Counted from the first letter of the stretch, positions 1 to 64,000 are shown. The stretch: DNA of 64,000 nucleotides from Flavobacteriales bacterium (GCA_022428205.1 JAKMCW010000068.1:473-64472), one strand, 5' to 3'. The notes: generated by a model not told the origin, from the sequence alone. A program made the numbers and translations.

Positions 1-1
1 A

Positions 2-640
2 GGCGCCTCGTTTGGCATGTCTCAGGACAACCAAGCCATCTTACCCGTTGGGGAAATCCGCGCCCGATTCTCGGGACGCAGGACCAGCTACTCGGTGCAA
101 GTGCGGGCCCCGGATCCCGAAGCCATTGGCGCACTGTCCGAAGTCGTCACCGGCGAAATGCGCGCCATCCGCGGAGACCTCCCCGGCGAGCCCGACAGCT
201 TCCGCATACAGCGATCGGACGCCCTCATTGCCCAGTTCAACGAAGGCTTGAGCAGCGTGACGCTTGCGGCCTTGTTTCTCGGACTGATCACCCTGCTCGG
301 CTCCTCCATCGGCCTCACCAACATCATGCTGGTCACCGTCACCGAACGCACCCGTGAAATCGGACTCCGCAAAGCACTCGGGGCCTCAGCCAAGACCATT
401 CGGGCCCAATTCCTGGTGGAAGTGGTCTTGATCGGCATCCTCGGCGGCATAGTTGGGGTCCTGCTCGGCGTGGGTGTGGGCAATGTGGTTGCGGGGTATC
501 TCAACGCGCCTTTTGCTTTGCCCTGGGGCTGGGTCGCTGTCGCATTGGCCCTGAGCGGCATGGTCAGCCTCGCCAGCGGTTATTACCCTGCCCGCAAGGC
601 CTCGCAGCTCGACCCCATCGACGCGTTGCGGCACGCTTGA
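2..640 (+). CDS. ABC transporter permease, FtsX/MacB type, C-terminal part (5' end outside window)
   Basis: Frame is open to the window edge. Translation contains MLVTVTERTREIGLRKALGASAKTIRAQFL, then hydrophobic helices and GYYPARKASQLDPIDALRHA, the canonical FtsX C-terminal module. Confidence 0.85.
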   Translation, partial: GASFGMSQDNQAILPVGEIRARFSGRRTSYSVQVRAPDPEAIGALSEVVTGEMRAIRGDLPGEPDSFRIQRSDALIAQFNEGLSSVTLAALFLGLITLLGSSIGLTNIMLVTVTERTREIGLRKALGASAKTIRAQFLVEVVLIGILGGIVGVLLGVGVGNVVAGYLNAPFALPWGWVAVALALSGMVSLASGYYPARKASQLDPIDALRHA

Positions 641-707
641 CGACCAAGCCCAAGGCAATTCCTTCACTGACACTGCCCCCCGTCTCGGCCGCCTTATTTT
701 TGCAGCG

Positions 708-1727
708 ATGTCGGCCACTGCTGCAAATTCAGTCTCCTGGATCATGAGGAAGCCCCGGAGCCTCGGGAATTTCAGCATAGAAACATCCTACCGCACCATG
801 CACGGTGCATGGCCAACTGACACCGAGAAACCCCACATTCATGTTGCCAGTCGGTTCACATCTGGCCTGTTGAACCGATGGAAAATCTGGAGGGAAGTCA
901 AACAACTCCCCTACGACATCGTCCACATCACCGGCGACATTCATTTCACGGCCATCGCCATGAAAAGGCGCATGACGGTCCTCACCATTCACGACCTCGG
1001 CTTGCTTGATGAAGGCAACGCCGTCAAACGTTGGCTGAAAAAGAAATTCTGGCTGGACCTGCCCCTGAAATCTTGCGACAGGCTCATCGCCGTCTCCGAA
1101 CGCACCAAAGAGGACATCCTCTCCCGCACCTCCTACCCTTCAGAGCACATCACGGTGATTCCCAGTGTCATCTCGCCACGCTACACCGTCAGGGAATCCC
1201 TTCCCCACAACGCCAAGCCACAGGTGCTGCACATCGGGTTGGCCGACAACAAAAACCTCGATCGCCACGCCGCCGCCCTGTCCGAGCTCGATGTGCACTT
1301 GCGCATCATCGGTGAGCCTTCTGCCGAACAGCACGCCATGCTGCAGCGGCACGGCGTAGAATACAGCCACGCTTCCAAACTTTCCGAAGCTGAACTTCAG
1401 GCGGAATACGCCCAGTCCGACATCCTCCTTTTTTGCTCGACGCTGGAAGGTTTCGGCATGCCCATCATCGAGGCCCAGACCATCGGCCTCCCTGTGATCA
1501 CAAGTGACTTGGCCCCCATGGACGATACAGCTGGTGATGGAGCGCTTTTGGTCGACCCTACCGACGTGGGCGCCATACGGGCAGCCGTCAAGGCCGTCAC
1601 CGAAGACGACGACACCCGGGATGCCCTGATCAGCAAAGGGTTTATCAATGCCGAGCGGTTCTCACCAGCCTACGCGGCACAACGGCACGCAGCGCTCTAC
1701 ACAGCGCTGATGCAGACCAAGGCCTGA
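708..1727 (+). CDS. glycosyltransferase, GT-B fold (family 4-like)
   Basis: 339-aa ORF with ATG at 708. The C-terminal half carries the GT4-type motif STLEGFGMPIIEAQTIGLPVITSD. Confidence 0.8.
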   Translation: MSATAANSVSWIMRKPRSLGNFSIETSYRTMHGAWPTDTEKPHIHVASRFTSGLLNRWKIWREVKQLPYDIVHITGDIHFTAIAMKRRMTVLTIHDLGLLDEGNAVKRWLKKKFWLDLPLKSCDRLIAVSERTKEDILSRTSYPSEHITVIPSVISPRYTVRESLPHNAKPQVLHIGLADNKNLDRHAAALSELDVHLRIIGEPSAEQHAMLQRHGVEYSHASKLSEAELQAEYAQSDILLFCSTLEGFGMPIIEAQTIGLPVITSDLAPMDDTAGDGALLVDPTDVGAIRAAVKAVTEDDDTRDALISKGFINAERFSPAYAAQRHAALYTALMQTKA

Positions 1728-1733
1728 GCCGCT

Positions 1734-3245
1734 TTAAATCCGGGACTGCAAGAAGCGCTGCACTTCAAACCAGCGCTCCGGCTTCAACACAATCTTGCCC
1801 TCCTTGTCCAACAAGAAATAAGTGGGCGTCTGCGTGATTTTGTAGTCATCGGTGATGGGGGCGTCCCAACCTTTGAGCTGGCTAACGTTCGGCCACGGAA
1901 TCTGGTTGGCTTGGATCGCCTTGGTCCAGGCCACTTTCTGCTGGTCCACGGAAATCCCGATGACACCAAACCCGCGGGGGTTCATATCCTGGTAGAGGGG
2001 CACGAGGTTCGGGATTTCTTGCTCGCACTTGTGGCACCAACTGGCCCAGAACATGACGAGGGTGTACTCGTGCTTGGCCACCTCTTCCGAGAGGTCCACC
2101 ATCTTGCCATTGACATCCGGAATCCTGAAGTTGGGCGGGGTGTTGCCCACACGAAGGTTGATGATGCCCTGTGCCCGCTGGCGGATCACGTCAGACAGGT
2201 TGGCACCGCAGTCCTCATCGAAGATGTAATTGTCGAGGATGTACTGGCAAATGGTCTCCTTTCCCGTGTTGTAGAAACCGTCCAACATGTTGTAGAGGAC
2301 GAATTCCAATGCGATGGGGTTCTCCTCACAACTCGCCTTGACAATGTCCACGCAACTGAGAAAGCCCGAGTCCTTGCCACCACTAAAAGTCCGCATCATG
2401 GATTGAATGCGATCGGGCAATGCCATGGAGCGCACCAAGCTGTTGTCGGTGACGTCCAAGTCGCTCAAAAAGGTCCCCTTGTCCCCGATGAACTTGGGCT
2501 GCTTCCAAGTGAGGAACTTGGCGAGATAGGTTCCGGGGTAGTCCTGGATGAATTTGTGCTGGGTGCGGGCGAGTTCGTCTTCCTTGAGCTTCACCTGACG
2601 CTTGGTCTCTTCTTCCTTGCCTTTGCCCTGCTTGTACAGCTGGCGGATCTGATTTTTGTTGGCCCCTTCTGCGCCGCGGTAGGCAAACCAACCTCGGTTC
2701 TCCCGGCTCTCTGTACCCCCGCCAATGAGGCGTGCATTTTGGAAGTCAATCTTGAGCACAGGCTCATCCGGATTCATGATGATGTCCGCCGTCTTTTTGT
2801 TGGCATCGAAGCCCAACCCGTAAAATCCGCGTCCTACCTCTACAGCGCCAAAGTCAAATTGACCGTTGACCAGGGTGGCGGAGTCAATGGGCGCAATGTT
2901 GCGGCCCTCGGTCTCGAAGAGGTACAACTTGCCCGAACGGTTTTGGATGCTGCCGGAGAAACGCACTTCTCCCACTTTGTCGCCGCGGTTGGCGTCGTCA
3001 ATGCCATCGAGGTAATTGGGGTTTACTGTGCCGCCGCCTGAAACTTGTTGACTGGCATCATCCGAGGGAGCAGGGGCACTGGGCGCCGCTTGCGCCGCGT
3101 TTTGCTGCACTTGGGCCGCCAAGGCTGCTCCTGGGTCCACTTTTCGGGTCGGCTTTCCTGAGGACGCGTTGTCCGCGCAGGAAGTAAACATGAGAAGGGA
3201 AAGGCTGAGTGAAATCCACATGACTTTCTGGGTCTGCATTTGCAT
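1734..3245 (-). CDS. TlpA-like thiol:disulfide oxidoreductase lipoprotein (thioredoxin fold, long N-terminal domain)
   Basis: C-terminal motif FWASWCHKCEQEIPNL (CxxC). Start moved to the internal ATG at 3245, giving MQMQTQKVMWISLSLSLLMFTSC, a lipoprotein-type signal. Confidence 0.8.
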   Translation of the reverse strand: MQMQTQKVMWISLSLSLLMFTSCADNASSGKPTRKVDPGAALAAQVQQNAAQAAPSAPAPSDDASQQVSGGGTVNPNYLDGIDDANRGDKVGEVRFSGSIQNRSGKLYLFETEGRNIAPIDSATLVNGQFDFGAVEVGRGFYGLGFDANKKTADIIMNPDEPVLKIDFQNARLIGGGTESRENRGWFAYRGAEGANKNQIRQLYKQGKGKEEETKRQVKLKEDELARTQHKFIQDYPGTYLAKFLTWKQPKFIGDKGTFLSDLDVTDNSLVRSMALPDRIQSMMRTFSGGKDSGFLSCVDIVKASCEENPIALEFVLYNMLDGFYNTGKETICQYILDNYIFDEDCGANLSDVIRQRAQGIINLRVGNTPPNFRIPDVNGKMVDLSEEVAKHEYTLVMFWASWCHKCEQEIPNLVPLYQDMNPRGFGVIGISVDQQKVAWTKAIQANQIPWPNVSQLKGWDAPITDDYKITQTPTYFLLDKEGKIVLKPERWFEVQRFLQSRI

Positions 3246-3368
3246 GCCTAAAAATAGCCCTACCAATGGCGTGTGTCCAAGCCCCGGCGCACCGTGACCA
3301 ACGAAAGAACGTGAATTACGCGGGCGAGATCTGGGCACCTCCCTTTCCGCCTTTTGTAACTTGGTTCA

Positions 3369-3950
3369 ATGGAACGCCAGACTGCCCTGCTCGTATTGCA
3401 GCTTCCCGATGCGCCAACGGTGGAGGAAATCCACGATGCGTTCGAAGCCCACGTGTTTGGACTGCGCGACTTCCTCTTCAGACAGACCGTCATCCCTCAA
3501 GTCTTTCGGGCCAAGGTGGACCGCCTTCTGACCGCCTCCGAAGTGGGTGAAACCCTCGGGGTCGAACTCTCTTGCCTCGATGGGACCCTGCCCGAAATGC
3601 TTCCGCTTGAGGGCACAGCCGACCAAGTCGTCCGGCTGCATGCCACCAACGTCGGCCGGTTGCGGACCGCCATGGCGGCCACCCTCGATCCAAATTGCCT
3701 GACCCGTTTCGGCGAATGTCTCGTCCGGATTCAACAACAATACGTCCGATGGATGTCAGAATGGGCGGCGGAACGCCACCTCGAAGGAGTACACAATCGC
3801 CCCATGCGGGACGAGTGGACTCCGGACGAATTTGCTGCAGCCCTGGAGGCCGAGCGCACGGGTCAGAGCTTAGAAGGGGCCACGCAGCAGCGACTGGCAG
3901 AAGAATTCTTGAGGTTGCGCAGCTTGGACCTGGCGAACATGGTCGCTTGA
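3369..3950 (+). CDS. hypothetical protein (acidic, no recognisable motif)
   Basis: 193-aa ATG-initiated ORF that exactly fills the gap between the TlpA-like gene and ppx. G/C-rich third codon positions resemble neighbouring genes. Confidence 0.45.
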   Translation: MERQTALLVLQLPDAPTVEEIHDAFEAHVFGLRDFLFRQTVIPQVFRAKVDRLLTASEVGETLGVELSCLDGTLPEMLPLEGTADQVVRLHATNVGRLRTAMAATLDPNCLTRFGECLVRIQQQYVRWMSEWAAERHLEGVHNRPMRDEWTPDEFAAALEAERTGQSLEGATQQRLAEEFLRLRSLDLANMVA

Positions 3951-4838
3951 TCAGTCCCGCTGCAAATCAGCGTACAGGCCCAAGATGATGCCATCGGCGA
4001 GCCCCACCTTGGGCACGAGTATGCCTTGTGTCCCCACCATTTTCATCGTTCGCAAATAGATGCGGCCCGCTGGCACCACCACATCCGCCCGGTCTGGCTT
4101 CAACTGAAAACGCGACAACCGCTCATCGTAGCTGCACCGGTCCAAAACCTCGACCAAAGAAGCCAACCGGCCCAACGGCAAAGTGTCGCCCCCCAAACAG
4201 CCAGCCAGCTTGAACAGCCGGTTGATGTTGCCCCCCGCACCGATGGCCATTGCATCCTTGAGCCCGTGATCGCGGACCAAGCGGGAACACCAATCGGACA
4301 TGTCATCCCAGACCCGTTCGTCCACCTTTCCCTTGAGCAAGCGCACAGAACCGACCTTGAAACTGCGCCCTTCCACCCGGGTGCCTTGTCGAATCAAAGT
4401 GAGCTCTGTAGAACCGCCTCCTACATCGATGTATAGGTAATCCTTCTCCCGATCAAAGAGGCTCACCTCGAAATTGGAGAAGATCAAATCAGCCTCTGTC
4501 TTGCCCCCGATAAGCTCCAATTGGATGCCCGTAGCCGCAGTCAGCCGGTCGGCAACCTCAGCACCATTGGATGCCTCGCGCATCGCACTGGTCGCACAAG
4601 CGCGGAAAGCCTTCACGTTCATGGCTTTTATCAAAGCCGAAAACCCCTCCAGGGCATGGCCCAACCGTTCCTCCTTGTCCTTACCAATGGCCCCTGTGCC
4701 AAAAACATCTTCACCCAGCCGGATGGGCACACGCGTGTGCGCCACCTTGCTCACCTGAAGCTTTCCGGGCTTTCCGGAAATCTCCTTGACAATCAAGCGC
4801 ACGGCATTTGAGCCGATGTCAATCGCTCCCAGCCTCAT
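3951..4838 (-). CDS. ppx: exopolyphosphatase, Ppx/GppA family
   Basis: N-terminus MRLGAIDIGSNAVRLIVKEI and DVGGGSTEL are actin-like ATPase motifs of Ppx/GppA. Its ATG overlaps the ppk1 stop (ATGA at 4835-4838). Confidence 0.85.
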   Translation of the reverse strand: MRLGAIDIGSNAVRLIVKEISGKPGKLQVSKVAHTRVPIRLGEDVFGTGAIGKDKEERLGHALEGFSALIKAMNVKAFRACATSAMREASNGAEVADRLTAATGIQLELIGGKTEADLIFSNFEVSLFDREKDYLYIDVGGGSTELTLIRQGTRVEGRSFKVGSVRLLKGKVDERVWDDMSDWCSRLVRDHGLKDAMAIGAGGNINRLFKLAGCLGGDTLPLGRLASLVEVLDRCSYDERLSRFQLKPDRADVVVPAGRIYLRTMKMVGTQGILVPKVGLADGIILGLYADLQRD

Positions 4839-6970
4839 CCCCTGTCCTTGAGTTGGCGCTCATAAAAGGTGTAGATCACCTTGTGGGCTTCCAGCGGCTG
4901 CTCATCCTGGCCGGTTTTGACATACTTGTTGCGCTGTTTTTTGTCGATGCGACGGCGCTTCACATTGTCCTTGATCTGCGCCTCGAGCATGGCGGAAATT
5001 TCCGCTTGAAGGGAAGGATCATAAATAGGGGTACTCACCTCTATCCTGCGGTCCAGGTTGCGGGTCATCCAGTCGGCACTGGAGATATAGAATTCCGGCT
5101 TCCCACCAGCGCCAAAGGCGACGACTCGGGCATGCTCCAAGAACCGCCCGACCACACTGTACGCCTGAATGTGGTCGCTCAAACCGGTGACCCCTGCGCG
5201 CAACGCACAGGTGCCCCGAACCAACAAGGTTACCTCCACGCCCGCCTGACTCGCCTCGTAAAGTTTGCGGATCATACCGGCATCCGTGAGGTTGTTGCAT
5301 TTCAAGACCATCCAAGCGCTTCTTCCGGCGAGGGCCTCTTTGATCTCGCGGTCAATCATTTGACTGAACCTCCTGCGGGTGCTGTACGGCGAGACGATGA
5401 GGTGGCGGTATACCCCGCGCTGATAGTTGTGCTCGAAGAACTGAAACAAGCGCTCCACCTCCGAAGCGATGCGGCGGTCTGCTGTCAGCAGCGAAAGGTC
5501 ACTAAACACCCCTGAGGTGGCCTCATTAAAATTGCCCGTGCCCACGTGCGCATATTGCCGCAAACTCCGCCCCTCTTTGCGGGTAATCAGCATGAGCTTC
5601 GAATGCGTCTTGAGCCCGGCTACGCCGAAAATCACCTGTATGCCCGCCTCCTGAAGTTCGCGGGTCACCTTGATGTTGTTGCGCTCATCGAAACGCGCCT
5701 GCAACTCAATCACCACCTGCACCTCTTTGCCATTGAGGGCTGCACTGGTCAGCGCATTGATGATGTGTGAATTCCTCGCGACACGGTAGAGGTTGATCCG
5801 AATGGCCGTGACCTTGGGGTCGATGGCCGCCTCGCGCAGCATGTCGACCAACTGGGAGAAAGCGTGATAGGGATAGTGCAACAGGATGTCGCGCTTGGCC
5901 ACCTGATCCAAAATGCTTCGGCGGTTGGCCAAATGCCGGTGCGGCAGGGGTTGAAGTTTCTTGAAGACAAGGTCTGGTCGGCCCAAGTCAGGGAAGTCCA
6001 TCAGGTCCCGCCGGTTGTGGTAACGGCCTCCAGGAATAATGTTGGCCTGCTCGACTACACCGAGCTTGCGCACCAAGAATTTCAACAGGTCCTCTGGCAT
6101 CTCCCGGTCAAACAACAAGCGCACATAATCGCCGTGTTTCCGGCGGGCAATGCCCTTTTTCATCTTCTCGAGGAGCGACTTGGACAGGTCGTCGTCCATG
6201 TCGATTTCTGCGTCACGGGTCACCTTGATCGCATAGGCAGACACCGCTTCAGGCTGGAAGGTGGCAAACAAACGGGGCAACCCTGCACGCACCACATCGT
6301 CGAGGAACATCAGGCCCCTACGCCCGTTTTTTTCGGGCAATTCCAAAAACCGGTCCAGGTGGTCTGGAAGCTCCAATAGGGCAAAGCGCGCCCGCTTGGA
6401 AACATCCCCCTTCAGGGCGATGGTGAGGTACACCAAGCCATCCTTGAGCTCGGGCACCCCGACATCCGAAATCAGAATCGGCACGAGGTGAGGCCGGACC
6501 GCCTGGTCGAAATAGCCTTGGACAAACAAGGCCTGATCCTCATCGAGCGCCGCTTCTGTGAGGATGTCAATACCCTCTCCTGACAATTGACCCTCGAGGT
6601 CCTCAAAAGCCTGGTTGTATCGGACCTGCATCTCAATCACCCGCTCGGACACCGAGTCCAGCGTCTCACTGACGCCAAAACCCAATGTGGTCGAGGTGCG
6701 CTTGCCCAAGGCGTCAATGCGCTGCAACGCCGCCACCCTCACCCGGAAGAATTCGTCCAGGTTGTTGGAGAAAATGCCCAAGAAGCGCATGCGCTCAATC
6801 AGAGGCACACGCTTGTCTTCGGCCTCTTGCAGCACCCGTTCGTTGAACGACAGCCAGCTCAGCTCACGGTTGAAGAATTCCTCCTCTGGCGACAATATGG
6901 CCGCAGCACGGCGGCGGGGGGAATTGGTCTTCTTTGCGGTCACGTTTGCGAAGATACTTTCGCACCGCAA
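4835..6970 (-). CDS. ppk1: polyphosphate kinase 1
   Basis: FFNRELSWLSFNERVLQEA near the N-terminus, THSKLMLITRKE (PLD-like HKD motif), ~700 aa. There is no ATG upstream of the conserved N-terminal motif; candidate starts are TTG 6970 or GTG 6943. Confidence 0.9.
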   Translation of the reverse strand: MRCESIFANVTAKKTNSPRRRAAAILSPEEEFFNRELSWLSFNERVLQEAEDKRVPLIERMRFLGIFSNNLDEFFRVRVAALQRIDALGKRTSTTLGFGVSETLDSVSERVIEMQVRYNQAFEDLEGQLSGEGIDILTEAALDEDQALFVQGYFDQAVRPHLVPILISDVGVPELKDGLVYLTIALKGDVSKRARFALLELPDHLDRFLELPEKNGRRGLMFLDDVVRAGLPRLFATFQPEAVSAYAIKVTRDAEIDMDDDLSKSLLEKMKKGIARRKHGDYVRLLFDREMPEDLLKFLVRKLGVVEQANIIPGGRYHNRRDLMDFPDLGRPDLVFKKLQPLPHRHLANRRSILDQVAKRDILLHYPYHAFSQLVDMLREAAIDPKVTAIRINLYRVARNSHIINALTSAALNGKEVQVVIELQARFDERNNIKVTRELQEAGIQVIFGVAGLKTHSKLMLITRKEGRSLRQYAHVGTGNFNEATSGVFSDLSLLTADRRIASEVERLFQFFEHNYQRGVYRHLIVSPYSTRRRFSQMIDREIKEALAGRSAWMVLKCNNLTDAGMIRKLYEASQAGVEVTLLVRGTCALRAGVTGLSDHIQAYSVVGRFLEHARVVAFGAGGKPEFYISSADWMTRNLDRRIEVSTPIYDPSLQAEISAMLEAQIKDNVKRRRIDKKQRNKYVKTGQDEQPLEAHKVIYTFYERQLKDRG

Positions 6971-7038
6971 GCACAGGGGACCCTCCCCGCGAACAATTCC
7001 TGTACACCGCCACTTCTCTTCGCAAGATTCCCCGCTCC

Positions 7039-7605
7039 ATGACCATGCTCGGCAAACCCGCCCCGGAATTCACCGCCACCGCCATCGTCGATGGCAAGGT
7101 GGTCCGCGACTTCTCCCTCCAACAATTCCGCGACCAGTATGTGGTCCTGTTTTTCTACCCTGAAGACTTCACCTCGGTGTGCCAATCCGAGGTCCATGCC
7201 TTTCAAGAGCGCCTGGGCGACTTTGCCGAACGCGAAGCCGTTGTGGTTGGGTGCAGCGTCAATTCCGCGACGACCCACCTACAATTCCTCAAGACCCCCG
7301 CTACAGAGGGCGGCGCCCAAGGCGTGACCTACCCCCTCATCGCGGACATGAACCGCAACGTATCCGATCGCTTCGGCACCTTAGATGGCCAATACGATTA
7401 CGATGAATACGGCCGCTTGACCGCCACCTCAGACCTGCTCTGCCAGCGCGGCCTGTTCATCCTCGACAAGTCCGGAACGATTTGGTTCCAGTCTTACCAC
7501 TTCAAGCCCATCGGCCGGGACATCGACGGGGTCATCCGCGAACTCGACGCCATCCGCCGCCTCCAAATCGAAGGCCAAGTGTGCATGGCCGGCTGGAAGG
7601 GCTGA
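7039..7605 (+). CDS. peroxiredoxin (typical 2-Cys / AhpC-Prx1-like)
   Basis: MTMLGKPAPEFTATAIVDGK...VVLFFYPEDFTSVCQSEV contains the peroxidatic-Cys motif. Start set to ATG 7039 instead of the ORF-track start at 6934. Confidence 0.9.
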   Translation: MTMLGKPAPEFTATAIVDGKVVRDFSLQQFRDQYVVLFFYPEDFTSVCQSEVHAFQERLGDFAEREAVVVGCSVNSATTHLQFLKTPATEGGAQGVTYPLIADMNRNVSDRFGTLDGQYDYDEYGRLTATSDLLCQRGLFILDKSGTIWFQSYHFKPIGRDIDGVIRELDAIRRLQIEGQVCMAGWKG

Positions 7606-7608
7606 GGC

Positions 7609-8052
7609 TCAGGCCTCTATGAGCCACCGGCGGATATAGGACTCCATGCGTTCTGCGGTGGCGTGGGCGCAACGCATCTCAACGCTGCCCGATGTCATCA
7701 CACCTTTCCCATCGGACCAACCGCACCAGAGGGTCAGCAGGTCCTGCATGCCCTCGGGAACGCGGGTGATGCCGCTGACATCCCCGTGCCTCAATGGGGC
7801 CCCATACACTTCAAGCCTGCTGCGGAAATACAAGATGGCCCCCTCTTTTGTGCGCTCAAAGTTGCAGGCTGTGCGTGCAGATTCCGCACCTACGAGCTCC
7901 GCTACTTCGCCGGAGCCTCCGACCAGTTCGGCGCGGGGTGAACCTGTACCGCCGGCCTTCACCGAGGCCCAAAAACCCAGCGGCTTGCCTGAAATGGCGT
8001 GGACTTCGGCCCAGCGGCGGGGGTCATTATAGGTCAAGTTCCAAAGTCGCAT
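7609..8052 (-). CDS. hypothetical protein downstream of the Cry-DASH-like gene
   Basis: Only long same-strand ORF in the 420-nt gap between the peroxiredoxin and the Cry-DASH-like gene. Candidate ATGs at 8085 and 8052 both overlap the 3' end of the upstream gene. No motif recognised. Confidence 0.35.
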   Translation of the reverse strand: MRLWNLTYNDPRRWAEVHAISGKPLGFWASVKAGGTGSPRAELVGGSGEVAELVGAESARTACNFERTKEGAILYFRSRLEVYGAPLRHGDVSGITRVPEGMQDLLTLWCGWSDGKGVMTSGSVEMRCAHATAERMESYIRRWLIEA

Positions 8053-9319
8053 GGCTCCAGTGGCGTCGGTATTTGCCGTCCGCATCGTAGCGTTCGGCCT
8101 GTCCTAATGTGTTGAACTTGCGGTTCGGGCGCGGGTCGTTGCCGACACCCGCCACATAAATCCAGTTGCCATAGTTGCTGGCCGGATCATGGTCGAGCAG
8201 CATGTGCTCGAACCAACTGGCGCCGAGCCGCCAATCGACGCCGAGGTCGTGGACGAGGTAGCTGGCCACGTTTTGACGGCCGCGGTTGGACATGAAGCCC
8301 GTAGCCGCCAGCTCACGCATGTTGGCGTTGACGAAATCACACTTTGTGCGGCCCTCACACCAAGCTTCAAAAACCCGGCGATCCTGGCGCCACTTGGGCG
8401 ACTCCGTCTTGATGCCGCGCTTGTGAAAGATGCGGTTGCCGTAGCGCATGGCCACGTAGCGGAAATAATCCCGCCAAATCAATTCAAAGAGGAGCCAATA
8501 GGTGTCCTCGTTTTTCTCAACCTCCTTTTCAAAGGCCCGCACTTGGGCGTGAATTTCCCGCGGGCTGATACAGCCAAGGGCCAACCATGGCGAAAATTTG
8601 GAACTGTAGTCAGCACCGAGGAGCCCGTTGCGCGTCTTCTTGTAGACCCGCAGCTTTTTGGTGTCCCAGAAATAATGGTCGAGCCGCTCCCAAGCCGCTG
8701 CTGCCCCGCCTTTGAAGGGCAGCACGCCGCGTGCATCGGCCACTTGGGGCTCCACCCCGAGATCTGCAAAAGTAGGAACGGCATCACCCTGCACCCCTTC
8801 CGGCACCTGTAGCCCTTCCGGCTCGGGCAAGGGGTCGCGGACCTCAGAACGCTTTTCCATCTTGCCCCTGAACCGCGTGAAGACATCGGGCAACTGCTCG
8901 AGCTCGAATGGCAGGTCATCGGGATGGTACATCGTCAACTGCTCTGTCAACCGCAGGTCGAGCACCTCCCCCACTTGGATTTCACGGTCGAGCTCTTCGC
9001 GGGTGTGTTCGGCCGTTGCAAATACCGTTTGCGCTCCGTGCTCCTCAGCCAACCCCTTTAGGACTTTAGCCGGCGTACCTCGCCGAATAAGCAAGGTCCC
9101 CCCCATGTCTTCGAGGTCTGCCTTCAGGTCGGCCAACGCTTCGATCAGAAACCGAGAGCGAAACGGTCCGGTCTTGACCTGACCCCACCGGTCTTTCGCC
9201 CAATAGTGCGGGTCAACCACAAAGACGGGAATCACCTCTGTCGAGGCTTTCACGGCCGCATTGAGGGTCGCATTGTCAGTGACCCGCAGGTCGTTTCGGA
9301 ACCAAATCAGGCTGCGCAT
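8027..9319 (-). CDS. cryptochrome/photolyase family protein, Cry-DASH-like
   Basis: MRSLIWFRNDLRVTDNATL N-terminus, FRSRFLIEALADLKADLEDMGGTLLIRRGTP, C-terminal FAD-binding region, ~430 aa as in DASH-type members. Confidence 0.75.
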   Translation of the reverse strand: MRSLIWFRNDLRVTDNATLNAAVKASTEVIPVFVVDPHYWAKDRWGQVKTGPFRSRFLIEALADLKADLEDMGGTLLIRRGTPAKVLKGLAEEHGAQTVFATAEHTREELDREIQVGEVLDLRLTEQLTMYHPDDLPFELEQLPDVFTRFRGKMEKRSEVRDPLPEPEGLQVPEGVQGDAVPTFADLGVEPQVADARGVLPFKGGAAAAWERLDHYFWDTKKLRVYKKTRNGLLGADYSSKFSPWLALGCISPREIHAQVRAFEKEVEKNEDTYWLLFELIWRDYFRYVAMRYGNRIFHKRGIKTESPKWRQDRRVFEAWCEGRTKCDFVNANMRELAATGFMSNRGRQNVASYLVHDLGVDWRLGASWFEHMLLDHDPASNYGNWIYVAGVGNDPRPNRKFNTLGQAERYDADGKYRRHWSHATLELDL

Positions 9320-9321
9320 GG

Positions 9322-10866
9322 TCAGAGGTTTTCAAGGTTGGCCAGAACAGCATCCCCGCGATCGAGCAGGGCCTGCTGCTTTTCTGCAGGCATTTTGTCC
9401 CAAGTGCGGTAGGCCATTCCGATGCGTGGATTGCGTTCAAGCTTGGCCCGGTTGCGGACGTGGAAATGCCAATACAGGCTGTTGAGCGGACAACTGTTGG
9501 GTCCGCTTTTGTCAGCTGCATCATAGCTGCACCCACTGCAGTAAGGGCCCATTTTCTTCATGTAGTTGGCCGACGCACCGTACGGCTTCGTCCCCACAAT
9601 ACCCCCGTCGGCGAATTGGCTCATGCCCCGGGTATTGGTGATCTCCACCCATTCGATCGCGTCGATGTAAATACCGAGATACCAACGGTCTACCTCATCC
9701 GGGTGAATGCCAGCCAGCAAGGCAAAATTGCCCGTCACCATCAGACGCTGGATGTGGTGCGCATAACTGTATTGGAGGCTTTGGTCAATGGCATGACTCA
9801 AGCATGCCATTTTGGTCTCTCCTGTCCAAAACCAAGCCGGTAAGGCATTTTCTGCCTCGAAGAAATTCAGGTCCGCATAGTCAGGCATGTGAGCCCAGTA
9901 GACCCCGCGCATGTACTCACGCCAACCCAAAATTTGCCGAATGAAGCCCTCCACTTGGGTAATGTCCGCGTGATCAGGGTCGGCGCGCCACTTGTCCTCT
10001 ACCGCCCGGATGACCTCCAAGGGCGAGATCAATTTTGCGTTCATACAAAAGGAAACCCGCGCATGATATAAGGACCAATACTCAGGATGCATGGCGTCCT
10101 GGAAATCACCGAAACGCGGAAGACACTCCTCCACAAAGAAGTCGAGCAACTGCAATCCTTCCTCGCGGGTGACTGGCCAAAGAAACCTCTGGGCGTCCAC
10201 TGAACCGATGGTCTCCACCCCACACTCTTGAAGCATGGCTTCGAGTCCAGACAGGTCGCGCTCGAACAACAGCGGCTCAACCGGTCGATGTCCCTTGGGC
10301 AACTTCTTGCGGTTGGTCGCATCGTAATTCCACTTGCCTCCAGCGGGCTCTTCACCTCCTGCACCGCCCTCCATCAACACCCCATGGGCCTTGCGCATCC
10401 GCCGGTAAAAGGACTCCATCAAGTAGGTCTTCTTGCCCTTGAATTGCGCCGCCAAGTCACCGCGCGCAGTCAAAAAATGGTGGGTGTCGACCGAAGCCAC
10501 ACGGTCACCAAATTCTGCGGCCAACGCCTTGAGTTGTTCGTCGAGCCGGTATTCATCCGGCCACTGATATTCAAAGCGTTGGCACCCCTCCTCGGCCATG
10601 ACCATGCGCACATTGGCCTCGAGTCCTTGGGTATTCCGGCCGTCATCCAAGGCGAGGTACACCACACGGTGTCCCTCCGCCCTGCGGGCCTCGGCAAAGG
10701 CGCGCATCGCAGCAAAAAAAGCCAGCACCTTTTGGATATGGTGGGGCGCGTAATCCGTCTCCTGGCGCATTTCTGCCATGAGGTAGACGGCCTCATCAGA
10801 CACCTTGTGAAACCAGGGGTGTGCAGCATTGAGCTGATCTCCGAGAATGAGGCGCAGGGTCTTCAT
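9322..10866 (-). CDS. Fe-S cluster-containing cryptochrome/photolyase (FeS-BCP / PhrB-type (6-4) photolyase-like, COG3046)
   Basis: [13 protein letters not shown] start. C-terminal Cys pattern [19 protein letters not shown] (C-x2-C-x12-C) plus the upstream Cys in MACLSHA matches the 4-Cys cluster ligands described for PhrB/CryB. Stop lies 2 nt before the Cry-DASH-like start. Confidence 0.85.
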
Positions 10867-11009
10867 GCAGTCTTGCTCTTGGCGGTTCGGCGGCACCGCT
10901 CACTGCAGTACTTGACTTCCTCCCAACACCGCGCCCACTTTTTACGCCAATCAAAGGGAAGCCCACACTGGACACAATCCTTCGACGGCAGATGCGGTTT
11001 GCGGTGCAT
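10863..11009 (-). CDS. DUF2256-type small Cys-rich protein (48 aa), not in the supplied ORF track
   Basis: Hand translation: [48 protein letters not shown]. Two CxxC-like pairs. The TGA overlaps the ATG of the FeS-BCP gene (ATGA). Confidence 0.75.
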
Positions 11010-11083
11010 GTTCATAGAACAGCAGCCTGCAACTGCGGTTCAGTCGTTCATGCCCCTATTTTGCCGCAGCAAATCACAACACC

Positions 11084-11602
11084 ATGTTCTCTAACCGCAT
11101 CGGATTTAGCCCACGACTGGGCGCTGCCCTGCTCGACTTTGTTTTCATCGTGGCACTGGTCGTCCCCACATCACTGCTCGGCATCGGCGGCGCCATCGCT
11201 GCCGCCTTTGGCCTGGAAAACGGCATGCCTAGCGACGATGCAGATGCTTTGGCCATGCTTGGCATCGGGGCAGGTGCTATCGCCATGATCCTGGTCGCCA
11301 GCTTTATTGCCCTGGCATATACCTTCATCGAGGCTTTTACTGGCGCTTCCCCGGGCAAGCGGGTCATGGGCCTTCAAGTCGCTCGGGAAGACGGCAGTGC
11401 TGGCGACACTAAGCTGTATTTCCTGCGTTGGGCCCTGAAAAACAGCGGCAGCATTCTTCAGTTTTTCCTTCCTGGACTGTCCACTTTGGTCAGCCTCGTC
11501 TTCTTCTTTGGCTGTTTCGCAGCACTCGGAGAGAAGAAACAGGCGTTGCACGACATCATCGCTAAGACTGCCGTCTTCAAGAAGGACGAGATTTCAGGAT
11601 AA
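11084..11602 (+). CDS. RDD family membrane protein
   Basis: N-terminal R..A.L.D pattern (SPRLGAALLDFVFIVAL), several hydrophobic helices, and C-terminal ALHDIIAKTAVF typical of RDD proteins. Confidence 0.7.
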   Translation: MFSNRIGFSPRLGAALLDFVFIVALVVPTSLLGIGGAIAAAFGLENGMPSDDADALAMLGIGAGAIAMILVASFIALAYTFIEAFTGASPGKRVMGLQVAREDGSAGDTKLYFLRWALKNSGSILQFFLPGLSTLVSLVFFFGCFAALGEKKQALHDIIAKTAVFKKDEISG

Positions 11603-11626
11603 GTCAGCCGGCTTCAACGCCCGAAC

Positions 11627-12379
11627 TCAACGGTTTGGCAACACCAGCCAGCTGAAGCCGACTGCCGTGTAATTCATCTTGTGGTTCAGTCCTGTGCCGT
11701 AGCTGATGTCCCACTGCCACGTGTTGCTGGTCAATAGGGTCAGACCGGCATCGAAACTGGCCCAATGGACCCCACCGTCGATTTCGCCGTAAGGCTCGAA
11801 GTACAGACCAAGCTGATCATTAATGGCCTTGCCCACGGCCAGGGCGTAGGTGGCGATTCCCCTTCCGTTGGTCAGGTCATACCCGAGATTGTAGCCCAAT
11901 GCCCAATCGGGTCCGACATCATGGCTGATGCACAGCTTGTTGACCATCCCCCAGTCGTATTGGGTCAACCCGTCGTCTCCTGTGGGGGCCACCGCATGGC
12001 CGAGGTAGGCAATCTCCGTCTTCTTGCCCTCGCGTTGGTACAACTGAATCTTGGTCCCCAATTGGACATCCCTTGTCCCTTCGGACAACACTTCATCATT
12101 GCCAAAGGAATGCTGGCTGATGCGGTCTAATTGATGAACCACGCGCAATTCAAAGCCCTCGAGTACGCTGACGCGAAACAGCGAATTGGGCAAGGCCATG
12201 CTGCGGATGTTTCCGCCAAAACCAGACTGCCATTTGCTGGAAAAGCCACACTCCCATTGGAACGACCCCAAGGGAACCACGGCTGAACTTTCCGTTTGAT
12301 CGGGACGGTCCGTATTGATGACCTGCGCTGCAGCCCAAGCTGGCGCCAGGAGGAACAAGAACAACAGCAGTTTTCTCAT
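11627..12379 (-). CDS. outer-membrane beta-barrel transporter-like protein (MetA-pathway/phenol-degradation-like family)
   Basis: Signal peptide MRKLLLFLFLLAPAWAAAQ, then INTDRPDQTESSAVVPLGSFQWECGF and an alternating beta-strand pattern ending in an aromatic-rich C-terminus. Confidence 0.6.
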   Translation of the reverse strand: MRKLLLFLFLLAPAWAAAQVINTDRPDQTESSAVVPLGSFQWECGFSSKWQSGFGGNIRSMALPNSLFRVSVLEGFELRVVHQLDRISQHSFGNDEVLSEGTRDVQLGTKIQLYQREGKKTEIAYLGHAVAPTGDDGLTQYDWGMVNKLCISHDVGPDWALGYNLGYDLTNGRGIATYALAVGKAINDQLGLYFEPYGEIDGGVHWASFDAGLTLLTSNTWQWDISYGTGLNHKMNYTAVGFSWLVLPNR

Positions 12380-12402
12380 GCCACAAATATGCGGCGAGCG
12401 GA

Positions 12403-13293
12403 TTAGGCCTTCAGGGCCTTGAGTTCTGCCCAACTTGAGGGCACAGGAGTGGCCGTCACCCGATCAGGCACTTCCTCATTCGAAAGAAACTTCAAGACGA
12501 GGTCATTGAACAGCTCAGGAGCCTCAATCGAACACACATGTCCGCAGTTCTCGATAACGGCCAGACGCATGTTTTTCTGCGCGGCTGCAAAACGTTCTGC
12601 AGCACGAAAGAAAATGTGATCCTGAGATCCCATCACGACCAAACCGTGCTTGTCCACTTTGCGGTTGACATATGCCTTGATCAACTGAAAAAACGGCTTG
12701 TACAATTCTACCCACTTCAGGTACTCCCCTGGCGTCAAACGGCGACTTTGTCTGCGGAAAATCCAACGGCTCATCCGGTGGTTCCGGCGCGGGAGCACGA
12801 TGTAACTGAACAACCAATAAATGGCGCGGTATGGCAAGATGTAGTTGAGCAACTTTCCACTGTGCACGAACAGGTGCATCAAGCGTGAGCCATCGAAAAT
12901 CGCACCGGCCATGACCATGCGGTCAATCAGCTGCGGCCGCTCAATGTCCAGTTTCTGCAAAATCACACTTCCAATACTCAAGCTCACGAAGTGCGCGCGC
13001 TCAATGCCGAGGTGGTCAATCACTGCCAGTATATCCTCCCCTACGATGTCAAAATCGTACTCCGGAAACTCAGGCAAGATGTCCTTGCTGTAACCGTGGT
13101 CCCGCAAGTCAATCAGCAACAAGCGGTAGTGGGGCTTGAAGGCATCCACTTGATATTTCCACGTCCGTATGCTGCCACCTGCGCCGTGCACAAAAACCAG
13201 CCACGGGGCTTCAGACGCCGCTTCCGCGATGACCTCGTGATACAGCAAGGTGCGGCCTTCGGCAGTGGTGAGAATGGGGCGGTCTGGTTCCAT
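12403..13293 (-). CDS. alpha/beta hydrolase
   Basis: WLVFVHGAGGSIRTWKYQVDAF...LIDLRDHGYS and nucleophile elbow VSLSIGS. Start is either ATG 13293 or GTG 13344, the latter overlapping the upstream gene. Confidence 0.75.
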   Translation of the reverse strand: MEPDRPILTTAEGRTLLYHEVIAEAASEAPWLVFVHGAGGSIRTWKYQVDAFKPHYRLLLIDLRDHGYSKDILPEFPEYDFDIVGEDILAVIDHLGIERAHFVSLSIGSVILQKLDIERPQLIDRMVMAGAIFDGSRLMHLFVHSGKLLNYILPYRAIYWLFSYIVLPRRNHRMSRWIFRRQSRRLTPGEYLKWVELYKPFFQLIKAYVNRKVDKHGLVVMGSQDHIFFRAAERFAAAQKNMRLAVIENCGHVCSIEAPELFNDLVLKFLSNEEVPDRVTATPVPSSWAELKALKA

Positions 13294-13330
13294 GGGTGAA
13301 GCGAAGGTCGTAAAGGATGACTTGGTTTCA

Positions 13331-14851
13331 TCAATCCATGGCACGGGCGCCTGCCACGACGTGCCGCTGCAAGATTCTCAAGCCTTCAGAACGGACGACA
13401 GGGTGCTTGCGATGGGCCCACAAACGCTCCCTGGCATGCCGCGAAGCATCCTCCAACGACACGATAGGCACAGGATAGGTTTCTCCCAGGGTAAAACTGT
13501 GCAAAGCCGCCTCAATCGGCGGCATGGTCCAAGGGGCAAACAGATAGGGTGCGGGCAAGTTGGCCAACTCAGGAACCCACTGGCGGATAAAGGCCCCGTC
13601 AGGGTCGTGGTCCTCAGCCTGCTTGACAGGGTTGTAAATCCGCACTGTATTGATTCCGGTCACACCCGCCTGCATCTGGAACTGCGGATAATGGATGCCC
13701 GGCTCAAAGTCGAGAAACTGCCGCGCCAAATGGACAACCCCCTCCTGCCAAGGCTGCCAGAGATGGTGGGTCAAAAAGCTCACCAACATGGCCCTCATCC
13801 GAAAATTGAGGTAGCCTGTAGTGTTGACGCAACGCATGCAGGCATCCACCAAAGGAAACCCGGTGAGGCCTCGTTTCCAGGCTTCTACGCGGGCCGGTTT
13901 CACCTCTTTTTCAAGCAGGTCATAGCCCCCGTTGACATTTTCGAATTCCATGCGGTCCTCCATCTCAAACTTCTGGATGAAGTGACAATGCCAGCGCAAG
14001 CGGCTGTCAAACGCGCTGAAATTGCGGAGTTGACCCGGCGGGGCATCTCCTCCCCTTTTCCGCGCAGCCGCCTGACGCTGGTGCACCTGGCGAATGCTCA
14101 AGTTGCCCCAGGCGAGGAAAGCACTCAACCGGCTGCAGCCTTCTCGGCTGCCGAGCGGCTTTGAAATGGTGCGGGCATAGCGGCGAATGCGGTCCGTGAC
14201 AAAGCCCTCCATGTATGCATGGGCCGCCCGCTCTCCGCCCGGCTGGAAACCTGCAAGGCCTTCATCTGGAATGGGAATTTCTCGCCAACCGGCCGGCCAT
14301 TCAAACTGCGCAGGGTCTTTTACCGGGCGCGCCAAAGCGTGATCGGGATGGTCTTGGGGAGCGGACATGTGGGCAAACCACTGTTCGCGCCAAAGACGTC
14401 GGTCTCGGCGACCACGCTGCACTCCATCCCGCTGGTGTTCATGCCAGGGCACACCCGCTTCGGCGAGCTGAGCCTTGAGTGCGCAGTCGCGATCGTACGT
14501 ATGCCTGAGGCCCGTCTCAGCATAGCTGTGCACGCCCTGAATGTCGAATCGCGCCATCAAATGGACCACCACCTCGGCAAAAGGAGCCTGCAATACCGTG
14601 GTCTGCATACCTCCCGGTACTCGGTCTTCCTGGGCCCAAGTCGCCCACTGGGCATCCATGTCCGCAAGTCCTTGCTGCACAAACCCTACATGCCGCCCTG
14701 AAGTGGTGGGGTGCGCCAAGTCTTGTGGTTCGAAACAATACACGACCAAATGGGGTCCTCCCTTGCGAAATGCCTCCGCCATCGGCGAGTGGTCCCTCAA
14801 GCGCAGGTCCCGCTTGAGCCAAATGATGCGCAATGGCGGTAACGAGGACAT
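13331..14851 (-). CDS. cryptochrome/photolyase family protein, third divergent paralog
   Basis: [22 protein letters not shown]-terminus. C-terminal FAD-binding-domain motifs [12 protein letters not shown] and [31 protein letters not shown]. Confidence 0.8.
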
Positions 14852-14854
14852 CGG

Positions 14855-15541
14855 TCAGTCCCAACCTTGCATCAAGTCCCTCCTCACCTCCAAGGGACGG
14901 CCTGGTTTGGCATAACTCACCCTGCCCAGAGGAGCAGCCCCATGGTAGGCATCCAATCCGCCTATACAGACCGTCCCCAATGCGGACAGGTCCAAAAACC
15001 CATCTTCAGCCTGAGCGTCCGCCTTGAAATCCACCCATTGAACCGCACCGATGACAAACCGGCAGCCATTGGGCAATGGGATGTCCTGCTCCACTGTCAA
15101 ACCCATCCTCACCGGGGATTCCTCCACCGCCGGAGCAGAGAACTGTCCATCGCCCTCACCGTGCCAACACGGGGTCAACCCCACTTCATCAAATTCAGAA
15201 GTGCCCTCAGGATATCGCGCGCTTGTCTGGTGGGCCGCACCGCAAATGGCCGCGGTGACGTGGCTGAGTGTAAAACACCCTGAAGCACTGAGGTTTTTGT
15301 AGTTGTGGGCGTCGCTGCCGGGTGGTCGGAACACCAATCCCATCAGAGCGGGGTTAGACCCCAAGTGCACTACACTCGATACGATGCAGCACGCCGTGCG
15401 GCCATCAGCGTCAGCGGTGCCGACGAGGTTGGCCGATTTGAATCCGCTGATGGAGTTGACCAAACGCGCACGATAGCGTTGCGGCAACGCCTCAATTTCT
15501 TCGCGCGAAAGCACCTTGCGCGCTGACACAACGTCACTCAT
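14855..15541 (-). CDS. flavin reductase-like (FMN-binding split-barrel) protein
   Basis: 228 aa; SANLVGTADADGRTACCIVSSVVHLGSNPALMGLVFRP resembles the flavin-reductase-like domain. ATGA overlap with the SDR stop. Confidence 0.55.
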   Translation of the reverse strand: MSDVVSARKVLSREEIEALPQRYRARLVNSISGFKSANLVGTADADGRTACCIVSSVVHLGSNPALMGLVFRPPGSDAHNYKNLSASGCFTLSHVTAAICGAAHQTSARYPEGTSEFDEVGLTPCWHGEGDGQFSAPAVEESPVRMGLTVEQDIPLPNGCRFVIGAVQWVDFKADAQAEDGFLDLSALGTVCIGGLDAYHGAAPLGRVSYAKPGRPLEVRRDLMQGWD

Positions 15542-16245
15542 CGCACTGCGCTCATCCCATTGTCCACCTGCATGACCTGACCCGTAATGGCAGACGCTCC
15601 GGGGGACAATAAAAATCCGGCCATCGCCGCCACATCCGTGGCCGAGGCGACCCGCTTCAGAGGATGGCGCTCGGCACTGGCTTCGCGCTTGGCATCCGAC
15701 GAGAGCAATGAGGCCGCCAACGGGGTATCCGTCAGAGACGGAGCCACTGCATTGACACGAATGTCCGGAGCAAATTCAGCCGCCATGGTACGCACCAACC
15801 CTTCCACCGCACCCTTGGCCGCAGCAATTGAGGCATGAAAGCCCATGCCTGTCTGGACCGCCACCGTGGAGAAACCCACTACCGACGGTGCACCGCCCAG
15901 TGGCTGGGCCGCAGCCGCCTTCAGCAACTTCAAATTGGCCTGTACCGAATGCAAAAAACCGACGGCATTAACCTTGAAATCCTCCATCATGAGCTCGGGC
16001 TTCACCCCGCGCACTGGCTTGAGTGAAATCGTTCCCGGACAATAGACGAGGCCGTCCAAGCGGTCCGTGAAAGACGACAGGTCGCAGGGATGGGCCACAG
16101 CATCAAACACCAGGCCGGTATACTCTCCTGTCGCCTGGGCTCCTGTTCGGGATACCCCGATGACCCGATTTCCTTGGGCAAGCAACTGCTCCCGCAAAGC
16201 AAGGCCAATCCCCTTGCTGTCCCCGATGATCGCAACGGTTCTCAT
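15538..16245 (-). CDS. short-chain dehydrogenase/reductase (SDR) family protein, atypical active site
   Basis: Cofactor motif IIGDSKGIGLAL, NAVG motif, and the Ser in GFSTVA. At the expected YxxxK position the sequence reads HASIAAAKGAVEGL. Confidence 0.8.
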   Translation of the reverse strand: MRTVAIIGDSKGIGLALREQLLAQGNRVIGVSRTGAQATGEYTGLVFDAVAHPCDLSSFTDRLDGLVYCPGTISLKPVRGVKPELMMEDFKVNAVGFLHSVQANLKLLKAAAAQPLGGAPSVVGFSTVAVQTGMGFHASIAAAKGAVEGLVRTMAAEFAPDIRVNAVAPSLTDTPLAASLLSSDAKREASAERHPLKRVASATDVAAMAGFLLSPGASAITGQVMQVDNGMSAVR

Positions 16246-16418
16246 GCGCCTCCTTTTTGGGTAAGGGCCACCAGCTGTGCCTCGACCTCTGCGGCTTTGG
16301 CCGTCATTTCATCGCTCCTGGCGCGGTCCACCGTACTCAAGCGGTGGGCTTCGGCCAATAACCGGGCGTGCTCCTTGCGGAGCTTCTCAGCCGGGTTCTT
16401 CTTAAACATTCCGAACAT
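16242..16418 (-). CDS. small Lacal_2735-like peptide
   Basis: MFGMFKKNPAEKLRKEHARLLAEAHRLSTVDRARSDEMTAKAAEVEAQL resembles, from memory, the MFGLFKKK... peptides found next to flavobacterial photolyase genes. ATGA overlap with the SDR start. Confidence 0.55.
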   Translation of the reverse strand: MFGMFKKNPAEKLRKEHARLLAEAHRLSTVDRARSDEMTAKAAEVEAQLVALTQKGGA

Positions 16419-16462
16419 GCCTGTGCAACAGGCGCAAGGCACCCCAGGTTTTCACAAAAAGA

Positions 16463-16490
16463 AAGCCGCCCCGGATTTCCGGAGCGGCTT
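16463..16490 (-). terminator. rho-independent terminator downstream of the DUF1573 gene
   Basis: Hairpin AAGCCGCcCCGG-atTT-CCGGaGCGGCTT. On the minus strand it is followed by a T-run (complement of AAAAA at 16456-16460). Confidence 0.65.
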
Positions 16491-16522
16491 GCTGCGTTTG
16501 AAAGGGCCTGAGGCCCGAAGTA

Positions 16523-16966
16523 TTACTGCTTGTTGGTCGGTCCAGCAGCCTGCTTCACAGGAGCGCCGACTTGCTGGGCGACAGCCTCAACCTTACCCTT
16601 GATGCGGATCACCTTCGTGGGCTCGTTAGAAGCGTTTGAAGTGATGGTCACGCTCTTGTTGATGGGGCCGACGCGCTTGGTGTCGTACTTCACCTTGATG
16701 GAGCTCGTGGCACCGGGCATGATGGGGTCCTTGTCGCACTGGGGCACGGTACAACCGCATGAACCCTTGCAACGGGAGATGATCAGTGGGTCTGTACCGT
16801 CATTGGTAACGGTGAACACGCAGTTGCCATCAGCGCCTTGGTCGATTGTGCCATAATCGTGCACTTCCTTGTCGATGCTGAGCACAGGACCGTTGACCAC
16901 TTCTTGGGCTCCGGCGATGATGAATCCGCCGAAAACAACGGCGAGGGTGAGGAGAACCTTCTTCAT
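16523..16966 (-). CDS. DUF1573 domain-containing secreted protein
   Basis: Signal peptide MKKVLLTLAVVFGGFIIAGAQ; core FTVTNDGTDPLIISRCKGSCGCTVPQCDKDPIMPG is typical of DUF1573. Confidence 0.8.
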   Translation of the reverse strand: MKKVLLTLAVVFGGFIIAGAQEVVNGPVLSIDKEVHDYGTIDQGADGNCVFTVTNDGTDPLIISRCKGSCGCTVPQCDKDPIMPGATSSIKVKYDTKRVGPINKSVTITSNASNEPTKVIRIKGKVEAVAQQVGAPVKQAAGPTNKQ

Positions 16967-17086
16967 AATGAGGGATTGATTGATTTCCACTTTAAAGATA
17001 AAGCGGTCTTTATCCATCTCGAAGCGAGGTTAACGCCATTTTAACAGGCTAAATTTGACGCCGCAACCGCTCTGTTCGTTTTCGCC

Positions 17087-19741
17087 ATGGCACAAGACAT
17101 CCCCTCACAGTACGATCCTACCACTGTCGAAGACCGCTGGACCCAAGTTTGGGAGGACGCGAAGGCATTTAGAAGCGTGCCCGACGACCGGGAGCCCTAC
17201 ACGATCGTCATCCCCCCTCCCAATGTCACCGGTGTGCTGCACATGGGACACATGCTCAACAACACCATCCAAGATGTCTTGGTGCGCCGGGCCAGGATGC
17301 AAGGCAAAAACGCCTGCTGGGTGCCCGGTACCGACCACGCCTCCATTGCGACAGAGGCCAAGGTGGTCCACAAACTCCGCGATCAAGGCATCAAAAAGTC
17401 CGACCTGAGCCGCGATGCCTTTTTGGAGCACGCGTGGGATTGGACGCGCGAGCACGGCGGCATCATACTCAAGCAACTCCGCAAACTCGGTGCCAGCTGT
17501 GATTGGGAACGCACCAACTTCACCCTCGACGAGCACTACAGCCGAAGCGTGATTGACACCTTCCTGGATCTGCACGCCAAAGGCCATATTTACCGGGGCC
17601 TCAGGATGGTCAATTGGGATCCCCAGGCCTTGACTGCGGTGAGTGACGAGGAGGTCATCCATACCGAAGAGCAATCCAAGCTCCACCACGTTCGATACCA
17701 AATCGAAGGCCAAGAAGAATGGCTGACCATCGCCACTACGCGTCCCGAAACCATCCTGGCCGATACTGCCATTTGCATCCATCCCGAAGACGAACGATAC
17801 ACCCACCTTCATGGTCAGCGGGCCATTGTCCCCCTCGCAGGGCGCAGCGTACCCATCATCCTCGATGAGTATGTGGACCGAGAATTTGGAACCGGATGCC
17901 TGAAAGTCACCCCTGCGCACGACCCCAACGACAATGAGCTCGGCAAGAAGCACGACCTCGAAGTCATCGACATGTTCAACCCCAACGGCACCGTAAATGC
18001 TGTGGGCGGATCATTTGAAGGGCAAGACCGCTTTGAAGCACGCAAGACGTTTACAGCAGCCTTGGATGCGGCAGGTCACCTCGTGAAAGTGGAGGACCAC
18101 CCGAACAAAGTCGGCCGTTCTGAGCGCACTGGCGCGGTCATTGAGCCCCGCCTTTCCATGCAATGGTTCGTGGCCATGGAAGACCTGGCCAAGCCTGCGT
18201 TGGACCACGTCATGGATGACACCATCCAATTCCACCCGGCCAAGTTCAAGAACAGTTACCGCAACTGGATGGAAAACGTCAAGGACTGGTGTATCTCCCG
18301 CCAACTGTGGTGGGGCCATCGGATTCCAGCGTGGTACTACGAGGGAGAACCCACTGCTGCGGATGCCAAGTTTGTGGTGGCGGCAGACGCCGAGACCGCG
18401 GCCCAAAAAGCCTCCGAAGCCGCAGGGCGTCCCATCACACCAGCAGACCTGCGTCAAGACGAAGACGTCTTGGACACCTGGTTCAGTTCGTGGCTCTGGC
18501 CCATCAGCGTATTTGACGGCTTCTATTCCAAAGAAGAGGTCGACTACTACTACCCCACCAACGATCTCGTGACGGCACCTGAGATCATGTTTTTCTGGGT
18601 GGCCCGCATGGTCATAGCCGGCTACGAATACCGGCAAGCGCCCCCATTCAAAAACGTCTACTACACGGGCATTGTGAGGGACAAGCAAGGGCGCAAAATG
18701 TCCAAGTCCTTGGGCAATTCCCCCGACCCCATTGCGCTCATGCAGCAATATGGTGCCGACGGTGTCCGCGTGGGCATGTTGCTCACATCCCCTGCAGGGA
18801 ACGACCTTCCATTCGACGAATCCTTGTGCGAGCAGGGCCGGAATTTCTCCAATAAAATCTGGAACGCGTTCCGCTTGGTCAAAGGCTGGGAAGTCAGCGA
18901 AACAGCGGAACAACCCGCTCACGCTGCTGCTGGCATCCAATGGTTTGAAGCCCGTTCAGAAGCCGTCTTGGCAGACATCGAACAGGCTTTTGCAGAGTTC
19001 CGCCTCAGCGAGGCCCTCATGGCGACGTACAAGCACATTTGGGACGATTTCTGCTCCTGGTACCTCGAGCTGGCCAAACCGACCTACGGTGAGCCCTGCG
19101 ACAGTGCCACATACGCGGCCACAGTCCGCCTGTTTGAGCGCATGCTGTCGCTGCTCCACCCCTTCATGCCTTTCCTCACAGAAGAGGTGTACAGCCTGCT
19201 TCAGGAGCGCCCTGAAGGGACGTTGTTGTGTCAATCGCCTTTCCCCACACGTTCGGGCGAAGCCACGAATGACCAATTGCTCGCCGACTTCGACCTGACG
19301 ACCCGCATCGTAGCCGAAGTCCGGGGCATTCGTCAAAAAGGCCACATCCCCAACAAACAAGCCCTCGACCTGAAGGTCATCGTGGACGCAGAAGGAAAAC
19401 GATACCCTGCCGATCTCGAAAGCGTGGTCTGTCACTTGTGCAACGTCACCGAAGTCGAACGGATCTCCGAGAAGGTGACGGGCGCATTTGGCTTTGTGGT
19501 GGAAACCCACGAGTTCTTCATTCCTGCTGGGGACGCAGTTGACCTCGACGCCGAAAAGGAAAAAATCCGAAAGGACCTTGAATACCAGCAGGGCTTCTTG
19601 AACATCGTGCGCAAAAAATTGAGCAACGAAAGGTTCGTCAATGGAGCTCCAGAACAGGTCGTGGCCGCAGAGCGTGCCAAAGAGGCCGACGCCGCAGCCA
19701 AGATTGAGGTCCTACAGGCTCAGCTCTCCGCATTGGGTTAA
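17087..19741 (+). CDS. valS: valine--tRNA ligase
   Basis: 884 aa; PPPNVTGVLHMGH (HIGH region), KMSKSLGN (KMSKS), C-terminal coiled coil. Confidence 0.97.
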   Translation: MAQDIPSQYDPTTVEDRWTQVWEDAKAFRSVPDDREPYTIVIPPPNVTGVLHMGHMLNNTIQDVLVRRARMQGKNACWVPGTDHASIATEAKVVHKLRDQGIKKSDLSRDAFLEHAWDWTREHGGIILKQLRKLGASCDWERTNFTLDEHYSRSVIDTFLDLHAKGHIYRGLRMVNWDPQALTAVSDEEVIHTEEQSKLHHVRYQIEGQEEWLTIATTRPETILADTAICIHPEDERYTHLHGQRAIVPLAGRSVPIILDEYVDREFGTGCLKVTPAHDPNDNELGKKHDLEVIDMFNPNGTVNAVGGSFEGQDRFEARKTFTAALDAAGHLVKVEDHPNKVGRSERTGAVIEPRLSMQWFVAMEDLAKPALDHVMDDTIQFHPAKFKNSYRNWMENVKDWCISRQLWWGHRIPAWYYEGEPTAADAKFVVAADAETAAQKASEAAGRPITPADLRQDEDVLDTWFSSWLWPISVFDGFYSKEEVDYYYPTNDLVTAPEIMFFWVARMVIAGYEYRQAPPFKNVYYTGIVRDKQGRKMSKSLGNSPDPIALMQQYGADGVRVGMLLTSPAGNDLPFDESLCEQGRNFSNKIWNAFRLVKGWEVSETAEQPAHAAAGIQWFEARSEAVLADIEQAFAEFRLSEALMATYKHIWDDFCSWYLELAKPTYGEPCDSATYAATVRLFERMLSLLHPFMPFLTEEVYSLLQERPEGTLLCQSPFPTRSGEATNDQLLADFDLTTRIVAEVRGIRQKGHIPNKQALDLKVIVDAEGKRYPADLESVVCHLCNVTEVERISEKVTGAFGFVVETHEFFIPAGDAVDLDAEKEKIRKDLEYQQGFLNIVRKKLSNERFVNGAPEQVVAAERAKEADAAAKIEVLQAQLSALG

Positions 19742-19808
19742 GCCCCTACCGTCCAAGGCATGGGGGACCTTTCATCAGTGACGGTCATTGCCTTGACCGC
19801 TCCTTAAA

Positions 19809-20207
19809 TCAACGTGGCCGTTGCAAGCGGTGGTCCACGCTGTATGCTCCTCCTCCCATGAGGGCGAGCACCAAAAACGGCACCAAGAAGAGCAAGGCGT
19901 GTTCCTTGTCTGAAATGGGATCGCCGGCATGCGCACCGAAAGCAGCCACCGCCATGGTGATGGCCGCTGGGATGGACATCCAACGGGTGAACAAACCGAG
20001 CACCAAAAAGGCCGGCGCTACCAACTCACCGAAAACAGCCAGCCCCAAAGAAGCCTCTGTTCCGATGCCCATCCAATCATAGAACTTGACCTCTCCGGCC
20101 TCTAATCCTGTGATCAGCCGGTTCAATTTGCTCCACCCGTGCGGCACCATCAAACCACCTGCACCTAATCGAAGCAACAATAGAGAAAGGTCCTTTTTCC
20201 AAGCCAT
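19809..20207 (-). CDS. DoxX family membrane protein
   Basis: Start at ATG 20207: MAWKKDLSLLLLRLGAGGLMVPHGWSKL plus three further hydrophobic helices. Confidence 0.8.
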   Translation of the reverse strand: MAWKKDLSLLLLRLGAGGLMVPHGWSKLNRLITGLEAGEVKFYDWMGIGTEASLGLAVFGELVAPAFLVLGLFTRWMSIPAAITMAVAAFGAHAGDPISDKEHALLFLVPFLVLALMGGGAYSVDHRLQRPR

Positions 20208-20398
20208 AGTGGCAAAGTAAGCGCAGATTCTGAAAGACAGAGAAGGCCGTCCGACGTTTCGAACGGCCTTCCGTAACCAAAACCTAGAAGCTGTCAGTGG
20301 CGCCTCCGCAACCAACTGACAAGGTGAATCTGCAGTGTGATTCCCCACCCCCGACACCGGCTTCGCAGCCGTCCGCATGCTGTTCGCCAGCGCAAAAA

Positions 20399-20424
20399 GA
20401 AAGGCGCCCCGTGGGGCGCCTTTC
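20399..20424 (-). terminator. rho-independent terminator downstream of the tandem hydrolase-like gene
   Basis: GAAAGGCGCCCC-GT-GGGGCGCCTTTC perfect GC-rich hairpin, followed on the minus strand by TTTTT (A-run at 20394-20398). Confidence 0.75.
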
Positions 20425-20449
20425 CTAAATCTTAAACGGTGTTGCGTTA

Positions 20450-23400
20450 TCAGTCACATGGCTGACCGAAGCTACCCAGCAAGAGCAGCAAGTCACCTAC
20501 AGCCGTAGCACCATCTCCATCGAGGTCGGTGGGGCAAGGGTTGGAACCGCTCACCTCACAGGTGCCATCATCGACAGTAGCGGAGGCATTATAGTTGCTC
20601 GCGTCAGCGTATGTACAACCGTAAACAATGGCCGTAGCACAGCTTCCGTCGTCCGTACCTGCGAATGGATTGTACTCCGCACTGAACGGATCGGTACAAC
20701 CTGAGCAGAGTCCGCACTCAGCGTAACACACTGCATCCAAAATCATGGGGCTGTCCGTCACTGTAACTGAGCGCATCGTGCTGCAGTCACCGGAAATGGA
20801 TTCGGTCATACCACCATTGGTGTAGTTGAAGTCATAGCTTCCTACACCGAGTGTCACGGTCAACTCCCATACGCCATATCCCATGGACATCATGTCGGCT
20901 GAAGTACCACCGGTCACATCACCAGTCAGGCCCATCGCACCATCCACAGTCGTGTTGGAAGCGTTCACACGGAACGTGATCTCAAATTGGCAACTGCCGT
21001 CGTCGGTGTTGGCACCACTGTCGAAGTTGACAGCGTCCGTATTGGTACAACCGTTGTAGTTACAAGGACCTTCATCCGTTGCATTCTCGTTGTAGTTGTC
21101 CGCTTGAGGGTCAGAACAACCAGGAATCTCCTGGCAGTCGAGCAAACCGTCACCGTCGGTGTCGGTGTAGTCGCAGAGCAAGCTGATGTCACAAGGATTA
21201 GTGAATCCGCAAGCCGTTGGATCACCACAACCTGGGGTAAAGCTGCTCAATGGAGCGGCCCAGAGGTATTGTGGTCCGAGAACGGGGACAATGGTGCGCC
21301 ACACTCCGTTCTGTTCGGCGAGGGTCAAAACATTGCCGAGCAAGTTGACCGTGAATTGTCCACCGCACATGCCTACTGGCGTAGCGCTGGCGAGACCAAC
21401 CAAATCGACGAGCAAACCTCCAGTGGGGTCCGTCACATTGGACATCACGAGCGGTCCACCGGTGCCATCACCGAGGAACACACCGTTTACTGCAACGTTG
21501 GGGTTGACACCGCCGTCTGCTTCGCAACCGCCAGCGAGAGGCTCATTGTCCGTGCCAGTCAAGGTCAAGCCCACCAACCAAACGTTTTCAGCTCCCGTTG
21601 GCAATGTGGTGTCCATGTAGTCACATGATCCATCATCCTCCGTAGCAAAACCGTCATAGTTACAGGCAATCACATCGGTACAACCAGGCACCACCAGAGA
21701 GTTACCATCGCAGTCAAATCCATCGGCGGCGTACTCACAAGAACCATCATCTGTGGTCGCCAAAGCACTGTAGTTACAAGCCGTTTCGTCGTTACAGCCA
21801 GGACCGAGGGCAGCAACCTCCAAACTCACCGCCAAACGTGGCGCTGTATAGTTGGTGATCTCGTTGATCCAGTAGGCTGCCTCAGCAGGTCCCATGGTGG
21901 GGTTCAAAGTCAACTGAGTCGCCGCGATATTGGTTCCGTTGAGGTTGTCTACAAACTCCGTCGTAGCCACGTCCCACCACTGCCAAGGAGCTCCGTCGAA
22001 AGGCTCGGTAGGAGCACCGTCTACGTAGTTGTTGAGAACAGGGTACAAACCATCCCATCCCTGGTTTCCAAATGCAACCGCCGGATCCGGCAATCCAATC
22101 TCGGCGAAGACTGCGTTGTTGTTGTTGGCATAGCCATTGATCTCAGCGTGCACATCGTAGGCACCGCTAACCTCCACAACAGGCTCGTTGGTCGTAGGCA
22201 CAACCAAAACACCTGAGGTGTAAGGCGCGAACTGGTCGTGCGGGCCATGGAAGCTCACCATCGGGACATCGCCTTCATCCAACCAGTTCAAGTCACCCAA
22301 AGCACCACCGAGGTTCATTTGGAAGTTGAACGCAGATGAAATGGGGTCGCCGTTCGCGTAATCCACGTGATTGGCAAGGCACATTGGGAAGCCGCCAATC
22401 TCTGCGGGGGCAAAACCATCGATCGTCGCGTTGGGGTCTCCATGAATGGACTCAATCACCATCGGAATTTGCTCTCCTGTACCTGGATCGTACCAGAACT
22501 TGGAGATGGGCGCACCCGCATCATCGAGGATGATGTCATTGTAACTGGAAATACCGGCAGAAGCCAAAGTGATGTAACCACCCGTGCCCTCTCCGAACAT
22601 TGCAATCTTCTCGGTTGACACCCCCCAAGGGTTGCTGTCGTCCACCACAGACTTACGGAAGTAACGCACAGCCGTACGGCTGTCCTGCACACCGCGGTAG
22701 GCTGCCTGAATCAACTGGAGCGTCCGCTCATCTTGAGTGGCCGCCAAGGCATTCCATCCCAAACGGTAGTCACAGCTGGCCACGACGTATCCCTTCTTGG
22801 CGAACTCGGTACAGAGGGCAACAGCACAAGAGTCCGTGCGGTTACCTACAGGACTGCCATTCACGTATTGAGGCAAGAAGTTACCCGTGTGGAAGTACAA
22901 AATCAGAGGACGGTCAGTCTCAGTATCACCTGCCGGAGCATAGATGTCGCACAGCAAATCCTCCGGAGCAGGAGGTGCGCCTTGAAGCGCAGGGATGACC
23001 GTGATGTTGTTGCCGTAAACCACACCAGAGGTGACTTCGACGTCTGAGAACACCTCATCGATGTAGCGCACGCCATTGCTGTTGATCTGACCTTCCGTCA
23101 ATACACCAAGCGCGAGGCCCATACGGGGCGAGTTGTAATCCACGATCTGGTCAATCCAGAACATCGCCTCTGCCTCGCCCATGGTGGGGTTCAAGGTCAA
23201 TTGGGTGGCCAAGATGGTGGTGCCGTTGGCATCGTCATAGGCCTGGACAGCGGCTTCACTGAACCACTGCCAAGGAGAGCTGTCGAATGGCTCCGTCGCC
23301 ACGCCGTCCACATAACTGTTCAGTACAGGGAAGAGTCCGGACCAACCGTTGTTACTGGCAGAAGCGGCATCGTCGATGTCCGCGTCTGCAAAGACAGCGT

Positions 23401-24415
23401 TGTTGTTCATCGCATATCCATTGATTTCCTCATGGACGTCATATGCACCGCTCACCTCCACAACAGGCTCGTTCGTGGTAGGCACAATCAAGACGGCTGT
23501 CTCATAAGGTGCATAGGGGTCATGTGGACACTGGAAGCTGACCATGGGAATGTCTCCCTCGTCCAACCAGTTCAAGTCACCCAAGGCTCCGCCCAAGTTG
23601 AATTGAAAGTCGAAGTCAGATGGGATCGGATCTCCGCTGTTATAGTTGACGTGGTTGGCCATGCAGAGCTGGAGCGGACCTGCCTCAGTAGGGGCATACC
23701 CGTCGTTGGTTGCATTGGGGTTTCCGTGTACGTCCTCAATGACCATGGGGATATCAGTTCCAGTTCCTGGGTCGTACCAGAACTTAGAAATGGGTATACC
23801 CGAATCATCGAGAATGATGTCGTTGTAGCTGCTGATGCCGGCGGAAGCCATGGTGATGTATCCACCGGTTCCATCGCCACCCATTCCAATCTTGGACTCA
23901 TCGATGCCGTAAGGGTTGCCATCATCGGTGGCAGACTTACGGAAGAAACGCACTGCAGTGCGGCTGTCCTGAACGCCACGGTAAGCCGCTTGAATCAGCT
24001 GCTGTGTGCGCTCGCTTTGGGTGGAGGCCAGCGGGTTCCATCCCAACCGGTAATTCACACTGGCCACGACGTAGCCCATCTTGGCGTAACGCGTGCAGAG
24101 CTCCACAACGGCGCTGTCCGTCTTGGTGCCTTGCGCCCCTCCATTGAGGTAAGGTGGCAGGAAGTTACCTGTGTGGAACATGAGCAACAACGGACGGTCG
24201 GTCTCGCTGTCACCAGTGGGTTCGTAGAGGTCAAGCACCAAAGGCTGCGGAGAAGGCGGGAGGCCCTGCAACGTGGTGATGACGGTAATGTTGGTTCCGT
24301 ACTGGATGTCGGAAGTAACGGTGACATCGCTGAACACCTCATCGAGGTATCTGGTCTGCGCACCGGCGGTCAAGCAAGCGAAAAACGCTGCAAGAAGGAG
24401 ACAAGTTTGCTTCAT
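20450..24415 (-). CDS. secreted multidomain protein: two tandem alpha/beta-hydrolase-like modules, Cys-rich linkers, CBM-like module, dockerin-like C-terminal tail
   Basis: Signal peptide MKQTCLLLAAFFACLTAGAQ. Internal duplication of about 428 aa (TRYLDEVFSDVTVTS... / VRYIDEVFSDVEVTS...). Esterase-like LDLYEP...RPLLLMFHTGNF and IGMGGDGTGGY. Ends in CPTDLDGDGATAVGDLLLLLGSFGQPCD. Confidence 0.7.
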   Translation of the reverse strand: MKQTCLLLAAFFACLTAGAQTRYLDEVFSDVTVTSDIQYGTNITVITTLQGLPPSPQPLVLDLYEPTGDSETDRPLLLMFHTGNFLPPYLNGGAQGTKTDSAVVELCTRYAKMGYVVASVNYRLGWNPLASTQSERTQQLIQAAYRGVQDSRTAVRFFRKSATDDGNPYGIDESKIGMGGDGTGGYITMASAGISSYNDIILDDSGIPISKFWYDPGTGTDIPMVIEDVHGNPNATNDGYAPTEAGPLQLCMANHVNYNSGDPIPSDFDFQFNLGGALGDLNWLDEGDIPMVSFQCPHDPYAPYETAVLIVPTTNEPVVEVSGAYDVHEEINGYAMNNNAVFADADIDDAASASNNGWSGLFPVLNSYVDGVATEPFDSSPWQWFSEAAVQAYDDANGTTILATQLTLNPTMGEAEAMFWIDQIVDYNSPRMGLALGVLTEGQINSNGVRYIDEVFSDVEVTSGVVYGNNITVIPALQGAPPAPEDLLCDIYAPAGDTETDRPLILYFHTGNFLPQYVNGSPVGNRTDSCAVALCTEFAKKGYVVASCDYRLGWNALAATQDERTLQLIQAAYRGVQDSRTAVRYFRKSVVDDSNPWGVSTEKIAMFGEGTGGYITLASAGISSYNDIILDDAGAPISKFWYDPGTGEQIPMVIESIHGDPNATIDGFAPAEIGGFPMCLANHVDYANGDPISSAFNFQMNLGGALGDLNWLDEGDVPMVSFHGPHDQFAPYTSGVLVVPTTNEPVVEVSGAYDVHAEINGYANNNNAVFAEIGLPDPAVAFGNQGWDGLYPVLNNYVDGAPTEPFDGAPWQWWDVATTEFVDNLNGTNIAATQLTLNPTMGPAEAAYWINEITNYTAPRLAVSLEVAALGPGCNDETACNYSALATTDDGSCEYAADGFDCDGNSLVVPGCTDVIACNYDGFATEDDGSCDYMDTTLPTGAENVWLVGLTLTGTDNEPLAGGCEADGGVNPNVAVNGVFLGDGTGGPLVMSNVTDPTGGLLVDLVGLASATPVGMCGGQFTVNLLGNVLTLAEQNGVWRTIVPVLGPQYLWAAPLSSFTPGCGDPTACGFTNPCDISLLCDYTDTDGDGLLDCQEIPGCSDPQADNYNENATDEGPCNYNGCTNTDAVNFDSGANTDDGSCQFEITFRVNASNTTVDGAMGLTGDVTGGTSADMMSMGYGVWELTVTLGVGSYDFNYTNGGMTESISGDCSTMRSVTVTDSPMILDAVCYAECGLCSGCTDPFSAEYNPFAGTDDGSCATAIVYGCTYADASNYNASATVDDGTCEVSGSNPCPTDLDGDGATAVGDLLLLLGSFGQPCD
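20453..20542 (-). other. Cys-bracketed dockerin-like C-terminal tail (single repeat)
   Basis: NPCPTDLDGDGATAVGDLLLLLGSFGQPCD-stop. Confidence 0.7.
21800..24355 (-). repeat. internal duplication of an ~428-aa alpha/beta-hydrolase-like module (approximately 24355..23072 and 23071..21800)
   Basis: The second module starts at codon 449 (GTG at 23071) and is colinear with residues 21-448. Long identical peptide stretches occur, e.g. QLIQAAYRGVQDSRTAVR and SAGISSYNDIILDD. Confidence 0.85.
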
Positions 24416-24536
24416 GGTTTGGTCCCTAGGTTGAGAGGGAAAGATAGTTAAGTGCTCGAAACGGTGTACGAATTACACACAGCATTCCATCCACACGTCT
24501 TCAAGAAATTTGTAACTGTCGGAAATACCCCGGAAA

Positions 24537-27386
24537 TCAATTCCGTGTATCCACTTCATACAAAAGACTGAGGTAGGCCAAACGGCCCACAGAAGGCCCG
24601 CCATACGCCTCTATGTGCCAGTTCTCCAGCACGTTAGAGGCCCCCGCCTTGATGGTCAAATTGACTTGATCAATGTGGGCGTTGGCCTGCACGTCCAACA
24701 AATCGAAGGTGGGAACATATCCTGTGAATTGGGGGGAGCCTTCAAAAACGAAGCCCTGAACCCACTTATAATTCACGCCGAATCCCCATGTGCTCGCCTC
24801 TCGCAATCGAAGGTCGCGGGTGCTTACCCCCAAATTATACTTATGCTCGGGTGTGTTGAATGCAGGGATGATGGGGTCATCCTCATCTGTCTTGACCAGT
24901 CGGTTCCAGCTGTAATTGCCGGACAGCATCCAATTGTCACCCACGTACCAATTGGCACCAATGGATGCTCCAGTCGTCCTCACGTCGTTGATCGAGTTGG
25001 CAGCGTAGCGAAACACATCCACTCCTGTCACCGCTTCCGGGAATGAGGGGTTTTGGAAGAGTACGTCCAAACCGATGTTGTATCCGATGAAATTGGTGTA
25101 CTGGCTGTAATACCAACTTCCATCGAGATAGAGCTTGTCCCACAAGGTCGTGCGGTACCCCAGCTCCACAGACTGCACTTGCTCTGGACGCAAGGGCGCG
25201 ATGTTGAAGTATTGCATGGTGTCGAGGTTACCAAAGGGCAATCCCGCTGCACTCGAAATGCTGTTGCGGTAATCCACAAAACTCGAGAGCGTAACAAGGC
25301 TGTCCCGCCCCTCCAAGTTTCCGACCAGCGTGGCGGGGCCGACATCGAGATAGAGGTATTGGTCCGCCAAGGTGGGATTGCGCAATGCACTGGAAAAACT
25401 CACGCGCATGTAGTCCTGTTCGCGCGGCTTCCACACCAACGATGCTGCCGGAGAGAAGACCCAATCGAAGTTCTGGTTCTTGTCGGCACGAATCGTAGCC
25501 GTCGTGATCACCTTGTCTTCGGCAAAACGCTTGCGCACACCTCCGTACAGGCCCAATTCCTGATTGGTGATGACCACGCCAGCGGTATCACTAAAAATGG
25601 TGCCGTCGCTGTTCGGGGTATACCTCCTGAAATTGGCGCCAAACCGCAGTTCTTCGAGACCCGCGGGCTTGAATATGCGCTCTCCGTGCAGGTGAATGAG
25701 GCTCGAACGGTCATAGAAGCGCGTTCCCCCCTCCCCTTCATTGTTCTTCAGCGCCGTGATCCGATCAAATGCTTCTTGAAACTCAGCACTCCCCGGCTCG
25801 AGATGGCCCAGGGGTTCCGACATCACATCACTGAGACTGGCATACCCTTCATTGGTCCACCCCTCTACAAGGCTGTGCCACGAATTCAGGTTGTTTGCAT
25901 TGTTGCTGTACCAAGCAGTAATGCTATCGGGAGGAATGGTGAATGTGGGAAAAGAGCCAGAAGTGTCCAGAATACCCTCAGGCCAAGTCCCACTGATTTG
26001 TGGCGCAATGCTGTCGACCCAATAACGGTAGTAGACCTTGGCGTAATTGTAATCGCTGCGGGTCTCCTCTTGCAACCGCAATGCAGTGGCGTAGGGGTCA
26101 TAGCTGTCACCGGCATCTTCACTGGTACGGTAAGCCCGCACAAACCACTTTCCAGGCTTGGACAACTGCAACTTGTGCTGATAGAACTCAATGTTCCGCA
26201 AGGAGAAGCGGTTGTCTCCTTGGTACACCGTGGTGCCAAAGCCGCTATTGAAACCGTAGACCAACTCCGCGGACTCGTAGGTCTGATCAGGTTGGAGACG
26301 CAAGTGGAGCGCCGTCGAGACCTTGAGGTTATTGGTACCGTAATCCACCAGATCGATTTCCCTGTACCCAGTTCGGTAGAAGGACCCAAGACCACGGGCA
26401 TTCGAACTGTTGTCTCCGCTGTAGTCAAACACCGTTCTGTACTCGTCACCGTAGACGTTCACGGCATCATAGCGACCGGGATTTGAGGCGTCGACATCCG
26501 AGCCGTCAACGGGGTCATAATTGTCCGCCACCCAATCGTCCGCACTGAATCGAAAAGCGTTGATCTTGAATCCCAAGACGGGGTTCCCTGCTGCATTCTC
26601 GATGTAGTCCGCATAACGGAAACCGGTCTCTGTCAGGTTGCGCTCACCCATTTTCGCACTCACCGAAACTCCCGGGAAGCGGAAAGGCGACTTCGTCTCC
26701 ATAGAAACAACACCGTTGAATGCACCTGGACCGTAAAATGCGCTGCTCGCACCCGCCACAATGTCCACCTTCATGACATCCAATTCGGGTGCGCCCAAAA
26801 AGTTGCCCAACGAAAAGTTGAGACCTGGACTTTGGTTGTCTACACCATCAATCAGCTGAAGTGAGCGCACCGGTGAAGTGCTATTGAATCCACGGGTATT
26901 GATGATTTTGAAGCCCAGCGATGCGCTGGTCATGTCCACCCCTTTGAGGTTACCCAGTCCTTCATAAAAGTTGCCACTCGGCGCCTCCTTGATCGCCAGC
27001 ACGTCCATGGACTCCACCGTCAATGGTCCTTGCTTCTGGCGCTCGTCAATGCGCGAGCCTACCACCTCTGCTTCTTCCATCAACACCGCGTCGGGCTGCA
27101 GCACTGCGCGAACCTCTTCGGCTGCGTTGCGCACGTCGACAGTCAGCATGGCATATCCGATAAAACTGATATTGAGCCGAACCGGCAAAGTCGCCACCTC
27201 GAGGCGAAACCGGCCATCAAAATCAGTGGAGGTCCCCGTTGTACTGCCTTGGACCAAGACGCCAGCAGCAAACACGGGGTCGCCGGTCTCCCCATCCAAC
27301 ACTTGACCCTTGACCACCACTTGGGAAAAAGCAGGAAGGGACAACAGACTCAACAACAGGCAAACAGCCCAATTTTGGAGGCGCAT
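24537..27386 (-). CDS. TonB-dependent receptor with N-terminal CarboxypepD_reg-like domain
   Basis: Signal MRLQNWAVCLLLSLLSLPAFSQ, VVKGQVLDGETGDPVFAAGVLVQGSTTGTSTDFDGRFRLEV, plug domain, long beta-barrel ending in YLSLLYEV. No SusD-like gene is adjacent. Confidence 0.9.
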   Translation of the reverse strand: MRLQNWAVCLLLSLLSLPAFSQVVVKGQVLDGETGDPVFAAGVLVQGSTTGTSTDFDGRFRLEVATLPVRLNISFIGYAMLTVDVRNAAEEVRAVLQPDAVLMEEAEVVGSRIDERQKQGPLTVESMDVLAIKEAPSGNFYEGLGNLKGVDMTSASLGFKIINTRGFNSTSPVRSLQLIDGVDNQSPGLNFSLGNFLGAPELDVMKVDIVAGASSAFYGPGAFNGVVSMETKSPFRFPGVSVSAKMGERNLTETGFRYADYIENAAGNPVLGFKINAFRFSADDWVADNYDPVDGSDVDASNPGRYDAVNVYGDEYRTVFDYSGDNSSNARGLGSFYRTGYREIDLVDYGTNNLKVSTALHLRLQPDQTYESAELVYGFNSGFGTTVYQGDNRFSLRNIEFYQHKLQLSKPGKWFVRAYRTSEDAGDSYDPYATALRLQEETRSDYNYAKVYYRYWVDSIAPQISGTWPEGILDTSGSFPTFTIPPDSITAWYSNNANNLNSWHSLVEGWTNEGYASLSDVMSEPLGHLEPGSAEFQEAFDRITALKNNEGEGGTRFYDRSSLIHLHGERIFKPAGLEELRFGANFRRYTPNSDGTIFSDTAGVVITNQELGLYGGVRKRFAEDKVITTATIRADKNQNFDWVFSPAASLVWKPREQDYMRVSFSSALRNPTLADQYLYLDVGPATLVGNLEGRDSLVTLSSFVDYRNSISSAAGLPFGNLDTMQYFNIAPLRPEQVQSVELGYRTTLWDKLYLDGSWYYSQYTNFIGYNIGLDVLFQNPSFPEAVTGVDVFRYAANSINDVRTTGASIGANWYVGDNWMLSGNYSWNRLVKTDEDDPIIPAFNTPEHKYNLGVSTRDLRLREASTWGFGVNYKWVQGFVFEGSPQFTGYVPTFDLLDVQANAHIDQVNLTIKAGASNVLENWHIEAYGGPSVGRLAYLSLLYEVDTRN

Positions 27387-27463
27387 CTGGCACATCATTC
27401 TTCGTTCAAATCGCAGTTTGGCACCATCCTCAAGGAGGAAGCGCCGGACAATATGCGACGAAA

Positions 27464-27694
27464 TCACCGTTCCCCCCCTGAAATCAGGACCACGAGATAT
27501 TGACCATCGACCACCACTTCGTCACCGACCAACAATTTTCTGCGGCGGCGAGACTCAGCCTCGCCATTGACCATCACACGGCCCTCATCCACCGTCCATT
27601 TGGCCTCTCCGCCTGTAGCGGAAAGACCCGTGGCCTTGAGCAACTGCAGCAAGTCGATGTACGGCGTGCGCAAGGAGAATTCAATCCGCTCCAC
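27464..27694 (-). CDS. RNA-binding S4 domain protein (YbcJ-like)
   Basis: 76 aa; IDLLQLLKATGLSATGGEAKWTVDEGRVMVNGEAESRRRRKLLVGDEV. GTG start. Confidence 0.7.
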   Translation of the reverse strand: MERIEFSLRTPYIDLLQLLKATGLSATGGEAKWTVDEGRVMVNGEAESRRRRKLLVGDEVVVDGQYLVVLISGGER

Positions 27695-27696
27695 CG

Positions 27697-30147
27697 TTAG
27701 CGCAGGTCGGGATATGCCTGGGGGTCTTCTTCTGCCACCATGGCGTAGGCGCGTTCTACGATGTCTTCTACCGACGGCTTCGAGAAGTAATCACCGTCGC
27801 TGCCGTAGGCTGGCAAATGCGGGGCGGCCGACAAGGTCTGGGGCGCCACATCAAGGTGTTGCCACAAGGCTCCTGACGCCATCGCGCGCTCCATCATGTA
27901 TGCCGTCGCACCACCAGGTACATCTTCATCTACAAACAAAACACGGTGCGTCCGTGCGACGCTTTGACCGATGGTGCCAGTCAAGTCAAAGGGCAGCAAC
28001 GTGCGCACATCGACCAACTCTACTTCCACCCCGAGCTCAGCAAGGCGATCGGCCGCCACTTGACAAAGGTTGAAGGTGCTGCCGTAGGAAACGATGGTCA
28101 AATCACTGCCGGACCGGACCACTTCAGGTTGCCCAAGCGGGATCCGAAAGGCCCCCATGTTTTGGGGCTTGCGCTCTTTGCTGCGGTAACCATTCAAGCA
28201 CTCCACCACCAAGGCGGGCTCGCCGGCTGCCATCAAGGTGTTGTACATACCTGCAGCCTCAGTCATGTTGCGCGGCACGCAAACATGCATGCCCCGCACG
28301 CTGTGAACGATGGCCCCCATGGGACTTCCGGCATGCCATATGCCCTCCAATCGGTGACCCCGCGTGCGCACAATCAAAGGAGCGCGTTGGGCGCCTGCAC
28401 TGCGGTAGTGAACCGTCGCCAGGTCATCCCGCATGATTTGCAGGGCGTAGTAGAGGTAATCGAGGTATTGAATCTCGGCGATCGGACGCAAGCCGCGCAT
28501 CGCAAGGCCGATTCCCTGGCCGATGATGGTGCATTCGCGGATGCCCGTATCGGCAACCCGGTCTTCTCCAAAGGCCTCTTGCATGCCCTCCATCGCCTGA
28601 TTCACCCCGCCGATCCGACCGGTGTCTTCGCCAAAGGTGAGCAGTTCAGGGTGTGCCTCAAACAAGGCCTTGAAGTTGTCGCGGAGGACCATGCGGCCGT
28701 CGACCATCTCATCACTGAACTCAGGCGCCACGGGCTCCACTGCGGTGGCGTCATGGTGCCCCTCGATGTGCAGGCCTCCTCCGAACACTTGAGCACAACG
28801 CTTTTCCTGCACCTCCAACCAACGCAACAACGCCGTGCGCTCAGGACTGGTCTCACCAGCCGATTCATGCAAGGCTTGGCGCACACTTACATGGACATCC
28901 CGGCGGATGGGTTCCGACAGGGCCGACAGGGCATCGGCATGCCCTTCACATCCAGGCACGGCCCGCAGGAGTTCCACTGCCGTGTCCCGCTCGCCGTCCA
29001 AGGTCTCGCGCACCAACTTCCAAGCGGACTTCTGTTCCGCCCTCACCCACTGTTTGGCCTCTGCACGAATGGCTTCGAGCTCAGCTTCAGTGGCTGCGCC
29101 CTCCATTTCCAGGAACCGGCCCAACTGGCGGATGCAATCAAATTCTTGTGCCCAAGCCAGGCGCTCTTCGGTCTTGTACCGCTCGTGCGAACCGCTGGTA
29201 CTGTGCCCCTGCGGCTGGGTGCACTCTTCTACGTGCACGAGCACCGGCACATGCCGCTCACGGCAAATTTTGACCGCGCGCTCGTAGGTGAGCAACAGCG
29301 ATGGATAATCCCAAGCACGCACCTTGAAGATCACGATGCCGCCTCCGGGCAAGTCGGCCTCAGACTCTGCAATCGACACACCTCCATCGCCTGCGCCACC
29401 CGGCTCTGACCCATAGGCCATTCCTGCCAGTGCTTGTGAAATGCTCTCGCGCGCTGTCTGGTACTTTTTGGGGACGGAAATCCCGTAACCGTCGTCCCAC
29501 ACGCTCATGCACAGGGGAACCCCCAGCACGGCAGCGGCGTTCATGGTCTCCCAGAACATGCCTTCTGATGTACTGGCATCACCGATGGTTCCAAAGGCCA
29601 CTTCATTGCCGTCACGCGACAACCGCTTGACCTTGAACCCCTCCTTTTTCATGGCCTTTCCGCGCGAACGGAAATGCTTGCTGGCATGGGCAAGTCCCAA
29701 GAGGCGGGGCATCTGACTGGCCGTGGGTGACAGATCGATGGAGCTATTGGGCTGTTGTGTCAGCGCGAGGAAATCGCCTTGCTCATCCACCATGCGCGAG
29801 CCGAAATGGCCATTCATCTGGCGGCCGGCTGTCATGGGCTCCCGGTCCGGGTGCGTATCGGCGTACAGCTGGGCGAAATATTGCTCTACGCTCATCAACC
29901 CTAAAGCCATCATCAAAGTCTGGTCGCGGTAATAACCGCTGCGGAAGTCCCCATCTCCAAACTGACGGGCCAGGGCCAATTGTGCGACTTCTTTTCCGTC
30001 TCCGAAAATGCCAAACTTGGCTTTGCCGGTCAGAACTTCTTTGCGTCCAAGCAATGACGCCTCTCTGCTGATGCAGGCCAGGCGGTAATCGTTTAAGGCG
30101 ACCTTTCTCAGGTCCTCTCCGGTTTCAAGCGCGAGTGTTTGTCCCAT
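27697..30147 (-). CDS. 2-oxoacid (branched-chain/alpha-keto acid) dehydrogenase E1 component, fused alpha/beta subunits
   Basis: 816 aa. The N-terminal half has a TPP-binding E1-alpha pattern (GDASTSEGMFWETMNAA). The C-terminal half is E1-beta/transketolase-like (FGEDTGRIGGVN...IRECTIIGQGIGLA). Confidence 0.85.
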   Translation of the reverse strand: MGQTLALETGEDLRKVALNDYRLACISREASLLGRKEVLTGKAKFGIFGDGKEVAQLALARQFGDGDFRSGYYRDQTLMMALGLMSVEQYFAQLYADTHPDREPMTAGRQMNGHFGSRMVDEQGDFLALTQQPNSSIDLSPTASQMPRLLGLAHASKHFRSRGKAMKKEGFKVKRLSRDGNEVAFGTIGDASTSEGMFWETMNAAAVLGVPLCMSVWDDGYGISVPKKYQTARESISQALAGMAYGSEPGGAGDGGVSIAESEADLPGGGIVIFKVRAWDYPSLLLTYERAVKICRERHVPVLVHVEECTQPQGHSTSGSHERYKTEERLAWAQEFDCIRQLGRFLEMEGAATEAELEAIRAEAKQWVRAEQKSAWKLVRETLDGERDTAVELLRAVPGCEGHADALSALSEPIRRDVHVSVRQALHESAGETSPERTALLRWLEVQEKRCAQVFGGGLHIEGHHDATAVEPVAPEFSDEMVDGRMVLRDNFKALFEAHPELLTFGEDTGRIGGVNQAMEGMQEAFGEDRVADTGIRECTIIGQGIGLAMRGLRPIAEIQYLDYLYYALQIMRDDLATVHYRSAGAQRAPLIVRTRGHRLEGIWHAGSPMGAIVHSVRGMHVCVPRNMTEAAGMYNTLMAAGEPALVVECLNGYRSKERKPQNMGAFRIPLGQPEVVRSGSDLTIVSYGSTFNLCQVAADRLAELGVEVELVDVRTLLPFDLTGTIGQSVARTHRVLFVDEDVPGGATAYMMERAMASGALWQHLDVAPQTLSAAPHLPAYGSDGDYFSKPSVEDIVERAYAMVAEEDPQAYPDLR

Positions 30148-30189
30148 GGGCGTTAATGGTGCGGCGCGAAGGTACCGCGAAGCCGCAGT

Positions 30190-31188
30190 TCAGGAAATGC
30201 CCCCCGTGATGGCCTTCCACAACAGGTCCTTCAGGCGATCTAGCCCTTCTCCCGTCACCGCACTGAAATAATGGTGCTGGAGGTCAGACAATTCCTGGGA
30301 GACTTCCTCACGCAGTTCGCTGTCCAACACGTCGCACTTGCTGATGGCGAGAACCCGGTCTTTTTTGAGCAAGTCGGGATTGTATTGCTCCAGTTCCCGC
30401 AACAAAATGCGGTAGGCCTCGGCGATGTCGTCGGCGTCACCCGGCACCAAGAAGAGCAGCACGGCATTCCGCTCGATGTGCCGCAAAAAACGCAACCCCA
30501 GCCCCTTCCCTTCGTGCGCCCCTTCGATGATTCCCGGGATATCGGCCATCACGAAACTCCGCTCACCGCGGTAGGCCACCATCCCCAGGTTGGGTCGGAG
30601 GGTCGTAAACGGGTAATCGGCAATTTCCGGCTTGGCGGCACTGACTACACTCAACAACGTCGACTTACCAGCGTTAGGGAAACCCACCAGGCCGACATCG
30701 GCCAGCAACTTGAGCTCCAGAATGCGCCACAACTCCTCACCGTCTTCGCCAGGCTGAGCATAACGCGGGGTCTGGTTCGTAGGAGACTTAAAATGGTCAT
30801 TGCCGAGCCCGCCTCTGCCTCCGGCCACCAAAACCCACTCCTGGCCATCTTCTGTGATTTCACCCACCACTTCTTGGGTGTCGGCGTCTCGAATCACCGT
30901 ACCAATGGGTACGTCCACAAACTCATCTTGGCCATCTGCACCATGGCGCCGATTGGCCCCTCCAGACTCTCCATGCCCCGCCTTGATGTGCTTGCGGTAC
31001 TTGAGGTGAAGCAGGGTCCACATTTGGGCATTGCCCTTCAAGATCACGTGCCCTCCTCGACCGCCATCGCCACCGTCAGGTCCGCCCTTGGAGGTGGTCC
31101 GATCCCGGTGCATGTGGGTACTGCCTGGCCCGCCCTTGCCCGAGCGGCAACAGAGCTTGACATAATCGACAAAATTCTCGCTGGCCAT
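30190..31188 (-). CDS. obg: GTPase ObgE/CgtA
   Basis: [29 protein letters not shown] (Obg fold), [11 protein letters not shown] (G1), DIPGIIEGA (G3). Confidence 0.95.
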
Positions 31189-31202
31189 GATGTCGGAGGC
31201 CC

Positions 31203-31778
31203 TTAAGCCAATCCGTCAATGGCAGTGCGCAACCGGTCGAAGATGTCCTCGATGCTGCCCAATCCCTCTACGCCTTGGTACTTCCCTTGGCCGCGATAAT
31301 GCTCAGCAACAGGCGCTGTCTCCGCATTGTAAACGGCAATACGCTTCTGAATCACGGCAGGGTCGGCGTCATCGACGCGCCCACTCGTTTCTGCCCGCTT
31401 GGCCAAGCGAACCTTCAACTCAGCTTCCGGGACTTCCAAAGCCAACATGCCTTGGATGCTGAGCCCTTTTCCTTCCAAGAAAGTGTCGAGGGCTTCAGCC
31501 TGCGCAGTGGTTCTTGGAAAACCGTCAAAAATGAACCCCTTGGCCTCCGGATGGGCATTCACCGAATCCTCCAGCATGCTGATGGTCACGTCATCTGGCA
31601 CCAACTTCCCTTGGTCGAGGTAGGATTTGGCAAGTTTCCCCAACTCCGTCTCTCCTTTGATGTTGGACCGGAAAATGTCACCGGTGGACAAATGGACGAA
31701 GCCGAAGTGGTCTACGAGCAGTGCACTCTGGGTGCCTTTGCCCGCCCCTGGAGGGCCGAATAGGACAATGTTCCGCAT
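31203..31778 (-). CDS. adk: adenylate kinase
   Basis: Start at ATG 31778: [18 protein letters not shown]...HLSTGDIFR...[10 protein letters not shown]. Confidence 0.95.
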
Positions 31779-31850
31779 GGTGGGCGAAGATAACGTGTGG
31801 GGACTTGGACAAACCCACCCAAGGGCACCAGTACGTCGAGAAGAAATCAA

Positions 31851-32049
31851 CCCTTCGGATCACCGAAAATGAAGCAACGGACCGACCCGGTATAAACGAG
31901 TATAAAATTTGTTCGATAGAAATATAAAATTCGTCGACGAAGCAAAAACGGACACAAAATTCCGCCCGTTCAATTTGCAATTGGAGCCTGTAAACACTGA
32001 AACAACGATCATTTTTGAGTAACCAATTGTTTCTAGCCCCGATCTTGTC
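31851..32049. promoter_or_regulatory. AT-rich divergent intergenic region upstream of the giant adhesin gene (and of adk)
   Basis: The only clearly AT-rich stretch in the window. TATAAA at 31891, and TATAAAATT at 31901-31909 and 31923-31931. No exact Bacteroidota TAnnTTTG -7 box was found, so the promoter position is not assigned. Confidence 0.3.
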
Positions 32050-35000
32050 ATGCTGTCATTTCGCAACCTTATAATTCTACTAACGCTTTCCTTGACCAGT
32101 CCGATTTTCGGTCAGGACCTCGAAGCGTTGCTCTCTACTGAGCCCGCTCAGCTCTCTCCTTCTCAGATTGAGACGCTTGCGGCTTTCACTGTGACCATCG
32201 ACACCATAGCTGAGGATGTTGGTGTACTCAGCGACGTCGACTTGACAGGATACAGCACCTACCGTTTGTACATCACAACGAACTCTGAGCAGGACAAAGT
32301 CTCCAGCATCTACGGCGACTTGGACGAGCCCCTCTCGGTTGAAACGACGGGAGACTTCTTTCAATCCTCTCCAATCGGCGGAGTAACAGCAGAAGGCATC
32401 ATCCCATTGGTCTGGGGTACATATCCATCCAATGAGTTTGACAGCTACGTCACGGTGGGCATTGACGAGGCCCCATCAAATGAAGCAGGAGAGTTGGGCA
32501 TCAATCTTTTGCAATCTGGCAACGACTCATGGGTCACCTATTTCGAACCGGAGGACGATTCCTATGGAGGAGACTTTGAGATTTCAGACTTGACCGGTGG
32601 AGGCTGGTTCGTTTTGCCCAGTGCCACCAATGGCATTGCAGGTCCAGAGAAGAGGGTGCTGATCGCCCAATTCACCACCAATGGCGCGCTTTCTGGCGTC
32701 ATTAACGCCCAAATCTTCTTGGAGGGTGACAACATCAATGGTACGGTTTACTTGACCTTGACCCTGCCCGTTGAAGGCTGCGATGACGAGACAGCCTGCA
32801 ACTATGACGAAGAAGCCACAATCAACGATGGTTCATGTCTGTTTGCCGATGCGCCTTGCGAGAGCTGCTTGAACGGCGAGCTCGTGGACAACGATTTAGA
32901 CGATGACGGCGTCTGTGACGACGTAGACGACTGCGTTGGAACGCTCGACGCCTGTAACGTATGTAATGGACCTGGCGAGATCTACGACTGTGGGTGCGCT
33001 GACATCCCCGCTGGCCAATGCGACTGTGACGGAAACCAAGAAGACGCCCTCGGGGTCTGTGGCGGATCCTGCGCGGCCGATGCCGACAACGATGGCATCT
33101 GTGACGACGTAGACGACTGCGTCGGAACGCTCGACGCTTGTAGCGTCTGTAACGGACCTGGCGAGATCTACGACTGCGGGTGCGCCGACATCCCAGCTGG
33201 CGATTGCGACTGTAACGGAAACCAAGAAGACGCCCTCGGGGTCTGTGGTGGATCCTGCGCAGCCGATGCCGACAACGATGGCATCTGCGACGACGTGGAC
33301 AACTGTACTGACCTCAGCGCGTGCAACTTTGACGGCACTGCTGGAGGAAGCGGCGATTGCGTCACCCTTTCATTGGAGACCTACGTTGTCCACACTTCAG
33401 GCAACCTGAATGGACAGACGACTTACCGCTTGTACGCCGTCCTTCCCAATAGCGATGACTTCCTGTCAGCTGTAAAAGGAGAAGGCCCCACGCCATTGAA
33501 CATCACCACCACCACCAGCTTCTACCAAAACGAATTCGGCGGTGCGGACGGAACCAACATCAACGCACAGCTCTTCGGTTTCGACCCAGAATTGCAATAT
33601 GACAGCTGGGTCACGATCGGACATGCGCCAGAAGACGGTCCCGCTCAAATCAACCTCACCACGGCCACCAGCCCTGGTCAAGACTGGATCAACATCTTCG
33701 AAGGCGGAGGAGACATCGTCATGGACGACACCTTTGGCGGCCTCTGGTCCATCCTCAACGATGGAAACACACAAGGCCTCGCGGGAGACGACAATAAGGT
33801 CCTCATCGCACAATTGACCACCGATGGTAACATCGATGCCCAGATTGAAGTCCAGTACTTCCCCAACTATGGGTGCTGCGCCAACGGCGGAGCCGACGGA
33901 ACCCTGGACCTCAGGAGCCATGTTGACCTCTCCACAGCATGCAATGCCAACAACGACTGTGCTTACACAGACGCTTGCGGTGTATGCGGAGGAGATGGAA
34001 CAGACGAAGACAACGACGGCATCTGTGACGACGTGGACGACTGCGTCGGCGAGCTCGACATCTGTGGCGTCTGCAACGGCAGTGGACCACAGCCCGGCTT
34101 CGACTGCAATGGAGACCCCATTGGGGACGGATGTTCACCATTCTGCCTGAGTCTCGATACTCCACTTGAAGACCAAGTGTTTGATTGCCCAGAAGACCTC
34201 GAATCCGTCTCTTGTCAAACCGACCTGACCGCTTCTAACTTCTGCAACGAAGAACCCGTTGGCGTCAGTTGTTCCTTGGCCTCGCGCCGCCTCTCCGAGA
34301 CGGTCTGCAACGCCACAACCGCCTTGGGTGTGGGCCAAGATGGTGCCCTCGTCCTCTTCGGTATCGAAGGCTACGGTGTAGCATCGACTTATTACGAGCC
34401 CACGGCCGCAGGATTGACCCTGACACAGTATCCCAACAGCAACACCGCTGTTTTGGAAGGTGAAGTACAGGGAACCGCTGACCCCACCGAAAAGTGGTCG
34501 GTCTACATTACCTACGAAAACGCCGTGTCCGGAGCCGATTGGAACGGCGGATTTAAATCTGCCAATGAGTGCACCCCAACTTCCGACATCACAGACTCAT
34601 GGACCATCTACACGATGAAGAATGACCAGAGCTTCTTGATGGGAACCGGTGCACTGGACGGCAGCTTGCTGTTCCTCAACCACGCCCCCATGAATGCTTA
34701 CTTCGGCTTCCAGGTGGGCGAGATGGCCAATGACCGGAACTGCGATTATGGTGCCGGCGGTTGGTTTGCCTGGGAAGGCCAGATCAATGGCCAACCTGTA
34801 GCCGGAGCCAATGGTGACGTACTCGTCAACCTGGAGTGCAGCGAAAACACAGTTGCCCCTTGCGATGAGGAAATCATCTTGACATACTCATTGGTGGATA
34901 CGGCTTGTGCCACTTTGACCAATGTCGAGCAAAGCTTCACCTTCCTCGATGACGTCCCCCCCACCTTTGACAATGCGCCCGCCGATGTGACCCTCAGTTG

Positions 35001-38000
35001 CAACGATCCACTGCCGGCCATTCCGACCTTGACGGCAACGGACAACTGCACAGGAAATCCCTCACCAGTGGTCATTTTCAACGGTGAAGCGGAGACGTCA
35101 TACACGGCCGATGGCTGCCGCACCTTGGAGCGGAGCTGGCTGGCTACGGATGCGTGCAACAACACAAGCACCCATACGCAGACCATCACGATTGAAGACC
35201 TCGATGCGCCGGTCATCACCATGACCTGCCCTGCCGACGCCGCCCTGTTTAGCGATGCCGATTGCAACGCCGAGACAGGTATAGATGCGCTCGGAAGCCC
35301 GACCGTTACAGCGACGGACAACTGCACGGCAGACCCCGGAATTGAGCTTACTCATGAAGATGGAGCGACCACCAGCACCTGTGAAGGCCAGCTGACCTTC
35401 ACACGGACATGGACGGCCACCGCCACGGACGATTGCGGCAACACCGCGATTCAGACATGCGCGCAGTCCATTTCTATTCAGGACCTCATCGCACCGACCA
35501 TCGCAGGTGACACCATCGTCACGATGTCATGCGACGCCTATGACGAGGCTACCCTGTATGCCATCTCGGCAACGGACAATTGCAGCACTGCGAGCATCTC
35601 CGTTCTGTCCAACAGCGCCTTTAGTGGAGCCTGTGCAGGAACCGTCTTGCGCACCTATGAAGCCACAGACGACTGCGGCAACAGCTCCACATTTGAACAG
35701 GTCATTAACCTCACGGACGACGTCGCACCTGCCGTTACCATCGCATGCCCAGCAGGCGCTACGCTTGCGGCAGGACCTGATTGCACGGCCGACCTCTCCG
35801 TTGAGACCCTGGGCACTGCAACCGCCACTGCCACAGACAACTGCGATACGGCACCTGAAGTCGAAATCAGCCATACAGATGTCTTGATCGACCTGTGTGC
35901 TGGCAGCCAAAGATTGGAGCGGACCTGGACGGCCACTGCAACCGACCACTGCGACAATGTGTCCACAACCAGCTGTCTTCAGGTAGTCCTCATTGAAGAT
36001 GTCACACCACCAAGTTTGACCTTGGCCTGCCCTGACGACGCTGCGTTGGAAGTGGACGACATGTGCACCGCATCCACACTGCCAGAAGTGACGGGAACCC
36101 CCACCTTCGAAACATCCGACAATTGCGGTGGCAGTGTCGCGGTATCGCTGAGCCATACCGACAGCGACACCATTCCGGGCTGTGGCAACACCTTCTCATT
36201 TACCCGAACCTGGACAGCTGTGGCCACGGACGATTGCGGCAATGCTGCAACGGCCACCTGCGCCCAAAACATCGCTTTGACCGACGTCACAGCTCCTGAT
36301 TTCGGGGACGCGGCGATTTCCGTCAGCGCACCATGTGATCAATTGCTCGATCCAGAGGACCCCACCCTCGTGCCAGTTGAAGCCACGGACAATTGCTCCG
36401 AGGTGACCTACAGCATCGCCGCTACGGAACTTTCAGGCGGCTGCCCAGGCACATGGGAACGCGTCTGGACCGCCACTGATGCCTGCAACAACAGCAGCAG
36501 CTTTACCCAGTACGTGGCGCTCTTCGACACCATCGCTCCAGCGATCACTTGTCCTTTGGATACCGTCCTCTACCTCGACGCCAACTGCGAGGCAGCCCTC
36601 TCTACGGCGCTGCTGGGTATGGCTTCAGCAGATGACAATTGCTCCTCGGCAGATGAAATCGCCATCTCCTTTGCCGATGGCGCCGCCAGCCTCAGCTGCA
36701 CGGGCGATGACGAGAATCCCGAGGGAAGCCGGACCATCGTCCGCACCTTCACCGCGACTGACTTCTGTGACAATGTGACCGCCTGTTCGCAGACGATCAC
36801 CCTCCTGGACACCATCGCCCCACAGGGCAGCGTATCCAATGAAACCGTCGCCTGCGCTGAATTCGACAGCATGGTTGAATACGGAACAGCTTCCGCTACG
36901 GACAACTGCGACAGCGAGGTGGCGTACTCCTGGGTTGAGGATGGCATCATCAGCACCCTGTGCGAGAACAGCTATGAGGTTCAGCGGACATACACCTTCG
37001 TGGACGACTGTGGCAACAGCAGCACGGCCATCCAAGTCTTGACTGTGGTGGACGACACCGCGCCTGTGGTCATTGGAGACATGCACGCCAGCTTGGCATG
37101 CGACGCCTATGGAGATGATCCTGAAGACCCCGCCAACATCCTCATCACAGCCACCGACGATTGCGGAGAGGTGAGCATCACCTTTATGGACTTGCCGTTC
37201 AGTGGTGGTTGCGTCATGCCGTTCTCCACGTTGATGCGCCAGTACAATGTCAGCGATGACTGCGGCAACACCACGGTGTTCCTTCAGTTCATCGATCTGA
37301 TCGACACGGTCGGGCCGGTCATCACCCTCGATGCCCCCGCTCCTGTCCAACTGTTCTCAGACGCCGATTGCATGTTCAATGCCGACACGAGCATCACGGG
37401 CGTGCCCGGCATCACAGCCTTCGACAACTGCAGTCCTGACGTCACATTGACCATGACAATGGAAGACGGACCGCTCGACACGCTTTGTGCTGGGTCCTAC
37501 GTCTTCACCCGCACCTTCACTGTGACTGGAGAAGACTACTGTGACAATGCGACCGTGGCATCCAGCACCCAAGAGATCACCATTACGGACAACACGGCCC
37601 CCGTGCTGACCTGCCCCGCCGACCTGACGGTGGAGTGCGACGGTGCCGGCAACGCCACAGCACTCGCCAACTGGCTGGCTTCCGCTAGTGCTCTGGACAA
37701 TTGCAGCGAGGCGACCATCACCAACGACTTTGTGGGATTGTCCGACGGGTGCGGCGCCACAGGTGCTGCCACAGTGACCTTCACCGCTATGGACGATTGC
37801 GGCAATGCGAGCCAGTGCAGCGCCACCTTCACCATCACGGACAGCACAGCACCTGTCGTTAGCCCTGCGGCCGACTTGACCGTCCAATGCGACGGTGCAG
37901 GCAACACGGCTGACCTCGAAGCTTGGCTGTTGGCCAACGGCGAAGCGACTGCACAAGAGTCCTGCTCTGACGCCACCTGGTCCAACGACTTCTCAGCACT

Positions 38001-41000
38001 GGAAGAAGCCTGTGGCAGCACGGGCGCTGCAACGGTGACTTTTACTGCCACGGATGACTGCGGAAACGCTGCATCCACTTCGGCCACGTTCAGCATCATC
38101 GACACCATTTCACCAGACTTCAACGGCTCTTCCTACACCTTTGAGATTGCCTGTGACCTCTACGACGAGACCACACTATACGGCCTCATGGTGGACGACG
38201 TGTGCGGACTCGATACCGTCTATGTGAGCGACATCGTCTCCGTGAGCGGAGGATGTCCCGCCGGATACCTGCGCACGTACATGGCACTGGACGCCTGCGG
38301 CAACAGCAGCACCTTCCAGCAAGCTGTCAACCTGATCGACACCGTCGCTCCGATGTTCACATCGGTGCCTGCGGACTACGTGGCCCTCTGCCATGAAAAC
38401 CACCCGCTTGACGATGCTTCGGCCACGGACAACTGTGCCGAAACCTTGTCCATCACGGTGACCGCAGACACGACAGCTGGGGACTGCCCTCAGGCTTACA
38501 CCGTGACGCGCACATTCACCGCAGAAGATGGGTGCGAGAACACCACAACGGCCATTCAAGTCATCCAGATAGTGGACACCTTGGCGCCGAGCTTCGCCGA
38601 GGCCCTTCCCGGAGACATCACCGCGGACTGCCACGCAGTGCCCACAGCCGCCACTTTGACGGCAACGGATCTCTGCAGCGATGTGAGCGTAACCTTCGCC
38701 GAGGACACCACACTCGGCGACTGTCCCCAGGCCTATGTGCTGACACGCACTTGGAACGCTGCTGACGCCTGTGGCAATGCCATCTCACACACCCAAGTGG
38801 TCAATGTGCAGGACGTAACCGCGCCCAGTATTGATACACCCGCCATGGACCTCACAGTGGAATGCGACGGACAAGGCAACGTGTTTGACTATCTGAACTG
38901 GCAGTCTTCACAGGCCGGAGCCACAGCGTCAGACTTGTGTGGAACCGTGACCTGGAGTCATACCGTGGACAACACGTCGGACGCCTGTGAAGGCGCTACC
39001 GGCAGCAGCACGGTGACCTTCACCGCCACGGACGAATGCGGCAACAGCGCATCCACGACGGCCACCTTTACCATCGCAGACACACAAGCGCCCATCATCA
39101 CGGCTGAGGGCCTCGTAGAAGTCATGTGCGCCGATTACAGCGCTGAGGCCGCGTATGGCTTCTCCGCAATGGACGCTTGTAGCGACATCAGCTTCACCAT
39201 CGCGGACACCGAGGTGGAAGGCTCATGTGCCGGCTCCTTCGAACGGATTTACACCGTCACCGATGCCTGCGGCAATGAGGCCACAGCGACCCAAATCGTG
39301 CACTTGTATGACAGCATCGCACCGGTATTCACATCGGTACCCGACAATGCCGACCTCCAATGCGGCAGCGACTTTGGCACGGATGCCTTGGGCATGGCGG
39401 CCGCCGAGGACAATTGTGACGGCGACGTCAGCATCACCTACCTCGATGCCATTGCGGACAGCACCGGCGCAGATTGCTACACCATTCAAAGGGTGTGGAC
39501 CGCGACGGACGCTTGCGGCAATGCAAAGAGCGTGACGCAGACGATCACCATCTCAGACGATGAAGCCCCCGCGCTGTCGGTCAGCTTCCCTGCCGATCTC
39601 CAACTCGAAGCCGATGCCACTTGTAGTGCGGCAACCGGAACGGATGAAACCGGTGAGCCTAGCGCAAGTGCAACGGACAACTGCGACCTGGACGTGCTCG
39701 TCTCCATTGCGCACAGCGACAGCATTGCAGACGGATGTGAAGGCGCCTATACCATCTTCCGTACTTGGACGGTCAGCGCTGCGGACAACTGTGGAAACAG
39801 TGCCTCTGAATCTGCGGTGCAAACCATCGCCGTTGTGGATGTCACTGCACCAACCCTGGCGGTCACGGGCCCTGTGGATCAGGTCTTGGATCAGACAGCC
39901 GGATGCGACCTCGACACCAGTGTTGACGCATTGGGAACGGTTGGTTTCGAAGCCAGCGACGCTTGTGACCCCAATCCGGAGGTTACCGTAACCCACACAG
40001 ATGGTCCTTTGGTGTACAGCTGCATCTCCGATGACAGCATCGCCGAGGGTGACTACAGCTTCACACGGACCTTCACGGTGACCGCGACGGATGCTTGCGG
40101 CAACGCAGAAACGCTGAACATAGAACAAACCATCTCTGTCCTCGACCAGTTACCCCCCCAGTTCACAGAGACTTGTGGCTTGGATAACGGCGCATCGGTC
40201 AGCGTATGCTGCGACGACGCGGAAGGTTCTGTGATCATTCCAGACTCATGTGCTGTGCAGTTCCAGGACAATTGTGACTCCGAAGTCGACCTGACCTACA
40301 CCGAGTCCTATGTCGGGGCATACGCACCTACAGCTGACGTGATTTCCTTCTGCTCATCCAGCCTGCCTGCCCCATTTGAGGACGGCGAGACATGCAATGG
40401 CATGGACCCCCACAACTTGAGGCTGTTCAACCTGCCCGGAGGCGAGGCCTTGTACGCGGCTGTCACGCCGGGAACAGTGGAGCAAAGGGCCGATGGCACC
40501 TGGATGCTTTCACAGAGCGTGACCGCTTTGGACGGCTCTGGAAATGGCTGGGACATCGAAGCCACCTTTGATGCGGCACTGGATTGGAACTCATGGGACA
40601 ATCAGGACTTCCCCACCGGCTACAAGCGGGACTGCAGCGCGCTCATTGACGGGCACGAGGAATGGGACTACCGCATCATGCAAAGCGGCACCCTGACAGG
40701 AACTGGCGGCTATACGGGCTCCACCCTTTCGCTCACCCACGCGCCTGCCAACCAATACTATGCCTTCCAGATTGGCATGGCCGCCAACAACATGAACAAC
40801 GCCTATGGGTACAGCGGATGGTTCGCCTACAGCGGAACATTTGACGGGCAAGCCGTGATCGGTTCAGGAGACCTGTTCGGCGACCTTGATTGCTGCCTCC
40901 CCTGGTCCATCGAGCGGAACTACCTCCTCCTCGACGACTGCGGCAATGCGTCTACCTTCGGTTACACCATCGCGGTCAACGGAACAGACTGTTCCACCTC

Positions 41001-41352
41001 CGGCGACGCTGAAGTATCAGGTCAAGGAGACACAGACCATACGCCCGGCATCATTGGCGGCGCGGGAGACGTGGTGCTCGGCAAGAGCCCCATCCGCGTG
41101 ACCAATCTGCAGCCCAACCCCACCAATGACTGGAGCCAACTCGGCTTCGAGGTGTCGGGCAACATGCGGGTACAAATCAGCATGTTCTCCATGGACGGGC
41201 TGCTCATCGCCGATCTCTATGACGGAGTTGCAGCACCCGGAGTCAACCACTCTTTGGACATCCCCGCGGATGATCTGCAGAGTGGCATGTACCAGATTAG
41301 GCTTTCCAATGCCCAGTACATGGTGGTCAAGAAGCTACTGGTGACCGATTGA
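32050..41352 (+). CDS. giant T9SS-secreted adhesin-like protein (3100 aa): 2x domain X, TSP3/Cys-rich repeats, 2x domain Y, ~21 HYR-like repeats, type-A CTD
   Basis: Signal MLSFRNLIILLTLSLTSPIFGQ. Repeated ...TATDNC...RTWTATDDCGN...C.Q.I.I.D modules. C-terminal ...PIRVTNLQPNPTNDWSQLGF...SGMYQIRLSNAQYMVVKKLLVTD. Confidence 0.9.
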   Translation: MLSFRNLIILLTLSLTSPIFGQDLEALLSTEPAQLSPSQIETLAAFTVTIDTIAEDVGVLSDVDLTGYSTYRLYITTNSEQDKVSSIYGDLDEPLSVETTGDFFQSSPIGGVTAEGIIPLVWGTYPSNEFDSYVTVGIDEAPSNEAGELGINLLQSGNDSWVTYFEPEDDSYGGDFEISDLTGGGWFVLPSATNGIAGPEKRVLIAQFTTNGALSGVINAQIFLEGDNINGTVYLTLTLPVEGCDDETACNYDEEATINDGSCLFADAPCESCLNGELVDNDLDDDGVCDDVDDCVGTLDACNVCNGPGEIYDCGCADIPAGQCDCDGNQEDALGVCGGSCAADADNDGICDDVDDCVGTLDACSVCNGPGEIYDCGCADIPAGDCDCNGNQEDALGVCGGSCAADADNDGICDDVDNCTDLSACNFDGTAGGSGDCVTLSLETYVVHTSGNLNGQTTYRLYAVLPNSDDFLSAVKGEGPTPLNITTTTSFYQNEFGGADGTNINAQLFGFDPELQYDSWVTIGHAPEDGPAQINLTTATSPGQDWINIFEGGGDIVMDDTFGGLWSILNDGNTQGLAGDDNKVLIAQLTTDGNIDAQIEVQYFPNYGCCANGGADGTLDLRSHVDLSTACNANNDCAYTDACGVCGGDGTDEDNDGICDDVDDCVGELDICGVCNGSGPQPGFDCNGDPIGDGCSPFCLSLDTPLEDQVFDCPEDLESVSCQTDLTASNFCNEEPVGVSCSLASRRLSETVCNATTALGVGQDGALVLFGIEGYGVASTYYEPTAAGLTLTQYPNSNTAVLEGEVQGTADPTEKWSVYITYENAVSGADWNGGFKSANECTPTSDITDSWTIYTMKNDQSFLMGTGALDGSLLFLNHAPMNAYFGFQVGEMANDRNCDYGAGGWFAWEGQINGQPVAGANGDVLVNLECSENTVAPCDEEIILTYSLVDTACATLTNVEQSFTFLDDVPPTFDNAPADVTLSCNDPLPAIPTLTATDNCTGNPSPVVIFNGEAETSYTADGCRTLERSWLATDACNNTSTHTQTITIEDLDAPVITMTCPADAALFSDADCNAETGIDALGSPTVTATDNCTADPGIELTHEDGATTSTCEGQLTFTRTWTATATDDCGNTAIQTCAQSISIQDLIAPTIAGDTIVTMSCDAYDEATLYAISATDNCSTASISVLSNSAFSGACAGTVLRTYEATDDCGNSSTFEQVINLTDDVAPAVTIACPAGATLAAGPDCTADLSVETLGTATATATDNCDTAPEVEISHTDVLIDLCAGSQRLERTWTATATDHCDNVSTTSCLQVVLIEDVTPPSLTLACPDDAALEVDDMCTASTLPEVTGTPTFETSDNCGGSVAVSLSHTDSDTIPGCGNTFSFTRTWTAVATDDCGNAATATCAQNIALTDVTAPDFGDAAISVSAPCDQLLDPEDPTLVPVEATDNCSEVTYSIAATELSGGCPGTWERVWTATDACNNSSSFTQYVALFDTIAPAITCPLDTVLYLDANCEAALSTALLGMASADDNCSSADEIAISFADGAASLSCTGDDENPEGSRTIVRTFTATDFCDNVTACSQTITLLDTIAPQGSVSNETVACAEFDSMVEYGTASATDNCDSEVAYSWVEDGIISTLCENSYEVQRTYTFVDDCGNSSTAIQVLTVVDDTAPVVIGDMHASLACDAYGDDPEDPANILITATDDCGEVSITFMDLPFSGGCVMPFSTLMRQYNVSDDCGNTTVFLQFIDLIDTVGPVITLDAPAPVQLFSDADCMFNADTSITGVPGITAFDNCSPDVTLTMTMEDGPLDTLCAGSYVFTRTFTVTGEDYCDNATVASSTQEITITDNTAPVLTCPADLTVECDGAGNATALANWLASASALDNCSEATITNDFVGLSDGCGATGAATVTFTAMDDCGNASQCSATFTITDSTAPVVSPAADLTVQCDGAGNTADLEAWLLANGEATAQESCSDATWSNDFSALEEACGSTGAATVTFTATDDCGNAASTSATFSIIDTISPDFNGSSYTFEIACDLYDETTLYGLMVDDVCGLDTVYVSDIVSVSGGCPAGYLRTYMALDACGNSSTFQQAVNLIDTVAPMFTSVPADYVALCHENHPLDDASATDNCAETLSITVTADTTAGDCPQAYTVTRTFTAEDGCENTTTAIQVIQIVDTLAPSFAEALPGDITADCHAVPTAATLTATDLCSDVSVTFAEDTTLGDCPQAYVLTRTWNAADACGNAISHTQVVNVQDVTAPSIDTPAMDLTVECDGQGNVFDYLNWQSSQAGATASDLCGTVTWSHTVDNTSDACEGATGSSTVTFTATDECGNSASTTATFTIADTQAPIITAEGLVEVMCADYSAEAAYGFSAMDACSDISFTIADTEVEGSCAGSFERIYTVTDACGNEATATQIVHLYDSIAPVFTSVPDNADLQCGSDFGTDALGMAAAEDNCDGDVSITYLDAIADSTGADCYTIQRVWTATDACGNAKSVTQTITISDDEAPALSVSFPADLQLEADATCSAATGTDETGEPSASATDNCDLDVLVSIAHSDSIADGCEGAYTIFRTWTVSAADNCGNSASESAVQTIAVVDVTAPTLAVTGPVDQVLDQTAGCDLDTSVDALGTVGFEASDACDPNPEVTVTHTDGPLVYSCISDDSIAEGDYSFTRTFTVTATDACGNAETLNIEQTISVLDQLPPQFTETCGLDNGASVSVCCDDAEGSVIIPDSCAVQFQDNCDSEVDLTYTESYVGAYAPTADVISFCSSSLPAPFEDGETCNGMDPHNLRLFNLPGGEALYAAVTPGTVEQRADGTWMLSQSVTALDGSGNGWDIEATFDAALDWNSWDNQDFPTGYKRDCSALIDGHEEWDYRIMQSGTLTGTGGYTGSTLSLTHAPANQYYAFQIGMAANNMNNAYGYSGWFAYSGTFDGQAVIGSGDLFGDLDCCLPWSIERNYLLLDDCGNASTFGYTIAVNGTDCSTSGDAEVSGQGDTDHTPGIIGGAGDVVLGKSPIRVTNLQPNPTNDWSQLGFEVSGNMRVQISMFSMDGLLIADLYDGVAAPGVNHSLDIPADDLQSGMYQIRLSNAQYMVVKKLLVTD
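32185..32769 (+). other. domain X copy 1 (unassigned ~170-190-aa module)
   Basis: STYRLY...KVSSIYG...FDSYVTVG...GGGWFVLPSATNGIAGPEKRVLIAQFTTNGALSGVINAQIF. Confidence 0.7.
32899..33310 (+). repeat. near-identical 186-bp (62-aa) in-frame tandem repeat, 2 full copies plus a partial third
   Basis: Units start at 32899, 33085 and 33271. Each encodes D[DN]DG[VI]CDDVDDCVGTLDAC[NS]VCNGPGEIYDCGCADIPAG[QD]CDC[DN]GNQEDALGVCGGSCAADA. The DNA copies differ at only a handful of positions by eye. Confidence 0.9.
33367..33873 (+). other. domain X copy 2
   Basis: TTYRLYAVLPNSDDFLSAVKG...TTTTSFYQ...YDSWVTIG...GGLWSILNDGNTQGLAGDDNKVLIAQLTTDGNIDAQIEVQYF. Confidence 0.7.
34297..34839 (+). other. domain Y copy 1 (unassigned ~180-aa module)
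   Basis: ...LFLNHAPMNAYFGFQVGEMANDRNCDYGAGGWFAWEGQINGQPVAGANGDVLVNLEC. Confidence 0.6.
34948..40146 (+). repeat. array of ~21 HYR-like Cys-containing repeats (75-100 aa each), coding
   Basis: Boundaries recur as D-x-[TIV]-[AP]-P (DDVPPTF, DLDAPVI, DLIAPTI, DDVAPAV, DVTPPSL ... DQLPPQF). Each unit contains ...TATDNC... and ...R[TV]WTATDxCGN...C.Q.I. Confidence 0.8.
40375..40896 (+). other. domain Y copy 2
   Basis: FEDGETCNGMDPHNLRLFNLPGGE...LSLTHAPANQYYAFQIGMAANNMNNAYGYSGWFAYSGTFDGQAVIGSGDLFGDLDCC. Confidence 0.6.
41086..41349 (+). other. T9SS type-A C-terminal sorting domain
   Basis: SPIRVTNLQPNPTNDWSQLGFEVSGNMRVQISMFSMDGLLIADLYDG...LQSGMYQIRLSNAQYMVVKKLLVTD. Confidence 0.8.
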
Positions 41353-41385
41353 GGACACTGAGGCCAAACAAATCGCTTGACACGG

Positions 41386-41411
41386 AAAATGCCGCCTTCG
41401 GGTGGCATTTT
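41386..41411 (+). terminator. rho-independent terminator after the 3100-aa adhesin gene
   Basis: AAAATGCCGCC-TTCG-GGTGGCATTTT, followed by CTTTTG; lies 34 nt after the stop codon. Confidence 0.75.
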
Positions 41412-41506
41412 CTTTTGCCCGTTTTTGGACTGGTGGAAAAGAAATGCATTGAATTCGTCAGCGTTGCCGGTCATGTGGGCAGAATTCGCAAGATTTCTTT
41501 TTTCTA

Positions 41507-44104
41507 ATGGACCACCACAATTGCATGCCTATGAGACGCTTCCTTCTCACCCTCCTGACCTTCAGCATCCTCATCCCTACAGGTTTCGGCCAGAATTACA
41601 GCCTTGAAGAAGAAGTGGTTAGCGCCGATATCGGCTTGCTCGTTGGTGCCCTCGGGATCGTAGACCTGACCGGATACAGCTGTACCCGGTACTATGTCAA
41701 CATGGAGAACGCCGACGACTTCATGTCTTCTGTTTCAGGTGATGCGACCAATCCCACCTACGTCAATACCACCACGAACTTCTATCACGCGACGCTTGGA
41801 GCAGCAACACCAAACGGGATCAACAGCCTGCTGTTTCCCGTTTACCCCGATCTCGTCTATGACAGCTGGGTCACCATCGGTCTCGAAGGCGTGCCCAACG
41901 CCGCAGCAGGCGAGGCCGCCGTGGCCACTGTACAATCCACAGACAACCCCTGGTCGACCAACTTCGAGCCTGGAGGCGGATTGCCAGGCAGCAACATCGC
42001 GATTGATGATGCCATCGGCGGTGCTTGGTATGCCCTCAACGGCGATGCCAATGGTGTTGCAGGTGACGACCTCAAAGTATTGGTCGGTCAATTCACGACC
42101 GAAGGAGACTTGAGCGGTCAGCTCTACTGTCAAATCTTCATCAATGGTGACGGATCTGACGAGTACCGAGAGACCTTCTACATCGGAGCCCCCCCTTCCG
42201 TTCCAGGCTGCATCGACGAGACAGCTTGCAATTTCGACGCAACAGCCAACGAGGATGACGGGTCCTGCACCTTCGCTGATCCAGGACTCAATTGTGACGG
42301 CTCATGCATCACCGACACCGATGGCGACGGCATCTGCGACGGCGATGAAGTGCCAGGCTGCACCGACGATACGGCCTGCAACTACGACGACACCGCGACC
42401 GACGACGACAGCTCATGTACCTATGCCGACCCCGGACTCAACTGCGACGGATCGTGCATCGAGGACACCGACGGTGACGGCATCTGCGACGGCGATGAAG
42501 TACCCGGTTGCACCGACGATACAGCGCTGAATTATGACGAAACTGCCACGGACGACGATGGCTCCTGTGAATATGGATGTGCGCCGGAATGGGGTGATCC
42601 CGTGACCTTGCCTTCCATCGCAACTGTGTTGGCCCAAGTGACCATTGCTGGCGAAAATGCCGCGTCAAATGACATCGTGGGCGCGTTCATCAACGGTGAA
42701 CTCCGTGGAGAGGGCAACATCATCGAGTACGAAGGCGGCACCTACATCAACATGACCGTCTATCTGGCGGGAGGCGAAGAGACCATCACATTCGCCCTCT
42801 TCAATGCCGAGGAATGCAGCGTCTGCAACATCGACGGTGAACTGACCTCCATGGGCTTCGGAGAATACGGCAGCTTTGATGACCCCCTCATGTTGGACGC
42901 CAACTGCACGGCCAGCACATTGGAGGTAGAACTCATGGCGGGCTGGAACTACGTATCCACCAACGTCACCCCTGACAACTACGCCATATCTGCGCTCTTT
43001 GAAGACAACCTCGGAGACAACCTCCTCAAGGTGTTGGGCGATGATGTCTTTGCACTTGGACAGAGCTACACACCCGGTATCCCAAGCGTATTCAACTCCC
43101 TGCAAATGCACATGGACGCTGCAGGTTACGTGATCAAAGTTGAAGCCGACGGCACCTGGTCATCAACCGGCGATCCTGTGGATGTTGCGACCACACCACT
43201 CGATTTGAACGAGGGCTGGAACATCATTGGTTACCTGCCACAGGCGGCCATGAACGTAGACATGGCCTTGTCTTCCATCGAAGGAACCATTGGAACGGTC
43301 ATCGACGGACAGAGTGGGACGGTATGGAACCCTGCCAACCCCAATGAATTCAACAGCCTCACTGAATTGGAGCCCGGCCGTTCCTACTGGGTGCGCATGT
43401 TGGAAGCCAGCACCCTGGTGTACCCTTCAGGTGATGCACCAGAGGACGGCAGTGGCATGACGCTTGCACACACCCGCACCGGCGACAACGCTGCTGAAAT
43501 GGCCACCGGCTGGGAGGTCGTGAGGCTCCCCGGAGCCGCTGCCCTCGCGGCAGAAGTTCGGTTGGATGAACTGCCCGTTGAAGGCGAAGCATACATCGGA
43601 GCTTTTGTGGGAGAAACCTGTGTTGCAGCCCGCACTGTTCTGACCCTCAGCGCCAGCACCGCTGCGCAAATGGCGATCATGCTCGAAGGGCCGAGTGAAG
43701 TCTCCTTCAAGTTGTGGGCCGATGGCATCGTCTACTCAGCGCAGGAAACAATGCTATTGGAAGCGGGTGATGAAGGTGGCCAAGGAGGAGACATCCTCCC
43801 CATCATTCGTTTCGCATCCGAAGCCAACAGTGTGGCCATGCAAGACTGGGTGCAGTCTTTCTCCATCGCGCCCGTTCCTGCCAACGGAGAAGCCTGGATC
43901 AACCTCGAACTCGCGCAGGGAAGCCAGGTGAGCATCAGCATCCTCGATGCGCGTGGCGCCATTGTCGACGTGCTCCATGATGGATACCTCAGTGCAGGCG
44001 CGCGGCGTATCGGACTCAACGCAGAACAATGGGCCGCAGGAACCTACTTCGTAAAAGGGGTGAGTGCGAAGGGCACATTCAGTACGCCGTTCATGGTGCG
44101 TTGA
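41507..44104 (+). CDS. T9SS-secreted protein: domain X, Cys-rich/TSP3-like tandem repeats, beta-sandwich-like modules, type-A CTD
   Basis: Signal ...MRRFLLTLLTFSILIPTGFGQ (alternative ATGs at 41525 and 41531). C-terminal FSIAPVPANGEAWINLELAQGSQVSISILDARGAIV...GTYFVKGVSAKGTFSTPFMVR. Confidence 0.8.
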   Translation: MDHHNCMPMRRFLLTLLTFSILIPTGFGQNYSLEEEVVSADIGLLVGALGIVDLTGYSCTRYYVNMENADDFMSSVSGDATNPTYVNTTTNFYHATLGAATPNGINSLLFPVYPDLVYDSWVTIGLEGVPNAAAGEAAVATVQSTDNPWSTNFEPGGGLPGSNIAIDDAIGGAWYALNGDANGVAGDDLKVLVGQFTTEGDLSGQLYCQIFINGDGSDEYRETFYIGAPPSVPGCIDETACNFDATANEDDGSCTFADPGLNCDGSCITDTDGDGICDGDEVPGCTDDTACNYDDTATDDDSSCTYADPGLNCDGSCIEDTDGDGICDGDEVPGCTDDTALNYDETATDDDGSCEYGCAPEWGDPVTLPSIATVLAQVTIAGENAASNDIVGAFINGELRGEGNIIEYEGGTYINMTVYLAGGEETITFALFNAEECSVCNIDGELTSMGFGEYGSFDDPLMLDANCTASTLEVELMAGWNYVSTNVTPDNYAISALFEDNLGDNLLKVLGDDVFALGQSYTPGIPSVFNSLQMHMDAAGYVIKVEADGTWSSTGDPVDVATTPLDLNEGWNIIGYLPQAAMNVDMALSSIEGTIGTVIDGQSGTVWNPANPNEFNSLTELEPGRSYWVRMLEASTLVYPSGDAPEDGSGMTLAHTRTGDNAAEMATGWEVVRLPGAAALAAEVRLDELPVEGEAYIGAFVGETCVAARTVLTLSASTAAQMAIMLEGPSEVSFKLWADGIVYSAQETMLLEAGDEGGQGGDILPIIRFASEANSVAMQDWVQSFSIAPVPANGEAWINLELAQGSQVSISILDARGAIVDVLHDGYLSAGARRIGLNAEQWAAGTYFVKGVSAKGTFSTPFMVR
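41597..42187 (+). other. domain X copy 3
   Basis: CTRYYVNMENADDFMSSVSG...TTTNFYH...YDSWVTIG...GGAWYALNGDANGVAGDDLKVLVGQFTTEGDLSGQLYCQIF. Confidence 0.7.
42275..42574 (+). repeat. 150-bp (50-aa) in-frame tandem repeat, 2 copies
   Basis: ADPGLNCDGSCI[TE]DTDGDGICDGDEVPGCTDDTA[CL]NYD[DE]TATDDD[SG]SC[TE]Y, with units starting at 42275 and 42425. Confidence 0.9.
43859..44101 (+). other. T9SS type-A C-terminal sorting domain
   Basis: FSIAPVPANGEAWINLELAQGSQVSISILDARGAIVDVLHDGYLSAGARRIGLNAEQWAAGTYFVKGVSAKGTFSTPFMVR. Confidence 0.8.
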
Positions 44105-44124
44105 AGCACGCAACCATGCGCATC

Positions 44125-44155
44125 AAAAAAGGCCCGCCAAATGGCGGGCCTTTTT
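44125..44155. terminator. bidirectional terminator between convergent genes
   Basis: AAAAAAGGCCCGCC-AAAT-GGCGGGCCTTTTT. The stem is flanked by an A-run and a T-run and lies between the stops at 44104 (+) and 44180 (-). Confidence 0.8.
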
Positions 44156-44179
44156 CGTGGAACGCATCCTTGAAGTAGC

Positions 44180-47131
44180 TCAAGGACACAGTCCACCGAA
44201 TGCCGAAAGCATGGCCAACACATCCGATGCTCCCACCAACCCGTCGCCATCAACATCTTCAGGGCAAGCCGGATCGGCAATGCAGAGCTCAAGGATGGCA
44301 TCCCAGACTGTGCCGGGACCACAGAATTGCGAACCATCTACATCGGGGCCGCCATTATTGGTGCTGCAAACATCACATTCACCAAAACACACCACAGGGA
44401 GGGCATTCAATCCCGCCGATGTGGTCAGAGCCCGGTTGTAGCCGCCCAGCCCATTGTCCATTCCGCATTCAGCCGGCACGTCTTCCGCCAGCGCCCATTC
44501 CGGACCGGCCAAAAACTTGTATTCCAAGGTATCATTTGCCGGCACATTGACCTGCAAAGTCCACAGTCCGTCACCGGCATCAGACATCAAGGTTGCCGCG
44601 ACATCCCAACCTTGGAAGCTCCCTGCGACAAAGACAGAAGTCGGGGCAGGATCCACATTGGAAACGTCCACTTGGAACACCAATGGATACACACAGCTGC
44701 CGTCGTTCACATTGGCCGTGCCGTCATAGTTCACTGCTTCTGCATCCATACAACCGGGGTAATCCAAATTGGAAACACACGCTGCACAACCACCAAAACA
44801 CACATAATTGTCTGCTGAACCAGCCCCGGTGACGAGCACTTCTCTGTTGTAGCCTCCAAAACCATCGCCAGCACCGCATCCAGCGGGCACCGTTTCTGCC
44901 CCATCCCAAGTATTCCCGTTGATAAACTTGAATTGCAGCAAGCTGCCCACTGCCGCCAAGATGGTGACTTCCCAACGGTCATCCCCCATATCGACCAAAG
45001 CAGTCCCACTCGGGTCCCAACCTTGAAAGGAGCCTGCCACATGATAGCCTGATGCAGAGCCAAGGCCCGCGGCCTCCAAGTCGGTCGCGTCCAAAGCCAA
45101 GGAGACTTCATAAATGCAATCGGCTTCCTCACCAAAGTTCACAGCGGCAGCGTCATTGCAAACGGATTCCAAAGGCAAGGGTGCTGTCGGTGACACTGGA
45201 ACGACGGGCGTGTCCATCCACAGATGGTACTGACCTGGCGCGAAATAAAAGGCAGCACCCAAGTCCGTGACCTCATGGGTATCACCGGTCAGGGCGTCAG
45301 TCCAGGTTCCAAGGTGGGGGAATCCCGGCACCATGCTCAAACCCACCACATCGAAATTGCCACACAGCACCGCATTCTGACCGGGCGAATACAGGTGCAG
45401 TCGCTTGCCCATACCGCCGAAGTCGATGTTGTAATCGTACGTGCCAAAAACAGGCTCCTCCCGCTTCAGGTCACAGACATTCTTGATTTTGCGGGCCAAG
45501 CCCTGCCGCTCGGCAACCAACGCACGATCCTGCCAAGGCTCAGGTTTCTCATCCAATTTGCACGACTCTGTATACGTGCCATTTCCGCAATCGAATATGG
45601 ATACATCATATCCAAATTCGCCCCATTGGTACATCATTTTCGGACCGGGCATCGCCATCAAAAAGGCGTGCCCCATGGCCAAACGGTCCATAGCGGTGCC
45701 CAGCGCTTTGGCATCGTAGCCGTCAAATGCATTGCCATAGAGCAAGAGGTCATGGGCGACCCGCTGTTCATCGTGACTCTCCATGTAGGCGACCAAGTTG
45801 GGCCAATTCCACCCCCTCGCCTGCCACGAAGCCCAAGAGAAGTCTCCACCATATCCAAGGATGGCCTCGGCAAATGAAGAAGTCGATTTGCCCCACAGCA
45901 TAAACCCTCCGTTGGCCAATGCCGTCTCCTCGGCATTGTCTCCGAGGTGCTCCAAAATGAGGTATGCCCCTGGATGCTGCGCCCAAATGTGTTGGGCATA
46001 GTCAAACAGGATGTCCACCCTGCTCTGATCGTAGACATTCCAAGCCCCCACATTGCCCAGCGTATTGCTTTGGGTGAGGCCTTTGGAAAGGTCAAAACGG
46101 TAACCATCAATGTGGAATTCATCCATCCAATGGTCCATCACACGCTTCCAGAATTCACGGGTCCAAGGATCACCGTGATCGAAATCAAATCCGAGGCCAT
46201 ACGGGTGAATCTGGTCCTCGTTGAACCAAGGATTACCCGAAGACACGCCACCATCGCTGTCCTGGTACATCCGCACCAGGGGGTCCAGTCCAAAACTGTG
46301 GTTGGGCACAATGTCGAGGATCACTGCGATGCCCCTTTCATGGGCAGCATCGACCAATTGTTTGAGCGCTGTCGCTGTTCCGTAGGCCTTGTCCACTGCA
46401 AAGCGCGGCCCCGGGTTGTAGCCCCAACTGGTATTGCCATCAAACTCGCTGACGGGCATCAATTCGATGGCGTTGATTCCCAACCATTCCAGGTAATCCA
46501 AGCGTGACAAGACATTCCCGAAATCGCGCTCAGCGTCCCAGTCTCGCACCAACAGTTCATAGATGACCAAACGGTCTTGGGGGTCACGTTGGAATTCCGC
46601 ATCCGTCCACACGAATTCAGGTTCCACCGTGCGGAAAGCGGCCACCGGCCAAGCAGCATACTCCCACGGAAAACCAGGGCATGCTGGAAAAGTCTCCGCA
46701 GGGACATAGCCATCGTTCCAAGGGTCCAGAATGACCGGCGCATAGGGATCCGCAACCTCAACCGTATCGTCTATCAAGTAGTGAAACCGTGTCCAAGCGC
46801 CAGGCGTCAAGCCTTCCAGTTCCATCCACCACGTATTCCCATCCACCGACCGGTTCATCAAAAAATCTGAAGAGATCGACCAATCGTTGAAGTCGCCGCG
46901 CAAGTGGACATGGTCCTTTGCAGGCGCCCGGAGTTGGAAGTGCGCTCGGTCTGGAGACAACACCGTAATACCGTCTACCCTACCTGCTGGAGCGTCCAGG
47001 ATCAACCCCTGGGCCGCCACCTCCAAACCCAAGCTCAAAAGAGCCACAAACAGCACCACAAAACCGTGTATACGCGGGTAATGGTGCCGTTGAAGCACAG
47101 CAATTTCACAATAAGGGGTCCAAAGCCTCAT
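44180..47131 (-). CDS. GH13 alpha-amylase-family glycoside hydrolase with N-terminal CBM48-like module, two C-terminal CBM-like modules and dockerin-like tail
   Basis: GH13 regions VILDIVPNHS, GYRFDLSKG, LILEHLGDN, YMESHDEQR. N-terminal FQLRAPAKDHVHLRGDFNDWS. Ends in CPEDVDGDGLVGASDVLAMLSAFGGLCP. Start set to ATG 47131 because the longer ORF would overlap lpdA. Confidence 0.9.
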   Translation of the reverse strand: MRLWTPYCEIAVLQRHHYPRIHGFVVLFVALLSLGLEVAAQGLILDAPAGRVDGITVLSPDRAHFQLRAPAKDHVHLRGDFNDWSISSDFLMNRSVDGNTWWMELEGLTPGAWTRFHYLIDDTVEVADPYAPVILDPWNDGYVPAETFPACPGFPWEYAAWPVAAFRTVEPEFVWTDAEFQRDPQDRLVIYELLVRDWDAERDFGNVLSRLDYLEWLGINAIELMPVSEFDGNTSWGYNPGPRFAVDKAYGTATALKQLVDAAHERGIAVILDIVPNHSFGLDPLVRMYQDSDGGVSSGNPWFNEDQIHPYGLGFDFDHGDPWTREFWKRVMDHWMDEFHIDGYRFDLSKGLTQSNTLGNVGAWNVYDQSRVDILFDYAQHIWAQHPGAYLILEHLGDNAEETALANGGFMLWGKSTSSFAEAILGYGGDFSWASWQARGWNWPNLVAYMESHDEQRVAHDLLLYGNAFDGYDAKALGTAMDRLAMGHAFLMAMPGPKMMYQWGEFGYDVSIFDCGNGTYTESCKLDEKPEPWQDRALVAERQGLARKIKNVCDLKREEPVFGTYDYNIDFGGMGKRLHLYSPGQNAVLCGNFDVVGLSMVPGFPHLGTWTDALTGDTHEVTDLGAAFYFAPGQYHLWMDTPVVPVSPTAPLPLESVCNDAAAVNFGEEADCIYEVSLALDATDLEAAGLGSASGYHVAGSFQGWDPSGTALVDMGDDRWEVTILAAVGSLLQFKFINGNTWDGAETVPAGCGAGDGFGGYNREVLVTGAGSADNYVCFGGCAACVSNLDYPGCMDAEAVNYDGTANVNDGSCVYPLVFQVDVSNVDPAPTSVFVAGSFQGWDVAATLMSDAGDGLWTLQVNVPANDTLEYKFLAGPEWALAEDVPAECGMDNGLGGYNRALTTSAGLNALPVVCFGECDVCSTNNGGPDVDGSQFCGPGTVWDAILELCIADPACPEDVDGDGLVGASDVLAMLSAFGGLCP
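44183..44272 (-). other. Cys-bracketed dockerin-like C-terminal tail (single repeat)
   Basis: PACPEDVDGDGLVGASDVLAMLSAFGGLCP-stop. Confidence 0.7.
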
Positions 47132-47171
47132 AGACCGTAAGATACGACCCCTATTTTCGCATTTGAAACGA

Positions 47172-48566
47172 ATGGAAATGAAGTACGACATCGTAGTACT
47201 CGGAAGCGGCCCCGGTGGATATGTCACCGCCATCCGCGCCTCCCAACTTGGCTTAAAAACAGCCGTGATTGAAAGGGAAGCCCTCGGTGGCATTTGTCTG
47301 AACTGGGGATGCATTCCCACAAAAGCCCTGCTCAAGAGCGCCAACGTTTTTGAGTACATCGAACACGCTGAAGACTACGGCATTAAAGTCGCCAAGCCCA
47401 AAGTCAACTTCGACGGCATGGTCAACCGCTCCAGGGGCGTAGCCGACGGAATGTCCAAAGGCGTCCAGTTCTTGATGAAGAAGAACAAGATTGACGTCAT
47501 CATGGGCAATGGCAAACTGATGCCCGGCCGCAAGGTGGAAGTCACCTCTGAAGATGGAAGCCAACAGGTCGTCGAGGCCAACCACATCATCATCGCCACA
47601 GGAGCGCGAAGCCGAGTGCTTCCCAACCTCCCACAAGACGGCGAGAAGATCATCGGTTACCGAGAGGCCATGACCCTCAAGAAGCAACCCAAGAAGCTTG
47701 TGGTGGTCGGCTCAGGCGCCATTGGCGTGGAGTTTGCCTACTTCTACAACGCCATTGGCACGGAAGTGACCGTGGTGGAGTATCTGCCCAACATTGTCCC
47801 CGTCGAAGACGAGGAAGTGTCCAAGCAATTGGCACGCAGCTTCAAAAAGGCGGGCATCAAAATCATGACCTCTAGCGAGGTCACCAGCGTGGACACTTCC
47901 GGTTCAGGCGCCAAGGTCACCGTCAAGACCGCGAAAGGAGAAGAAGTCATTAATGCCGATGTGGTGCTCTCCGCAGTCGGTGTTGTATCCAACATCGAAG
48001 GCATAGGCCTTGAAGAAGTCGGAATTGCCACTGACCGCGGCAAATTGATTGTCGATGACTTCTACAACACCAATATTCCCGGGTATTGTGCCATCGGTGA
48101 TTGCGTGCCAGGGCCCGCTTTGGCGCATGTCGCCAGTGCAGAAGGCATCCTCTGCGTAGAAAAGATTGCCGGTCACGATGTAGAACCCATCGATTACGGC
48201 AACATCCCAGGCTGCACCTATTGCTTCCCAGAGGTGGCCAGCGTCGGCAAAACCGAGAAAGCCTGCAAAGAGGAAGGCATCGACATCAAAGTCGGCAAAT
48301 TCCCCTTCAGTGCAAGTGGCAAGGCCAGTGCCGCAGGACATAAGGACGGATTCGTGAAGCTCATCTTTGATGCCAAGTATGGTGAGCTCTTGGGCGCGCA
48401 CATGATTGGAGCCAATGTCACCGAAATGATCGCTGAGATTGTCGCCATCCGTAAACTGGAGACCACCGGGCACGAAATCATCAAGACAATCCATCCTCAC
48501 CCCACACTCAGTGAGGCCGTGATGGAAGCTGCAGCAGCGGCCTACGACGAGGTCATCCACCTGTGA
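47172..48566 (+). CDS. lpdA: dihydrolipoyl dehydrogenase
   Basis: YDIVVLGSGPGGY (FAD site), GGICLNWGCIPTK (redox disulfide), C-terminal HPHPTLSE. ATGs at 47172 and 47178; the track start at 47163 is TTG. Confidence 0.95.
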   Translation: MEMKYDIVVLGSGPGGYVTAIRASQLGLKTAVIEREALGGICLNWGCIPTKALLKSANVFEYIEHAEDYGIKVAKPKVNFDGMVNRSRGVADGMSKGVQFLMKKNKIDVIMGNGKLMPGRKVEVTSEDGSQQVVEANHIIIATGARSRVLPNLPQDGEKIIGYREAMTLKKQPKKLVVVGSGAIGVEFAYFYNAIGTEVTVVEYLPNIVPVEDEEVSKQLARSFKKAGIKIMTSSEVTSVDTSGSGAKVTVKTAKGEEVINADVVLSAVGVVSNIEGIGLEEVGIATDRGKLIVDDFYNTNIPGYCAIGDCVPGPALAHVASAEGILCVEKIAGHDVEPIDYGNIPGCTYCFPEVASVGKTEKACKEEGIDIKVGKFPFSASGKASAAGHKDGFVKLIFDAKYGELLGAHMIGANVTEMIAEIVAIRKLETTGHEIIKTIHPHPTLSEAVMEAAAAAYDEVIHL

Positions 48567-48593
48567 GCTGAACACACCAAACAATGCAACATG

Positions 48594-48619
48594 AAAAAGG
48601 CGCCTGAGGCGCCTTTTTT
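48594..48619. terminator. bidirectional terminator between lpdA and the convergent small membrane-protein gene
   Basis: AAAAAGGCGCC-TGA-GGCGCCTTTTTT. Confidence 0.8.
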
Positions 48620-48641
48620 ATTGGTTTGGTTCAGAGGGACA

Positions 48642-49004
48642 TTAAATCCCTTCGACGTTTAAAGGCTGTAATCGAGGTTCCTTGCCATGCAAAGGACGAA
48701 TCTCTGTCTCCTTCTTTGGCAATGTCGACCTGCGGTTGGATTTCCGGTACTTCCGTTCGCGGCGCTCAGCATATTCTGCAATGCGATCCATGTGCACCAA
48801 AAAGCGCACTGCGCTCCCAAAAAACAGCAGTCCTACGAGACCAGCCATAAAACCAAGGCCGATTTCAGCCATCCACAACTCGACAACGGGCTCTGTGACC
48901 CTGCGGTAAGTTCCATCCGAAATCAAGGCTGTCCCCAACAAAAGGAAGGCAATTCCGACCACCCCATGAAAGGTCAACTGTTTCCTAGCTCTCTGCAAAT
49001 CCAT
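48642..49004 (-). CDS. hypothetical small membrane protein
   Basis: Two hydrophobic helices (GVVGIAFLLLGTALI, IGLGFMAGLVGLLFFGSAV) and a basic C-terminal tail. First ATG is at 49004 (the track start is TTG). Confidence 0.4.
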   Translation of the reverse strand: MDLQRARKQLTFHGVVGIAFLLLGTALISDGTYRRVTEPVVELWMAEIGLGFMAGLVGLLFFGSAVRFLVHMDRIAEYAERRERKYRKSNRRSTLPKKETEIRPLHGKEPRLQPLNVEGI

Positions 49005-49104
49005 CTGTACAAACTTCGTGTCAGGCAATTCTTGGAGCCCTCAAAGTACCTCGACAAGACGGCAGAAAACCGTAAGAAAAGTCTGTTGTTCTGTAGGTTA
49101 TCAA

Positions 49105-49998
49105 CTACAGTTTCAAGAGTTGTGAAGCCAATGGAGCACCATTCTCGCCAAAGAGAACGATGAGGCCTCGACCATGGCTGACAAACTGTCCGTTGTCCAC
49201 CCGCCCTGATTCAAGTGACCGGCCTGCGGCATCGTACCGGATCCAAGAGTGGACTTCAACATCCACCAAATGAACATGCCGCCCTTCCTCCAAGGGAATC
49301 ACCCCCCAGCTTGGGCCTTGCGGCGTCTCATCAGGCGCAATCGAAGACAACCCTCCCGCATCGAATTCTGGAACCACAATGCTGTAGACATCGTCCATGA
49401 AGTCATCCGAAGAAACCCCCTCTGAAAACACTTGCAGATTGAGGTATCCCGAAATCACACCGTCCGTTGTGAACTGACCGACCAGCACCTTTAAGTCTTC
49501 ACCAGCCGTTCCGTTTGAACTGCCAAGGGTTACAAACCAAGCGCCGTCTACATCCATCACAAGGTTTTCACCGGCCTCGAAAGCATTGACCCAAAACTCA
49601 GTCTGGGGTGGAAACAAACCCACCGGGATTTCACCAGCAACCCCATTTGGCGCCGACTCAATACCTATGGTCACCCATGAGTCCCAGCGCAAGCCAGGAA
49701 GCAAGTCAAACAACAAGGGGTTGTTGTTGTTGGGCGTCGCCCAGCCATCAGGGTGCTGATAAAATGAGGTCGTAGTGAAGACAGCACCCACCATGTCGTC
49801 CCACCCCGAAATGGAGGTCAAGTAATCCGTGGGGTTGACCAATTTGGCATACAGCCTGGCCGTGGTCATGCCCGGGATACTGTCCACTGCCACCACTTCC
49901 CATTCCAAAGAATAAGGAGCGGCAGAAGACTGAGATTGGACCTTATTCAAGGCCATCATACAACACATCAAGGGCAGAATGCGGAACAGCGTTTTCAT
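49105..49998 (-). CDS. small secreted protein: domain X followed by a degenerate T9SS-CTD-like tail
   Basis: Signal MKTLFRILPLMCCMMALNKVQSQ. Domain X motifs TTARLY...TTTSFYQ...WDSWVTIG...KVLVGQFTTDGVISGYLNLQVF. Confidence 0.7.
   Translation of the reverse strand: MKTLFRILPLMCCMMALNKVQSQSSAAPYSLEWEVVAVDSIPGMTTARLYAKLVNPTDYLTSISGWDDMVGAVFTTTSFYQHPDGWATPNNNNPLLFDLLPGLRWDSWVTIGIESAPNGVAGEIPVGLFPPQTEFWVNAFEAGENLVMDVDGAWFVTLGSSNGTAGEDLKVLVGQFTTDGVISGYLNLQVFSEGVSSDDFMDDVYSIVVPEFDAGGLSSIAPDETPQGPSWGVIPLEEGRHVHLVDVEVHSWIRYDAAGRSLESGRVDNGQFVSHGRGLIVLFGENGAPLASQLLKL
49363..49914 (-). other. domain X copy 4
   Basis: TTARLYAKLVNPTDYLTSISG...TTTSFYQ...WDSWVTIG...DGAWFVTLGSSNGTAGEDLKVLVGQFTTDGVISGYLNLQVF. 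Confidence 0.7.
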
Positions 49999-50053
49999 GG
50001 AGTGGCAAACCAAAGGCACAACTTCAAAACCAAGGAGCGAATGCCCTTAAATG

Positions 50054-50458
50054 TCAAGGATCAGGGGTGTCAACCACAACAAGTCCATCCATCCTTACTT
50101 CTTCGAACAGGTCGTCATATCCTGTCACCCGCCCTTTGACGCGCAACAGGGTGCCTGCTTCCAGCAGAGGATGCGGCCGGGTCGTGTCCCAGGAAGCCAC
50201 CACACCGCCCTCAAAAGACGCCCTTTTGCCATCGTCAGCGTCCACGACGGCGTAGAGTTCCACGACACTATTGAGGTAGGGCGCTGCCACAGAATCACCC
50301 TGCGACAACATGCTGACCAATTCGCTTGGCACCATTCGAAAGGCCGGCGCTTCACCGCCGACGTCTCGGTGTGGCCGCTCCATCATCAGCCAACCGACAC
50401 CCGCCATCAAGCCCCCCACCACGGGAAGGACCACTCGCCAAATTTTCCTGTTCTGCAT
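50054..50458 (-). CDS. membrane-anchored OB-fold protein (tRNA_anti-like family, recalled)
   Basis: N-terminal TM helix, then ...VVELYAVVDAD...LLRVKGRVTGYDDLFEEVRMDGLVVV, the KG..TGYDDL..EV pattern I associate with this Bacteroidota family. Confidence 0.55.
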   Translation of the reverse strand: MQNRKIWRVVLPVVGGLMAGVGWLMMERPHRDVGGEAPAFRMVPSELVSMLSQGDSVAAPYLNSVVELYAVVDADDGKRASFEGGVVASWDTTRPHPLLEAGTLLRVKGRVTGYDDLFEEVRMDGLVVVDTPDP

Positions 50459-50484
50459 GCTTCGAATCTATTCCAAAAAAAAGA

Positions 50485-50512
50485 CGGCCCGGTACGCGTT
50501 CGTACCGGGCCG
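50485..50512 (-). terminator. rho-independent terminator after the beta-barrel gene (end of the 52657..50656 three-gene unit)
   Basis: CGGCCCGGTAC-GCGTTC-GTACCGGGCCG. On the minus strand it is followed by an 8-nt T-run (A-run at 50475-50482). Confidence 0.75.
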
Positions 50513-50655
50513 CCAAACCAAAACCTGTCTTGTAATGCGCTAAGCGCACTGCCAATGTTCAATAATGAATGTGGGCAGACCGAAGCCCCTTCAGACTGAC
50601 CACCGTCAGTCCACGCGATGACATTTGTCACCTGTATGACGGGGCATCTTGAAAA

Positions 50656-51378
50656 TCAGAGGCCTAAGCCCACGGTCAGGCCAAACCTCCAACCAGGACC
50701 ACTGTCACTGTTTAGAAATGTGGACCAGCGAGAAGGATTGAAGAGCCTGTCCTCCAAGCTGTCATCTACCAACTCTCTTTCCTCCGCCGACAACTCTCCT
50801 TCATGGGTCCAGCTGCGGGAATAACTCCGAAACATCGGGCCTGTATACACCTCGATGCTGATGCCATTGTCAGAATACCATTGGTAACCAACCAACACGC
50901 CTCCTCCCCAATGGAATTGACTGAAAGTGCCGTCGAGTTCTCCCTGGTATTGGGATTGAGACAAGCCGCTCAGGTCATCGACATCTTCATCGAACTCGAG
51001 GTTCCATTGCTCCAACCGCCCCATGATGCTCACGAAGACCCCTTCAGGCATGCCGCCGTACACCCATGCGTAACGGCGCAACTCAGGGGTGATCCGCCAC
51101 CCCGTATGGTTGACCTCCACGTCCGTCCACGAGTCCATGCCCGCGAAATTGTTGTAGTAGTAACGGCCATAGTCCTCTGAAGCTCCGATCCCCGCGAGGG
51201 AAAACTGCACCGAAGTCGATTCATTCAAGACGTACTCATATCCCAATTCGTAACGCGCGAAATACCAATCGCTCAGGTTCAATTTCACGAGGTTGCGGGT
51301 TTCAATGTCCTCGCTGACCTGCGCTGTGCCGGAAGTCAGCGCCAAAACGCCGACCAAAAACAAAATAACCGCCCTCAC
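50656..51378 (-). CDS. putative outer-membrane beta-barrel protein
   Basis: A GTG at 51378 overlaps the TGA of the upstream gene and gives (M)RAVILFLVGVLALTSGTAQ, a signal peptide. Alternating-strand, aromatic-rich sequence. No family recognised. Confidence 0.45.
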   Translation of the reverse strand: MRAVILFLVGVLALTSGTAQVSEDIETRNLVKLNLSDWYFARYELGYEYVLNESTSVQFSLAGIGASEDYGRYYYNNFAGMDSWTDVEVNHTGWRITPELRRYAWVYGGMPEGVFVSIMGRLEQWNLEFDEDVDDLSGLSQSQYQGELDGTFSQFHWGGGVLVGYQWYSDNGISIEVYTGPMFRSYSRSWTHEGELSAEERELVDDSLEDRLFNPSRWSTFLNSDSGPGWRFGLTVGLGL

Positions 51379-51863
51379 TGACAATCCTGCATTGTGTAGG
51401 TGACCCCAGCAATGAGCCAACGGCCTTGATCGCTCTTGATCAGCTGAAAGGCGTCGTGCCCACAATGGCTCAACTCCTCTCCAATTCTGAATTCATATGC
51501 CGTCCATACGCTGGCCATGGCATCTGAATACTGAACAACCGGGTTGTCTATGCTTTCAATCAATGGTGGCCCCTTGTAGGCCAATTCATCCAGCCATTCG
51601 GCTGAAGGCGTCAACTTCATTGTCACTGAGTCTCCCCTCAAGTCAATGCTGGTCAGCATGGCATCCGGGTGCAGCACACGCTGCAGTCGAAACTTCTCAC
51701 GCGCTTGGAGGGCCTGCAAGAAGTCCTGCACCGAAGTCAGGACAAGCTGGGTTTCCTCATTGTGGGCAGCATCTTGCTGTCCTCCCTCTCCACACCCCGC
51801 AAAACCCAGGGTAGACAACGCCACACAGGCCATCAAAATCTTTCGCAACATCATTGCATCCAT
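51375..51863 (-). CDS. NTF2-like (SnoaL/DUF4440-like) lipoprotein
   Basis: MLRKILMACVALSTLGFAGC lipobox (alternative ATG at 51851). C-terminal ...WTAYEFRIGEELSHCGHDAFQLIKSDQGRWLIAG resembles NTF2-fold proteins. Confidence 0.5.
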   Translation of the reverse strand: MDAMMLRKILMACVALSTLGFAGCGEGGQQDAAHNEETQLVLTSVQDFLQALQAREKFRLQRVLHPDAMLTSIDLRGDSVTMKLTPSAEWLDELAYKGPPLIESIDNPVVQYSDAMASVWTAYEFRIGEELSHCGHDAFQLIKSDQGRWLIAGVTYTMQDCQ

Positions 51864-52657
51864 GTTTTGCGTGAAAATACAACCCCTGATTCGGTCACAG
51901 TATGGGCGATAACCAGCCCTTTGTGTGCACAGTGTATACGGTGTTGACCCGTCCCAAGGCTCCCTTCATAAAGCATCCGTCCATCCATACTGAGGAGGGT
52001 GGTCGAGTGGGCTTCAAAACAATCCACAGTCAACTGACCCGTGGCCGTTTGCATCAAAGTGAAGCGCTCATCAGCGAGGGCTTCCACTCCCGTCGTGCCT
52101 TCCGTGAATACAAACTGCGCGGCCTCGGGACTGTCACCGGAAGACACGCCGTTTCCATTGGCCGTCACTGAGGCGACGTACACACTGACCGGACCACTGC
52201 CCGCCTCAGGCGCCACCCATTCGATCTCAAAAGTGCCCGAAGCGCACAGGTCATTTTGCTCGAAAATGTGGCGTCCTTCCACCACATCCAACCAAATACA
52301 ATCGTTGGGGTCCTGGTCATTGAAACTGCCCGCATTTGACCCATCGGCAAGAACTGCTGTTCCGTGCACACCATAACCCGATGGAGCACCCGTCGATGTC
52401 ACATTGACCACAAGCGTATGGGTTCCCCCAGGAATGTATTCACCCGACAATGCGATATCGCCTTCCACCACCATAAAGGCATCCAATTGGGGCGCAAAAC
52501 TTCCACCTGCATGACATTGCCCACAAGTATTGTCGCTCCCAGGAGCGCCAGTGCGGTCTTTGTTTTGCTGGTGTGCCACACCATTAGAATTAGAGAGAAA
52601 GGTGATGGCAAACACCCCCAGCATCAAGGCAGAAAGAAGACGGAATTTGTATGGCAT
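51851..52657 (-). CDS. secreted protein with TGAPG-x5-CGQCH motif and degenerate T9SS-CTD-like tail
   Basis: Start at ATG 52657: MPYKFRLLSALMLGVFAITFLSNS signal; DRTGAPGSDNTCGQCHAGG (CxxCH at 52511-52525). Beta-rich C-terminal ~70 aa. Confidence 0.6.
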   Translation of the reverse strand: MPYKFRLLSALMLGVFAITFLSNSNGVAHQQNKDRTGAPGSDNTCGQCHAGGSFAPQLDAFMVVEGDIALSGEYIPGGTHTLVVNVTSTGAPSGYGVHGTAVLADGSNAGSFNDQDPNDCIWLDVVEGRHIFEQNDLCASGTFEIEWVAPEAGSGPVSVYVASVTANGNGVSSGDSPEAAQFVFTEGTTGVEALADERFTLMQTATGQLTVDCFEAHSTTLLSMDGRMLYEGSLGTGQHRIHCAHKGLVIAHTVTESGVVFSRKTWMQ

Positions 52658-52828
52658 GTTATTGAACTCGTGTTGCAAACTAAACCATCCATTTTGGACC
52701 ACGGTTGCAGGAAAGTGACACACATCATAAAAGTCATTGACAAACGTCATTGGCATGGATAGATGCTTCCCCCATTTTCAGGGGGCTTCTCCGATTCACA
52801 CCACCACTTACACCGAATTGCCATCACC

Positions 52829-53353
52829 ATGACCAGCGCCCCTACCACCCTGCCCAATCAAATCGACCAGATGTGGGCCGATCGCCTGACACCAGCCCTC
52901 AATGCACTGTTGGCTGATTTTGAAGTCTTTAGGTTTAATCTGCGCGGGGCATTGTGGAATGGCTGGGGCGAGCAATTCACTGTCATGGTCGATGTACTGC
53001 CCAAGTACATCGGGCATGCCGAGGGCGCAGTCAGCGCGCTCGGTCGCAGGGTGCGTTGCCTCGAAGGCCACCCTCCCAGTACGATGGAAGCCATGATGGA
53101 GCTAGCACAGCTTCGTGCACACGATGGCACCTTTCACCACAGGGCTTGCATGCGTATGATCAGGGAGTCACTGTCTCACATGTTGAGGGCTGAGCGGGAA
53201 GTCCTGACCTCCGCACAACACGCAGGCGACGAAGTCACCGCGCAGTGCATCTCACAAATGATGGAGTTCCAAGAAGAAGCCCTTTGGCATTTGCGGTCTT
53301 CCTTGCGCCGAAGCGCATTCGAGTCCAATTACCTCCAGGGCGACCCTGTCTGA
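52829..53353 (+). CDS. Dps/ferritin-like four-helix-bundle protein with degenerate ferroxidase residues
   Basis: LNALLADFEVFRFNLRGALWNGWGEQF...HAEGAVSALG aligns by eye with Dps helices A/B. The positions of the conserved His/His/Asp appear substituted. Confidence 0.55.
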   Translation: MTSAPTTLPNQIDQMWADRLTPALNALLADFEVFRFNLRGALWNGWGEQFTVMVDVLPKYIGHAEGAVSALGRRVRCLEGHPPSTMEAMMELAQLRAHDGTFHHRACMRMIRESLSHMLRAEREVLTSAQHAGDEVTAQCISQMMEFQEEALWHLRSSLRRSAFESNYLQGDPV

Positions 53354-53357
53354 TGGG

Positions 53358-56300
53358 TTAGCGCAGGATCATCAGCTGGCCCGCGTGCTCTTCGCCTTCT
53401 GGCAATTGCAACACGAAATAATGGGTGCCGTCGGCAGCACCTTCTCCTGACCAATCGTTGTCATAGCCCTCAGCTTCGTACACCACCGCACCATTTCGGT
53501 TGTACACGGTCAAGAAGTTGTCAGGGTACAACTCGATGTACTTGAACACCAAGCGGTCGTTCTTGCCATCTCCATTGGGTGTGAAGATGTTGACCAACTC
53601 GACCGCACAGGATAGGATTTCCAGCACGTGGGAGTCCGTATCGCCACAAAGTCCTTCGAGAACATGATTGACCGTCACCGTACCTACGCCAGCGGCCTCC
53701 AAGTCCAACAGACCCGTCACGGGATCTATGCACTCATTGCCCGATGCACTGCTCGCACTCCACACACCATCGGCCCAAATCGACCCCAACTGCCACTCCT
53801 CTACCCCGATGCACAACTCATCGTTGGGCACATCGACCAGAATCGCAGCGTCACGTTGCGGCACCACGGTGACTTGCACGGCATCGACATCCGAACAGAC
53901 ATCCGTAATGGTGTAAGTGATCGTGTAGTTGCCTGCACCAATGCCGGGATCAAAGCTGCCAGCTGGGGTAATGCAATTGCCACACGAAGCTGTCCAAGTA
54001 CCCCCTCCATCGGCCGCACCAAAGACCTCAGTACCCGATGATTCACAAAGGTCTGGAATGGCATCAATCGAAGCATCTACAGCAGGCGCCACCAGAATCT
54101 CAATCGAAGCTCCTGTACTGCAACCCACTGGGTCATTGTAGGCGATGGAGACCGTATGCGTGCCTTCTCCAGCATCGCCTGGATCGAAGACACCATTGCT
54201 GCTGAGGCAGCCGCCGCAGTCGCTCGTCCACACCAGATTGGGCACATCCGACCAGACAGCCTCGGCACTCAAGTCCACATCTGAATTCAATGCCCCTCCG
54301 GAGCTATTGACACAGAATGGATCTTCCTCTTGGAGTGTGACGCTCAAAATGGGCAATACCTCCAGCGAGAACGAGGCGGAATTCGTGCAAGCCCCATTCT
54401 CCACTTGGTAATTCAAAACATTCACACCGAGCGGTGCAGCTCCAGGGTCGAAACTGGCTCCGTTCAAGCCTGCGCCGGATGCTGTCCATGTCCCGCCAGG
54501 AACGTCTGCCTCGAGGCTGAGCGCGGTGGCATCCACGCATACCACGTCGGGGACGTTCGAAGAACCAATGGGCAAACTCTCATCTACCGTAACCGTCGCC
54601 TCACTCTCAACACCACAGCCCGCACCGGGCAAGAAACTCACTGCATACGCACCTGGCCCCGGGGGCGTGAAGGCCCCAGAGTTTTGAATGCAACCGCCAC
54701 AATCAGCGGTCCAAGTACCTGCTAAACCGTCTCCATCCAATTGGATGCTGCCTACAGACTCGCAATAATTGACATCCTCCAATGAGGCGGCCACCTCCTC
54801 TCCTACATTGACCGCAACCGTACCTGTGGAGGTACACAACGTGCCAAAGGTGTAAGAGGCCGTGTAGGCACCAGCACCCGTTGATGGATCAAACAAACCG
54901 TCCGGAGAAACACAACCGCCGCAGTCAGCTTCCCAGTTGCCCCCAGCAGGGGTTGCCACCAGCTGCACAGGGTCAGCAAAAGGGCACAACCCACCAACAC
55001 TACCGGTGTTGATGTTTGGCGTCAAGCCGACCTGTATTTCCTCAACCTCAGTGACCTCTCCACAATCACCGAGCAAGGTGTAGCTCACCTCCAAGATGCC
55101 CGGTGGCGTCTGGCTTGGATCGATGGTTCCACCCTGATCAAGACAGCCCACACAATCTGCAGCCCACGTGCCTCCAGGTGCATCCGGAGCGAGCGTCACC
55201 GCTTCATCGCCGCTGCACAAAACGTCGAGTGGATTGCCATCCATGTCGAGGATGGCAAATTGGGCGTTTTGAGACTCGAAGGTGAATTCTACCATAATGG
55301 TGTCCGTCGCCATGAACTGGGACGTATCAGGCTCCTCAGGCTCGAGATTACACAGGTAAAAGAGGGTAACAGACCCCTCGAAATTGACATTCGCACCTGA
55401 ACCACCCCAAGCGTTTTGCACGGTCAATGTCCAATCACCGTCGCCCTCCAGAAGGTTGCCAGGCACCGCGAAGCACGCTTCGTAAAACCCACCAAAAGTG
55501 GTGTTCCAGTTAAAGGGCCAATCTCCGATCAAAACACCAGGCAGGTCGAAACTGAATCCCTCGATGACACCGCATGACCCCGACGGATCACAAATAGACA
55601 TAGACATGTCACCAGGCCAACTTCCGCCAGCTGGTGACCAATTGTTGGTCACCGCAAAGCCGAGCAATTCACCTTCAAAGGGAAAATCAAAGGACCCGGT
55701 CTGGTTGGCACTGAGGTTGAAGTCATACCCCATGACCGTATCACACGCTTCTTCAGGAATAGCGTCACAACTGCCCGCGACAGGAGGAGGAGGCAAAATC
55801 TCCGGGAAATTCGCGCCAATCACAAGCTCGGTGGTCCCTTCAATACACAGCGAAATGCTGTCTCCTTGGCCCACGATTTCATCTCCCAGGAGGTACACCA
55901 ACTGGGTTTGGGTCGCACCATTGGGTGAATACTCAAAGGACTCATTGGAAATCGTGAACTCCCCGGTATCATACTCTGCCGGGCCAAATGCACCTTCACC
56001 AGAACCTCCCTGGATTCCTACACAGGCCGTAATCCCCAAGCAAGACTCGAATTGGCCAATGTGCATTTCAACTTTGTTGGAGGTCTCGTGCAGCACCACT
56101 TGCGTCACCAGCTCATTGGAACCGCATCCCGTTTGCGGCAAGTTCTCCCAGCTAATGACGAACTGTCGGCAAGGGAATTCTCCCAGTGTAGCCGTACGGA
56201 CCTCCCCTCCACTGTTACTGATGTAAGCGTACGGAGCCATGATCGAGTTGGAAGGCAGTGAGCCGGAGCCCAGACTCTGGTTGGGGTAATTGTAAGTGCC

Positions 56301-56681
56301 TGTCAGGTTGGTGTTGAAGGTCAAGAAACCCTTGCGGCTCACTTTGATTTCAAAGAAGTCCGTATCAAAGAAGCTGAATCCAAAGGGCAGGCTAATGTCA
56401 CCTGTGAAACCGTTGGTCGCAGTGGACTGGACCGTTCCACTTCCGACGGCCAATGGTGGCGCATAGGCGATGGAGTCCACGTCGTATCCCGTGGTCTCCG
56501 CAGCACGCTCAAAGTCAGGGGCTACCCAAACACAAGAATCGAGGCACCCGGCGGTGAGACCCTCCGGTCCAGTAAGGAATCCACAATCCGTTTGGGCAGT
56601 CGAGACCAATGAACTTAAGACAAGAACGACCAACAGGCCGAGGCCATGGCCTGGAGCTGCCAAGGACAAGAAATTGCGCAT
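53358..56681 (-). CDS. large adhesin-like protein with gliding-motility-associated (T9SS type-B) C-terminal domain
   Basis: Signal peptide; seven ~70-aa repeats (GGTW.ADCGGC...G.FDP...Y..SY). C-terminal NIFTPNGDGKNDRLVFKYIELYP...VYNRNGAVVYEAEGYDNDWSG...GTHYFVLQL. Confidence 0.85.
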   Translation of the reverse strand: MRNFLSLAAPGHGLGLLVVLVLSSLVSTAQTDCGFLTGPEGLTAGCLDSCVWVAPDFERAAETTGYDVDSIAYAPPLAVGSGTVQSTATNGFTGDISLPFGFSFFDTDFFEIKVSRKGFLTFNTNLTGTYNYPNQSLGSGSLPSNSIMAPYAYISNSGGEVRTATLGEFPCRQFVISWENLPQTGCGSNELVTQVVLHETSNKVEMHIGQFESCLGITACVGIQGGSGEGAFGPAEYDTGEFTISNESFEYSPNGATQTQLVYLLGDEIVGQGDSISLCIEGTTELVIGANFPEILPPPPVAGSCDAIPEEACDTVMGYDFNLSANQTGSFDFPFEGELLGFAVTNNWSPAGGSWPGDMSMSICDPSGSCGVIEGFSFDLPGVLIGDWPFNWNTTFGGFYEACFAVPGNLLEGDGDWTLTVQNAWGGSGANVNFEGSVTLFYLCNLEPEEPDTSQFMATDTIMVEFTFESQNAQFAILDMDGNPLDVLCSGDEAVTLAPDAPGGTWAADCVGCLDQGGTIDPSQTPPGILEVSYTLLGDCGEVTEVEEIQVGLTPNINTGSVGGLCPFADPVQLVATPAGGNWEADCGGCVSPDGLFDPSTGAGAYTASYTFGTLCTSTGTVAVNVGEEVAASLEDVNYCESVGSIQLDGDGLAGTWTADCGGCIQNSGAFTPPGPGAYAVSFLPGAGCGVESEATVTVDESLPIGSSNVPDVVCVDATALSLEADVPGGTWTASGAGLNGASFDPGAAPLGVNVLNYQVENGACTNSASFSLEVLPILSVTLQEEDPFCVNSSGGALNSDVDLSAEAVWSDVPNLVWTSDCGGCLSSNGVFDPGDAGEGTHTVSIAYNDPVGCSTGASIEILVAPAVDASIDAIPDLCESSGTEVFGAADGGGTWTASCGNCITPAGSFDPGIGAGNYTITYTITDVCSDVDAVQVTVVPQRDAAILVDVPNDELCIGVEEWQLGSIWADGVWSASSASGNECIDPVTGLLDLEAAGVGTVTVNHVLEGLCGDTDSHVLEILSCAVELVNIFTPNGDGKNDRLVFKYIELYPDNFLTVYNRNGAVVYEAEGYDNDWSGEGAADGTHYFVLQLPEGEEHAGQLMILR
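53361..53615 (-). other. gliding-motility-associated / T9SS type-B C-terminal domain
   Basis: VNIFTPNGDGKNDRLVFKYIELYPDNFLTVYNRNGAVVYEAEGYDNDWSGEGAADGTHYFVLQLPEGEEHAGQLMILR. Confidence 0.8.
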
Positions 56682-56720
56682 GTCGAAAATTAGGACAAAG
56701 ACAGCTTAATCCACTGACCT

Positions 56721-58892
56721 TCACTCACACGAATCGCCGTACGATGCCAACAACTCAAGAATGTCCCCCACTCCTACTGTACCGTTGCCATCCACATCCC
56801 CTTCGAGGTTGCTCCCCATTTCTCCGAAATCTGACAAGGTCTCCAACAAATCCGTCGCACCCACCACACCATCACCATCAATATCTAAGGGACAGGAAGC
56901 AGGTCCACCGAAGTATCCGGACACCTTGAAAAAAGCCATATCAGCCACCTCTACCCCGAGCTGGCGGCCAGGAAAATCATCCGCTGGCGGATGGATTCCT
57001 CCCCAGATGCGCGACAAGCTACACTGGTCAGAAGCATCGCGATAGGTGGCCCATTGCAAGCTAAAGGTCTGGCTCGGCCCATCTTCAAACACCAAAAACT
57101 GGTTTTGCAGCACTTCAAACTCTCCCATTCCTCCTGGAAAAAATGGGCTGCCCGTCACCGCTGTCAAAATCTCTGCCGCTGCCCGTGAAAATGTGCTGTG
57201 GCCACTGACATATCCAGCAAATGGTGGCGTAACAAAGCTCGGCCTTTGGTAAGGCCACCATTGCTCTGCCAAAATCCAGCCGACCTCGGCTTCGTCCCAA
57301 GTGGGTGAAATGATGGCATCAGGCCCTTGCCAAGCCCACACTTTAATCTTGCCTTCATTGCCTCCTGCAGCCAAGGGATCTCCGGCTTCCACCAGTTCAA
57401 TCCGCCCTTCCACCAGAGGAAGGCCCCCTGGATCATATGAGGGAAGTGAAGCATCACTGCGTTGTCCCAATTCCGCCATGTATCGGATCGCCGACACTGG
57501 ACGGATGTAGTCATACAAACCTTTGTGCGACCAAGCTGAGATGGCCGCATCATGCATCGCTCCACCAAGAGCGAGATAGGCACGAACGGTATACTTCAGG
57601 GGGTCCAAGTCTTCCCCTTCTCCCATCCATTTCGTGTTCGAAGCTGGGTGGTCCATGACACCGTTCAGCAGCACGAACCAGTGCCCTGGAGGCGTTTCAC
57701 TCTCTGGACCATCGGCCCAAAACTCCGCCAAGACACGCGCGTAATCACCACGCGGTACGACGTTCTCAGAATAAGGAGCGCCTGTCGCGGGGTTTTGTAA
57801 ATGGCCCTCACTGAGGTCACCACCTTCCAGCCAATCGTAGAAGGTGTCCATTTCTTCGAAACCATCAGGTCCTGTCGAAGAGAGGTTTCCAAGACTTCCG
57901 GGGCCGATGTCCATCATGACGCCGTCCGAAGGGTGCAAATGGCCACTCCACAGTGCCACCAGAGCAAAGCCCCATGCGTAAGGGTCTGCCAGACCTCCTA
58001 CCTCTTCCCCTTCTCCGAAGTATGGCGGCGCACCACAGTCCATGTAAAGCGGCCAGGTGATTCCGTTTCGTTCAACTTCAGTCAACACGGTATCAGAAAG
58101 CGCAAAAGGAAGAACACTGCCCCATTCTGCACCTTGAAAGTCTGGTGTCTCACTGAGCACATTGCCCGACTGATCAACAAAAACTGGAATGGACAGGGGC
58201 TGCCACGCATTGGGGTCCACCAATCCTGAATTCCCGGAACCTGCCAGCTCCAAATCTGGGTTTACTGAACTGTAATACTGATTGGCATAGTCGGCTGCTT
58301 CATTCGAGCCATCCTGAAGACCAAAGGCAATCAACTGCTCACCAAGATAATTTCCGATGGCAGCAGGCCCTTCTTCGATGTTGACAGACGTGTACCCGGG
58401 GCTGTACCCCAATTCTGCCATGAAATTGGTAAAAGAGAACAACACCTCAAGGCCCCCTGGACTGTTCGTGAACCGGTGGTTCAACAGCCTGAAAACAGCG
58501 TAACTCATGACCGTCTGTACTGCGGCCTTGCGCAGCGCCTCGTCCTCAGGGATATCGATGAGTGAGGTGTCCAAAGGGCACGCGAATCCTTGCCATGTCT
58601 TGCCCAAAAAAACGGTCTCATCCTGCCCATCGTAGAGGGCGTGAGCGTCATACATCGCAATTGAAGTATGGAACAGGTTTCGCGCATGAACGGTAGGCCT
58701 CGCGAAGTCTGCACGGATGGCTTCGAGCAAGAGCTCATTCCACTGCCTGGCCAGCGTTTCTTCCACAGCCTGGCTCCGGGCTTCTGCTGAAGAACCATAC
58801 CGAGTGGTGGGCATGGATGCAACCTGGCAGACGAGGTCCATGGGGACCAGCATCAAAAGGCCTAAAACGACGGAAAAGAAGGCACGCACCAT
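56721..58892 (-). CDS. vanadium-dependent haloperoxidase / PAP2-like secreted enzyme with two dockerin-like repeats at the C-terminus
   Basis: Signal peptide. Motifs KGLYDYIRP (K-x6-RP), YVSGHSTF (SGH) and SRIWGGIHPPADD (SR-x5-H-x3-D). Ends in CPLDIDGDGVVGATDLLETLSDFG...DVDGNGTVGVGDILELLASYGDSCE. Confidence 0.8.
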   Translation of the reverse strand: MVRAFFSVVLGLLMLVPMDLVCQVASMPTTRYGSSAEARSQAVEETLARQWNELLLEAIRADFARPTVHARNLFHTSIAMYDAHALYDGQDETVFLGKTWQGFACPLDTSLIDIPEDEALRKAAVQTVMSYAVFRLLNHRFTNSPGGLEVLFSFTNFMAELGYSPGYTSVNIEEGPAAIGNYLGEQLIAFGLQDGSNEAADYANQYYSSVNPDLELAGSGNSGLVDPNAWQPLSIPVFVDQSGNVLSETPDFQGAEWGSVLPFALSDTVLTEVERNGITWPLYMDCGAPPYFGEGEEVGGLADPYAWGFALVALWSGHLHPSDGVMMDIGPGSLGNLSSTGPDGFEEMDTFYDWLEGGDLSEGHLQNPATGAPYSENVVPRGDYARVLAEFWADGPESETPPGHWFVLLNGVMDHPASNTKWMGEGEDLDPLKYTVRAYLALGGAMHDAAISAWSHKGLYDYIRPVSAIRYMAELGQRSDASLPSYDPGGLPLVEGRIELVEAGDPLAAGGNEGKIKVWAWQGPDAIISPTWDEAEVGWILAEQWWPYQRPSFVTPPFAGYVSGHSTFSRAAAEILTAVTGSPFFPGGMGEFEVLQNQFLVFEDGPSQTFSLQWATYRDASDQCSLSRIWGGIHPPADDFPGRQLGVEVADMAFFKVSGYFGGPASCPLDIDGDGVVGATDLLETLSDFGEMGSNLEGDVDGNGTVGVGDILELLASYGDSCE
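56724..56900 (-). other. Cys-bracketed dockerin-like C-terminal tail (two repeats)
   Basis: ASCPLDIDGDGVVGATDLLETLSDFGEMGSNLEGDVDGNGTVGVGDILELLASYGDSCE-stop. Confidence 0.7.
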
Positions 58893-58996
58893 GGATAATT
58901 AAATATAACAACCCCCAGCTCCACCTCAAGTTCCATATCCCGTCTAATCAGGCAATGGATTTGTATTTGGCGGCCATAAACGCCCCCAGAATGGCA

Positions 58997-59209
58997 TCAG
59001 TCACCCTCCCCCAATTCATCCAATACCTTCTGTACCTCCCCTTCCGCGGTCCTCAAACGATCGCCACAAAATGCAATCAACGCCGCCGCTCGCTTCACTT
59101 TCTCCGCCAATTCATCCACGCCGATCTCATCTTGCTGGAGGCCTTCGAGGATGGCTTTCAATTCTTTGAAGGCTGCATCATAGCCCTCTGGTATATCCTT
59201 TCCGCTCAT
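58997..59209 (-). CDS. xseB: exodeoxyribonuclease VII small subunit
   Basis: 70 aa; YDAAFKELKAILEGLQQDEIGVDELAEKVKRAAALIAFCGDRLRTAEGEV. Start lies 1 nt after the xseA stop. Confidence 0.85.
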   Translation of the reverse strand: MSGKDIPEGYDAAFKELKAILEGLQQDEIGVDELAEKVKRAAALIAFCGDRLRTAEGEVQKVLDELGEGD

Positions 59210-59210
59210 G

Positions 59211-60650
59211 TCAATTGTCCGTTTGTGTAGTAGAATTTGCGACCACAGTGGATTCTACTGTACCGCTTGCGAGGTGGGTCACAATCTGATCTCCCGGTGA
59301 GAGCTCTTCTGCCCTGCGCACAGCCTTTCCATCCTTCCGGGTAATCGAAAAACCCCTCCGCAAGGTGGGCTCTGGCCCCAGCAAAGAAAGGGTCTCCTTG
59401 ATCCCTCCCATCCGCTGCTCATGCTGGCGAATTTGCCGTGTCGATTCCTGCCGGATGCGCTGCTCCACTTCCGCAAGCACCGCTCTTTGTGACAAAGGGA
59501 GACTGGTGGCATGGGCCGCAATACCCGCCCGCATTTGGCCGACGAGCGCCGACTCATCGGACAGTCTGAAACGCGTGCTGCGCACCACGGCATTGGCTCC
59601 GACAAAGAGCTGGCCGCGCAAGCCGCGCAACAAGGCCAGGGGGCGCTCTTGAAAAAAGGTCGCGCATTGTCCAAGCCAACCCTTGTTTTCTGACAGTTGT
59701 GCCCGCGATTCAGCAGCGATGGCCCGACCCTCTCTTCCCACTTGTCCCTCAAAGTCCGCCAGGCGCTCCACAATGAAGTCTGCGACTGCAGTTGGGGTCT
59801 TGCATGCGGTATGTGCGACAACTTCGGCCAAGGTGTTGTCGGTCTCATGTCCCACACCCACAATGACGGGGATTTCCATGGCAGCAATGGTGCGACAAAG
59901 GGTGAGATCATTGAAGACATCCAGGTCCAACTTGGCCCCACCTCCACGCAATAAAATGACAGCGTCCAAGCGTGACCGCAATGCCATACGCCCAGCCTTG
60001 TGCAAAGCATGGACCAGCCCAATGGTAGCGCCTTGGCCCTGCACCGCCGTATCAATCACCCCGATGTCCACTTGATACCCCCAGGCATTCTTGTCAAGGT
60101 GGGCCATGAAGTCCGTAAACCCTGCCGTCCCTGCTGATCCGATGAGGATGACACGCTGGGGCACTACAGCCAATGGAAGTTGGGCATTTCTCCCGACTGC
60201 ACCTTCCTTGCGCAGCGCGGCCAGCGTCGCCTTCCTGCGGCGTTCCATCTCGCCCAACAAGACATCCAAATCAATGTCTTGGATGTTCAATGCGAACCCA
60301 TACACCGCATGAAATGACATGTGGGCACTGAACACAATTTCGCGCCCTGGCTTGAGCACCTCATCAAACTCCTGTCCGAGCGAGCGTCGGATCGCTTCCA
60401 GCCTCCCTGACCAGATGGTGCCCCTCAATTGGGCCATCCTCTTGCCGGATTTTTCCTCCACCAAATCCAGGTAAGCATGCTTCCCTGAAAAACTGCAATG
60501 GCTGATCTCGGCCCGAACCCAAAACAACTTACCCCCGGCTTGCTTGTCCAGCATCTGTCCAACCGCTTCCGTGACCAAACTCAAGGGGTACACCTTGCGC
60601 TCAGGCCCATTGGGCATGGTGGAAGAATGGAGGTCTGTGGTAGAAGTCAT
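59211..60650 (-). CDS. xseA: exodeoxyribonuclease VII large subunit
   Basis: OB-fold N-terminus ...YPLSLVTEAVGQMLDKQAGGKLFWVRAEISHC, catalytic core, helical C-terminus. The start is uncertain: ATG 60671, 60650 or 60617 (the track start at 60737 is GTG). Confidence 0.9.
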   Translation of the reverse strand: MTSTTDLHSSTMPNGPERKVYPLSLVTEAVGQMLDKQAGGKLFWVRAEISHCSFSGKHAYLDLVEEKSGKRMAQLRGTIWSGRLEAIRRSLGQEFDEVLKPGREIVFSAHMSFHAVYGFALNIQDIDLDVLLGEMERRRKATLAALRKEGAVGRNAQLPLAVVPQRVILIGSAGTAGFTDFMAHLDKNAWGYQVDIGVIDTAVQGQGATIGLVHALHKAGRMALRSRLDAVILLRGGGAKLDLDVFNDLTLCRTIAAMEIPVIVGVGHETDNTLAEVVAHTACKTPTAVADFIVERLADFEGQVGREGRAIAAESRAQLSENKGWLGQCATFFQERPLALLRGLRGQLFVGANAVVRSTRFRLSDESALVGQMRAGIAAHATSLPLSQRAVLAEVEQRIRQESTRQIRQHEQRMGGIKETLSLLGPEPTLRRGFSITRKDGKAVRRAEELSPGDQIVTHLASGTVESTVVANSTTQTDN

Positions 60651-60791
60651 GGACACCGGAAACTTACCCATAAATGAGCGTCCTAAGGCATATCCGAGAA
60701 GACCTCTTTTGCCCAGCTCTAAGGAGCCAATCTGCACGGCGGTATGCCATCATGACCGGACCTTTCATGTCACCAAATTCCACCAAAAGCA

Positions 60792-60819
60792 GAAGGCCGC
60801 CCCTTCCGGGACGGCCTTC
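60792..60819 (-). terminator. terminator-like hairpin downstream of the paralogous adhesin gene
   Basis: GAAGGCCGcCC-CTTC-CGGgaCGGCCTTC (one mismatch). On the minus strand it is followed by TTTT. Confidence 0.55.
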
Positions 60820-60845
60820 CAAATTCAGTGTTCCTCAGCGGGAGA

Positions 60846-63800
60846 TTACTCGCTGACGAGGAGCTTCTTGACCAACACGTAGTCATTGCTCGACATGCGG
60901 ATCTGGTACATACCGCTAGACAATGTGCTAGCGTCGATGTCCATCACGTATTGCACATCCTCGCTGGCGTTGCCATCAAACAACTCGGCCACGTATCCAC
61001 CGCCCATCGTGTAGAGGTCGATGCGGAGGCGCATGTTGCTGTTCACCACAAACCCGAGCGTAGAGATATCGCTGGTTGGGTTTGGAGAGAGGCCCGTGAT
61101 ACGGATTGGATCCTTCAGGTTGCTCGTACCTGCAGTGAGATCCACAGGTGAGTGACCACCGCTAACCGTGCTGTTTGCACTGTTACCGAACGTACCCGTT
61201 CCGAGGTCGGTGTAGGTGAAGCCGTTGGAGTTTCCGCAGTCGTCCACAACGTTGTAGCTGTAGTCGATCTGCCATCCGAGGCAGCAGTCGAGGTCCATGA
61301 AGATGTCACCGCTAGAAGCCATAGCTCCTTGGCTAGCACCATCGAGGACATACTCACCGGTCCAGAAGAACCAAGCGCTAGCACCGTAGTTCTCGTTCTT
61401 GTTGTTGGCGCCTTCACCAATCTGCAAGCCATAGTAGGCATTCAGAGGCTGGTGCTGGAGCGCGAACTCAGAACCTGCGAAGCGACCCGTACCGCTCATG
61501 GTACCACCGTCCATCACGTAGTACAACCACTCCGTCCAGATCTCAACACCGGGGAAGATCTCTGCACAGTCTTTCTTGTAGTTGTGCAAGCCTGGCAGGG
61601 CGAGCCACTCATTCCAGTCGTGTGCACCTTCGTAGATAGCGTCGAAGATGAATCCGGCATCACCTGCCTCATTCTGTACTTCGAGCACGATGTGCATAGA
61701 GCTGTCCTGCATGACCTCAACGATGCTGCTGCCACCTTCTACGAGGGTGAAGGACTCACCTCCAGAGAAGTTGAACAAGCGGATCGCTTCAGGAGCGCGG
61801 TCGTCACAAGTCTCACCGTTGGCGAGGGCTTCGACGTCACTTGGCATGCAATAGTTGGCAATGTCGCCTGTGGGCACGTAGCCCATCGTGTCAGCCGTCA
61901 TCGTCAACGCCACGTCGCTGTCGCAGTTCTCGATGTACGAAGGAGCGCAAGCTGCGGGAATCTCCGTGAAGTCGAGGACGTCATTCACTCCGTTACCGTT
62001 GTCATCAGCGCAGGTGTACTCTACCGTCTCGCCGTTCTCAATGTCACACGTGTTGGTGAACTGAGGAGCGATGGTGTCGAGCACCACGATGTACTGGTAG
62101 GAGTACTCCGTGTTGGAGTTGCCGCAATCGTCCGTCACCGTAGACGTCCACACACGTGGGAAGACATAGCTTCCTTCGATGTTGTCGTCGTCGCCGGAAC
62201 AACCGTCGCCGAAGGTGATGGTCCGCAGCTGCTGCTGGCTTCCATCTCCTTGTGGGAAGATTTGAGCGAAGATTTGACCGTTCAGGTCACCGTCAGTGGT
62301 GACTTGAGCAACCAACACCTTACCGTCAGCATCAGCATAACCATTGGATGCGCCGTTGAGCATGTAGAAAGCACCGCCGAACAGGCTGCTGATCACTACA
62401 TCTTCTCCGTTCTCGAAACGCGTGTACCACTGATCTCCCGCGGTTTGAATCGCAGCAACAGGCTCCTCTCCGAGGTCTGCATTTGGAATGGAGTCCAAAC
62501 CGATCGTGATGTAGCTGTCGTACTCCAAATCAGGGAAGGTCTCGAAGAGGTCGTGGTTCAGGTCGTTTGGCGTATGAGAGCCAATCGGGTGCTGATAGAA
62601 GCTCGTGCTCGTGCGGATCTGGGTGCTAAATGAACCCTCTCCACTGACTGAGCTCAAGAAGTCTCCAGCAGCAGGAAGCACTGCATAGATGCGGTAAGTG
62701 CTCATACCAGCGAGTTCGCCCGTTGTGTGCACGGCCACCGTATCAATTTCAACATTCGCTGAGCCGAAGAGGTCGTCGAAGTTGGCAGGATCATCCTCAT
62801 AAGACACCTCAATGGCGACATCGCTGTCACAGTTGTCTGCAGCCTCCACACCTGGCTCCATCGCTGGCGTCACGTCAGCCATGCAATCCAAGTCGAGGTA
62901 GAGCGTGTCCGTAGGCAGGGTAGCCAAGGTCTGCGTTGGAGCCAAGTCGTCAATGACGGTGATGGTCTGGTCGCAGGTCACACTGTGGCTGTTACCGCAG
63001 TCATCCGTCGCCGTAGAAGTGAACGTACGCACGAAGCTGTATGATCCGTCGAGTTGGTCGTCATCTCCTGCACAGCTGTAGCTAGGAGCAGCGTCTGCAT
63101 AGGTGATTTCAATCGACACCTCGGAGTCACAGTTGTCAGTACCAGAACCTGTTGCCATACCGAGAGCATCAGTGCTCAGGTCAGCCTCACAGTTGGCATC
63201 CAACATGACCGTTTGATCATCAGGACAAGAAATGCTCGCCTCAGGTGCGATGTTGTCTTCGACCACAATCAGCTGATCACAAGACTCCTCAGAGACGTTG
63301 CCGCAGTCATCAACAGCAGAGGCCGTCCAGGTACGAACGATTTCGTAACCGCTGGTTCCGCATGTGTAGGTGGCAGCACCATCGCTGTAGCTATAGGTGA
63401 TGGTCACATCCGTATCACAGTCATCCGTCGCCAAGGCGAAGGCACTTCCTGTGATGGAAGGATCGAGATCGGCCATGCAATCTGCATCCAGCTGGACCGT
63501 AGCCGTGTCTGGGCAGGTCAGCGAGATAGACGGACCAGTGATATCGAACGTGTTGATTACCTGCGTGCAGATCTCAGTAGTGGAGTTGCCATTGCAGTCA
63601 ATCGCCGTCACCGTGAAGGTCCGTACGAAGTTGTAGCTGCCCTCTGGATTCGCATCCACACCGACCAAGCTGCAGTCAAACTCAACTTCATCGCTATAGG
63701 TGTAGCTCACATCCAGATTCTCATCACAGTTGTCAGTGGCAATCCACTCAACCTCACCCAAGGCAGCCAAGCTTGTATCCAAGCTCGCGAAGCAAGAACC

Positions 63801-64000
63801 AACGAGGTTGGCACCGTTCGGACAATCGAGCGTCAACTCTGGAGCGCTGTTGTCAATCACCGTGATCACCTGATCACCGGAGGCAAAGCCTGAGTTTCCG
63901 CACAAGTCGATAACCGTCACTTTCCAGGTACGGGTAAAGGTATAGGTGCCTGTCTCCTCACCACAGTCGTAGCTAGGAGGACCGTCGAGGTATGAGATCA
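60846..64000 (-). CDS. giant T9SS-secreted HYR-repeat adhesin, paralog of 32050..41352 (5' end outside window)
   Basis: The frame stays open from 63920 to the window edge (...ISYLDGPPSYDCGEETGTYTFTRTWKVTVIDLCGN). Same order of HYR repeats, domain X, domain Y and type-A CTD (PIRITGLSPNPTSDISTLGF...SGMYQIRMSSNDYVLVKKLLVSE). Confidence 0.9.
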   Translation of the reverse strand, partial: ISYLDGPPSYDCGEETGTYTFTRTWKVTVIDLCGNSGFASGDQVITVIDNSAPELTLDCPNGANLVGSCFASLDTSLAALGEVEWIATDNCDENLDVSYTYSDEVEFDCSLVGVDANPEGSYNFVRTFTVTAIDCNGNSTTEICTQVINTFDITGPSISLTCPDTATVQLDADCMADLDPSITGSAFALATDDCDTDVTITYSYSDGAATYTCGTSGYEIVRTWTASAVDDCGNVSEESCDQLIVVEDNIAPEASISCPDDQTVMLDANCEADLSTDALGMATGSGTDNCDSEVSIEITYADAAPSYSCAGDDDQLDGSYSFVRTFTSTATDDCGNSHSVTCDQTITVIDDLAPTQTLATLPTDTLYLDLDCMADVTPAMEPGVEAADNCDSDVAIEVSYEDDPANFDDLFGSANVEIDTVAVHTTGELAGMSTYRIYAVLPAAGDFLSSVSGEGSFSTQIRTSTSFYQHPIGSHTPNDLNHDLFETFPDLEYDSYITIGLDSIPNADLGEEPVAAIQTAGDQWYTRFENGEDVVISSLFGGAFYMLNGASNGYADADGKVLVAQVTTDGDLNGQIFAQIFPQGDGSQQQLRTITFGDGCSGDDDNIEGSYVFPRVWTSTVTDDCGNSNTEYSYQYIVVLDTIAPQFTNTCDIENGETVEYTCADDNGNGVNDVLDFTEIPAACAPSYIENCDSDVALTMTADTMGYVPTGDIANYCMPSDVEALANGETCDDRAPEAIRLFNFSGGESFTLVEGGSSIVEVMQDSSMHIVLEVQNEAGDAGFIFDAIYEGAHDWNEWLALPGLHNYKKDCAEIFPGVEIWTEWLYYVMDGGTMSGTGRFAGSEFALQHQPLNAYYGLQIGEGANNKNENYGASAWFFWTGEYVLDGASQGAMASSGDIFMDLDCCLGWQIDYSYNVVDDCGNSNGFTYTDLGTGTFGNSANSTVSGGHSPVDLTAGTSNLKDPIRITGLSPNPTSDISTLGFVVNSNMRLRIDLYTMGGGYVAELFDGNASEDVQYVMDIDASTLSSGMYQIRMSSNDYVLVKKLLVSE
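60849..61112 (-). other. T9SS type-A C-terminal sorting domain
   Basis: DPIRITGLSPNPTSDISTLGFVVNSNMRLRIDLYTMGGGYVAELFDG...LSSGMYQIRMSSNDYVLVKKLLVSE. Confidence 0.8.
61281..61823 (-). other. domain Y copy 3
   Basis: ANGETCDDRAPEAIRLFNFSGGE...FALQHQPLNAYYGLQIGEGANNKNENYGASAWFFWTGEYVLDGASQGAMASSGDIFMDLDCC. Confidence 0.6.
62202..62759 (-). other. domain X copy 5
   Basis: STYRIYAVLPAAGDFLSSVSG...TSTSFYQ...YDSYITIG...GGAFYMLNGASNGYADADGKVLVAQVTTDGDLNGQIFAQIF. Confidence 0.7.
62790..64000 (-). repeat. HYR-like repeat array of the paralogous adhesin (continues beyond window)
   Basis: Same DN/DD-x-AP...CP.D...TDNCD...RTWTA..DDCGN pattern repeated at least 5 times. Confidence 0.75.

What the first reader, a model, noticed from the sequence alone, without database searches (positions are those of the whole stretch)
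32050..64000. Candidate surface-display system: T9SS-anchored giant scaffolds plus enzymes carrying a Cys-bracketed dockerin-like tail, with no recognisable cohesin
Seen:
- Five proteins in this 32-kb span have type-A-like T9SS CTDs: 32050..41352, 41507..44104, 49105..49998, 51851..52657 and 60846..>64000.
- One protein has a type-B gliding CTD: 53358..56681.
- Two active-looking enzymes are interleaved with them: a GH13 at 44180..47131 and a haloperoxidase-like protein at 56721..58892. Both lack a T9SS CTD and end in a ~30-aa dockerin-like EF-hand repeat bracketed by Cys.
- A third protein with the same tail lies at 20450..24415.
- Nothing cohesin-like is recognisable by eye.
- The T9SS proteins share two unassigned domains, X and Y.

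Inference only: X and/or Y on the T9SS-anchored scaffolds may be the receptor for the tails. That would be a cohesin/dockerin-like enzyme display arrangement in a T9SS organism.
Basis: inference. Interest (0 to 1): 0.8.

Follow-up and report, generated by a model that had tools for sequence, protein, structure and literature searches.

The report
Dockerin-like tails alternate with T9SS signals
In an uncultured marine Flavobacteriales genome, secreted enzymes and giant surface proteins end either in a type IX secretion signal or in a short, cysteine-bracketed, calcium-loop tail with a dockerin fold; the tail is real and replaces the secretion signal in orthologues, but nothing shows that the unassigned domains X or Y are its receptor.

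Summary
The sequence features are mostly real. Three proteins end in a Cys-bracketed dockerin-type tail: two have one repeat and the haloperoxidase-like protein has two. Three type A T9SS CTDs and one type B CTD are confirmed, and two further type A calls are not confirmed by sequence. X and Y are genuine domains with no match in Pfam, NCBIfam or PDB.

The proposed system is not supported as stated.
- The tail is not specific to enzymes. In relatives it ends small X proteins, giant proteins with four or five X copies (up to 4475 aa), a few Y proteins and a choice-of-anchor I protein.
- The tail and the T9SS CTD never occur together.
- The two are swapped between orthologues of the haloperoxidase-like enzyme: about 46 homologues carry the tail and 71 carry the CTD.
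- Y is common in T9SS cargo across about 1168 protein clusters.
- Neither X nor Y resembles cohesin.
- The gene interleaving is conserved synteny that includes housekeeping genes.

Best reading: the tail is a strictly C-terminal Ca2+-binding docking or anchoring module related to NCBIfam "GC-type dockerin". A high-GC marine Flavobacteriales clade uses it in place of a T9SS CTD. Its partner is unknown, and so is how tail-bearing proteins cross the outer membrane. X as the receptor is untested and not excluded.

The parts
20453..20536 (-). Single-repeat Cys-bracketed dockerin-like tail of the 1321-aa esterase-like protein (gene 20450..24415): CPTDLDGDGATAVGDLLLLLGSFGQPCD
   Evidence: It has a canonical 12-residue EF-hand loop (D1, D3, D5, G6, D12) followed by an amphipathic helix. 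No Pfam hit on its own.
44183..44326 (-). C-terminal module of GH13 (gene 44180..47131). It consists of the FCGxGTxWD...C motif followed by the single-repeat tail CPEDVDGDGLVGASDVLAMLSAFGGLCP (44183..44266).
   Evidence: Dockerin_1, 15 bits; dockerin_GC, 13.6 bits, profile positions 1-30. Orthologous tails occur in L004, L006 and P0128.
56724..56894 (-). Two-repeat dockerin-fold tail of the vanadium-haloperoxidase-like protein (gene 56721..58892). Cys residues occur only at the two outer ends.
   Evidence: Pfam Dockerin_1 scores 22.0 bits against a cut-off of 22.9. NCBIfam dockerin_GC scores 19.7 bits over profile positions 1-67. The AlphaFold2 model has pLDDT 84. The top 24 Foldseek matches are all dockerins.
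44180..47131 (-). GH13 alpha-glucan enzyme with CBM48 and two C-terminal CBM20/AMPK-CBM-like modules. It has a Sec signal peptide and no T9SS CTD.
   Evidence: Catalytic regions I-IV are present.
56721..58892 (-). Vanadium-haloperoxidase/PAP2-like enzyme (DUF6851 + VCPO_2nd) with a signal peptide. It lies 39 bp upstream of the type B CTD protein gene.
32050..41352 (+). 3100-aa surface protein. It contains X twice (32161..32775, 33355..33924), Y twice (34312..34839, 40381..40905), many HYR_4C repeats and a type A CTD (41098..41349).
   Evidence: CTD 94 bits.
41507..44104 (+). 865-aa protein with an N-terminal X (41588..42202), Cys motifs with TSP3-like repeats, and a type A CTD (43856..44101).
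   Evidence: CTD 34 bits.
49105..49998 (-). 297-aa protein: signal peptide, X (49363..49923) and a 68-aa C-terminal beta-sandwich (49108..49311). The sandwich may be a divergent CTD.
   Evidence: No CTD HMM hit.
51851..52657 (-). 268-aa choice-of-anchor V protein. It contains neither X nor Y, and a C-terminal CTD is not confirmed.
53358..56681 (-). 1107-aa protein with a T9SS type B CTD (53361..53600). It contains neither X nor Y.
   Evidence: CHU_C, 67 bits; TIGR04131, 33 bits.
60846..64000 (-). C-terminal part (more than 1050 aa) of a larger protein with X (62199..62777), Y (61272..61820) and a type A CTD (60849..61103). The gene runs off the window.
   Evidence: (CTD 96 bits).

Best explanation
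The span is an ordinary chromosomal stretch of an uncultured, high-GC marine Flavobacteriales genome, with gene order conserved among relatives. It is unusually dense in Sec-exported surface and secreted proteins.

These proteins use three mutually exclusive C-terminal modules:
- a T9SS type A CTD;
- a T9SS type B CTD;
- a short dockerin-fold module made of one or two F-hand units (a 12-residue Ca2+ loop plus an amphipathic helix) closed by a pair of cysteines.

The third module is a divergent relative of the NCBIfam "GC-type dockerin" domain, sometimes present as a half-length version.

Proposed mechanism:
- After Sec export, the cysteines are oxidised and the loop binds Ca2+, which is abundant in seawater.
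- The folded tail then acts as a non-covalent docking or anchoring handle that holds its passenger on a cell-associated partner. The passenger may be an enzyme, a small X protein or a giant X-repeat adhesin.
- In this way the tail takes over the localisation role that the T9SS CTD plays in orthologues from other Bacteroidota.

X and Y are passenger beta-sandwich domains, most probably ligand-binding or adhesin modules, and are not demonstrated receptors.

Shown here: the module, its strict C-terminal position, its fold, its mutual exclusivity with CTDs, the swap between orthologues, and its range of passengers.

Inferred only: Ca2+ binding, the disulfide, docking, and the partner. How CTD-less tail proteins cross the outer membrane is not explained.
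For: - Tails in the window: the three tails are the only such C-termini there.
- Position: the module is strictly terminal. With the loop-plus-helix definition, 34 of 34 copies lie within 4 residues of the stop and none is internal among 961 ORFs. The looser pattern gives 31 hits against 0.075 expected by shuffling.
- Fold: the AlphaFold2 model has pLDDT 84 with two loop-helix units and beta-bridges between the loops. The best Foldseek matches are all dockerins. The top one is 2y3n_B, with TM 0.74/0.85 and rmsd 1.2 A. Calmodulin reaches only TM 0.26.
- Sequence: Pfam Dockerin_1 scores 22.0 bits against a cut-off of 22.9. NCBIfam dockerin_GC aligns end to end at 19.7 bits. Related tails score 28 to 42 bits against a cut-off of 29.
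- Mutual exclusivity: among X-bearing ORFs in the window and 80 related loci, about 40 end in a CTD, about 31 in the tail, and none in both.
- Orthologous swap: of the 120 best homologues of the haloperoxidase-like enzyme, 33 at 67-91% identity and about 12 at 53-56% identity end in the two-repeat tail. 71 end in a type A CTD at the same place. The tail lineages have 52-57% GC and the CTD lineages 34-41% GC.
- Passenger range: GH13, an esterase-like protein, the haloperoxidase-like enzyme, an EEP-family enzyme, a beta-helix protein, a choice-of-anchor I protein, and HYR-rich giants.
- Export: tail proteins have Sec signal peptides.
- Genomic context: the span is syntenic in L004, L006, L053, L058, L078 and L079, housekeeping genes included.
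Against: - No partner was identified. Nothing tested here shows binding, Ca2+ dependence or a disulfide.
- Proteins without a T9SS CTD or a lipoprotein signal have no known route across the Bacteroidota outer membrane. Surface docking therefore needs an extra, unknown step.
- A single F-hand is not a complete dockerin. The EST and GH13 tails fall below every curated threshold.
- The census was made on loci chosen because they contain X, so the proportions are biased.
- The whole genome could not be read.
Confidence: 0.5

Rival explanations
1. X (and/or Y) on T9SS-anchored proteins is the cohesin-like receptor for the tails. This would give a cellulosome-like hierarchy. Enzymes with enzyme-type tails would bind X copies on giant scaffolds. 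The scaffolds' own, different tails would bind X on small X-CTD anchoring proteins.
For: - X is restricted to the same marine Flavobacteriales clade in which the tails abound: 255 proteins and 415 genomic stretches, all from such MAGs.
- Giants carry 4 or 5 X copies plus one tail, the layout of a scaffoldin.
- Giant-type and enzyme-type tails are distinct subtypes.
- Small X-CTD proteins such as G49105 exist.
Against: - X shows no cohesin similarity by Pfam, hhalign (probability 0.2%) or fold search.
- X copies within one protein are only about 35-45% identical.
- X usually sits at the N-terminal tip, as an adhesin head domain does.
- Y is widespread in T9SS cargo of lineages where tails are rare.
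- There is no interaction evidence of any kind.
Confidence: 0.12
2. The tail is itself a C-terminal export or sorting signal for crossing the outer membrane. It would be either a new class of T9SS signal or the signal of another translocon, and functionally equivalent to the CTD it replaces.
For: - It is strictly terminal, 34 of 34 copies.
- It is mutually exclusive with CTDs and swapped with them in orthologues.
- It is carried by Sec-dependent giants of up to 4475 aa, which are hard to picture staying in the periplasm.
- It occurs on a choice-of-anchor I protein.
Against: - Known T9SS signals are 70-100-aa Ig-like beta-sandwiches. This module is a 28-57-aa loop-helix with a dockerin fold.
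- Related GC-type dockerins pass the NCBIfam cut-off in fragments whose closest named relative is from Phycisphaerales. By my own knowledge Planctomycetes lack T9SS; the fragments themselves are not taxonomically assigned.
- No dedicated neighbouring gene is conserved next to tail genes.
Confidence: 0.15
3. Half-dockerin pairing. Single F-hand tails associate with each other, because EF-hands are stable only in pairs. This would link enzymes to giant adhesins or to each other without any cohesin, possibly fixed by inter-chain disulfides.
For: - EST, GH13 and most relatives carry only one F-hand.
- In the two-repeat form the only two Cys bracket the whole pair, so the disulfide must join repeat 1 to repeat 2. 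The same geometry would be inter-chain in a dimer of single repeats.
- Two complementary-looking subtypes exist.
- That isolated EF-hand peptides dimerise with Ca2+ is established knowledge, not something tested here.
Against: - Tandem forms in which each repeat has its own Cys pair also exist (P0121, P0122, P0164, P0303). These fit an intra-repeat staple equally well.
- No dimer prediction was possible.
Confidence: 0.12
4. The tail is only a structural Ca2+-binding cap that stabilises or protects the C-terminus of extracytoplasmic proteins. It would have no targeting role.
For: These proteins are full of other Ca2+/Cys modules, namely TSP3-like and MopE-like motifs.
Against: This does not explain the strict mutual exclusivity with CTDs, the replacement in orthologues, or the one-per-protein, always-terminal position.
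Confidence: 0.08

Closest known systems
Cellulosomal dockerins (Pfam PF00404; for example the type II dockerin of 2y3n_B)
   Same: Both have two F-hand Ca2+ loops, each followed by a helix, and both are C-terminal on secreted enzymes. The predicted fold superposes at rmsd 1.2 A.
   Different: - The tail is Cys-bracketed.
- It often has only one repeat.
- It scores below the Pfam threshold.
- The host is a Gram-negative T9SS organism.
- No cohesin was found.
- It is carried by giant adhesins as well as by enzymes.
NCBIfam NF041540, GC-type dockerin domain-anchored protein
   Same: Both have Cys just before the first loop and Cys at the very C-terminus, and both are C-terminal. The profile aligns end to end with the haloperoxidase tail. 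Related tails pass the cut-off.
   Different: The window tails score 19.7, 13.6 and 0 bits against a cut-off of 29. The single-repeat form covers only half of the profile. No paper on this family was found.
T9SS type A and type B C-terminal domains
   Same: They occupy the same position on the same passenger families and are mutually exclusive with the tail.
   Different: The fold is unrelated: a beta-sandwich of 70-100 aa against a loop-helix of 28-57 aa. Nothing suggests that the tail is recognised by the T9SS.
Choice-of-anchor domains (NCBIfam/Pfam concept)
   Same: X, Y, the choice-of-anchor I protein in L069 and the haloperoxidase-like domain all occur in front of alternative C-terminal modules.
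   Different: X and Y are not in any curated family.
EF-hand pairs (calmodulin)
   Same: The loop consensus is the same. By sequence alone the best PDB matches are calmodulin lobes, at E about 3e-5.
   Different: The tail has no entering helix and a shorter linker. At fold level it matches dockerins, not calmodulin.

Membership tests
Dockerin (PF00404 / dockerin fold) | Two tandem F-hand repeats: a 12-residue loop (D-x-[DN]-x-[DN]-G ... D) followed by a helix | tested here: met
   The haloperoxidase tail has two such repeats. EST and GH13 have only one, so for those two tails the feature is not met.
Dockerin (PF00404 / dockerin fold) | Pfam HMM score at or above the gathering cut-off (22.9 bits) | tested here: not met
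   22.0 bits for the haloperoxidase tail, 15.0 for GH13 and no hit for EST. Several related tails carry precomputed PF00404 hits.
Dockerin (PF00404 / dockerin fold) | Dockerin three-dimensional fold | tested here: met
   AlphaFold2 model with pLDDT 84. Foldseek ranks 1-24 are all dockerin chains. The best is 2y3n_B, with TM 0.74/0.85 and rmsd 1.2 A. Only the two-repeat tail was modelled.
Dockerin (PF00404 / dockerin fold) | Ca2+-dependent binding to a cohesin partner | not testable with these tools
   No multimer prediction or binding assay was available.
Dockerin (PF00404 / dockerin fold) | A cohesin encoded in the same genome | tested here: inconclusive
   No Pfam Cohesin was found in the window ORFs scanned or in 10 CTD proteins of relatives. 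A narrow CipA-type cohesin HMM found nothing among 8350 ORFs (best E 0.21). The whole genome was not available.
NCBIfam NF041540, GC-type dockerin | HMM score of at least 29 bits | tested here: not met
   The window tails score 19.7, 13.6 and no hit. Relatives P0129, P0122 and P0123 score 42.3, 32.1 and 29.4. The P0340-type tail scores 28.2.
NCBIfam NF041540, GC-type dockerin | C-terminal position, with Cys before the first loop and Cys at the end | tested here: met
T9SS type A CTD (PF18962 / TIGR04183) | HMM match at the extreme C-terminus | tested here: met
   G32050, G41507 and G60846 score 22-30 bits with Pfam and 94, 34 and 96 bits with a lineage HMM. The feature is not met for 49105 and 51851. 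The AlphaFold2 model of 49105 shows a 7-strand sandwich.
T9SS type B CTD (PF13585 / TIGR04131) | HMM match at the extreme C-terminus | tested here: met
   G53358 scores 67 bits with CHU_C against a cut-off of 27.
Cohesin (as the identity of X or Y) | Sequence or profile similarity to cohesins | tested here: not met
   Pfam gives no hit at E<=10. hhalign against CipA cohesins gives probability 0.2% for X and 0.8% for Y. The PDB profile search gives no hit.
Cohesin (as the identity of X or Y) | Cohesin-like fold | tested here: not met
   The X model (pLDDT 87) is a beta-sandwich. Its best PDB matches are generic sandwiches (GH85 EndoA, HBP35, C3c, RbmA), and no cohesin appears in the 50 listed. 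Y was not modelled.
Cellulosome-like display system | Dockerin-type module on the enzymes and receptor modules on the anchored scaffold | tested here: not met
   In relatives the tail also ends proteins that carry X and Y, including giants with 4-5 X copies.

The most novel reading that the evidence does not exclude
A display system without cohesin, in which the tail solves both docking and outer-membrane crossing. It has two possible forms.
- Single F-hand tails of enzymes pair with the single F-hand tails of the giant X-repeat proteins, forming a split dockerin.
- Tails bind, while still in the periplasm, a domain of CTD-bearing cargo (X is the obvious candidate) and are carried out through the T9SS as passengers.
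Either form would explain why Sec-dependent proteins of up to 4475 aa and whole enzyme families could lose their T9SS CTD in this clade.
Probability: 0.12. Interest if true: 0.8.

Novelty: new variant of a known kind. Interest (0 to 1): 0.52.

Why it matters
Type IX secretion is thought to require a beta-sandwich CTD. Here a whole clade of abundant, uncultured marine Flavobacteriales has exchanged that CTD for a 28-57-aa dockerin-fold tail. The exchange affects enzymes and multi-thousand-residue adhesins that keep their Sec signals.

This raises a concrete, testable question: how do these proteins leave the periplasm, and what holds them at the surface?

Several outcomes are possible.
- The tail may dock to a partner, which would define a non-cellulosomal, Ca2+-dependent display mechanism in Gram-negative marine polymer degraders.
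- The tail may be a signal, which would widen the definition of T9SS or outer-membrane sorting signals.
- If neither holds, the result is still practically useful: these proteins should not be annotated as T9SS cargo, nor as cellulosomal.

Tried and rejected
- An exact look-up of the window's haloperoxidase-like protein found no record, so the source contig was not identified. The closest relative is the MAG BS301-5m-G28, at 91-97% amino-acid identity.
- The tail profile search returned only fragments of 84 aa or less, so it gave no census of passengers.
- I tested whether G53358 (type B CTD), which sits 39 bp downstream of the haloperoxidase gene, could be its partner. The gene pair is conserved in four close MAGs. 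It is absent next to tail-bearing orthologues of other high-GC Flavobacteriales, where DUF2490 or era follow instead. Rejected.
- I looked for a conserved partner next to the giant tail proteins. Their neighbours are folD, ffh and argS. Rejected.
- The fold search for X gave only weak, generic beta-sandwich matches.
- Literature searches found nothing on GC-type dockerins or on dockerin tails in T9SS organisms.
- The cohesin HMM I could build covers only CipA type I cohesins, so divergent cohesins would be missed.

Full report
**What is in the window**

ORF listing and translation confirm every gene named in the finding. Seven of the nine lie on the minus strand.

- Pfam and NCBIfam give Por_Secre_tail hits near threshold for 32050..41352, 41507..44104 and 60846..>64000.
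- An HMM I built from 105 CTDs of related proteins scores these three at 94, 34 and 96 bits. These type A CTDs are real.
- 53358..56681 has a clear type B CTD (CHU_C, 67 bits).
- 49105..49998 and 51851..52657 have no detectable CTD by any HMM.
- The AlphaFold2 model of 49105 (pLDDT 87) shows a 68-residue, 7-strand sandwich after X. It resembles HBP35 and the RgpB CTD only weakly.
- 51851 is a choice-of-anchor V protein.
- The GH13 and the haloperoxidase-like enzyme keep their catalytic motifs.
- All other window ORFs are housekeeping or unrelated: adk, obg, a 2-oxoacid dehydrogenase E1, lpdA, xseA, valS, photolyases and ppk/ppx. None has a Pfam cohesin.

**The tails**

A six-frame scan finds exactly three proteins with a Ca2+ loop whose first Asp lies 25 residues before the stop codon.

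- EST and GH13 end in one 28-residue unit, C-P-x-D-x-D-G-D-G-x5-D-L-L-x2-L-x2-F-G-x2-C.
- The haloperoxidase-like protein ends in a 57-residue tandem of two such units, with Cys only at the outer ends.
- The loop is a canonical EF-hand loop (D1, D3, D5, G6, D12) with no entering helix, which makes it an F-hand as in dockerins.
- On the isolated tails, Pfam Dockerin_1 scores 22.0 bits (cut-off 22.9), 15.0 bits and nothing.
- NCBIfam NF041540 "GC-type dockerin" aligns end to end with the tandem tail at 19.7 bits. It aligns with its first half to the GH13 tail. Related tails from metagenomes score 28 to 42 bits against a cut-off of 29.
- By sequence alone the best PDB matches are calmodulin lobes.
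- The AlphaFold2 model of the tandem tail (pLDDT 84, two loop-helix units joined by beta-bridges) matches dockerins and nothing else at the top of a PDB fold search. The best match is 2y3n_B, with TM 0.74/0.85 and rmsd 1.2 A. Calmodulin reaches TM 0.26.
- Across the window and 80 related loci, the loose pattern occurs at 31 C-termini of 961 ORFs, against 0.075 expected from shuffling. With the loop-plus-helix definition, 34 of 34 copies are within four residues of the stop and none is internal.

**X and Y**

- X is about 190 aa and has five copies in four window proteins. Y is about 175 aa and has three copies in two proteins.
- Neither domain hits Pfam at E<=10, NCBIfam or PDB sequences.
- X is confined to uncultured marine Flavobacteriales MAGs, several of them labelled Crocinitomicaceae. 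It occurs in 255 proteins and 415 genomic stretches.
- Y is widespread, in 1168 clusters. It typically sits just before a canonical type A CTD.
- The X model is a beta-sandwich with only generic structural neighbours, and no cohesin is among the 50 listed.
- Profile-profile comparison with CipA cohesins, whose sequences I validated against PDB, gives probabilities of 0.2% for X and 0.8% for Y.

**What the relatives show**

- 14 of the 120 best X homologues end in the Cys-bracketed tail.
- In 80 genomic loci, about 31 X-bearing ORFs end in the tail and about 40 in a type A CTD. None has both.
- The tail-bearing set includes a syntenic core gene between folD-ffh and argS. It encodes giants of 2300 to 4475 aa with a Sec signal peptide, four or five X copies, HYR_4C repeats and one tail.
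- Other passengers are an EEP-family enzyme, a beta-helix protein and a choice-of-anchor I protein. A few Y proteins also carry dockerin-like tails.
- Among the 120 best homologues of the haloperoxidase-like enzyme, the 33 closest (67-91% identity) and about 12 at 53-56% end in the tandem tail. All named ones come from Flavobacteriales MAGs.
- A further 71 homologues end in a type A CTD at the same position, in a protein of almost the same length. These come from Lewinellaceae, Saprospiraceae, Hanstruepera and Phaeodactylibacter.
- The tail-bearing lineages have 52-57% GC and the CTD-bearing ones 34-41% GC.

**Genomic context**

The gene orders G32050-G41507-GH13-lpdA-G49105-DUF3575 and G60846-xseA-haloperoxidase-G53358-ferritin-G51851 are conserved in several MAGs at 57-97% identity. 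The interleaving is therefore inherited gene order that includes housekeeping genes, not a dedicated cluster.

The haloperoxidase-G53358 gene pair is conserved only in the closest lineages. It is absent from other tail-bearing lineages.

**Interpretation**

- The tail is a strictly C-terminal, dockerin-fold module. This clade uses it as an alternative to a T9SS CTD on the same passenger families.
- That pattern fits a localisation module. I consider Ca2+-dependent, disulfide-stabilised docking to a cell-associated partner the most likely function (confidence 0.5).
The division into "scaffold with CTD" and "enzyme with tail" does not hold.
- A giant with several X copies and one tail does look like a scaffoldin, and giant-type and enzyme-type tails are distinct subtypes. 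X as receptor therefore remains possible (0.12).
- The other rivals are a new export signal (0.15), pairing of half-dockerins (0.12) and a purely structural Ca2+ cap (0.08).
- How CTD-less, Sec-dependent proteins, including the giants, would cross the outer membrane is the main unexplained point.

**Novelty**

- Dockerin-like modules outside cellulosomes are known. Examples are dockerins assigned to rumen Bacteroidetes (PMC6487960) and dockerin-type giant proteins of Omnitrophota (bioRxiv 10.1101/2023.11.21.568195).
- NCBI curates a GC-type dockerin family.
- What appears to be undescribed in the searched literature:
  - the single-repeat, Cys-stapled form;
  - its systematic exchange with T9SS CTDs in a marine Flavobacteriales clade.
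- I rate this a new variant of a known kind.

Noticed in passing
window 20450..24415 (-), aa 180-186 and 608-614: Both alpha/beta-hydrolase (BD-FAE-like) copies of the esterase-like protein read GDGTGG or GEGTGG where this family normally has GDSAGG. No GxSxG motif exists anywhere in the protein. The nucleophile serine seems to be missing, so the protein may be a pseudo-enzyme or binding protein.
   Followed up: partly
window 20450..24415, 32050..41352, 41507..44104, 44180..47131; most related loci: A Cys motif of about 25 aa, GC[TM]DxxAxNY[DN]xxAxxDDGSCxY, is repeated in nearly all these proteins and often sits directly before the tail. It has no Pfam family.
   Followed up: no
window 44267..44326 (-); P0067-P0078, L072: A second Cys motif, FCGxGTxWDxxxxxC, precedes the tail in GH13 and in small X-tail proteins of relatives.
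   Followed up: no
L008:9737-12745, L009:6254-9154, L010:6403-9297, L025:1-2427: A third kind of C-terminus occurs on X proteins...SCYSAFD[LF]IPFLTL[FY]QTC followed by an acidic stretch. It looks like the helix half of the tail without the Ca2+ loop.
   Followed up: no
window 53358..58892 (-); L053, L058, L078, L079: The haloperoxidase-like gene and the type B CTD gene are 39 bp apart on the same strand. The pair is conserved in four close MAGs. It is not found next to tail-bearing orthologues of other high-GC Flavobacteriales.
   Followed up: yes
L053 (CAXQGL010000064.1), L059 (PBNL01000025.1): Contigs labelled Nitrosopumilus sp. and Methanobacteriota archaeon carry Flavobacteriales-type genes. 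L053 is syntenic with the window (xseA, haloperoxidase, G53358, ferritin). They are most likely mis-binned.
   Followed up: partly
L028, L029, L032, L045, L049, L060, L073, L075, L077: A giant gene of 2300 to 4475 aa sits at a fixed place between folD-ffh and argS in many MAGs. It encodes a Sec signal, 4-5 X copies, HYR_4C repeats and a tail of its own subtype, GD[LI]NxDGxxNVxDLLxFFQxYGxxC.
   Followed up: partly
window 8027..16245 (-): A cluster of three photolyase/cryptochrome-family genes lies together with a hydrolase, a flavin reductase and an SDR. ppk and ppx are at 3951..6970.
   Followed up: no
L081-L085: Haloperoxidase-like orthologues with the tail come from contigs of 52-57% GC. Those with a T9SS CTD come from contigs of 34-41% GC.
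   Followed up: no
window 44180..47359 (-): The longest GH13 ORF starts at 47359. The upstream 76 codons overlap the lpdA start region (47163) and are probably not translated.
   Followed up: partly

What the first reader, a model, noticed from the sequence alone, without database searches (positions are those of the whole stretch)
44183..44272. Shared extreme-C-terminal tag: C-P-x-D-[LVI]-D-G-D-G-x-[AV]-[VG]-x-x-D-[LV]-L-x-x-L-x-x-[FY]-G-x-x-C-x-stop on three unrelated enzymes
Three proteins share a closely matching terminal peptide:
- GH13 (44183..44272): PACPEDVDGDGLVGASDVLAMLSAFGGLCP.
- Tandem hydrolase-like protein (20453..20542): NPCPTDLDGDGATAVGDLLLLLGSFGQPCD.
- Haloperoxidase-like protein (56724..56900): two repeats, ASCPLDIDGDGVVGATDLLETLSDFG...DVDGNGTVGVGDILELLASYGDSCE.

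The D-x-D-G-D-G...D-L-L core is the Ca-binding loop-helix of dockerin repeats (established). New here are the strict placement at the very C-terminus, the flanking Cys pair (possible disulfide), and use of a single repeat in two of the three. I recall a 'GC-type dockerin' anchor annotation from other phyla but cannot verify that this belongs to it.
Basis: partly seen in the sequence, partly recalled or inferred. Interest (0 to 1): 0.7.

Follow-up and report, generated by a model that had tools for sequence, protein, structure and literature searches.

The report
Cysteine-stapled dockerin-like tail on secreted enzymes
Three unrelated secreted enzymes of an uncultured marine Flavobacteriales bacterium end in a short calcium-binding, cysteine-bracketed dockerin-type tail that sits where related bacteria carry the type IX secretion domain; the two-repeat form belongs to a catalogued but untested family, and the one-repeat form is not captured by any curated model tested here.

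Summary
Three long ORFs (GH13 amylase, tandem esterase, VCPO-like protein) end in C-P-x-D-x-D-G-D-G…D-[LV]-L…[FY]-G-x-x-C. The loop motif occurs 4 times in the six-frame translation, against 0.01–0.13 expected.

It is a dockerin-superfamily module. The two-repeat tail matches solved dockerins by sequence (E = 2e-7) and by predicted fold (TM 0.76–0.83).

The window's tails score below its cut-off (20.5, 14.7, none; cut-off 29).

What seems undescribed:
- A single-repeat version is common in Flavobacteriales (23 of 37 genome-scan hits; ~66 GH13 homologues).
- Homologues elsewhere in Bacteroidota carry a T9SS C-terminal domain at the same position.
- Cysteine co-occurrence implies disulfides across repeats, never within one (C1+C4 109, C2+C3 39, C1+C2 0), so single tags may pair in trans.

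Most likely function: a Ca2+-dependent, disulfide-stapled docking module, not a cleaved sorting peptide. No partner was found, and the route across the outer membrane is unknown.

Verdict: new variant of a known kind, moderate interest.

The parts
44183..44266 (-). Single-repeat Cys-bracketed dockerin-like tag of the GH13 protein (CPEDVDGDGLVGASDVLAMLSAFGGLCP; aa 1032-1059 of the ORF); stop codon at 44180-44182
   Evidence: Translation; coordinates; sub-threshold NF041540 14.7 bits and PF00404 15.5 bits; conserved in about 66 GH13 homologues with both Cys invariant
44282..44323 (-). C-G-P-G-T-x-W-D-x5-C mini-module immediately upstream of the GH13 tag
   Evidence: Invariant C15, C28, W21 in alignment A5; predicted beta-hairpin; coordinates
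44180..47359 (-). GH13 alpha-amylase-family ORF with CBM48 and AMPK1_CBM/CBM20-like modules; true start probably near 47128-47131 (orthologues are 983 aa)
   Evidence: Pfam; orthologue lengths
20453..20536 (-). Single-repeat Cys-bracketed tag of the tandem esterase (CPTDLDGDGATAVGDLLLLLGSFGQPCD; aa 1294-1321)
   Evidence: Translation; coordinates; no hit to NF041540 or PF00404; 78-89% identical tags on esterase-like proteins in other genomes
20450..24415 (-). Tandem BD-FAE / alpha-beta-hydrolase esterase ORF (1321 aa) with SPI-type signal peptide and Cys-rich linker modules
   Evidence: Pfam; internal duplication at 68.6% identity
56724..56894 (-). Two-repeat tail of the VCPO-like protein, bracketed by one Cys pair (C667...C722 of 723 aa)
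   Evidence: Translation; NF041540 20.5 bits over profile positions 1-67; profile hits solved dockerins, E=2e-7; AF2 pLDDT 87; TM 0.76/0.83 and rmsd 1.1 A to dockerin 2y3n_B; both Cys invariant in 32 homologues
56721..58892 (-). VCPO_2nd/DUF6851 (vanadium haloperoxidase-like) ORF, identical to NCBI MCH1582352.1 (L7S63_04475, Flavobacteriales MAG)
   Evidence: Pfam; identity
41113..41343 (+). Contrast: T9SS Por_Secre_tail CTD on the neighbouring 3100-aa HYR-rich surface protein (32050-41352)
   Evidence: Pfam
43871..44077 (+). Contrast: T9SS Por_Secre_tail CTD on the 865-aa protein convergent with the GH13 gene
   Evidence: Pfam
53376..53600 (-). Contrast: CHU_C (type B) T9SS CTD on the 1107-aa protein
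   Evidence: Pfam
60855..61085 (-). Contrast: T9SS Por_Secre_tail CTD on the 1024-aa protein
   Evidence: Pfam

Best explanation
The tag is a divergent, cysteine-stapled member of the dockerin superfamily, and its nearest curated relative is NCBIfam NF041540 'GC-type dockerin'. Each unit is a 12-residue Ca2+-binding loop (Asp at positions 1, 3, 5 and 12) followed by an amphipathic helix ending in [FYW]-G. After Sec export and signal-peptide cleavage, the unit folds in the oxidising periplasm or outside the cell, binds Ca2+ and is locked by disulfides. In the VCPO-like protein, two units form a complete dockerin fold whose N- and C-termini are stapled by the single Cys pair. In the GH13 and esterase proteins only one unit is present. 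Its job is extracytoplasmic protein-protein docking: it tethers soluble exo-enzymes to a partner, either a scaffold or another tagged protein. In this Flavobacteriales lineage it sits at the position where homologous enzymes of other Bacteroidota carry the T9SS C-terminal domain. It is a folded interaction module and not a cleaved terminal sorting peptide. Shown here: sequence and fold homology to dockerins, conservation of Ca ligands and Cys, C-terminal bias, diverse exo-enzyme cargo, and the CTD/tag alternation. Inferred: Ca2+ binding, disulfide formation, docking function, and retention of the tail.
For: Dockerin homology: the profile of 32 two-repeat tails hits solved dockerins first (2y3n_B E=2e-7; 1ohz_B, 4fl4_A, 6kg9_A about 7e-4), ahead of EF-hand proteins. 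The AF2 model has pLDDT 87 with inter-loop bridges at loop position 7 and superposes on dockerin 2y3n_B (TM 0.76/0.83, rmsd 1.1 A); the top 11 structural hits are all dockerins. NF041540 aligns end to end with the VCPO tail (positions 1-67), though below cut-off. Conservation: Ca-ligand Asp and both Cys are invariant in 32 double and 41 single tails. Placement: 36/37 Bacteroidota and 83/86 Planctomycetota pattern hits in species-representative genomes are C-terminal. Module rather than signal: it occurs at the mature N-terminus in three Phycisphaerales hydrolases, between two esterase domains in a Flavobacteriales protein, and about 100 aa upstream of a T9SS CTD in P0289. Cargo: M12B peptidases, Endonuclease I, phosphodiesterase, GH13, esterases, CBM proteins and others, mostly with SPI-type '...AQ' signal peptides. 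Alternation with T9SS CTD: all 33 close VCPO orthologues carry the tail while about 70 homologues in other Bacteroidota end in PF18962. The same holds for GH13 (about 66 with the single tag; P0200-P0248 with PF18962).
Against: No cohesin (PF00963) or any other candidate partner was found in the window, even at E<=10, and a genome-wide census was not possible. Single-repeat tags cannot make a dockerin fold alone, and their model has no structural analogue in the PDB. Tags track the cargo family (76-89% identity across genomes) rather than the genome (48% between the two single tags here), unlike cellulosomal dockerins that share one scaffoldin. The tagged enzymes have no evident route across the outer membrane (no CTD, no clear lipobox). 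All curated dockerin models score below threshold on the window's proteins. There is no experimental literature on this subtype.
Confidence: 0.55

Rival explanations
1. Half-dockerin pairing in trans (specific to the single-repeat tags). One loop-helix unit from each of two tagged proteins, or from a tagged enzyme and a half-dockerin-bearing anchor, associates antiparallel around two Ca2+ ions to rebuild a dockerin-like two-repeat domain. Two intermolecular disulfides (start-Cys of one chain to end-Cys of the other) then lock it. The result would be covalent enzyme homodimers, heterodimers, or covalently anchored enzymes, with no cohesin needed.
For: Cys co-occurrence in 305 non-identical adjacent repeat pairs: C1+C4 only 109, C2+C3 only 39, all four 98, C1+C2 only 0, C3+C4 only 2 (both dubious). 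Cysteines therefore pair across repeats and never within one, so by homology the two Cys of a single unit are partners of another unit. The 4-Cys doubles are literally two single tags in tandem (P0289). Tags are cargo-specific and conserved with the cargo, as expected for self-pairing. The single-tag model is not a complete known fold. Isolated single EF-hand peptides are known to dimerise on Ca2+ binding (established knowledge, not tested here).
Against: There is no coordinate-level or multimer modelling, so an intramolecular ring between the two Cys of one unit is not excluded. AF2 gave a reasonably confident monomer (pLDDT 78). The co-occurrence counts include related sequences and so overstate the number of independent events. 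No biochemical data exist.
Confidence: 0.3
2. A new class of C-terminal secretion or sorting signal: an alternative to the T9SS CTD, recognised by T9SS or another exporter and possibly cleaved after transport.
For: It sits at the position of the T9SS CTD in homologous enzymes. It is strictly C-terminal in 36/37 Bacteroidota hits, with 0-6 residues after the last Cys. The cargo are typical exo-enzymes with Sec signal peptides. The tagged enzymes otherwise lack an obvious route over the outer membrane.
Against: The same module is most abundant in Planctomycetota, which do not have T9SS (established knowledge). It also works at the mature N-terminus and internally and coexists with a CTD in one protein. 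It is a small Ca-binding helical fold homologous to dockerins and not a 70-100-aa beta-sandwich. It has none of the hydrophobic or basic features of sortase-type CTERM signals (direct reading of the sequence).
Confidence: 0.1
3. A partner-less Ca2+-binding, disulfide-closed stability cap: a degenerate dockerin remnant that merely protects the C-terminus of exported enzymes in Ca-rich seawater.
For: No partner was found. Single units are incomplete dockerins. Tags evolve with their cargo.
Against: The helix face and the [FYW]-G are strongly conserved across unrelated cargo and two phyla. The tag is as conserved as the catalytic body: 76% tag identity against 66-91% whole-protein identity. The systematic alternation with the T9SS CTD points to a localisation role. 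A stability cap would not be expected on so many unrelated folds, nor as multi-repeat arrays.
Confidence: 0.12

Closest known systems
NCBIfam NF041540 'GC-type dockerin domain-anchored protein' (domain model, 67 positions)
   Same: It opens with Cys-Pro and closes with Gly-x-x-Cys / Gly-Cys, has D-x-D-G-D-G loops followed by helices, is C-terminal, and sits on diverse secreted hydrolases. The model aligns end to end with the VCPO-like tail.
   Different: The window's tails are below the 29-bit cut-off (20.5, 14.7, no hit), whereas Phycisphaerales tails score 52-63 bits. The helix motif is L-L-x-x-L-x-x-F-G rather than F-D-F-L-x-F-Q-N-x-F-D-A-G. Two of the three tails have one repeat, not two. 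The host phylum is Bacteroidota, not Planctomycetota. PGAP names none of these proteins with this family. The family has no published characterisation that I could find.
Cellulosomal dockerins (Pfam PF00404 Dockerin_1; e.g. PDB 2y3n_B, 1ohz_B)
   Same: Two tandem Ca-binding loop-helix repeats and the same fold (TM 0.76-0.83, rmsd 1.1 A). There is significant profile-to-sequence similarity. They are C-terminal appendages on unrelated enzymes.
   Different: There is a terminal disulfide staple, and the solved dockerins aligned here show no Cys bracket. Scores are below the Pfam gathering threshold. A single-repeat form exists. No cohesin was detected nearby. The organism is an aerobic marine Gram-negative with T9SS and not a Gram-positive cellulosome producer. 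Tags are not homogenised within the genome.
T9SS C-terminal domains (PF18962 Por_Secre_tail / TIGR04183; PF13585 CHU_C)
   Same: They occupy the same extreme C-terminal position on homologous enzymes. They sit on the same kind of cargo and coexist in the same genome; there are four in this window.
   Different: No sequence or fold relationship. The CTD is a 70-100-aa beta-sandwich secretion signal, whereas the tag is a 27-59-aa Ca-binding helical module. The tag also occurs outside T9SS-bearing phyla and can sit N-terminally, internally, or upstream of a CTD.
Proposed 'planctosome' cohesin/dockerin system of freshwater Phycisphaerae (PMC6461901)
   Same: A non-cellulosomal dockerin on peptidases (M12B) and other hydrolases in a Gram-negative. 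HYR-domain surface proteins are in the picture (compare).
   Different: That model is itself a hypothesis and it includes identified cohesin domains, and none was found here. It does not describe Cys brackets, single repeats or Bacteroidota.
EF-hand Ca-binding motifs (PF13405, PF00036)
   Same: A 12-residue D-x-D-x-D-G...D/E loop followed by a helix, with weak sub-threshold hits.
   Different: There is no entering helix, because Cys-Pro directly precedes the loop. Dockerins outrank EF-hand proteins by both sequence and fold. The context is extracytoplasmic.

Membership tests
NCBIfam NF041540 GC-type dockerin | Score at or above the curated cut-off (29 bits) | tested here: not met
   VCPO tail 20.5 bits (14.6 in the whole protein), GH13 tail 14.7, esterase tail no hit. 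For comparison, Phycisphaerales tails score 52.2 and 62.7, one Flavobacteriales 4-Cys double 30.3, and Flavobacteriales singles give no hit.
NCBIfam NF041540 GC-type dockerin | Cys at the start (C-P, profile position 1) and at the end (G-C, position 67) | tested here: met
   All three tails open with C-P-x-D and close with G-x-x-C. The profile alignment spans positions 1-67. Both Cys are invariant in homologues.
NCBIfam NF041540 GC-type dockerin | Two loop-helix repeats between the Cys pair | tested here: inconclusive
   Met by the VCPO-like tail. Not met by the GH13 and esterase tails, which have one repeat.
NCBIfam NF041540 GC-type dockerin | Anchoring of the carrier protein through the domain (implied by the family name) | not testable with these tools
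   No experimental paper was found and no partner was identified.
Dockerin type I (Pfam PF00404) | Score at or above the gathering threshold (22.9 bits) | tested here: not met
   Whole VCPO-like protein 13.2 bits, isolated double tail 22.2, GH13 tail 15.5, esterase tail no hit.
Dockerin type I (Pfam PF00404) | Duplicated roughly 22-residue segment with Ca-ligand Asp/Asn at loop positions 1, 3, 5 and 12 | tested here: inconclusive
   Ligand positions are present and invariant. The duplication is present only in the VCPO-like tail.
Dockerin type I (Pfam PF00404) | Dockerin three-dimensional fold | tested here: met
   For the two-repeat tail only: AF2 pLDDT 87; TM 0.76/0.83 and rmsd 1.1 A to 2y3n_B, with the top 11 hits all dockerins. 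For the single tag there was no significant match.
Dockerin type I (Pfam PF00404) | Ca2+-dependent binding to a cohesin module encoded in the same genome | not testable with these tools
   No PF00963 signal at E<=10 in the four large surface proteins of the window and no cohesin among PDB sequence hits. The whole genome could not be searched.
T9SS C-terminal sorting domain (PF18962 / PF13585) | Match to a CTD model; a 70-100-aa beta-sandwich at the C-terminus | tested here: not met
   None of the three tagged proteins has a CTD hit, while four neighbouring proteins do. The tag is 27-59 aa and predicted helical.
EF-hand (PF13405 / PF00036) | Score at or above threshold; helix-loop-helix with an entering helix | tested here: not met
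   Best scores are 20.6 and 20.3 bits against cut-offs of 25 and 25.4. Cys-Pro directly precedes the loop. Dockerins outrank EF-hand proteins.

The most novel reading that the evidence does not exclude
Single-repeat tags are 'half-dockerins'. They have no intrachain partner for their two cysteines and complete the fold in trans, giving Ca2+-dependent, doubly disulfide-locked pairs. These would be enzyme homodimers, mixed enzyme pairs, or enzymes covalently hooked to a half-dockerin-bearing surface anchor. In a clade of marine Flavobacteriales this cohesin-free, covalent docking system would have replaced T9SS-CTD-mediated display for a whole set of exo-enzymes.
Probability: 0.3. Interest if true: 0.8.

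Novelty: new variant of a known kind. Interest (0 to 1): 0.55.

Why it matters
Marine Flavobacteriales are major degraders of algal polysaccharides, proteins and nucleic acids. How they position their exo-enzymes (free, surface-bound or periplasmic) determines whether hydrolysis products are shared or kept. In Bacteroidota that positioning is thought to rest on T9SS C-terminal domains and surface lipoproteins. This finding shows that one lineage, including the cultured Sanyastnella coralliicola, has swapped the T9SS domain of amylases, haloperoxidase-like enzymes and many other hydrolases for a small Cys-stapled dockerin-type tail. Current annotation pipelines do not recognise that tail. If the tail docks enzymes to a scaffold or to each other, it defines a second, unannotated display system in Bacteroidota, shared with Planctomycetota. 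The 27-residue single unit would also be an unusually small Ca2+- and redox-controlled coupling tag of possible biotechnological use. At minimum, the curated NF041540 and PF00404 models miss a large set of true relatives.

Tried and rejected
1. Plus-strand translation at the given coordinates gives nonsense; the genes are on the minus strand.
2. The exact-sequence contig look-up for the VCPO-like protein found nothing. A later cluster look-up found an identical NCBI protein, MCH1582352.1.
The 62-column version returned only 8 short fragments, useful as orthologue tails but not as a census.
4. The exhaustive profile search is dominated at the top by multi-repeat proteins, because repeat scores add up. 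It shows the size of the superfamily (16,614 representatives at E<=1e-3) but says little about single-repeat tags specifically.
5. The partner search was negative: a permissive Pfam scan of the four large T9SS surface proteins and PDB sequence searches.
6. The fold search of the single tag gave no meaningful match.
7. Literature: nothing for 'GC-type dockerin'. Nothing relevant for dockerin plus T9SS or Flavobacteriales, nor for single-repeat dockerin-like modules. The review by Peer et al. is not held.
8. I considered that the C-G-P-G-T-x-W-D module upstream of the GH13 tag is a degenerate first dockerin repeat. I rejected this because it is predicted as a beta-hairpin and the esterase has a different upstream module.
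9. I considered a 'type C' T9SS CTD. I rejected this as the main reading because the module is abundant in Planctomycetota, is tolerated N-terminally and internally, and coexists with a CTD.
10. I could not establish what 'GC' in the family name stands for (Gly-Cys ending or high G+C).
Full report
**Observation.** The coordinates given are plus-strand coordinates of three minus-strand genes. Plus-strand translation is meaningless, and the minus strand gives exactly the quoted peptides.

The three carriers are:
- a GH13 alpha-amylase-family protein with CBM48 and AMPK1_CBM/CBM20-like modules (ORF 44180-47359);
- a 1321-aa tandem BD-FAE / alpha-beta-hydrolase esterase (20450-24415);
- a 723-aa DUF6851/VCPO_2nd haloperoxidase-like protein (56721-58892).

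A loose loop motif occurs four times in the whole six-frame translation. All four are in these tails, and three of them end exactly 11 residues before the stop. Shuffling gives 0.01 (dinucleotide) or 0.13 (residues within long ORFs) expected matches, and none for the full Cys-bracketed pattern, which occurs twice. A local HMM of the repeat finds no other copy in the window. Aligning the tails shows that the two-repeat tail is the one-repeat tail with a second loop-helix inserted between F-G and the closing Cys.

**Source and context.** The VCPO-like protein is identical to NCBI MCH1582352.1 (locus tag L7S63_04475), from a 64.6-kb contig of an uncultured Flavobacteriales MAG. G+C is 56.4%. Four neighbouring large proteins carry T9SS C-terminal domains: three Por_Secre_tail and one CHU_C. 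The organism therefore uses T9SS, but the three tagged enzymes have no CTD. They begin with hydrophobic N-terminal signal-like sequences ending in ...AQ or ...CQ (by eye).

**What the tag is.** Curated models give only sub-threshold hits:

| Model (cut-off) | VCPO tail | GH13 tail | Esterase tail |
|---|---|---|---|
| NF041540 dockerin_GC (29 bits) | 20.5 | 14.7 | no hit |
| PF00404 Dockerin_1 (22.9 bits) | 22.2 | 15.5 | no hit |

Homology is nevertheless clear for the two-repeat form:
- A profile of 32 orthologous tails hits solved cellulosomal dockerins first (2y3n_B E=2e-7; 1ohz_B, 4fl4_A and 6kg9_A about 7e-4), ahead of EF-hand proteins.
- AlphaFold2 gives a confident model (pLDDT 87) with two loop-helix units and the inter-loop bridge at loop position 7.
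- The model superposes on the dockerin of 2y3n at TM 0.76/0.83 and rmsd 1.1 A, and the top 11 structural hits are all dockerins.
- The Ca-ligand aspartates and both cysteines are invariant.

**Relation to 'GC-type dockerin'.** Probing NF041540 with representative tails shows that its 67-position profile starts at the opening C-P and ends at the closing G-C. It is therefore itself a Cys-bracketed two-repeat C-terminal module.

| Tail type | NF041540 score (bits) |
|---|---|
| Phycisphaerales tails | 52-63 |
| Planctomycetota W-G-P-C-P type | 28.5 |
| Flavobacteriales 4-Cys doubles | 30.3 and 25.4 |
| Flavobacteriales singles | no hit |

That family is not characterised, and no paper mentions it. 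PGAP does not apply its name to these proteins, which are called 'alpha-amylase family glycosyl hydrolase', 'vanadium-dependent haloperoxidase' or 'hypothetical protein'.

**Distribution and placement.** A back-translated pattern for C-P-x-D-x-D-G-D-G-x5-D-[LVIMF]-L has roughly 42 bits of information, so I expect fewer than one chance match in 596 Gb (my own calculation). The loci fall into two groups:
- Planctomycetota (Phycisphaerales and MAGs labelled Isosphaeraceae);
- uncultured Flavobacteriales/Bacteroidota. A few contigs labelled Nitrosopumilus or Comamonadaceae carry Flavobacteriales-type tails and are probably mis-binned.

Read in frame, 36 of 37 Bacteroidota matches and 83 of 86 Planctomycetota matches lie within 90 residues of a stop, after a long ORF. 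In Bacteroidota, 23 are single repeats and 13 are doubles.

An exhaustive profile search with the single unit finds 16,614 cluster representatives at E<=1e-3. In 95 of the top 148, the last loop lies within 40 residues of the C-terminus, and many bracket every repeat with Cys.

**Cargo.** Twenty complete tag-bearing ORFs from Flavobacteriales loci carry a wide range of domains:
- M12B metallopeptidases
- Endonuclease I
- phosphodiesterase plus LamG
- GH13
- BD-FAE esterase
- CBM48/AMPK-CBM proteins
- FG-GAP/ASPIC
- beta-helix
- sortilin-type domains
- six ORFs with no Pfam match

Most begin with SPI-type signal peptides. This is an exo-enzyme set.

**Alternation with the T9SS domain.**
- VCPO-like protein: all 33 close orthologues (67-91% identity, about 726 aa) end in the Cys-bracketed double tail. 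A second clade has a divergent Cys-bracketed version, and two proteins have dockerin-like tails without Cys. About 70 homologues from Lewinellaceae, Saprospiraceae, Hanstruepera, Phaeodactylibacter and others end in PF18962 at the same position, with similar total length.
- GH13: about 66 of the 71 closest homologues end in the single tag with 1-3 residues after the last Cys. One is from the cultured Sanyastnella coralliicola (Sanyastnellaceae, Flavobacteriales). P0200-P0248 carry PF18962 instead.

**Module or signal?** Four pattern hits are not C-terminal. In three Phycisphaerales hydrolases the double follows the signal peptide directly. In a Flavobacteriales protein (L008) a 4-Cys double lies between two alpha/beta-hydrolase domains. 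In P0289, a 2175-aa Bacteroidota surface protein, a 4-Cys double lies about 100 residues upstream of a T9SS CTD. A unit that works at either end, internally and next to a CTD behaves as a folded interaction domain and not as a terminal sorting peptide. Its abundance in Planctomycetota, which lack T9SS (established knowledge), argues against recognition by T9SS.

**Disulfide logic.** I scored which of the four possible Cys positions are occupied in 305 non-identical adjacent repeat pairs. The positions are before loop 1 (C1), after helix 1 (C2), before loop 2 (C3) and after helix 2 (C4).

| Cys positions occupied | Count |
|---|---|
| C1 + C4 only | 109 |
| all four | 98 |
| C2 + C3 only | 39 |
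| C1 + C2 only | 0 |
| C3 + C4 only | 2 (both dubious) |

Cysteines therefore come in cross-repeat pairs. That matches the antiparallel, pseudo-twofold dockerin fold, where the start of one repeat lies next to the end of the other (inference from the fold). The counts include related sequences, so they overstate the number of independent events, but the complete absence of the within-repeat pattern is notable.

The consequence is that the two cysteines of a single-repeat tag are, by homology, partners of cysteines on another repeat. The single tag plus its upstream hairpin is modelled at pLDDT 78 as a hairpin plus one loop-helix and has no structural analogue in the PDB.

Tags track the cargo family and not the genome:
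- GH13 tags are 76% identical among orthologues from different genomes.
- Esterase tags are 78-89% identical across genomes.
- The two single tags in this genome are only 48% identical to each other.

This is unlike cellulosomal dockerins, which converge on one scaffoldin. It is compatible with self-pairing or with a generic partner.

**Mechanism.** The best-supported reading (confidence about 0.55) is a Ca2+-binding, disulfide-stapled docking module. It would fold after Sec export and attach soluble exo-enzymes to a partner, taking the structural place of the T9SS CTD in this lineage.
- For the single-repeat tags, a specific and more novel version is half-dockerin pairing in trans with two interchain disulfides (about 0.3).
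- Rivals are a new secretion signal (about 0.1) and a partner-less stability cap (about 0.12).

Two gaps remain:
- No cohesin or other partner was found in the window, and I could not search a whole genome.
- The route of these CTD-less, apparently non-lipoprotein enzymes across the outer membrane is unknown. They may be periplasmic, or they may leave with a CTD-bearing carrier or in vesicles.

The only related published idea I found is the hypothetical 'planctosome' of freshwater Phycisphaerae, which also involves M12B peptidases and HYR-domain proteins (PMC6461901).

**Verdict.** Terminal placement and the Cys bracket are not new. The single-repeat form, its spread in Flavobacteriales, the systematic replacement of T9SS CTDs, and the cross-repeat cysteine logic are not captured by the curated models tested here or by any paper I could find. 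I rate it a new variant of a known kind, of moderate interest, with a testable and more interesting possibility attached.

Noticed in passing
window 20558-20617, 20990-21049, 21062-21118, 21623-21682, 21737-21796 (-), inside the esterase ORF; one copy by eye in the GH13 ORF (PGCMDAEAVNYDGTANVNDGSC): A roughly 20-aa Cys-bracketed module, C-x-[DN]-x-x-A-x-N-[YF]-x(4-6)-A-x-x-D-D-G-[ST]-C, is repeated as a linker between domains. The same 'DDGSC' ending sits just upstream of the tag in many related loci. No Pfam family matched it here.
   Followed up: partly
window 44282-44323 (-): A C-G-P-G-T-x-W-D-x5-C mini-module lies directly before the GH13 tag. Its two Cys and the Trp are invariant in 41 homologues and it is predicted as a beta-hairpin. 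Orthologues carry a precomputed Pfam hit, PF26120, that is absent from the local Pfam copy, so what it covers is unknown.
   Followed up: partly
window 20450-24415 (-): The esterase is an internal tandem duplication: aa 21-442 and 449-871 are 68.6% identical, so there are two catalytic BD-FAE-like domains in one chain.
   Followed up: yes
window 24537-27467 (-): A TonB-dependent receptor (CarboxypepD_reg + Plug + barrel) lies directly upstream of the tagged esterase on the same strand. This is a possible uptake-hydrolase pair.
   Followed up: no
window 47128-47359 (-): The GH13 ORF has a 5' extension of about 77 codons. Orthologues and the NCBI record are 983 aa, so the real start is near 47128-47131, just before the signal peptide.
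   Followed up: partly
window 32050-41352 (+): A 3100-aa T9SS cargo protein has 16 HYR_4C stretches. Together with three further CTD proteins (41507-44104, 53358-56681, 60846-63920), this makes the window dense in surface proteins.
   Followed up: partly
window 8027-9319, 9322-10896, 13331-14851 (-): There is a cluster of three photolyase/cryptochrome-family genes: two with DNA_photolyase + FAD_binding_7 and one DPRP.
   Followed up: partly
window 1734-3338 (-): A 534-aa protein has a C-terminal AhpC/TSA / thioredoxin-like domain and a hydrophobic N-terminus. It may be an exported thiol-disulfide oxidoreductase. No link to the Cys-bracketed tags was tested.
   Followed up: no
L029, L031, L040, L054: Contigs titled Nitrosopumilus or Comamonadaceae carry Flavobacteriales-type tags, Cys-rich linkers and typical Bacteroidota signal peptides. 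They are probably mis-binned in their MAGs.
   Followed up: no
L008 5741-7852 (-); P0289: Unusual architectures: esterase-dockerin-esterase in L008, and lamin-tail-like repeats + 4-Cys dockerin + T9SS CTD in P0289. The latter is the kind of surface protein that could act as an anchor for tagged enzymes.
   Followed up: partly
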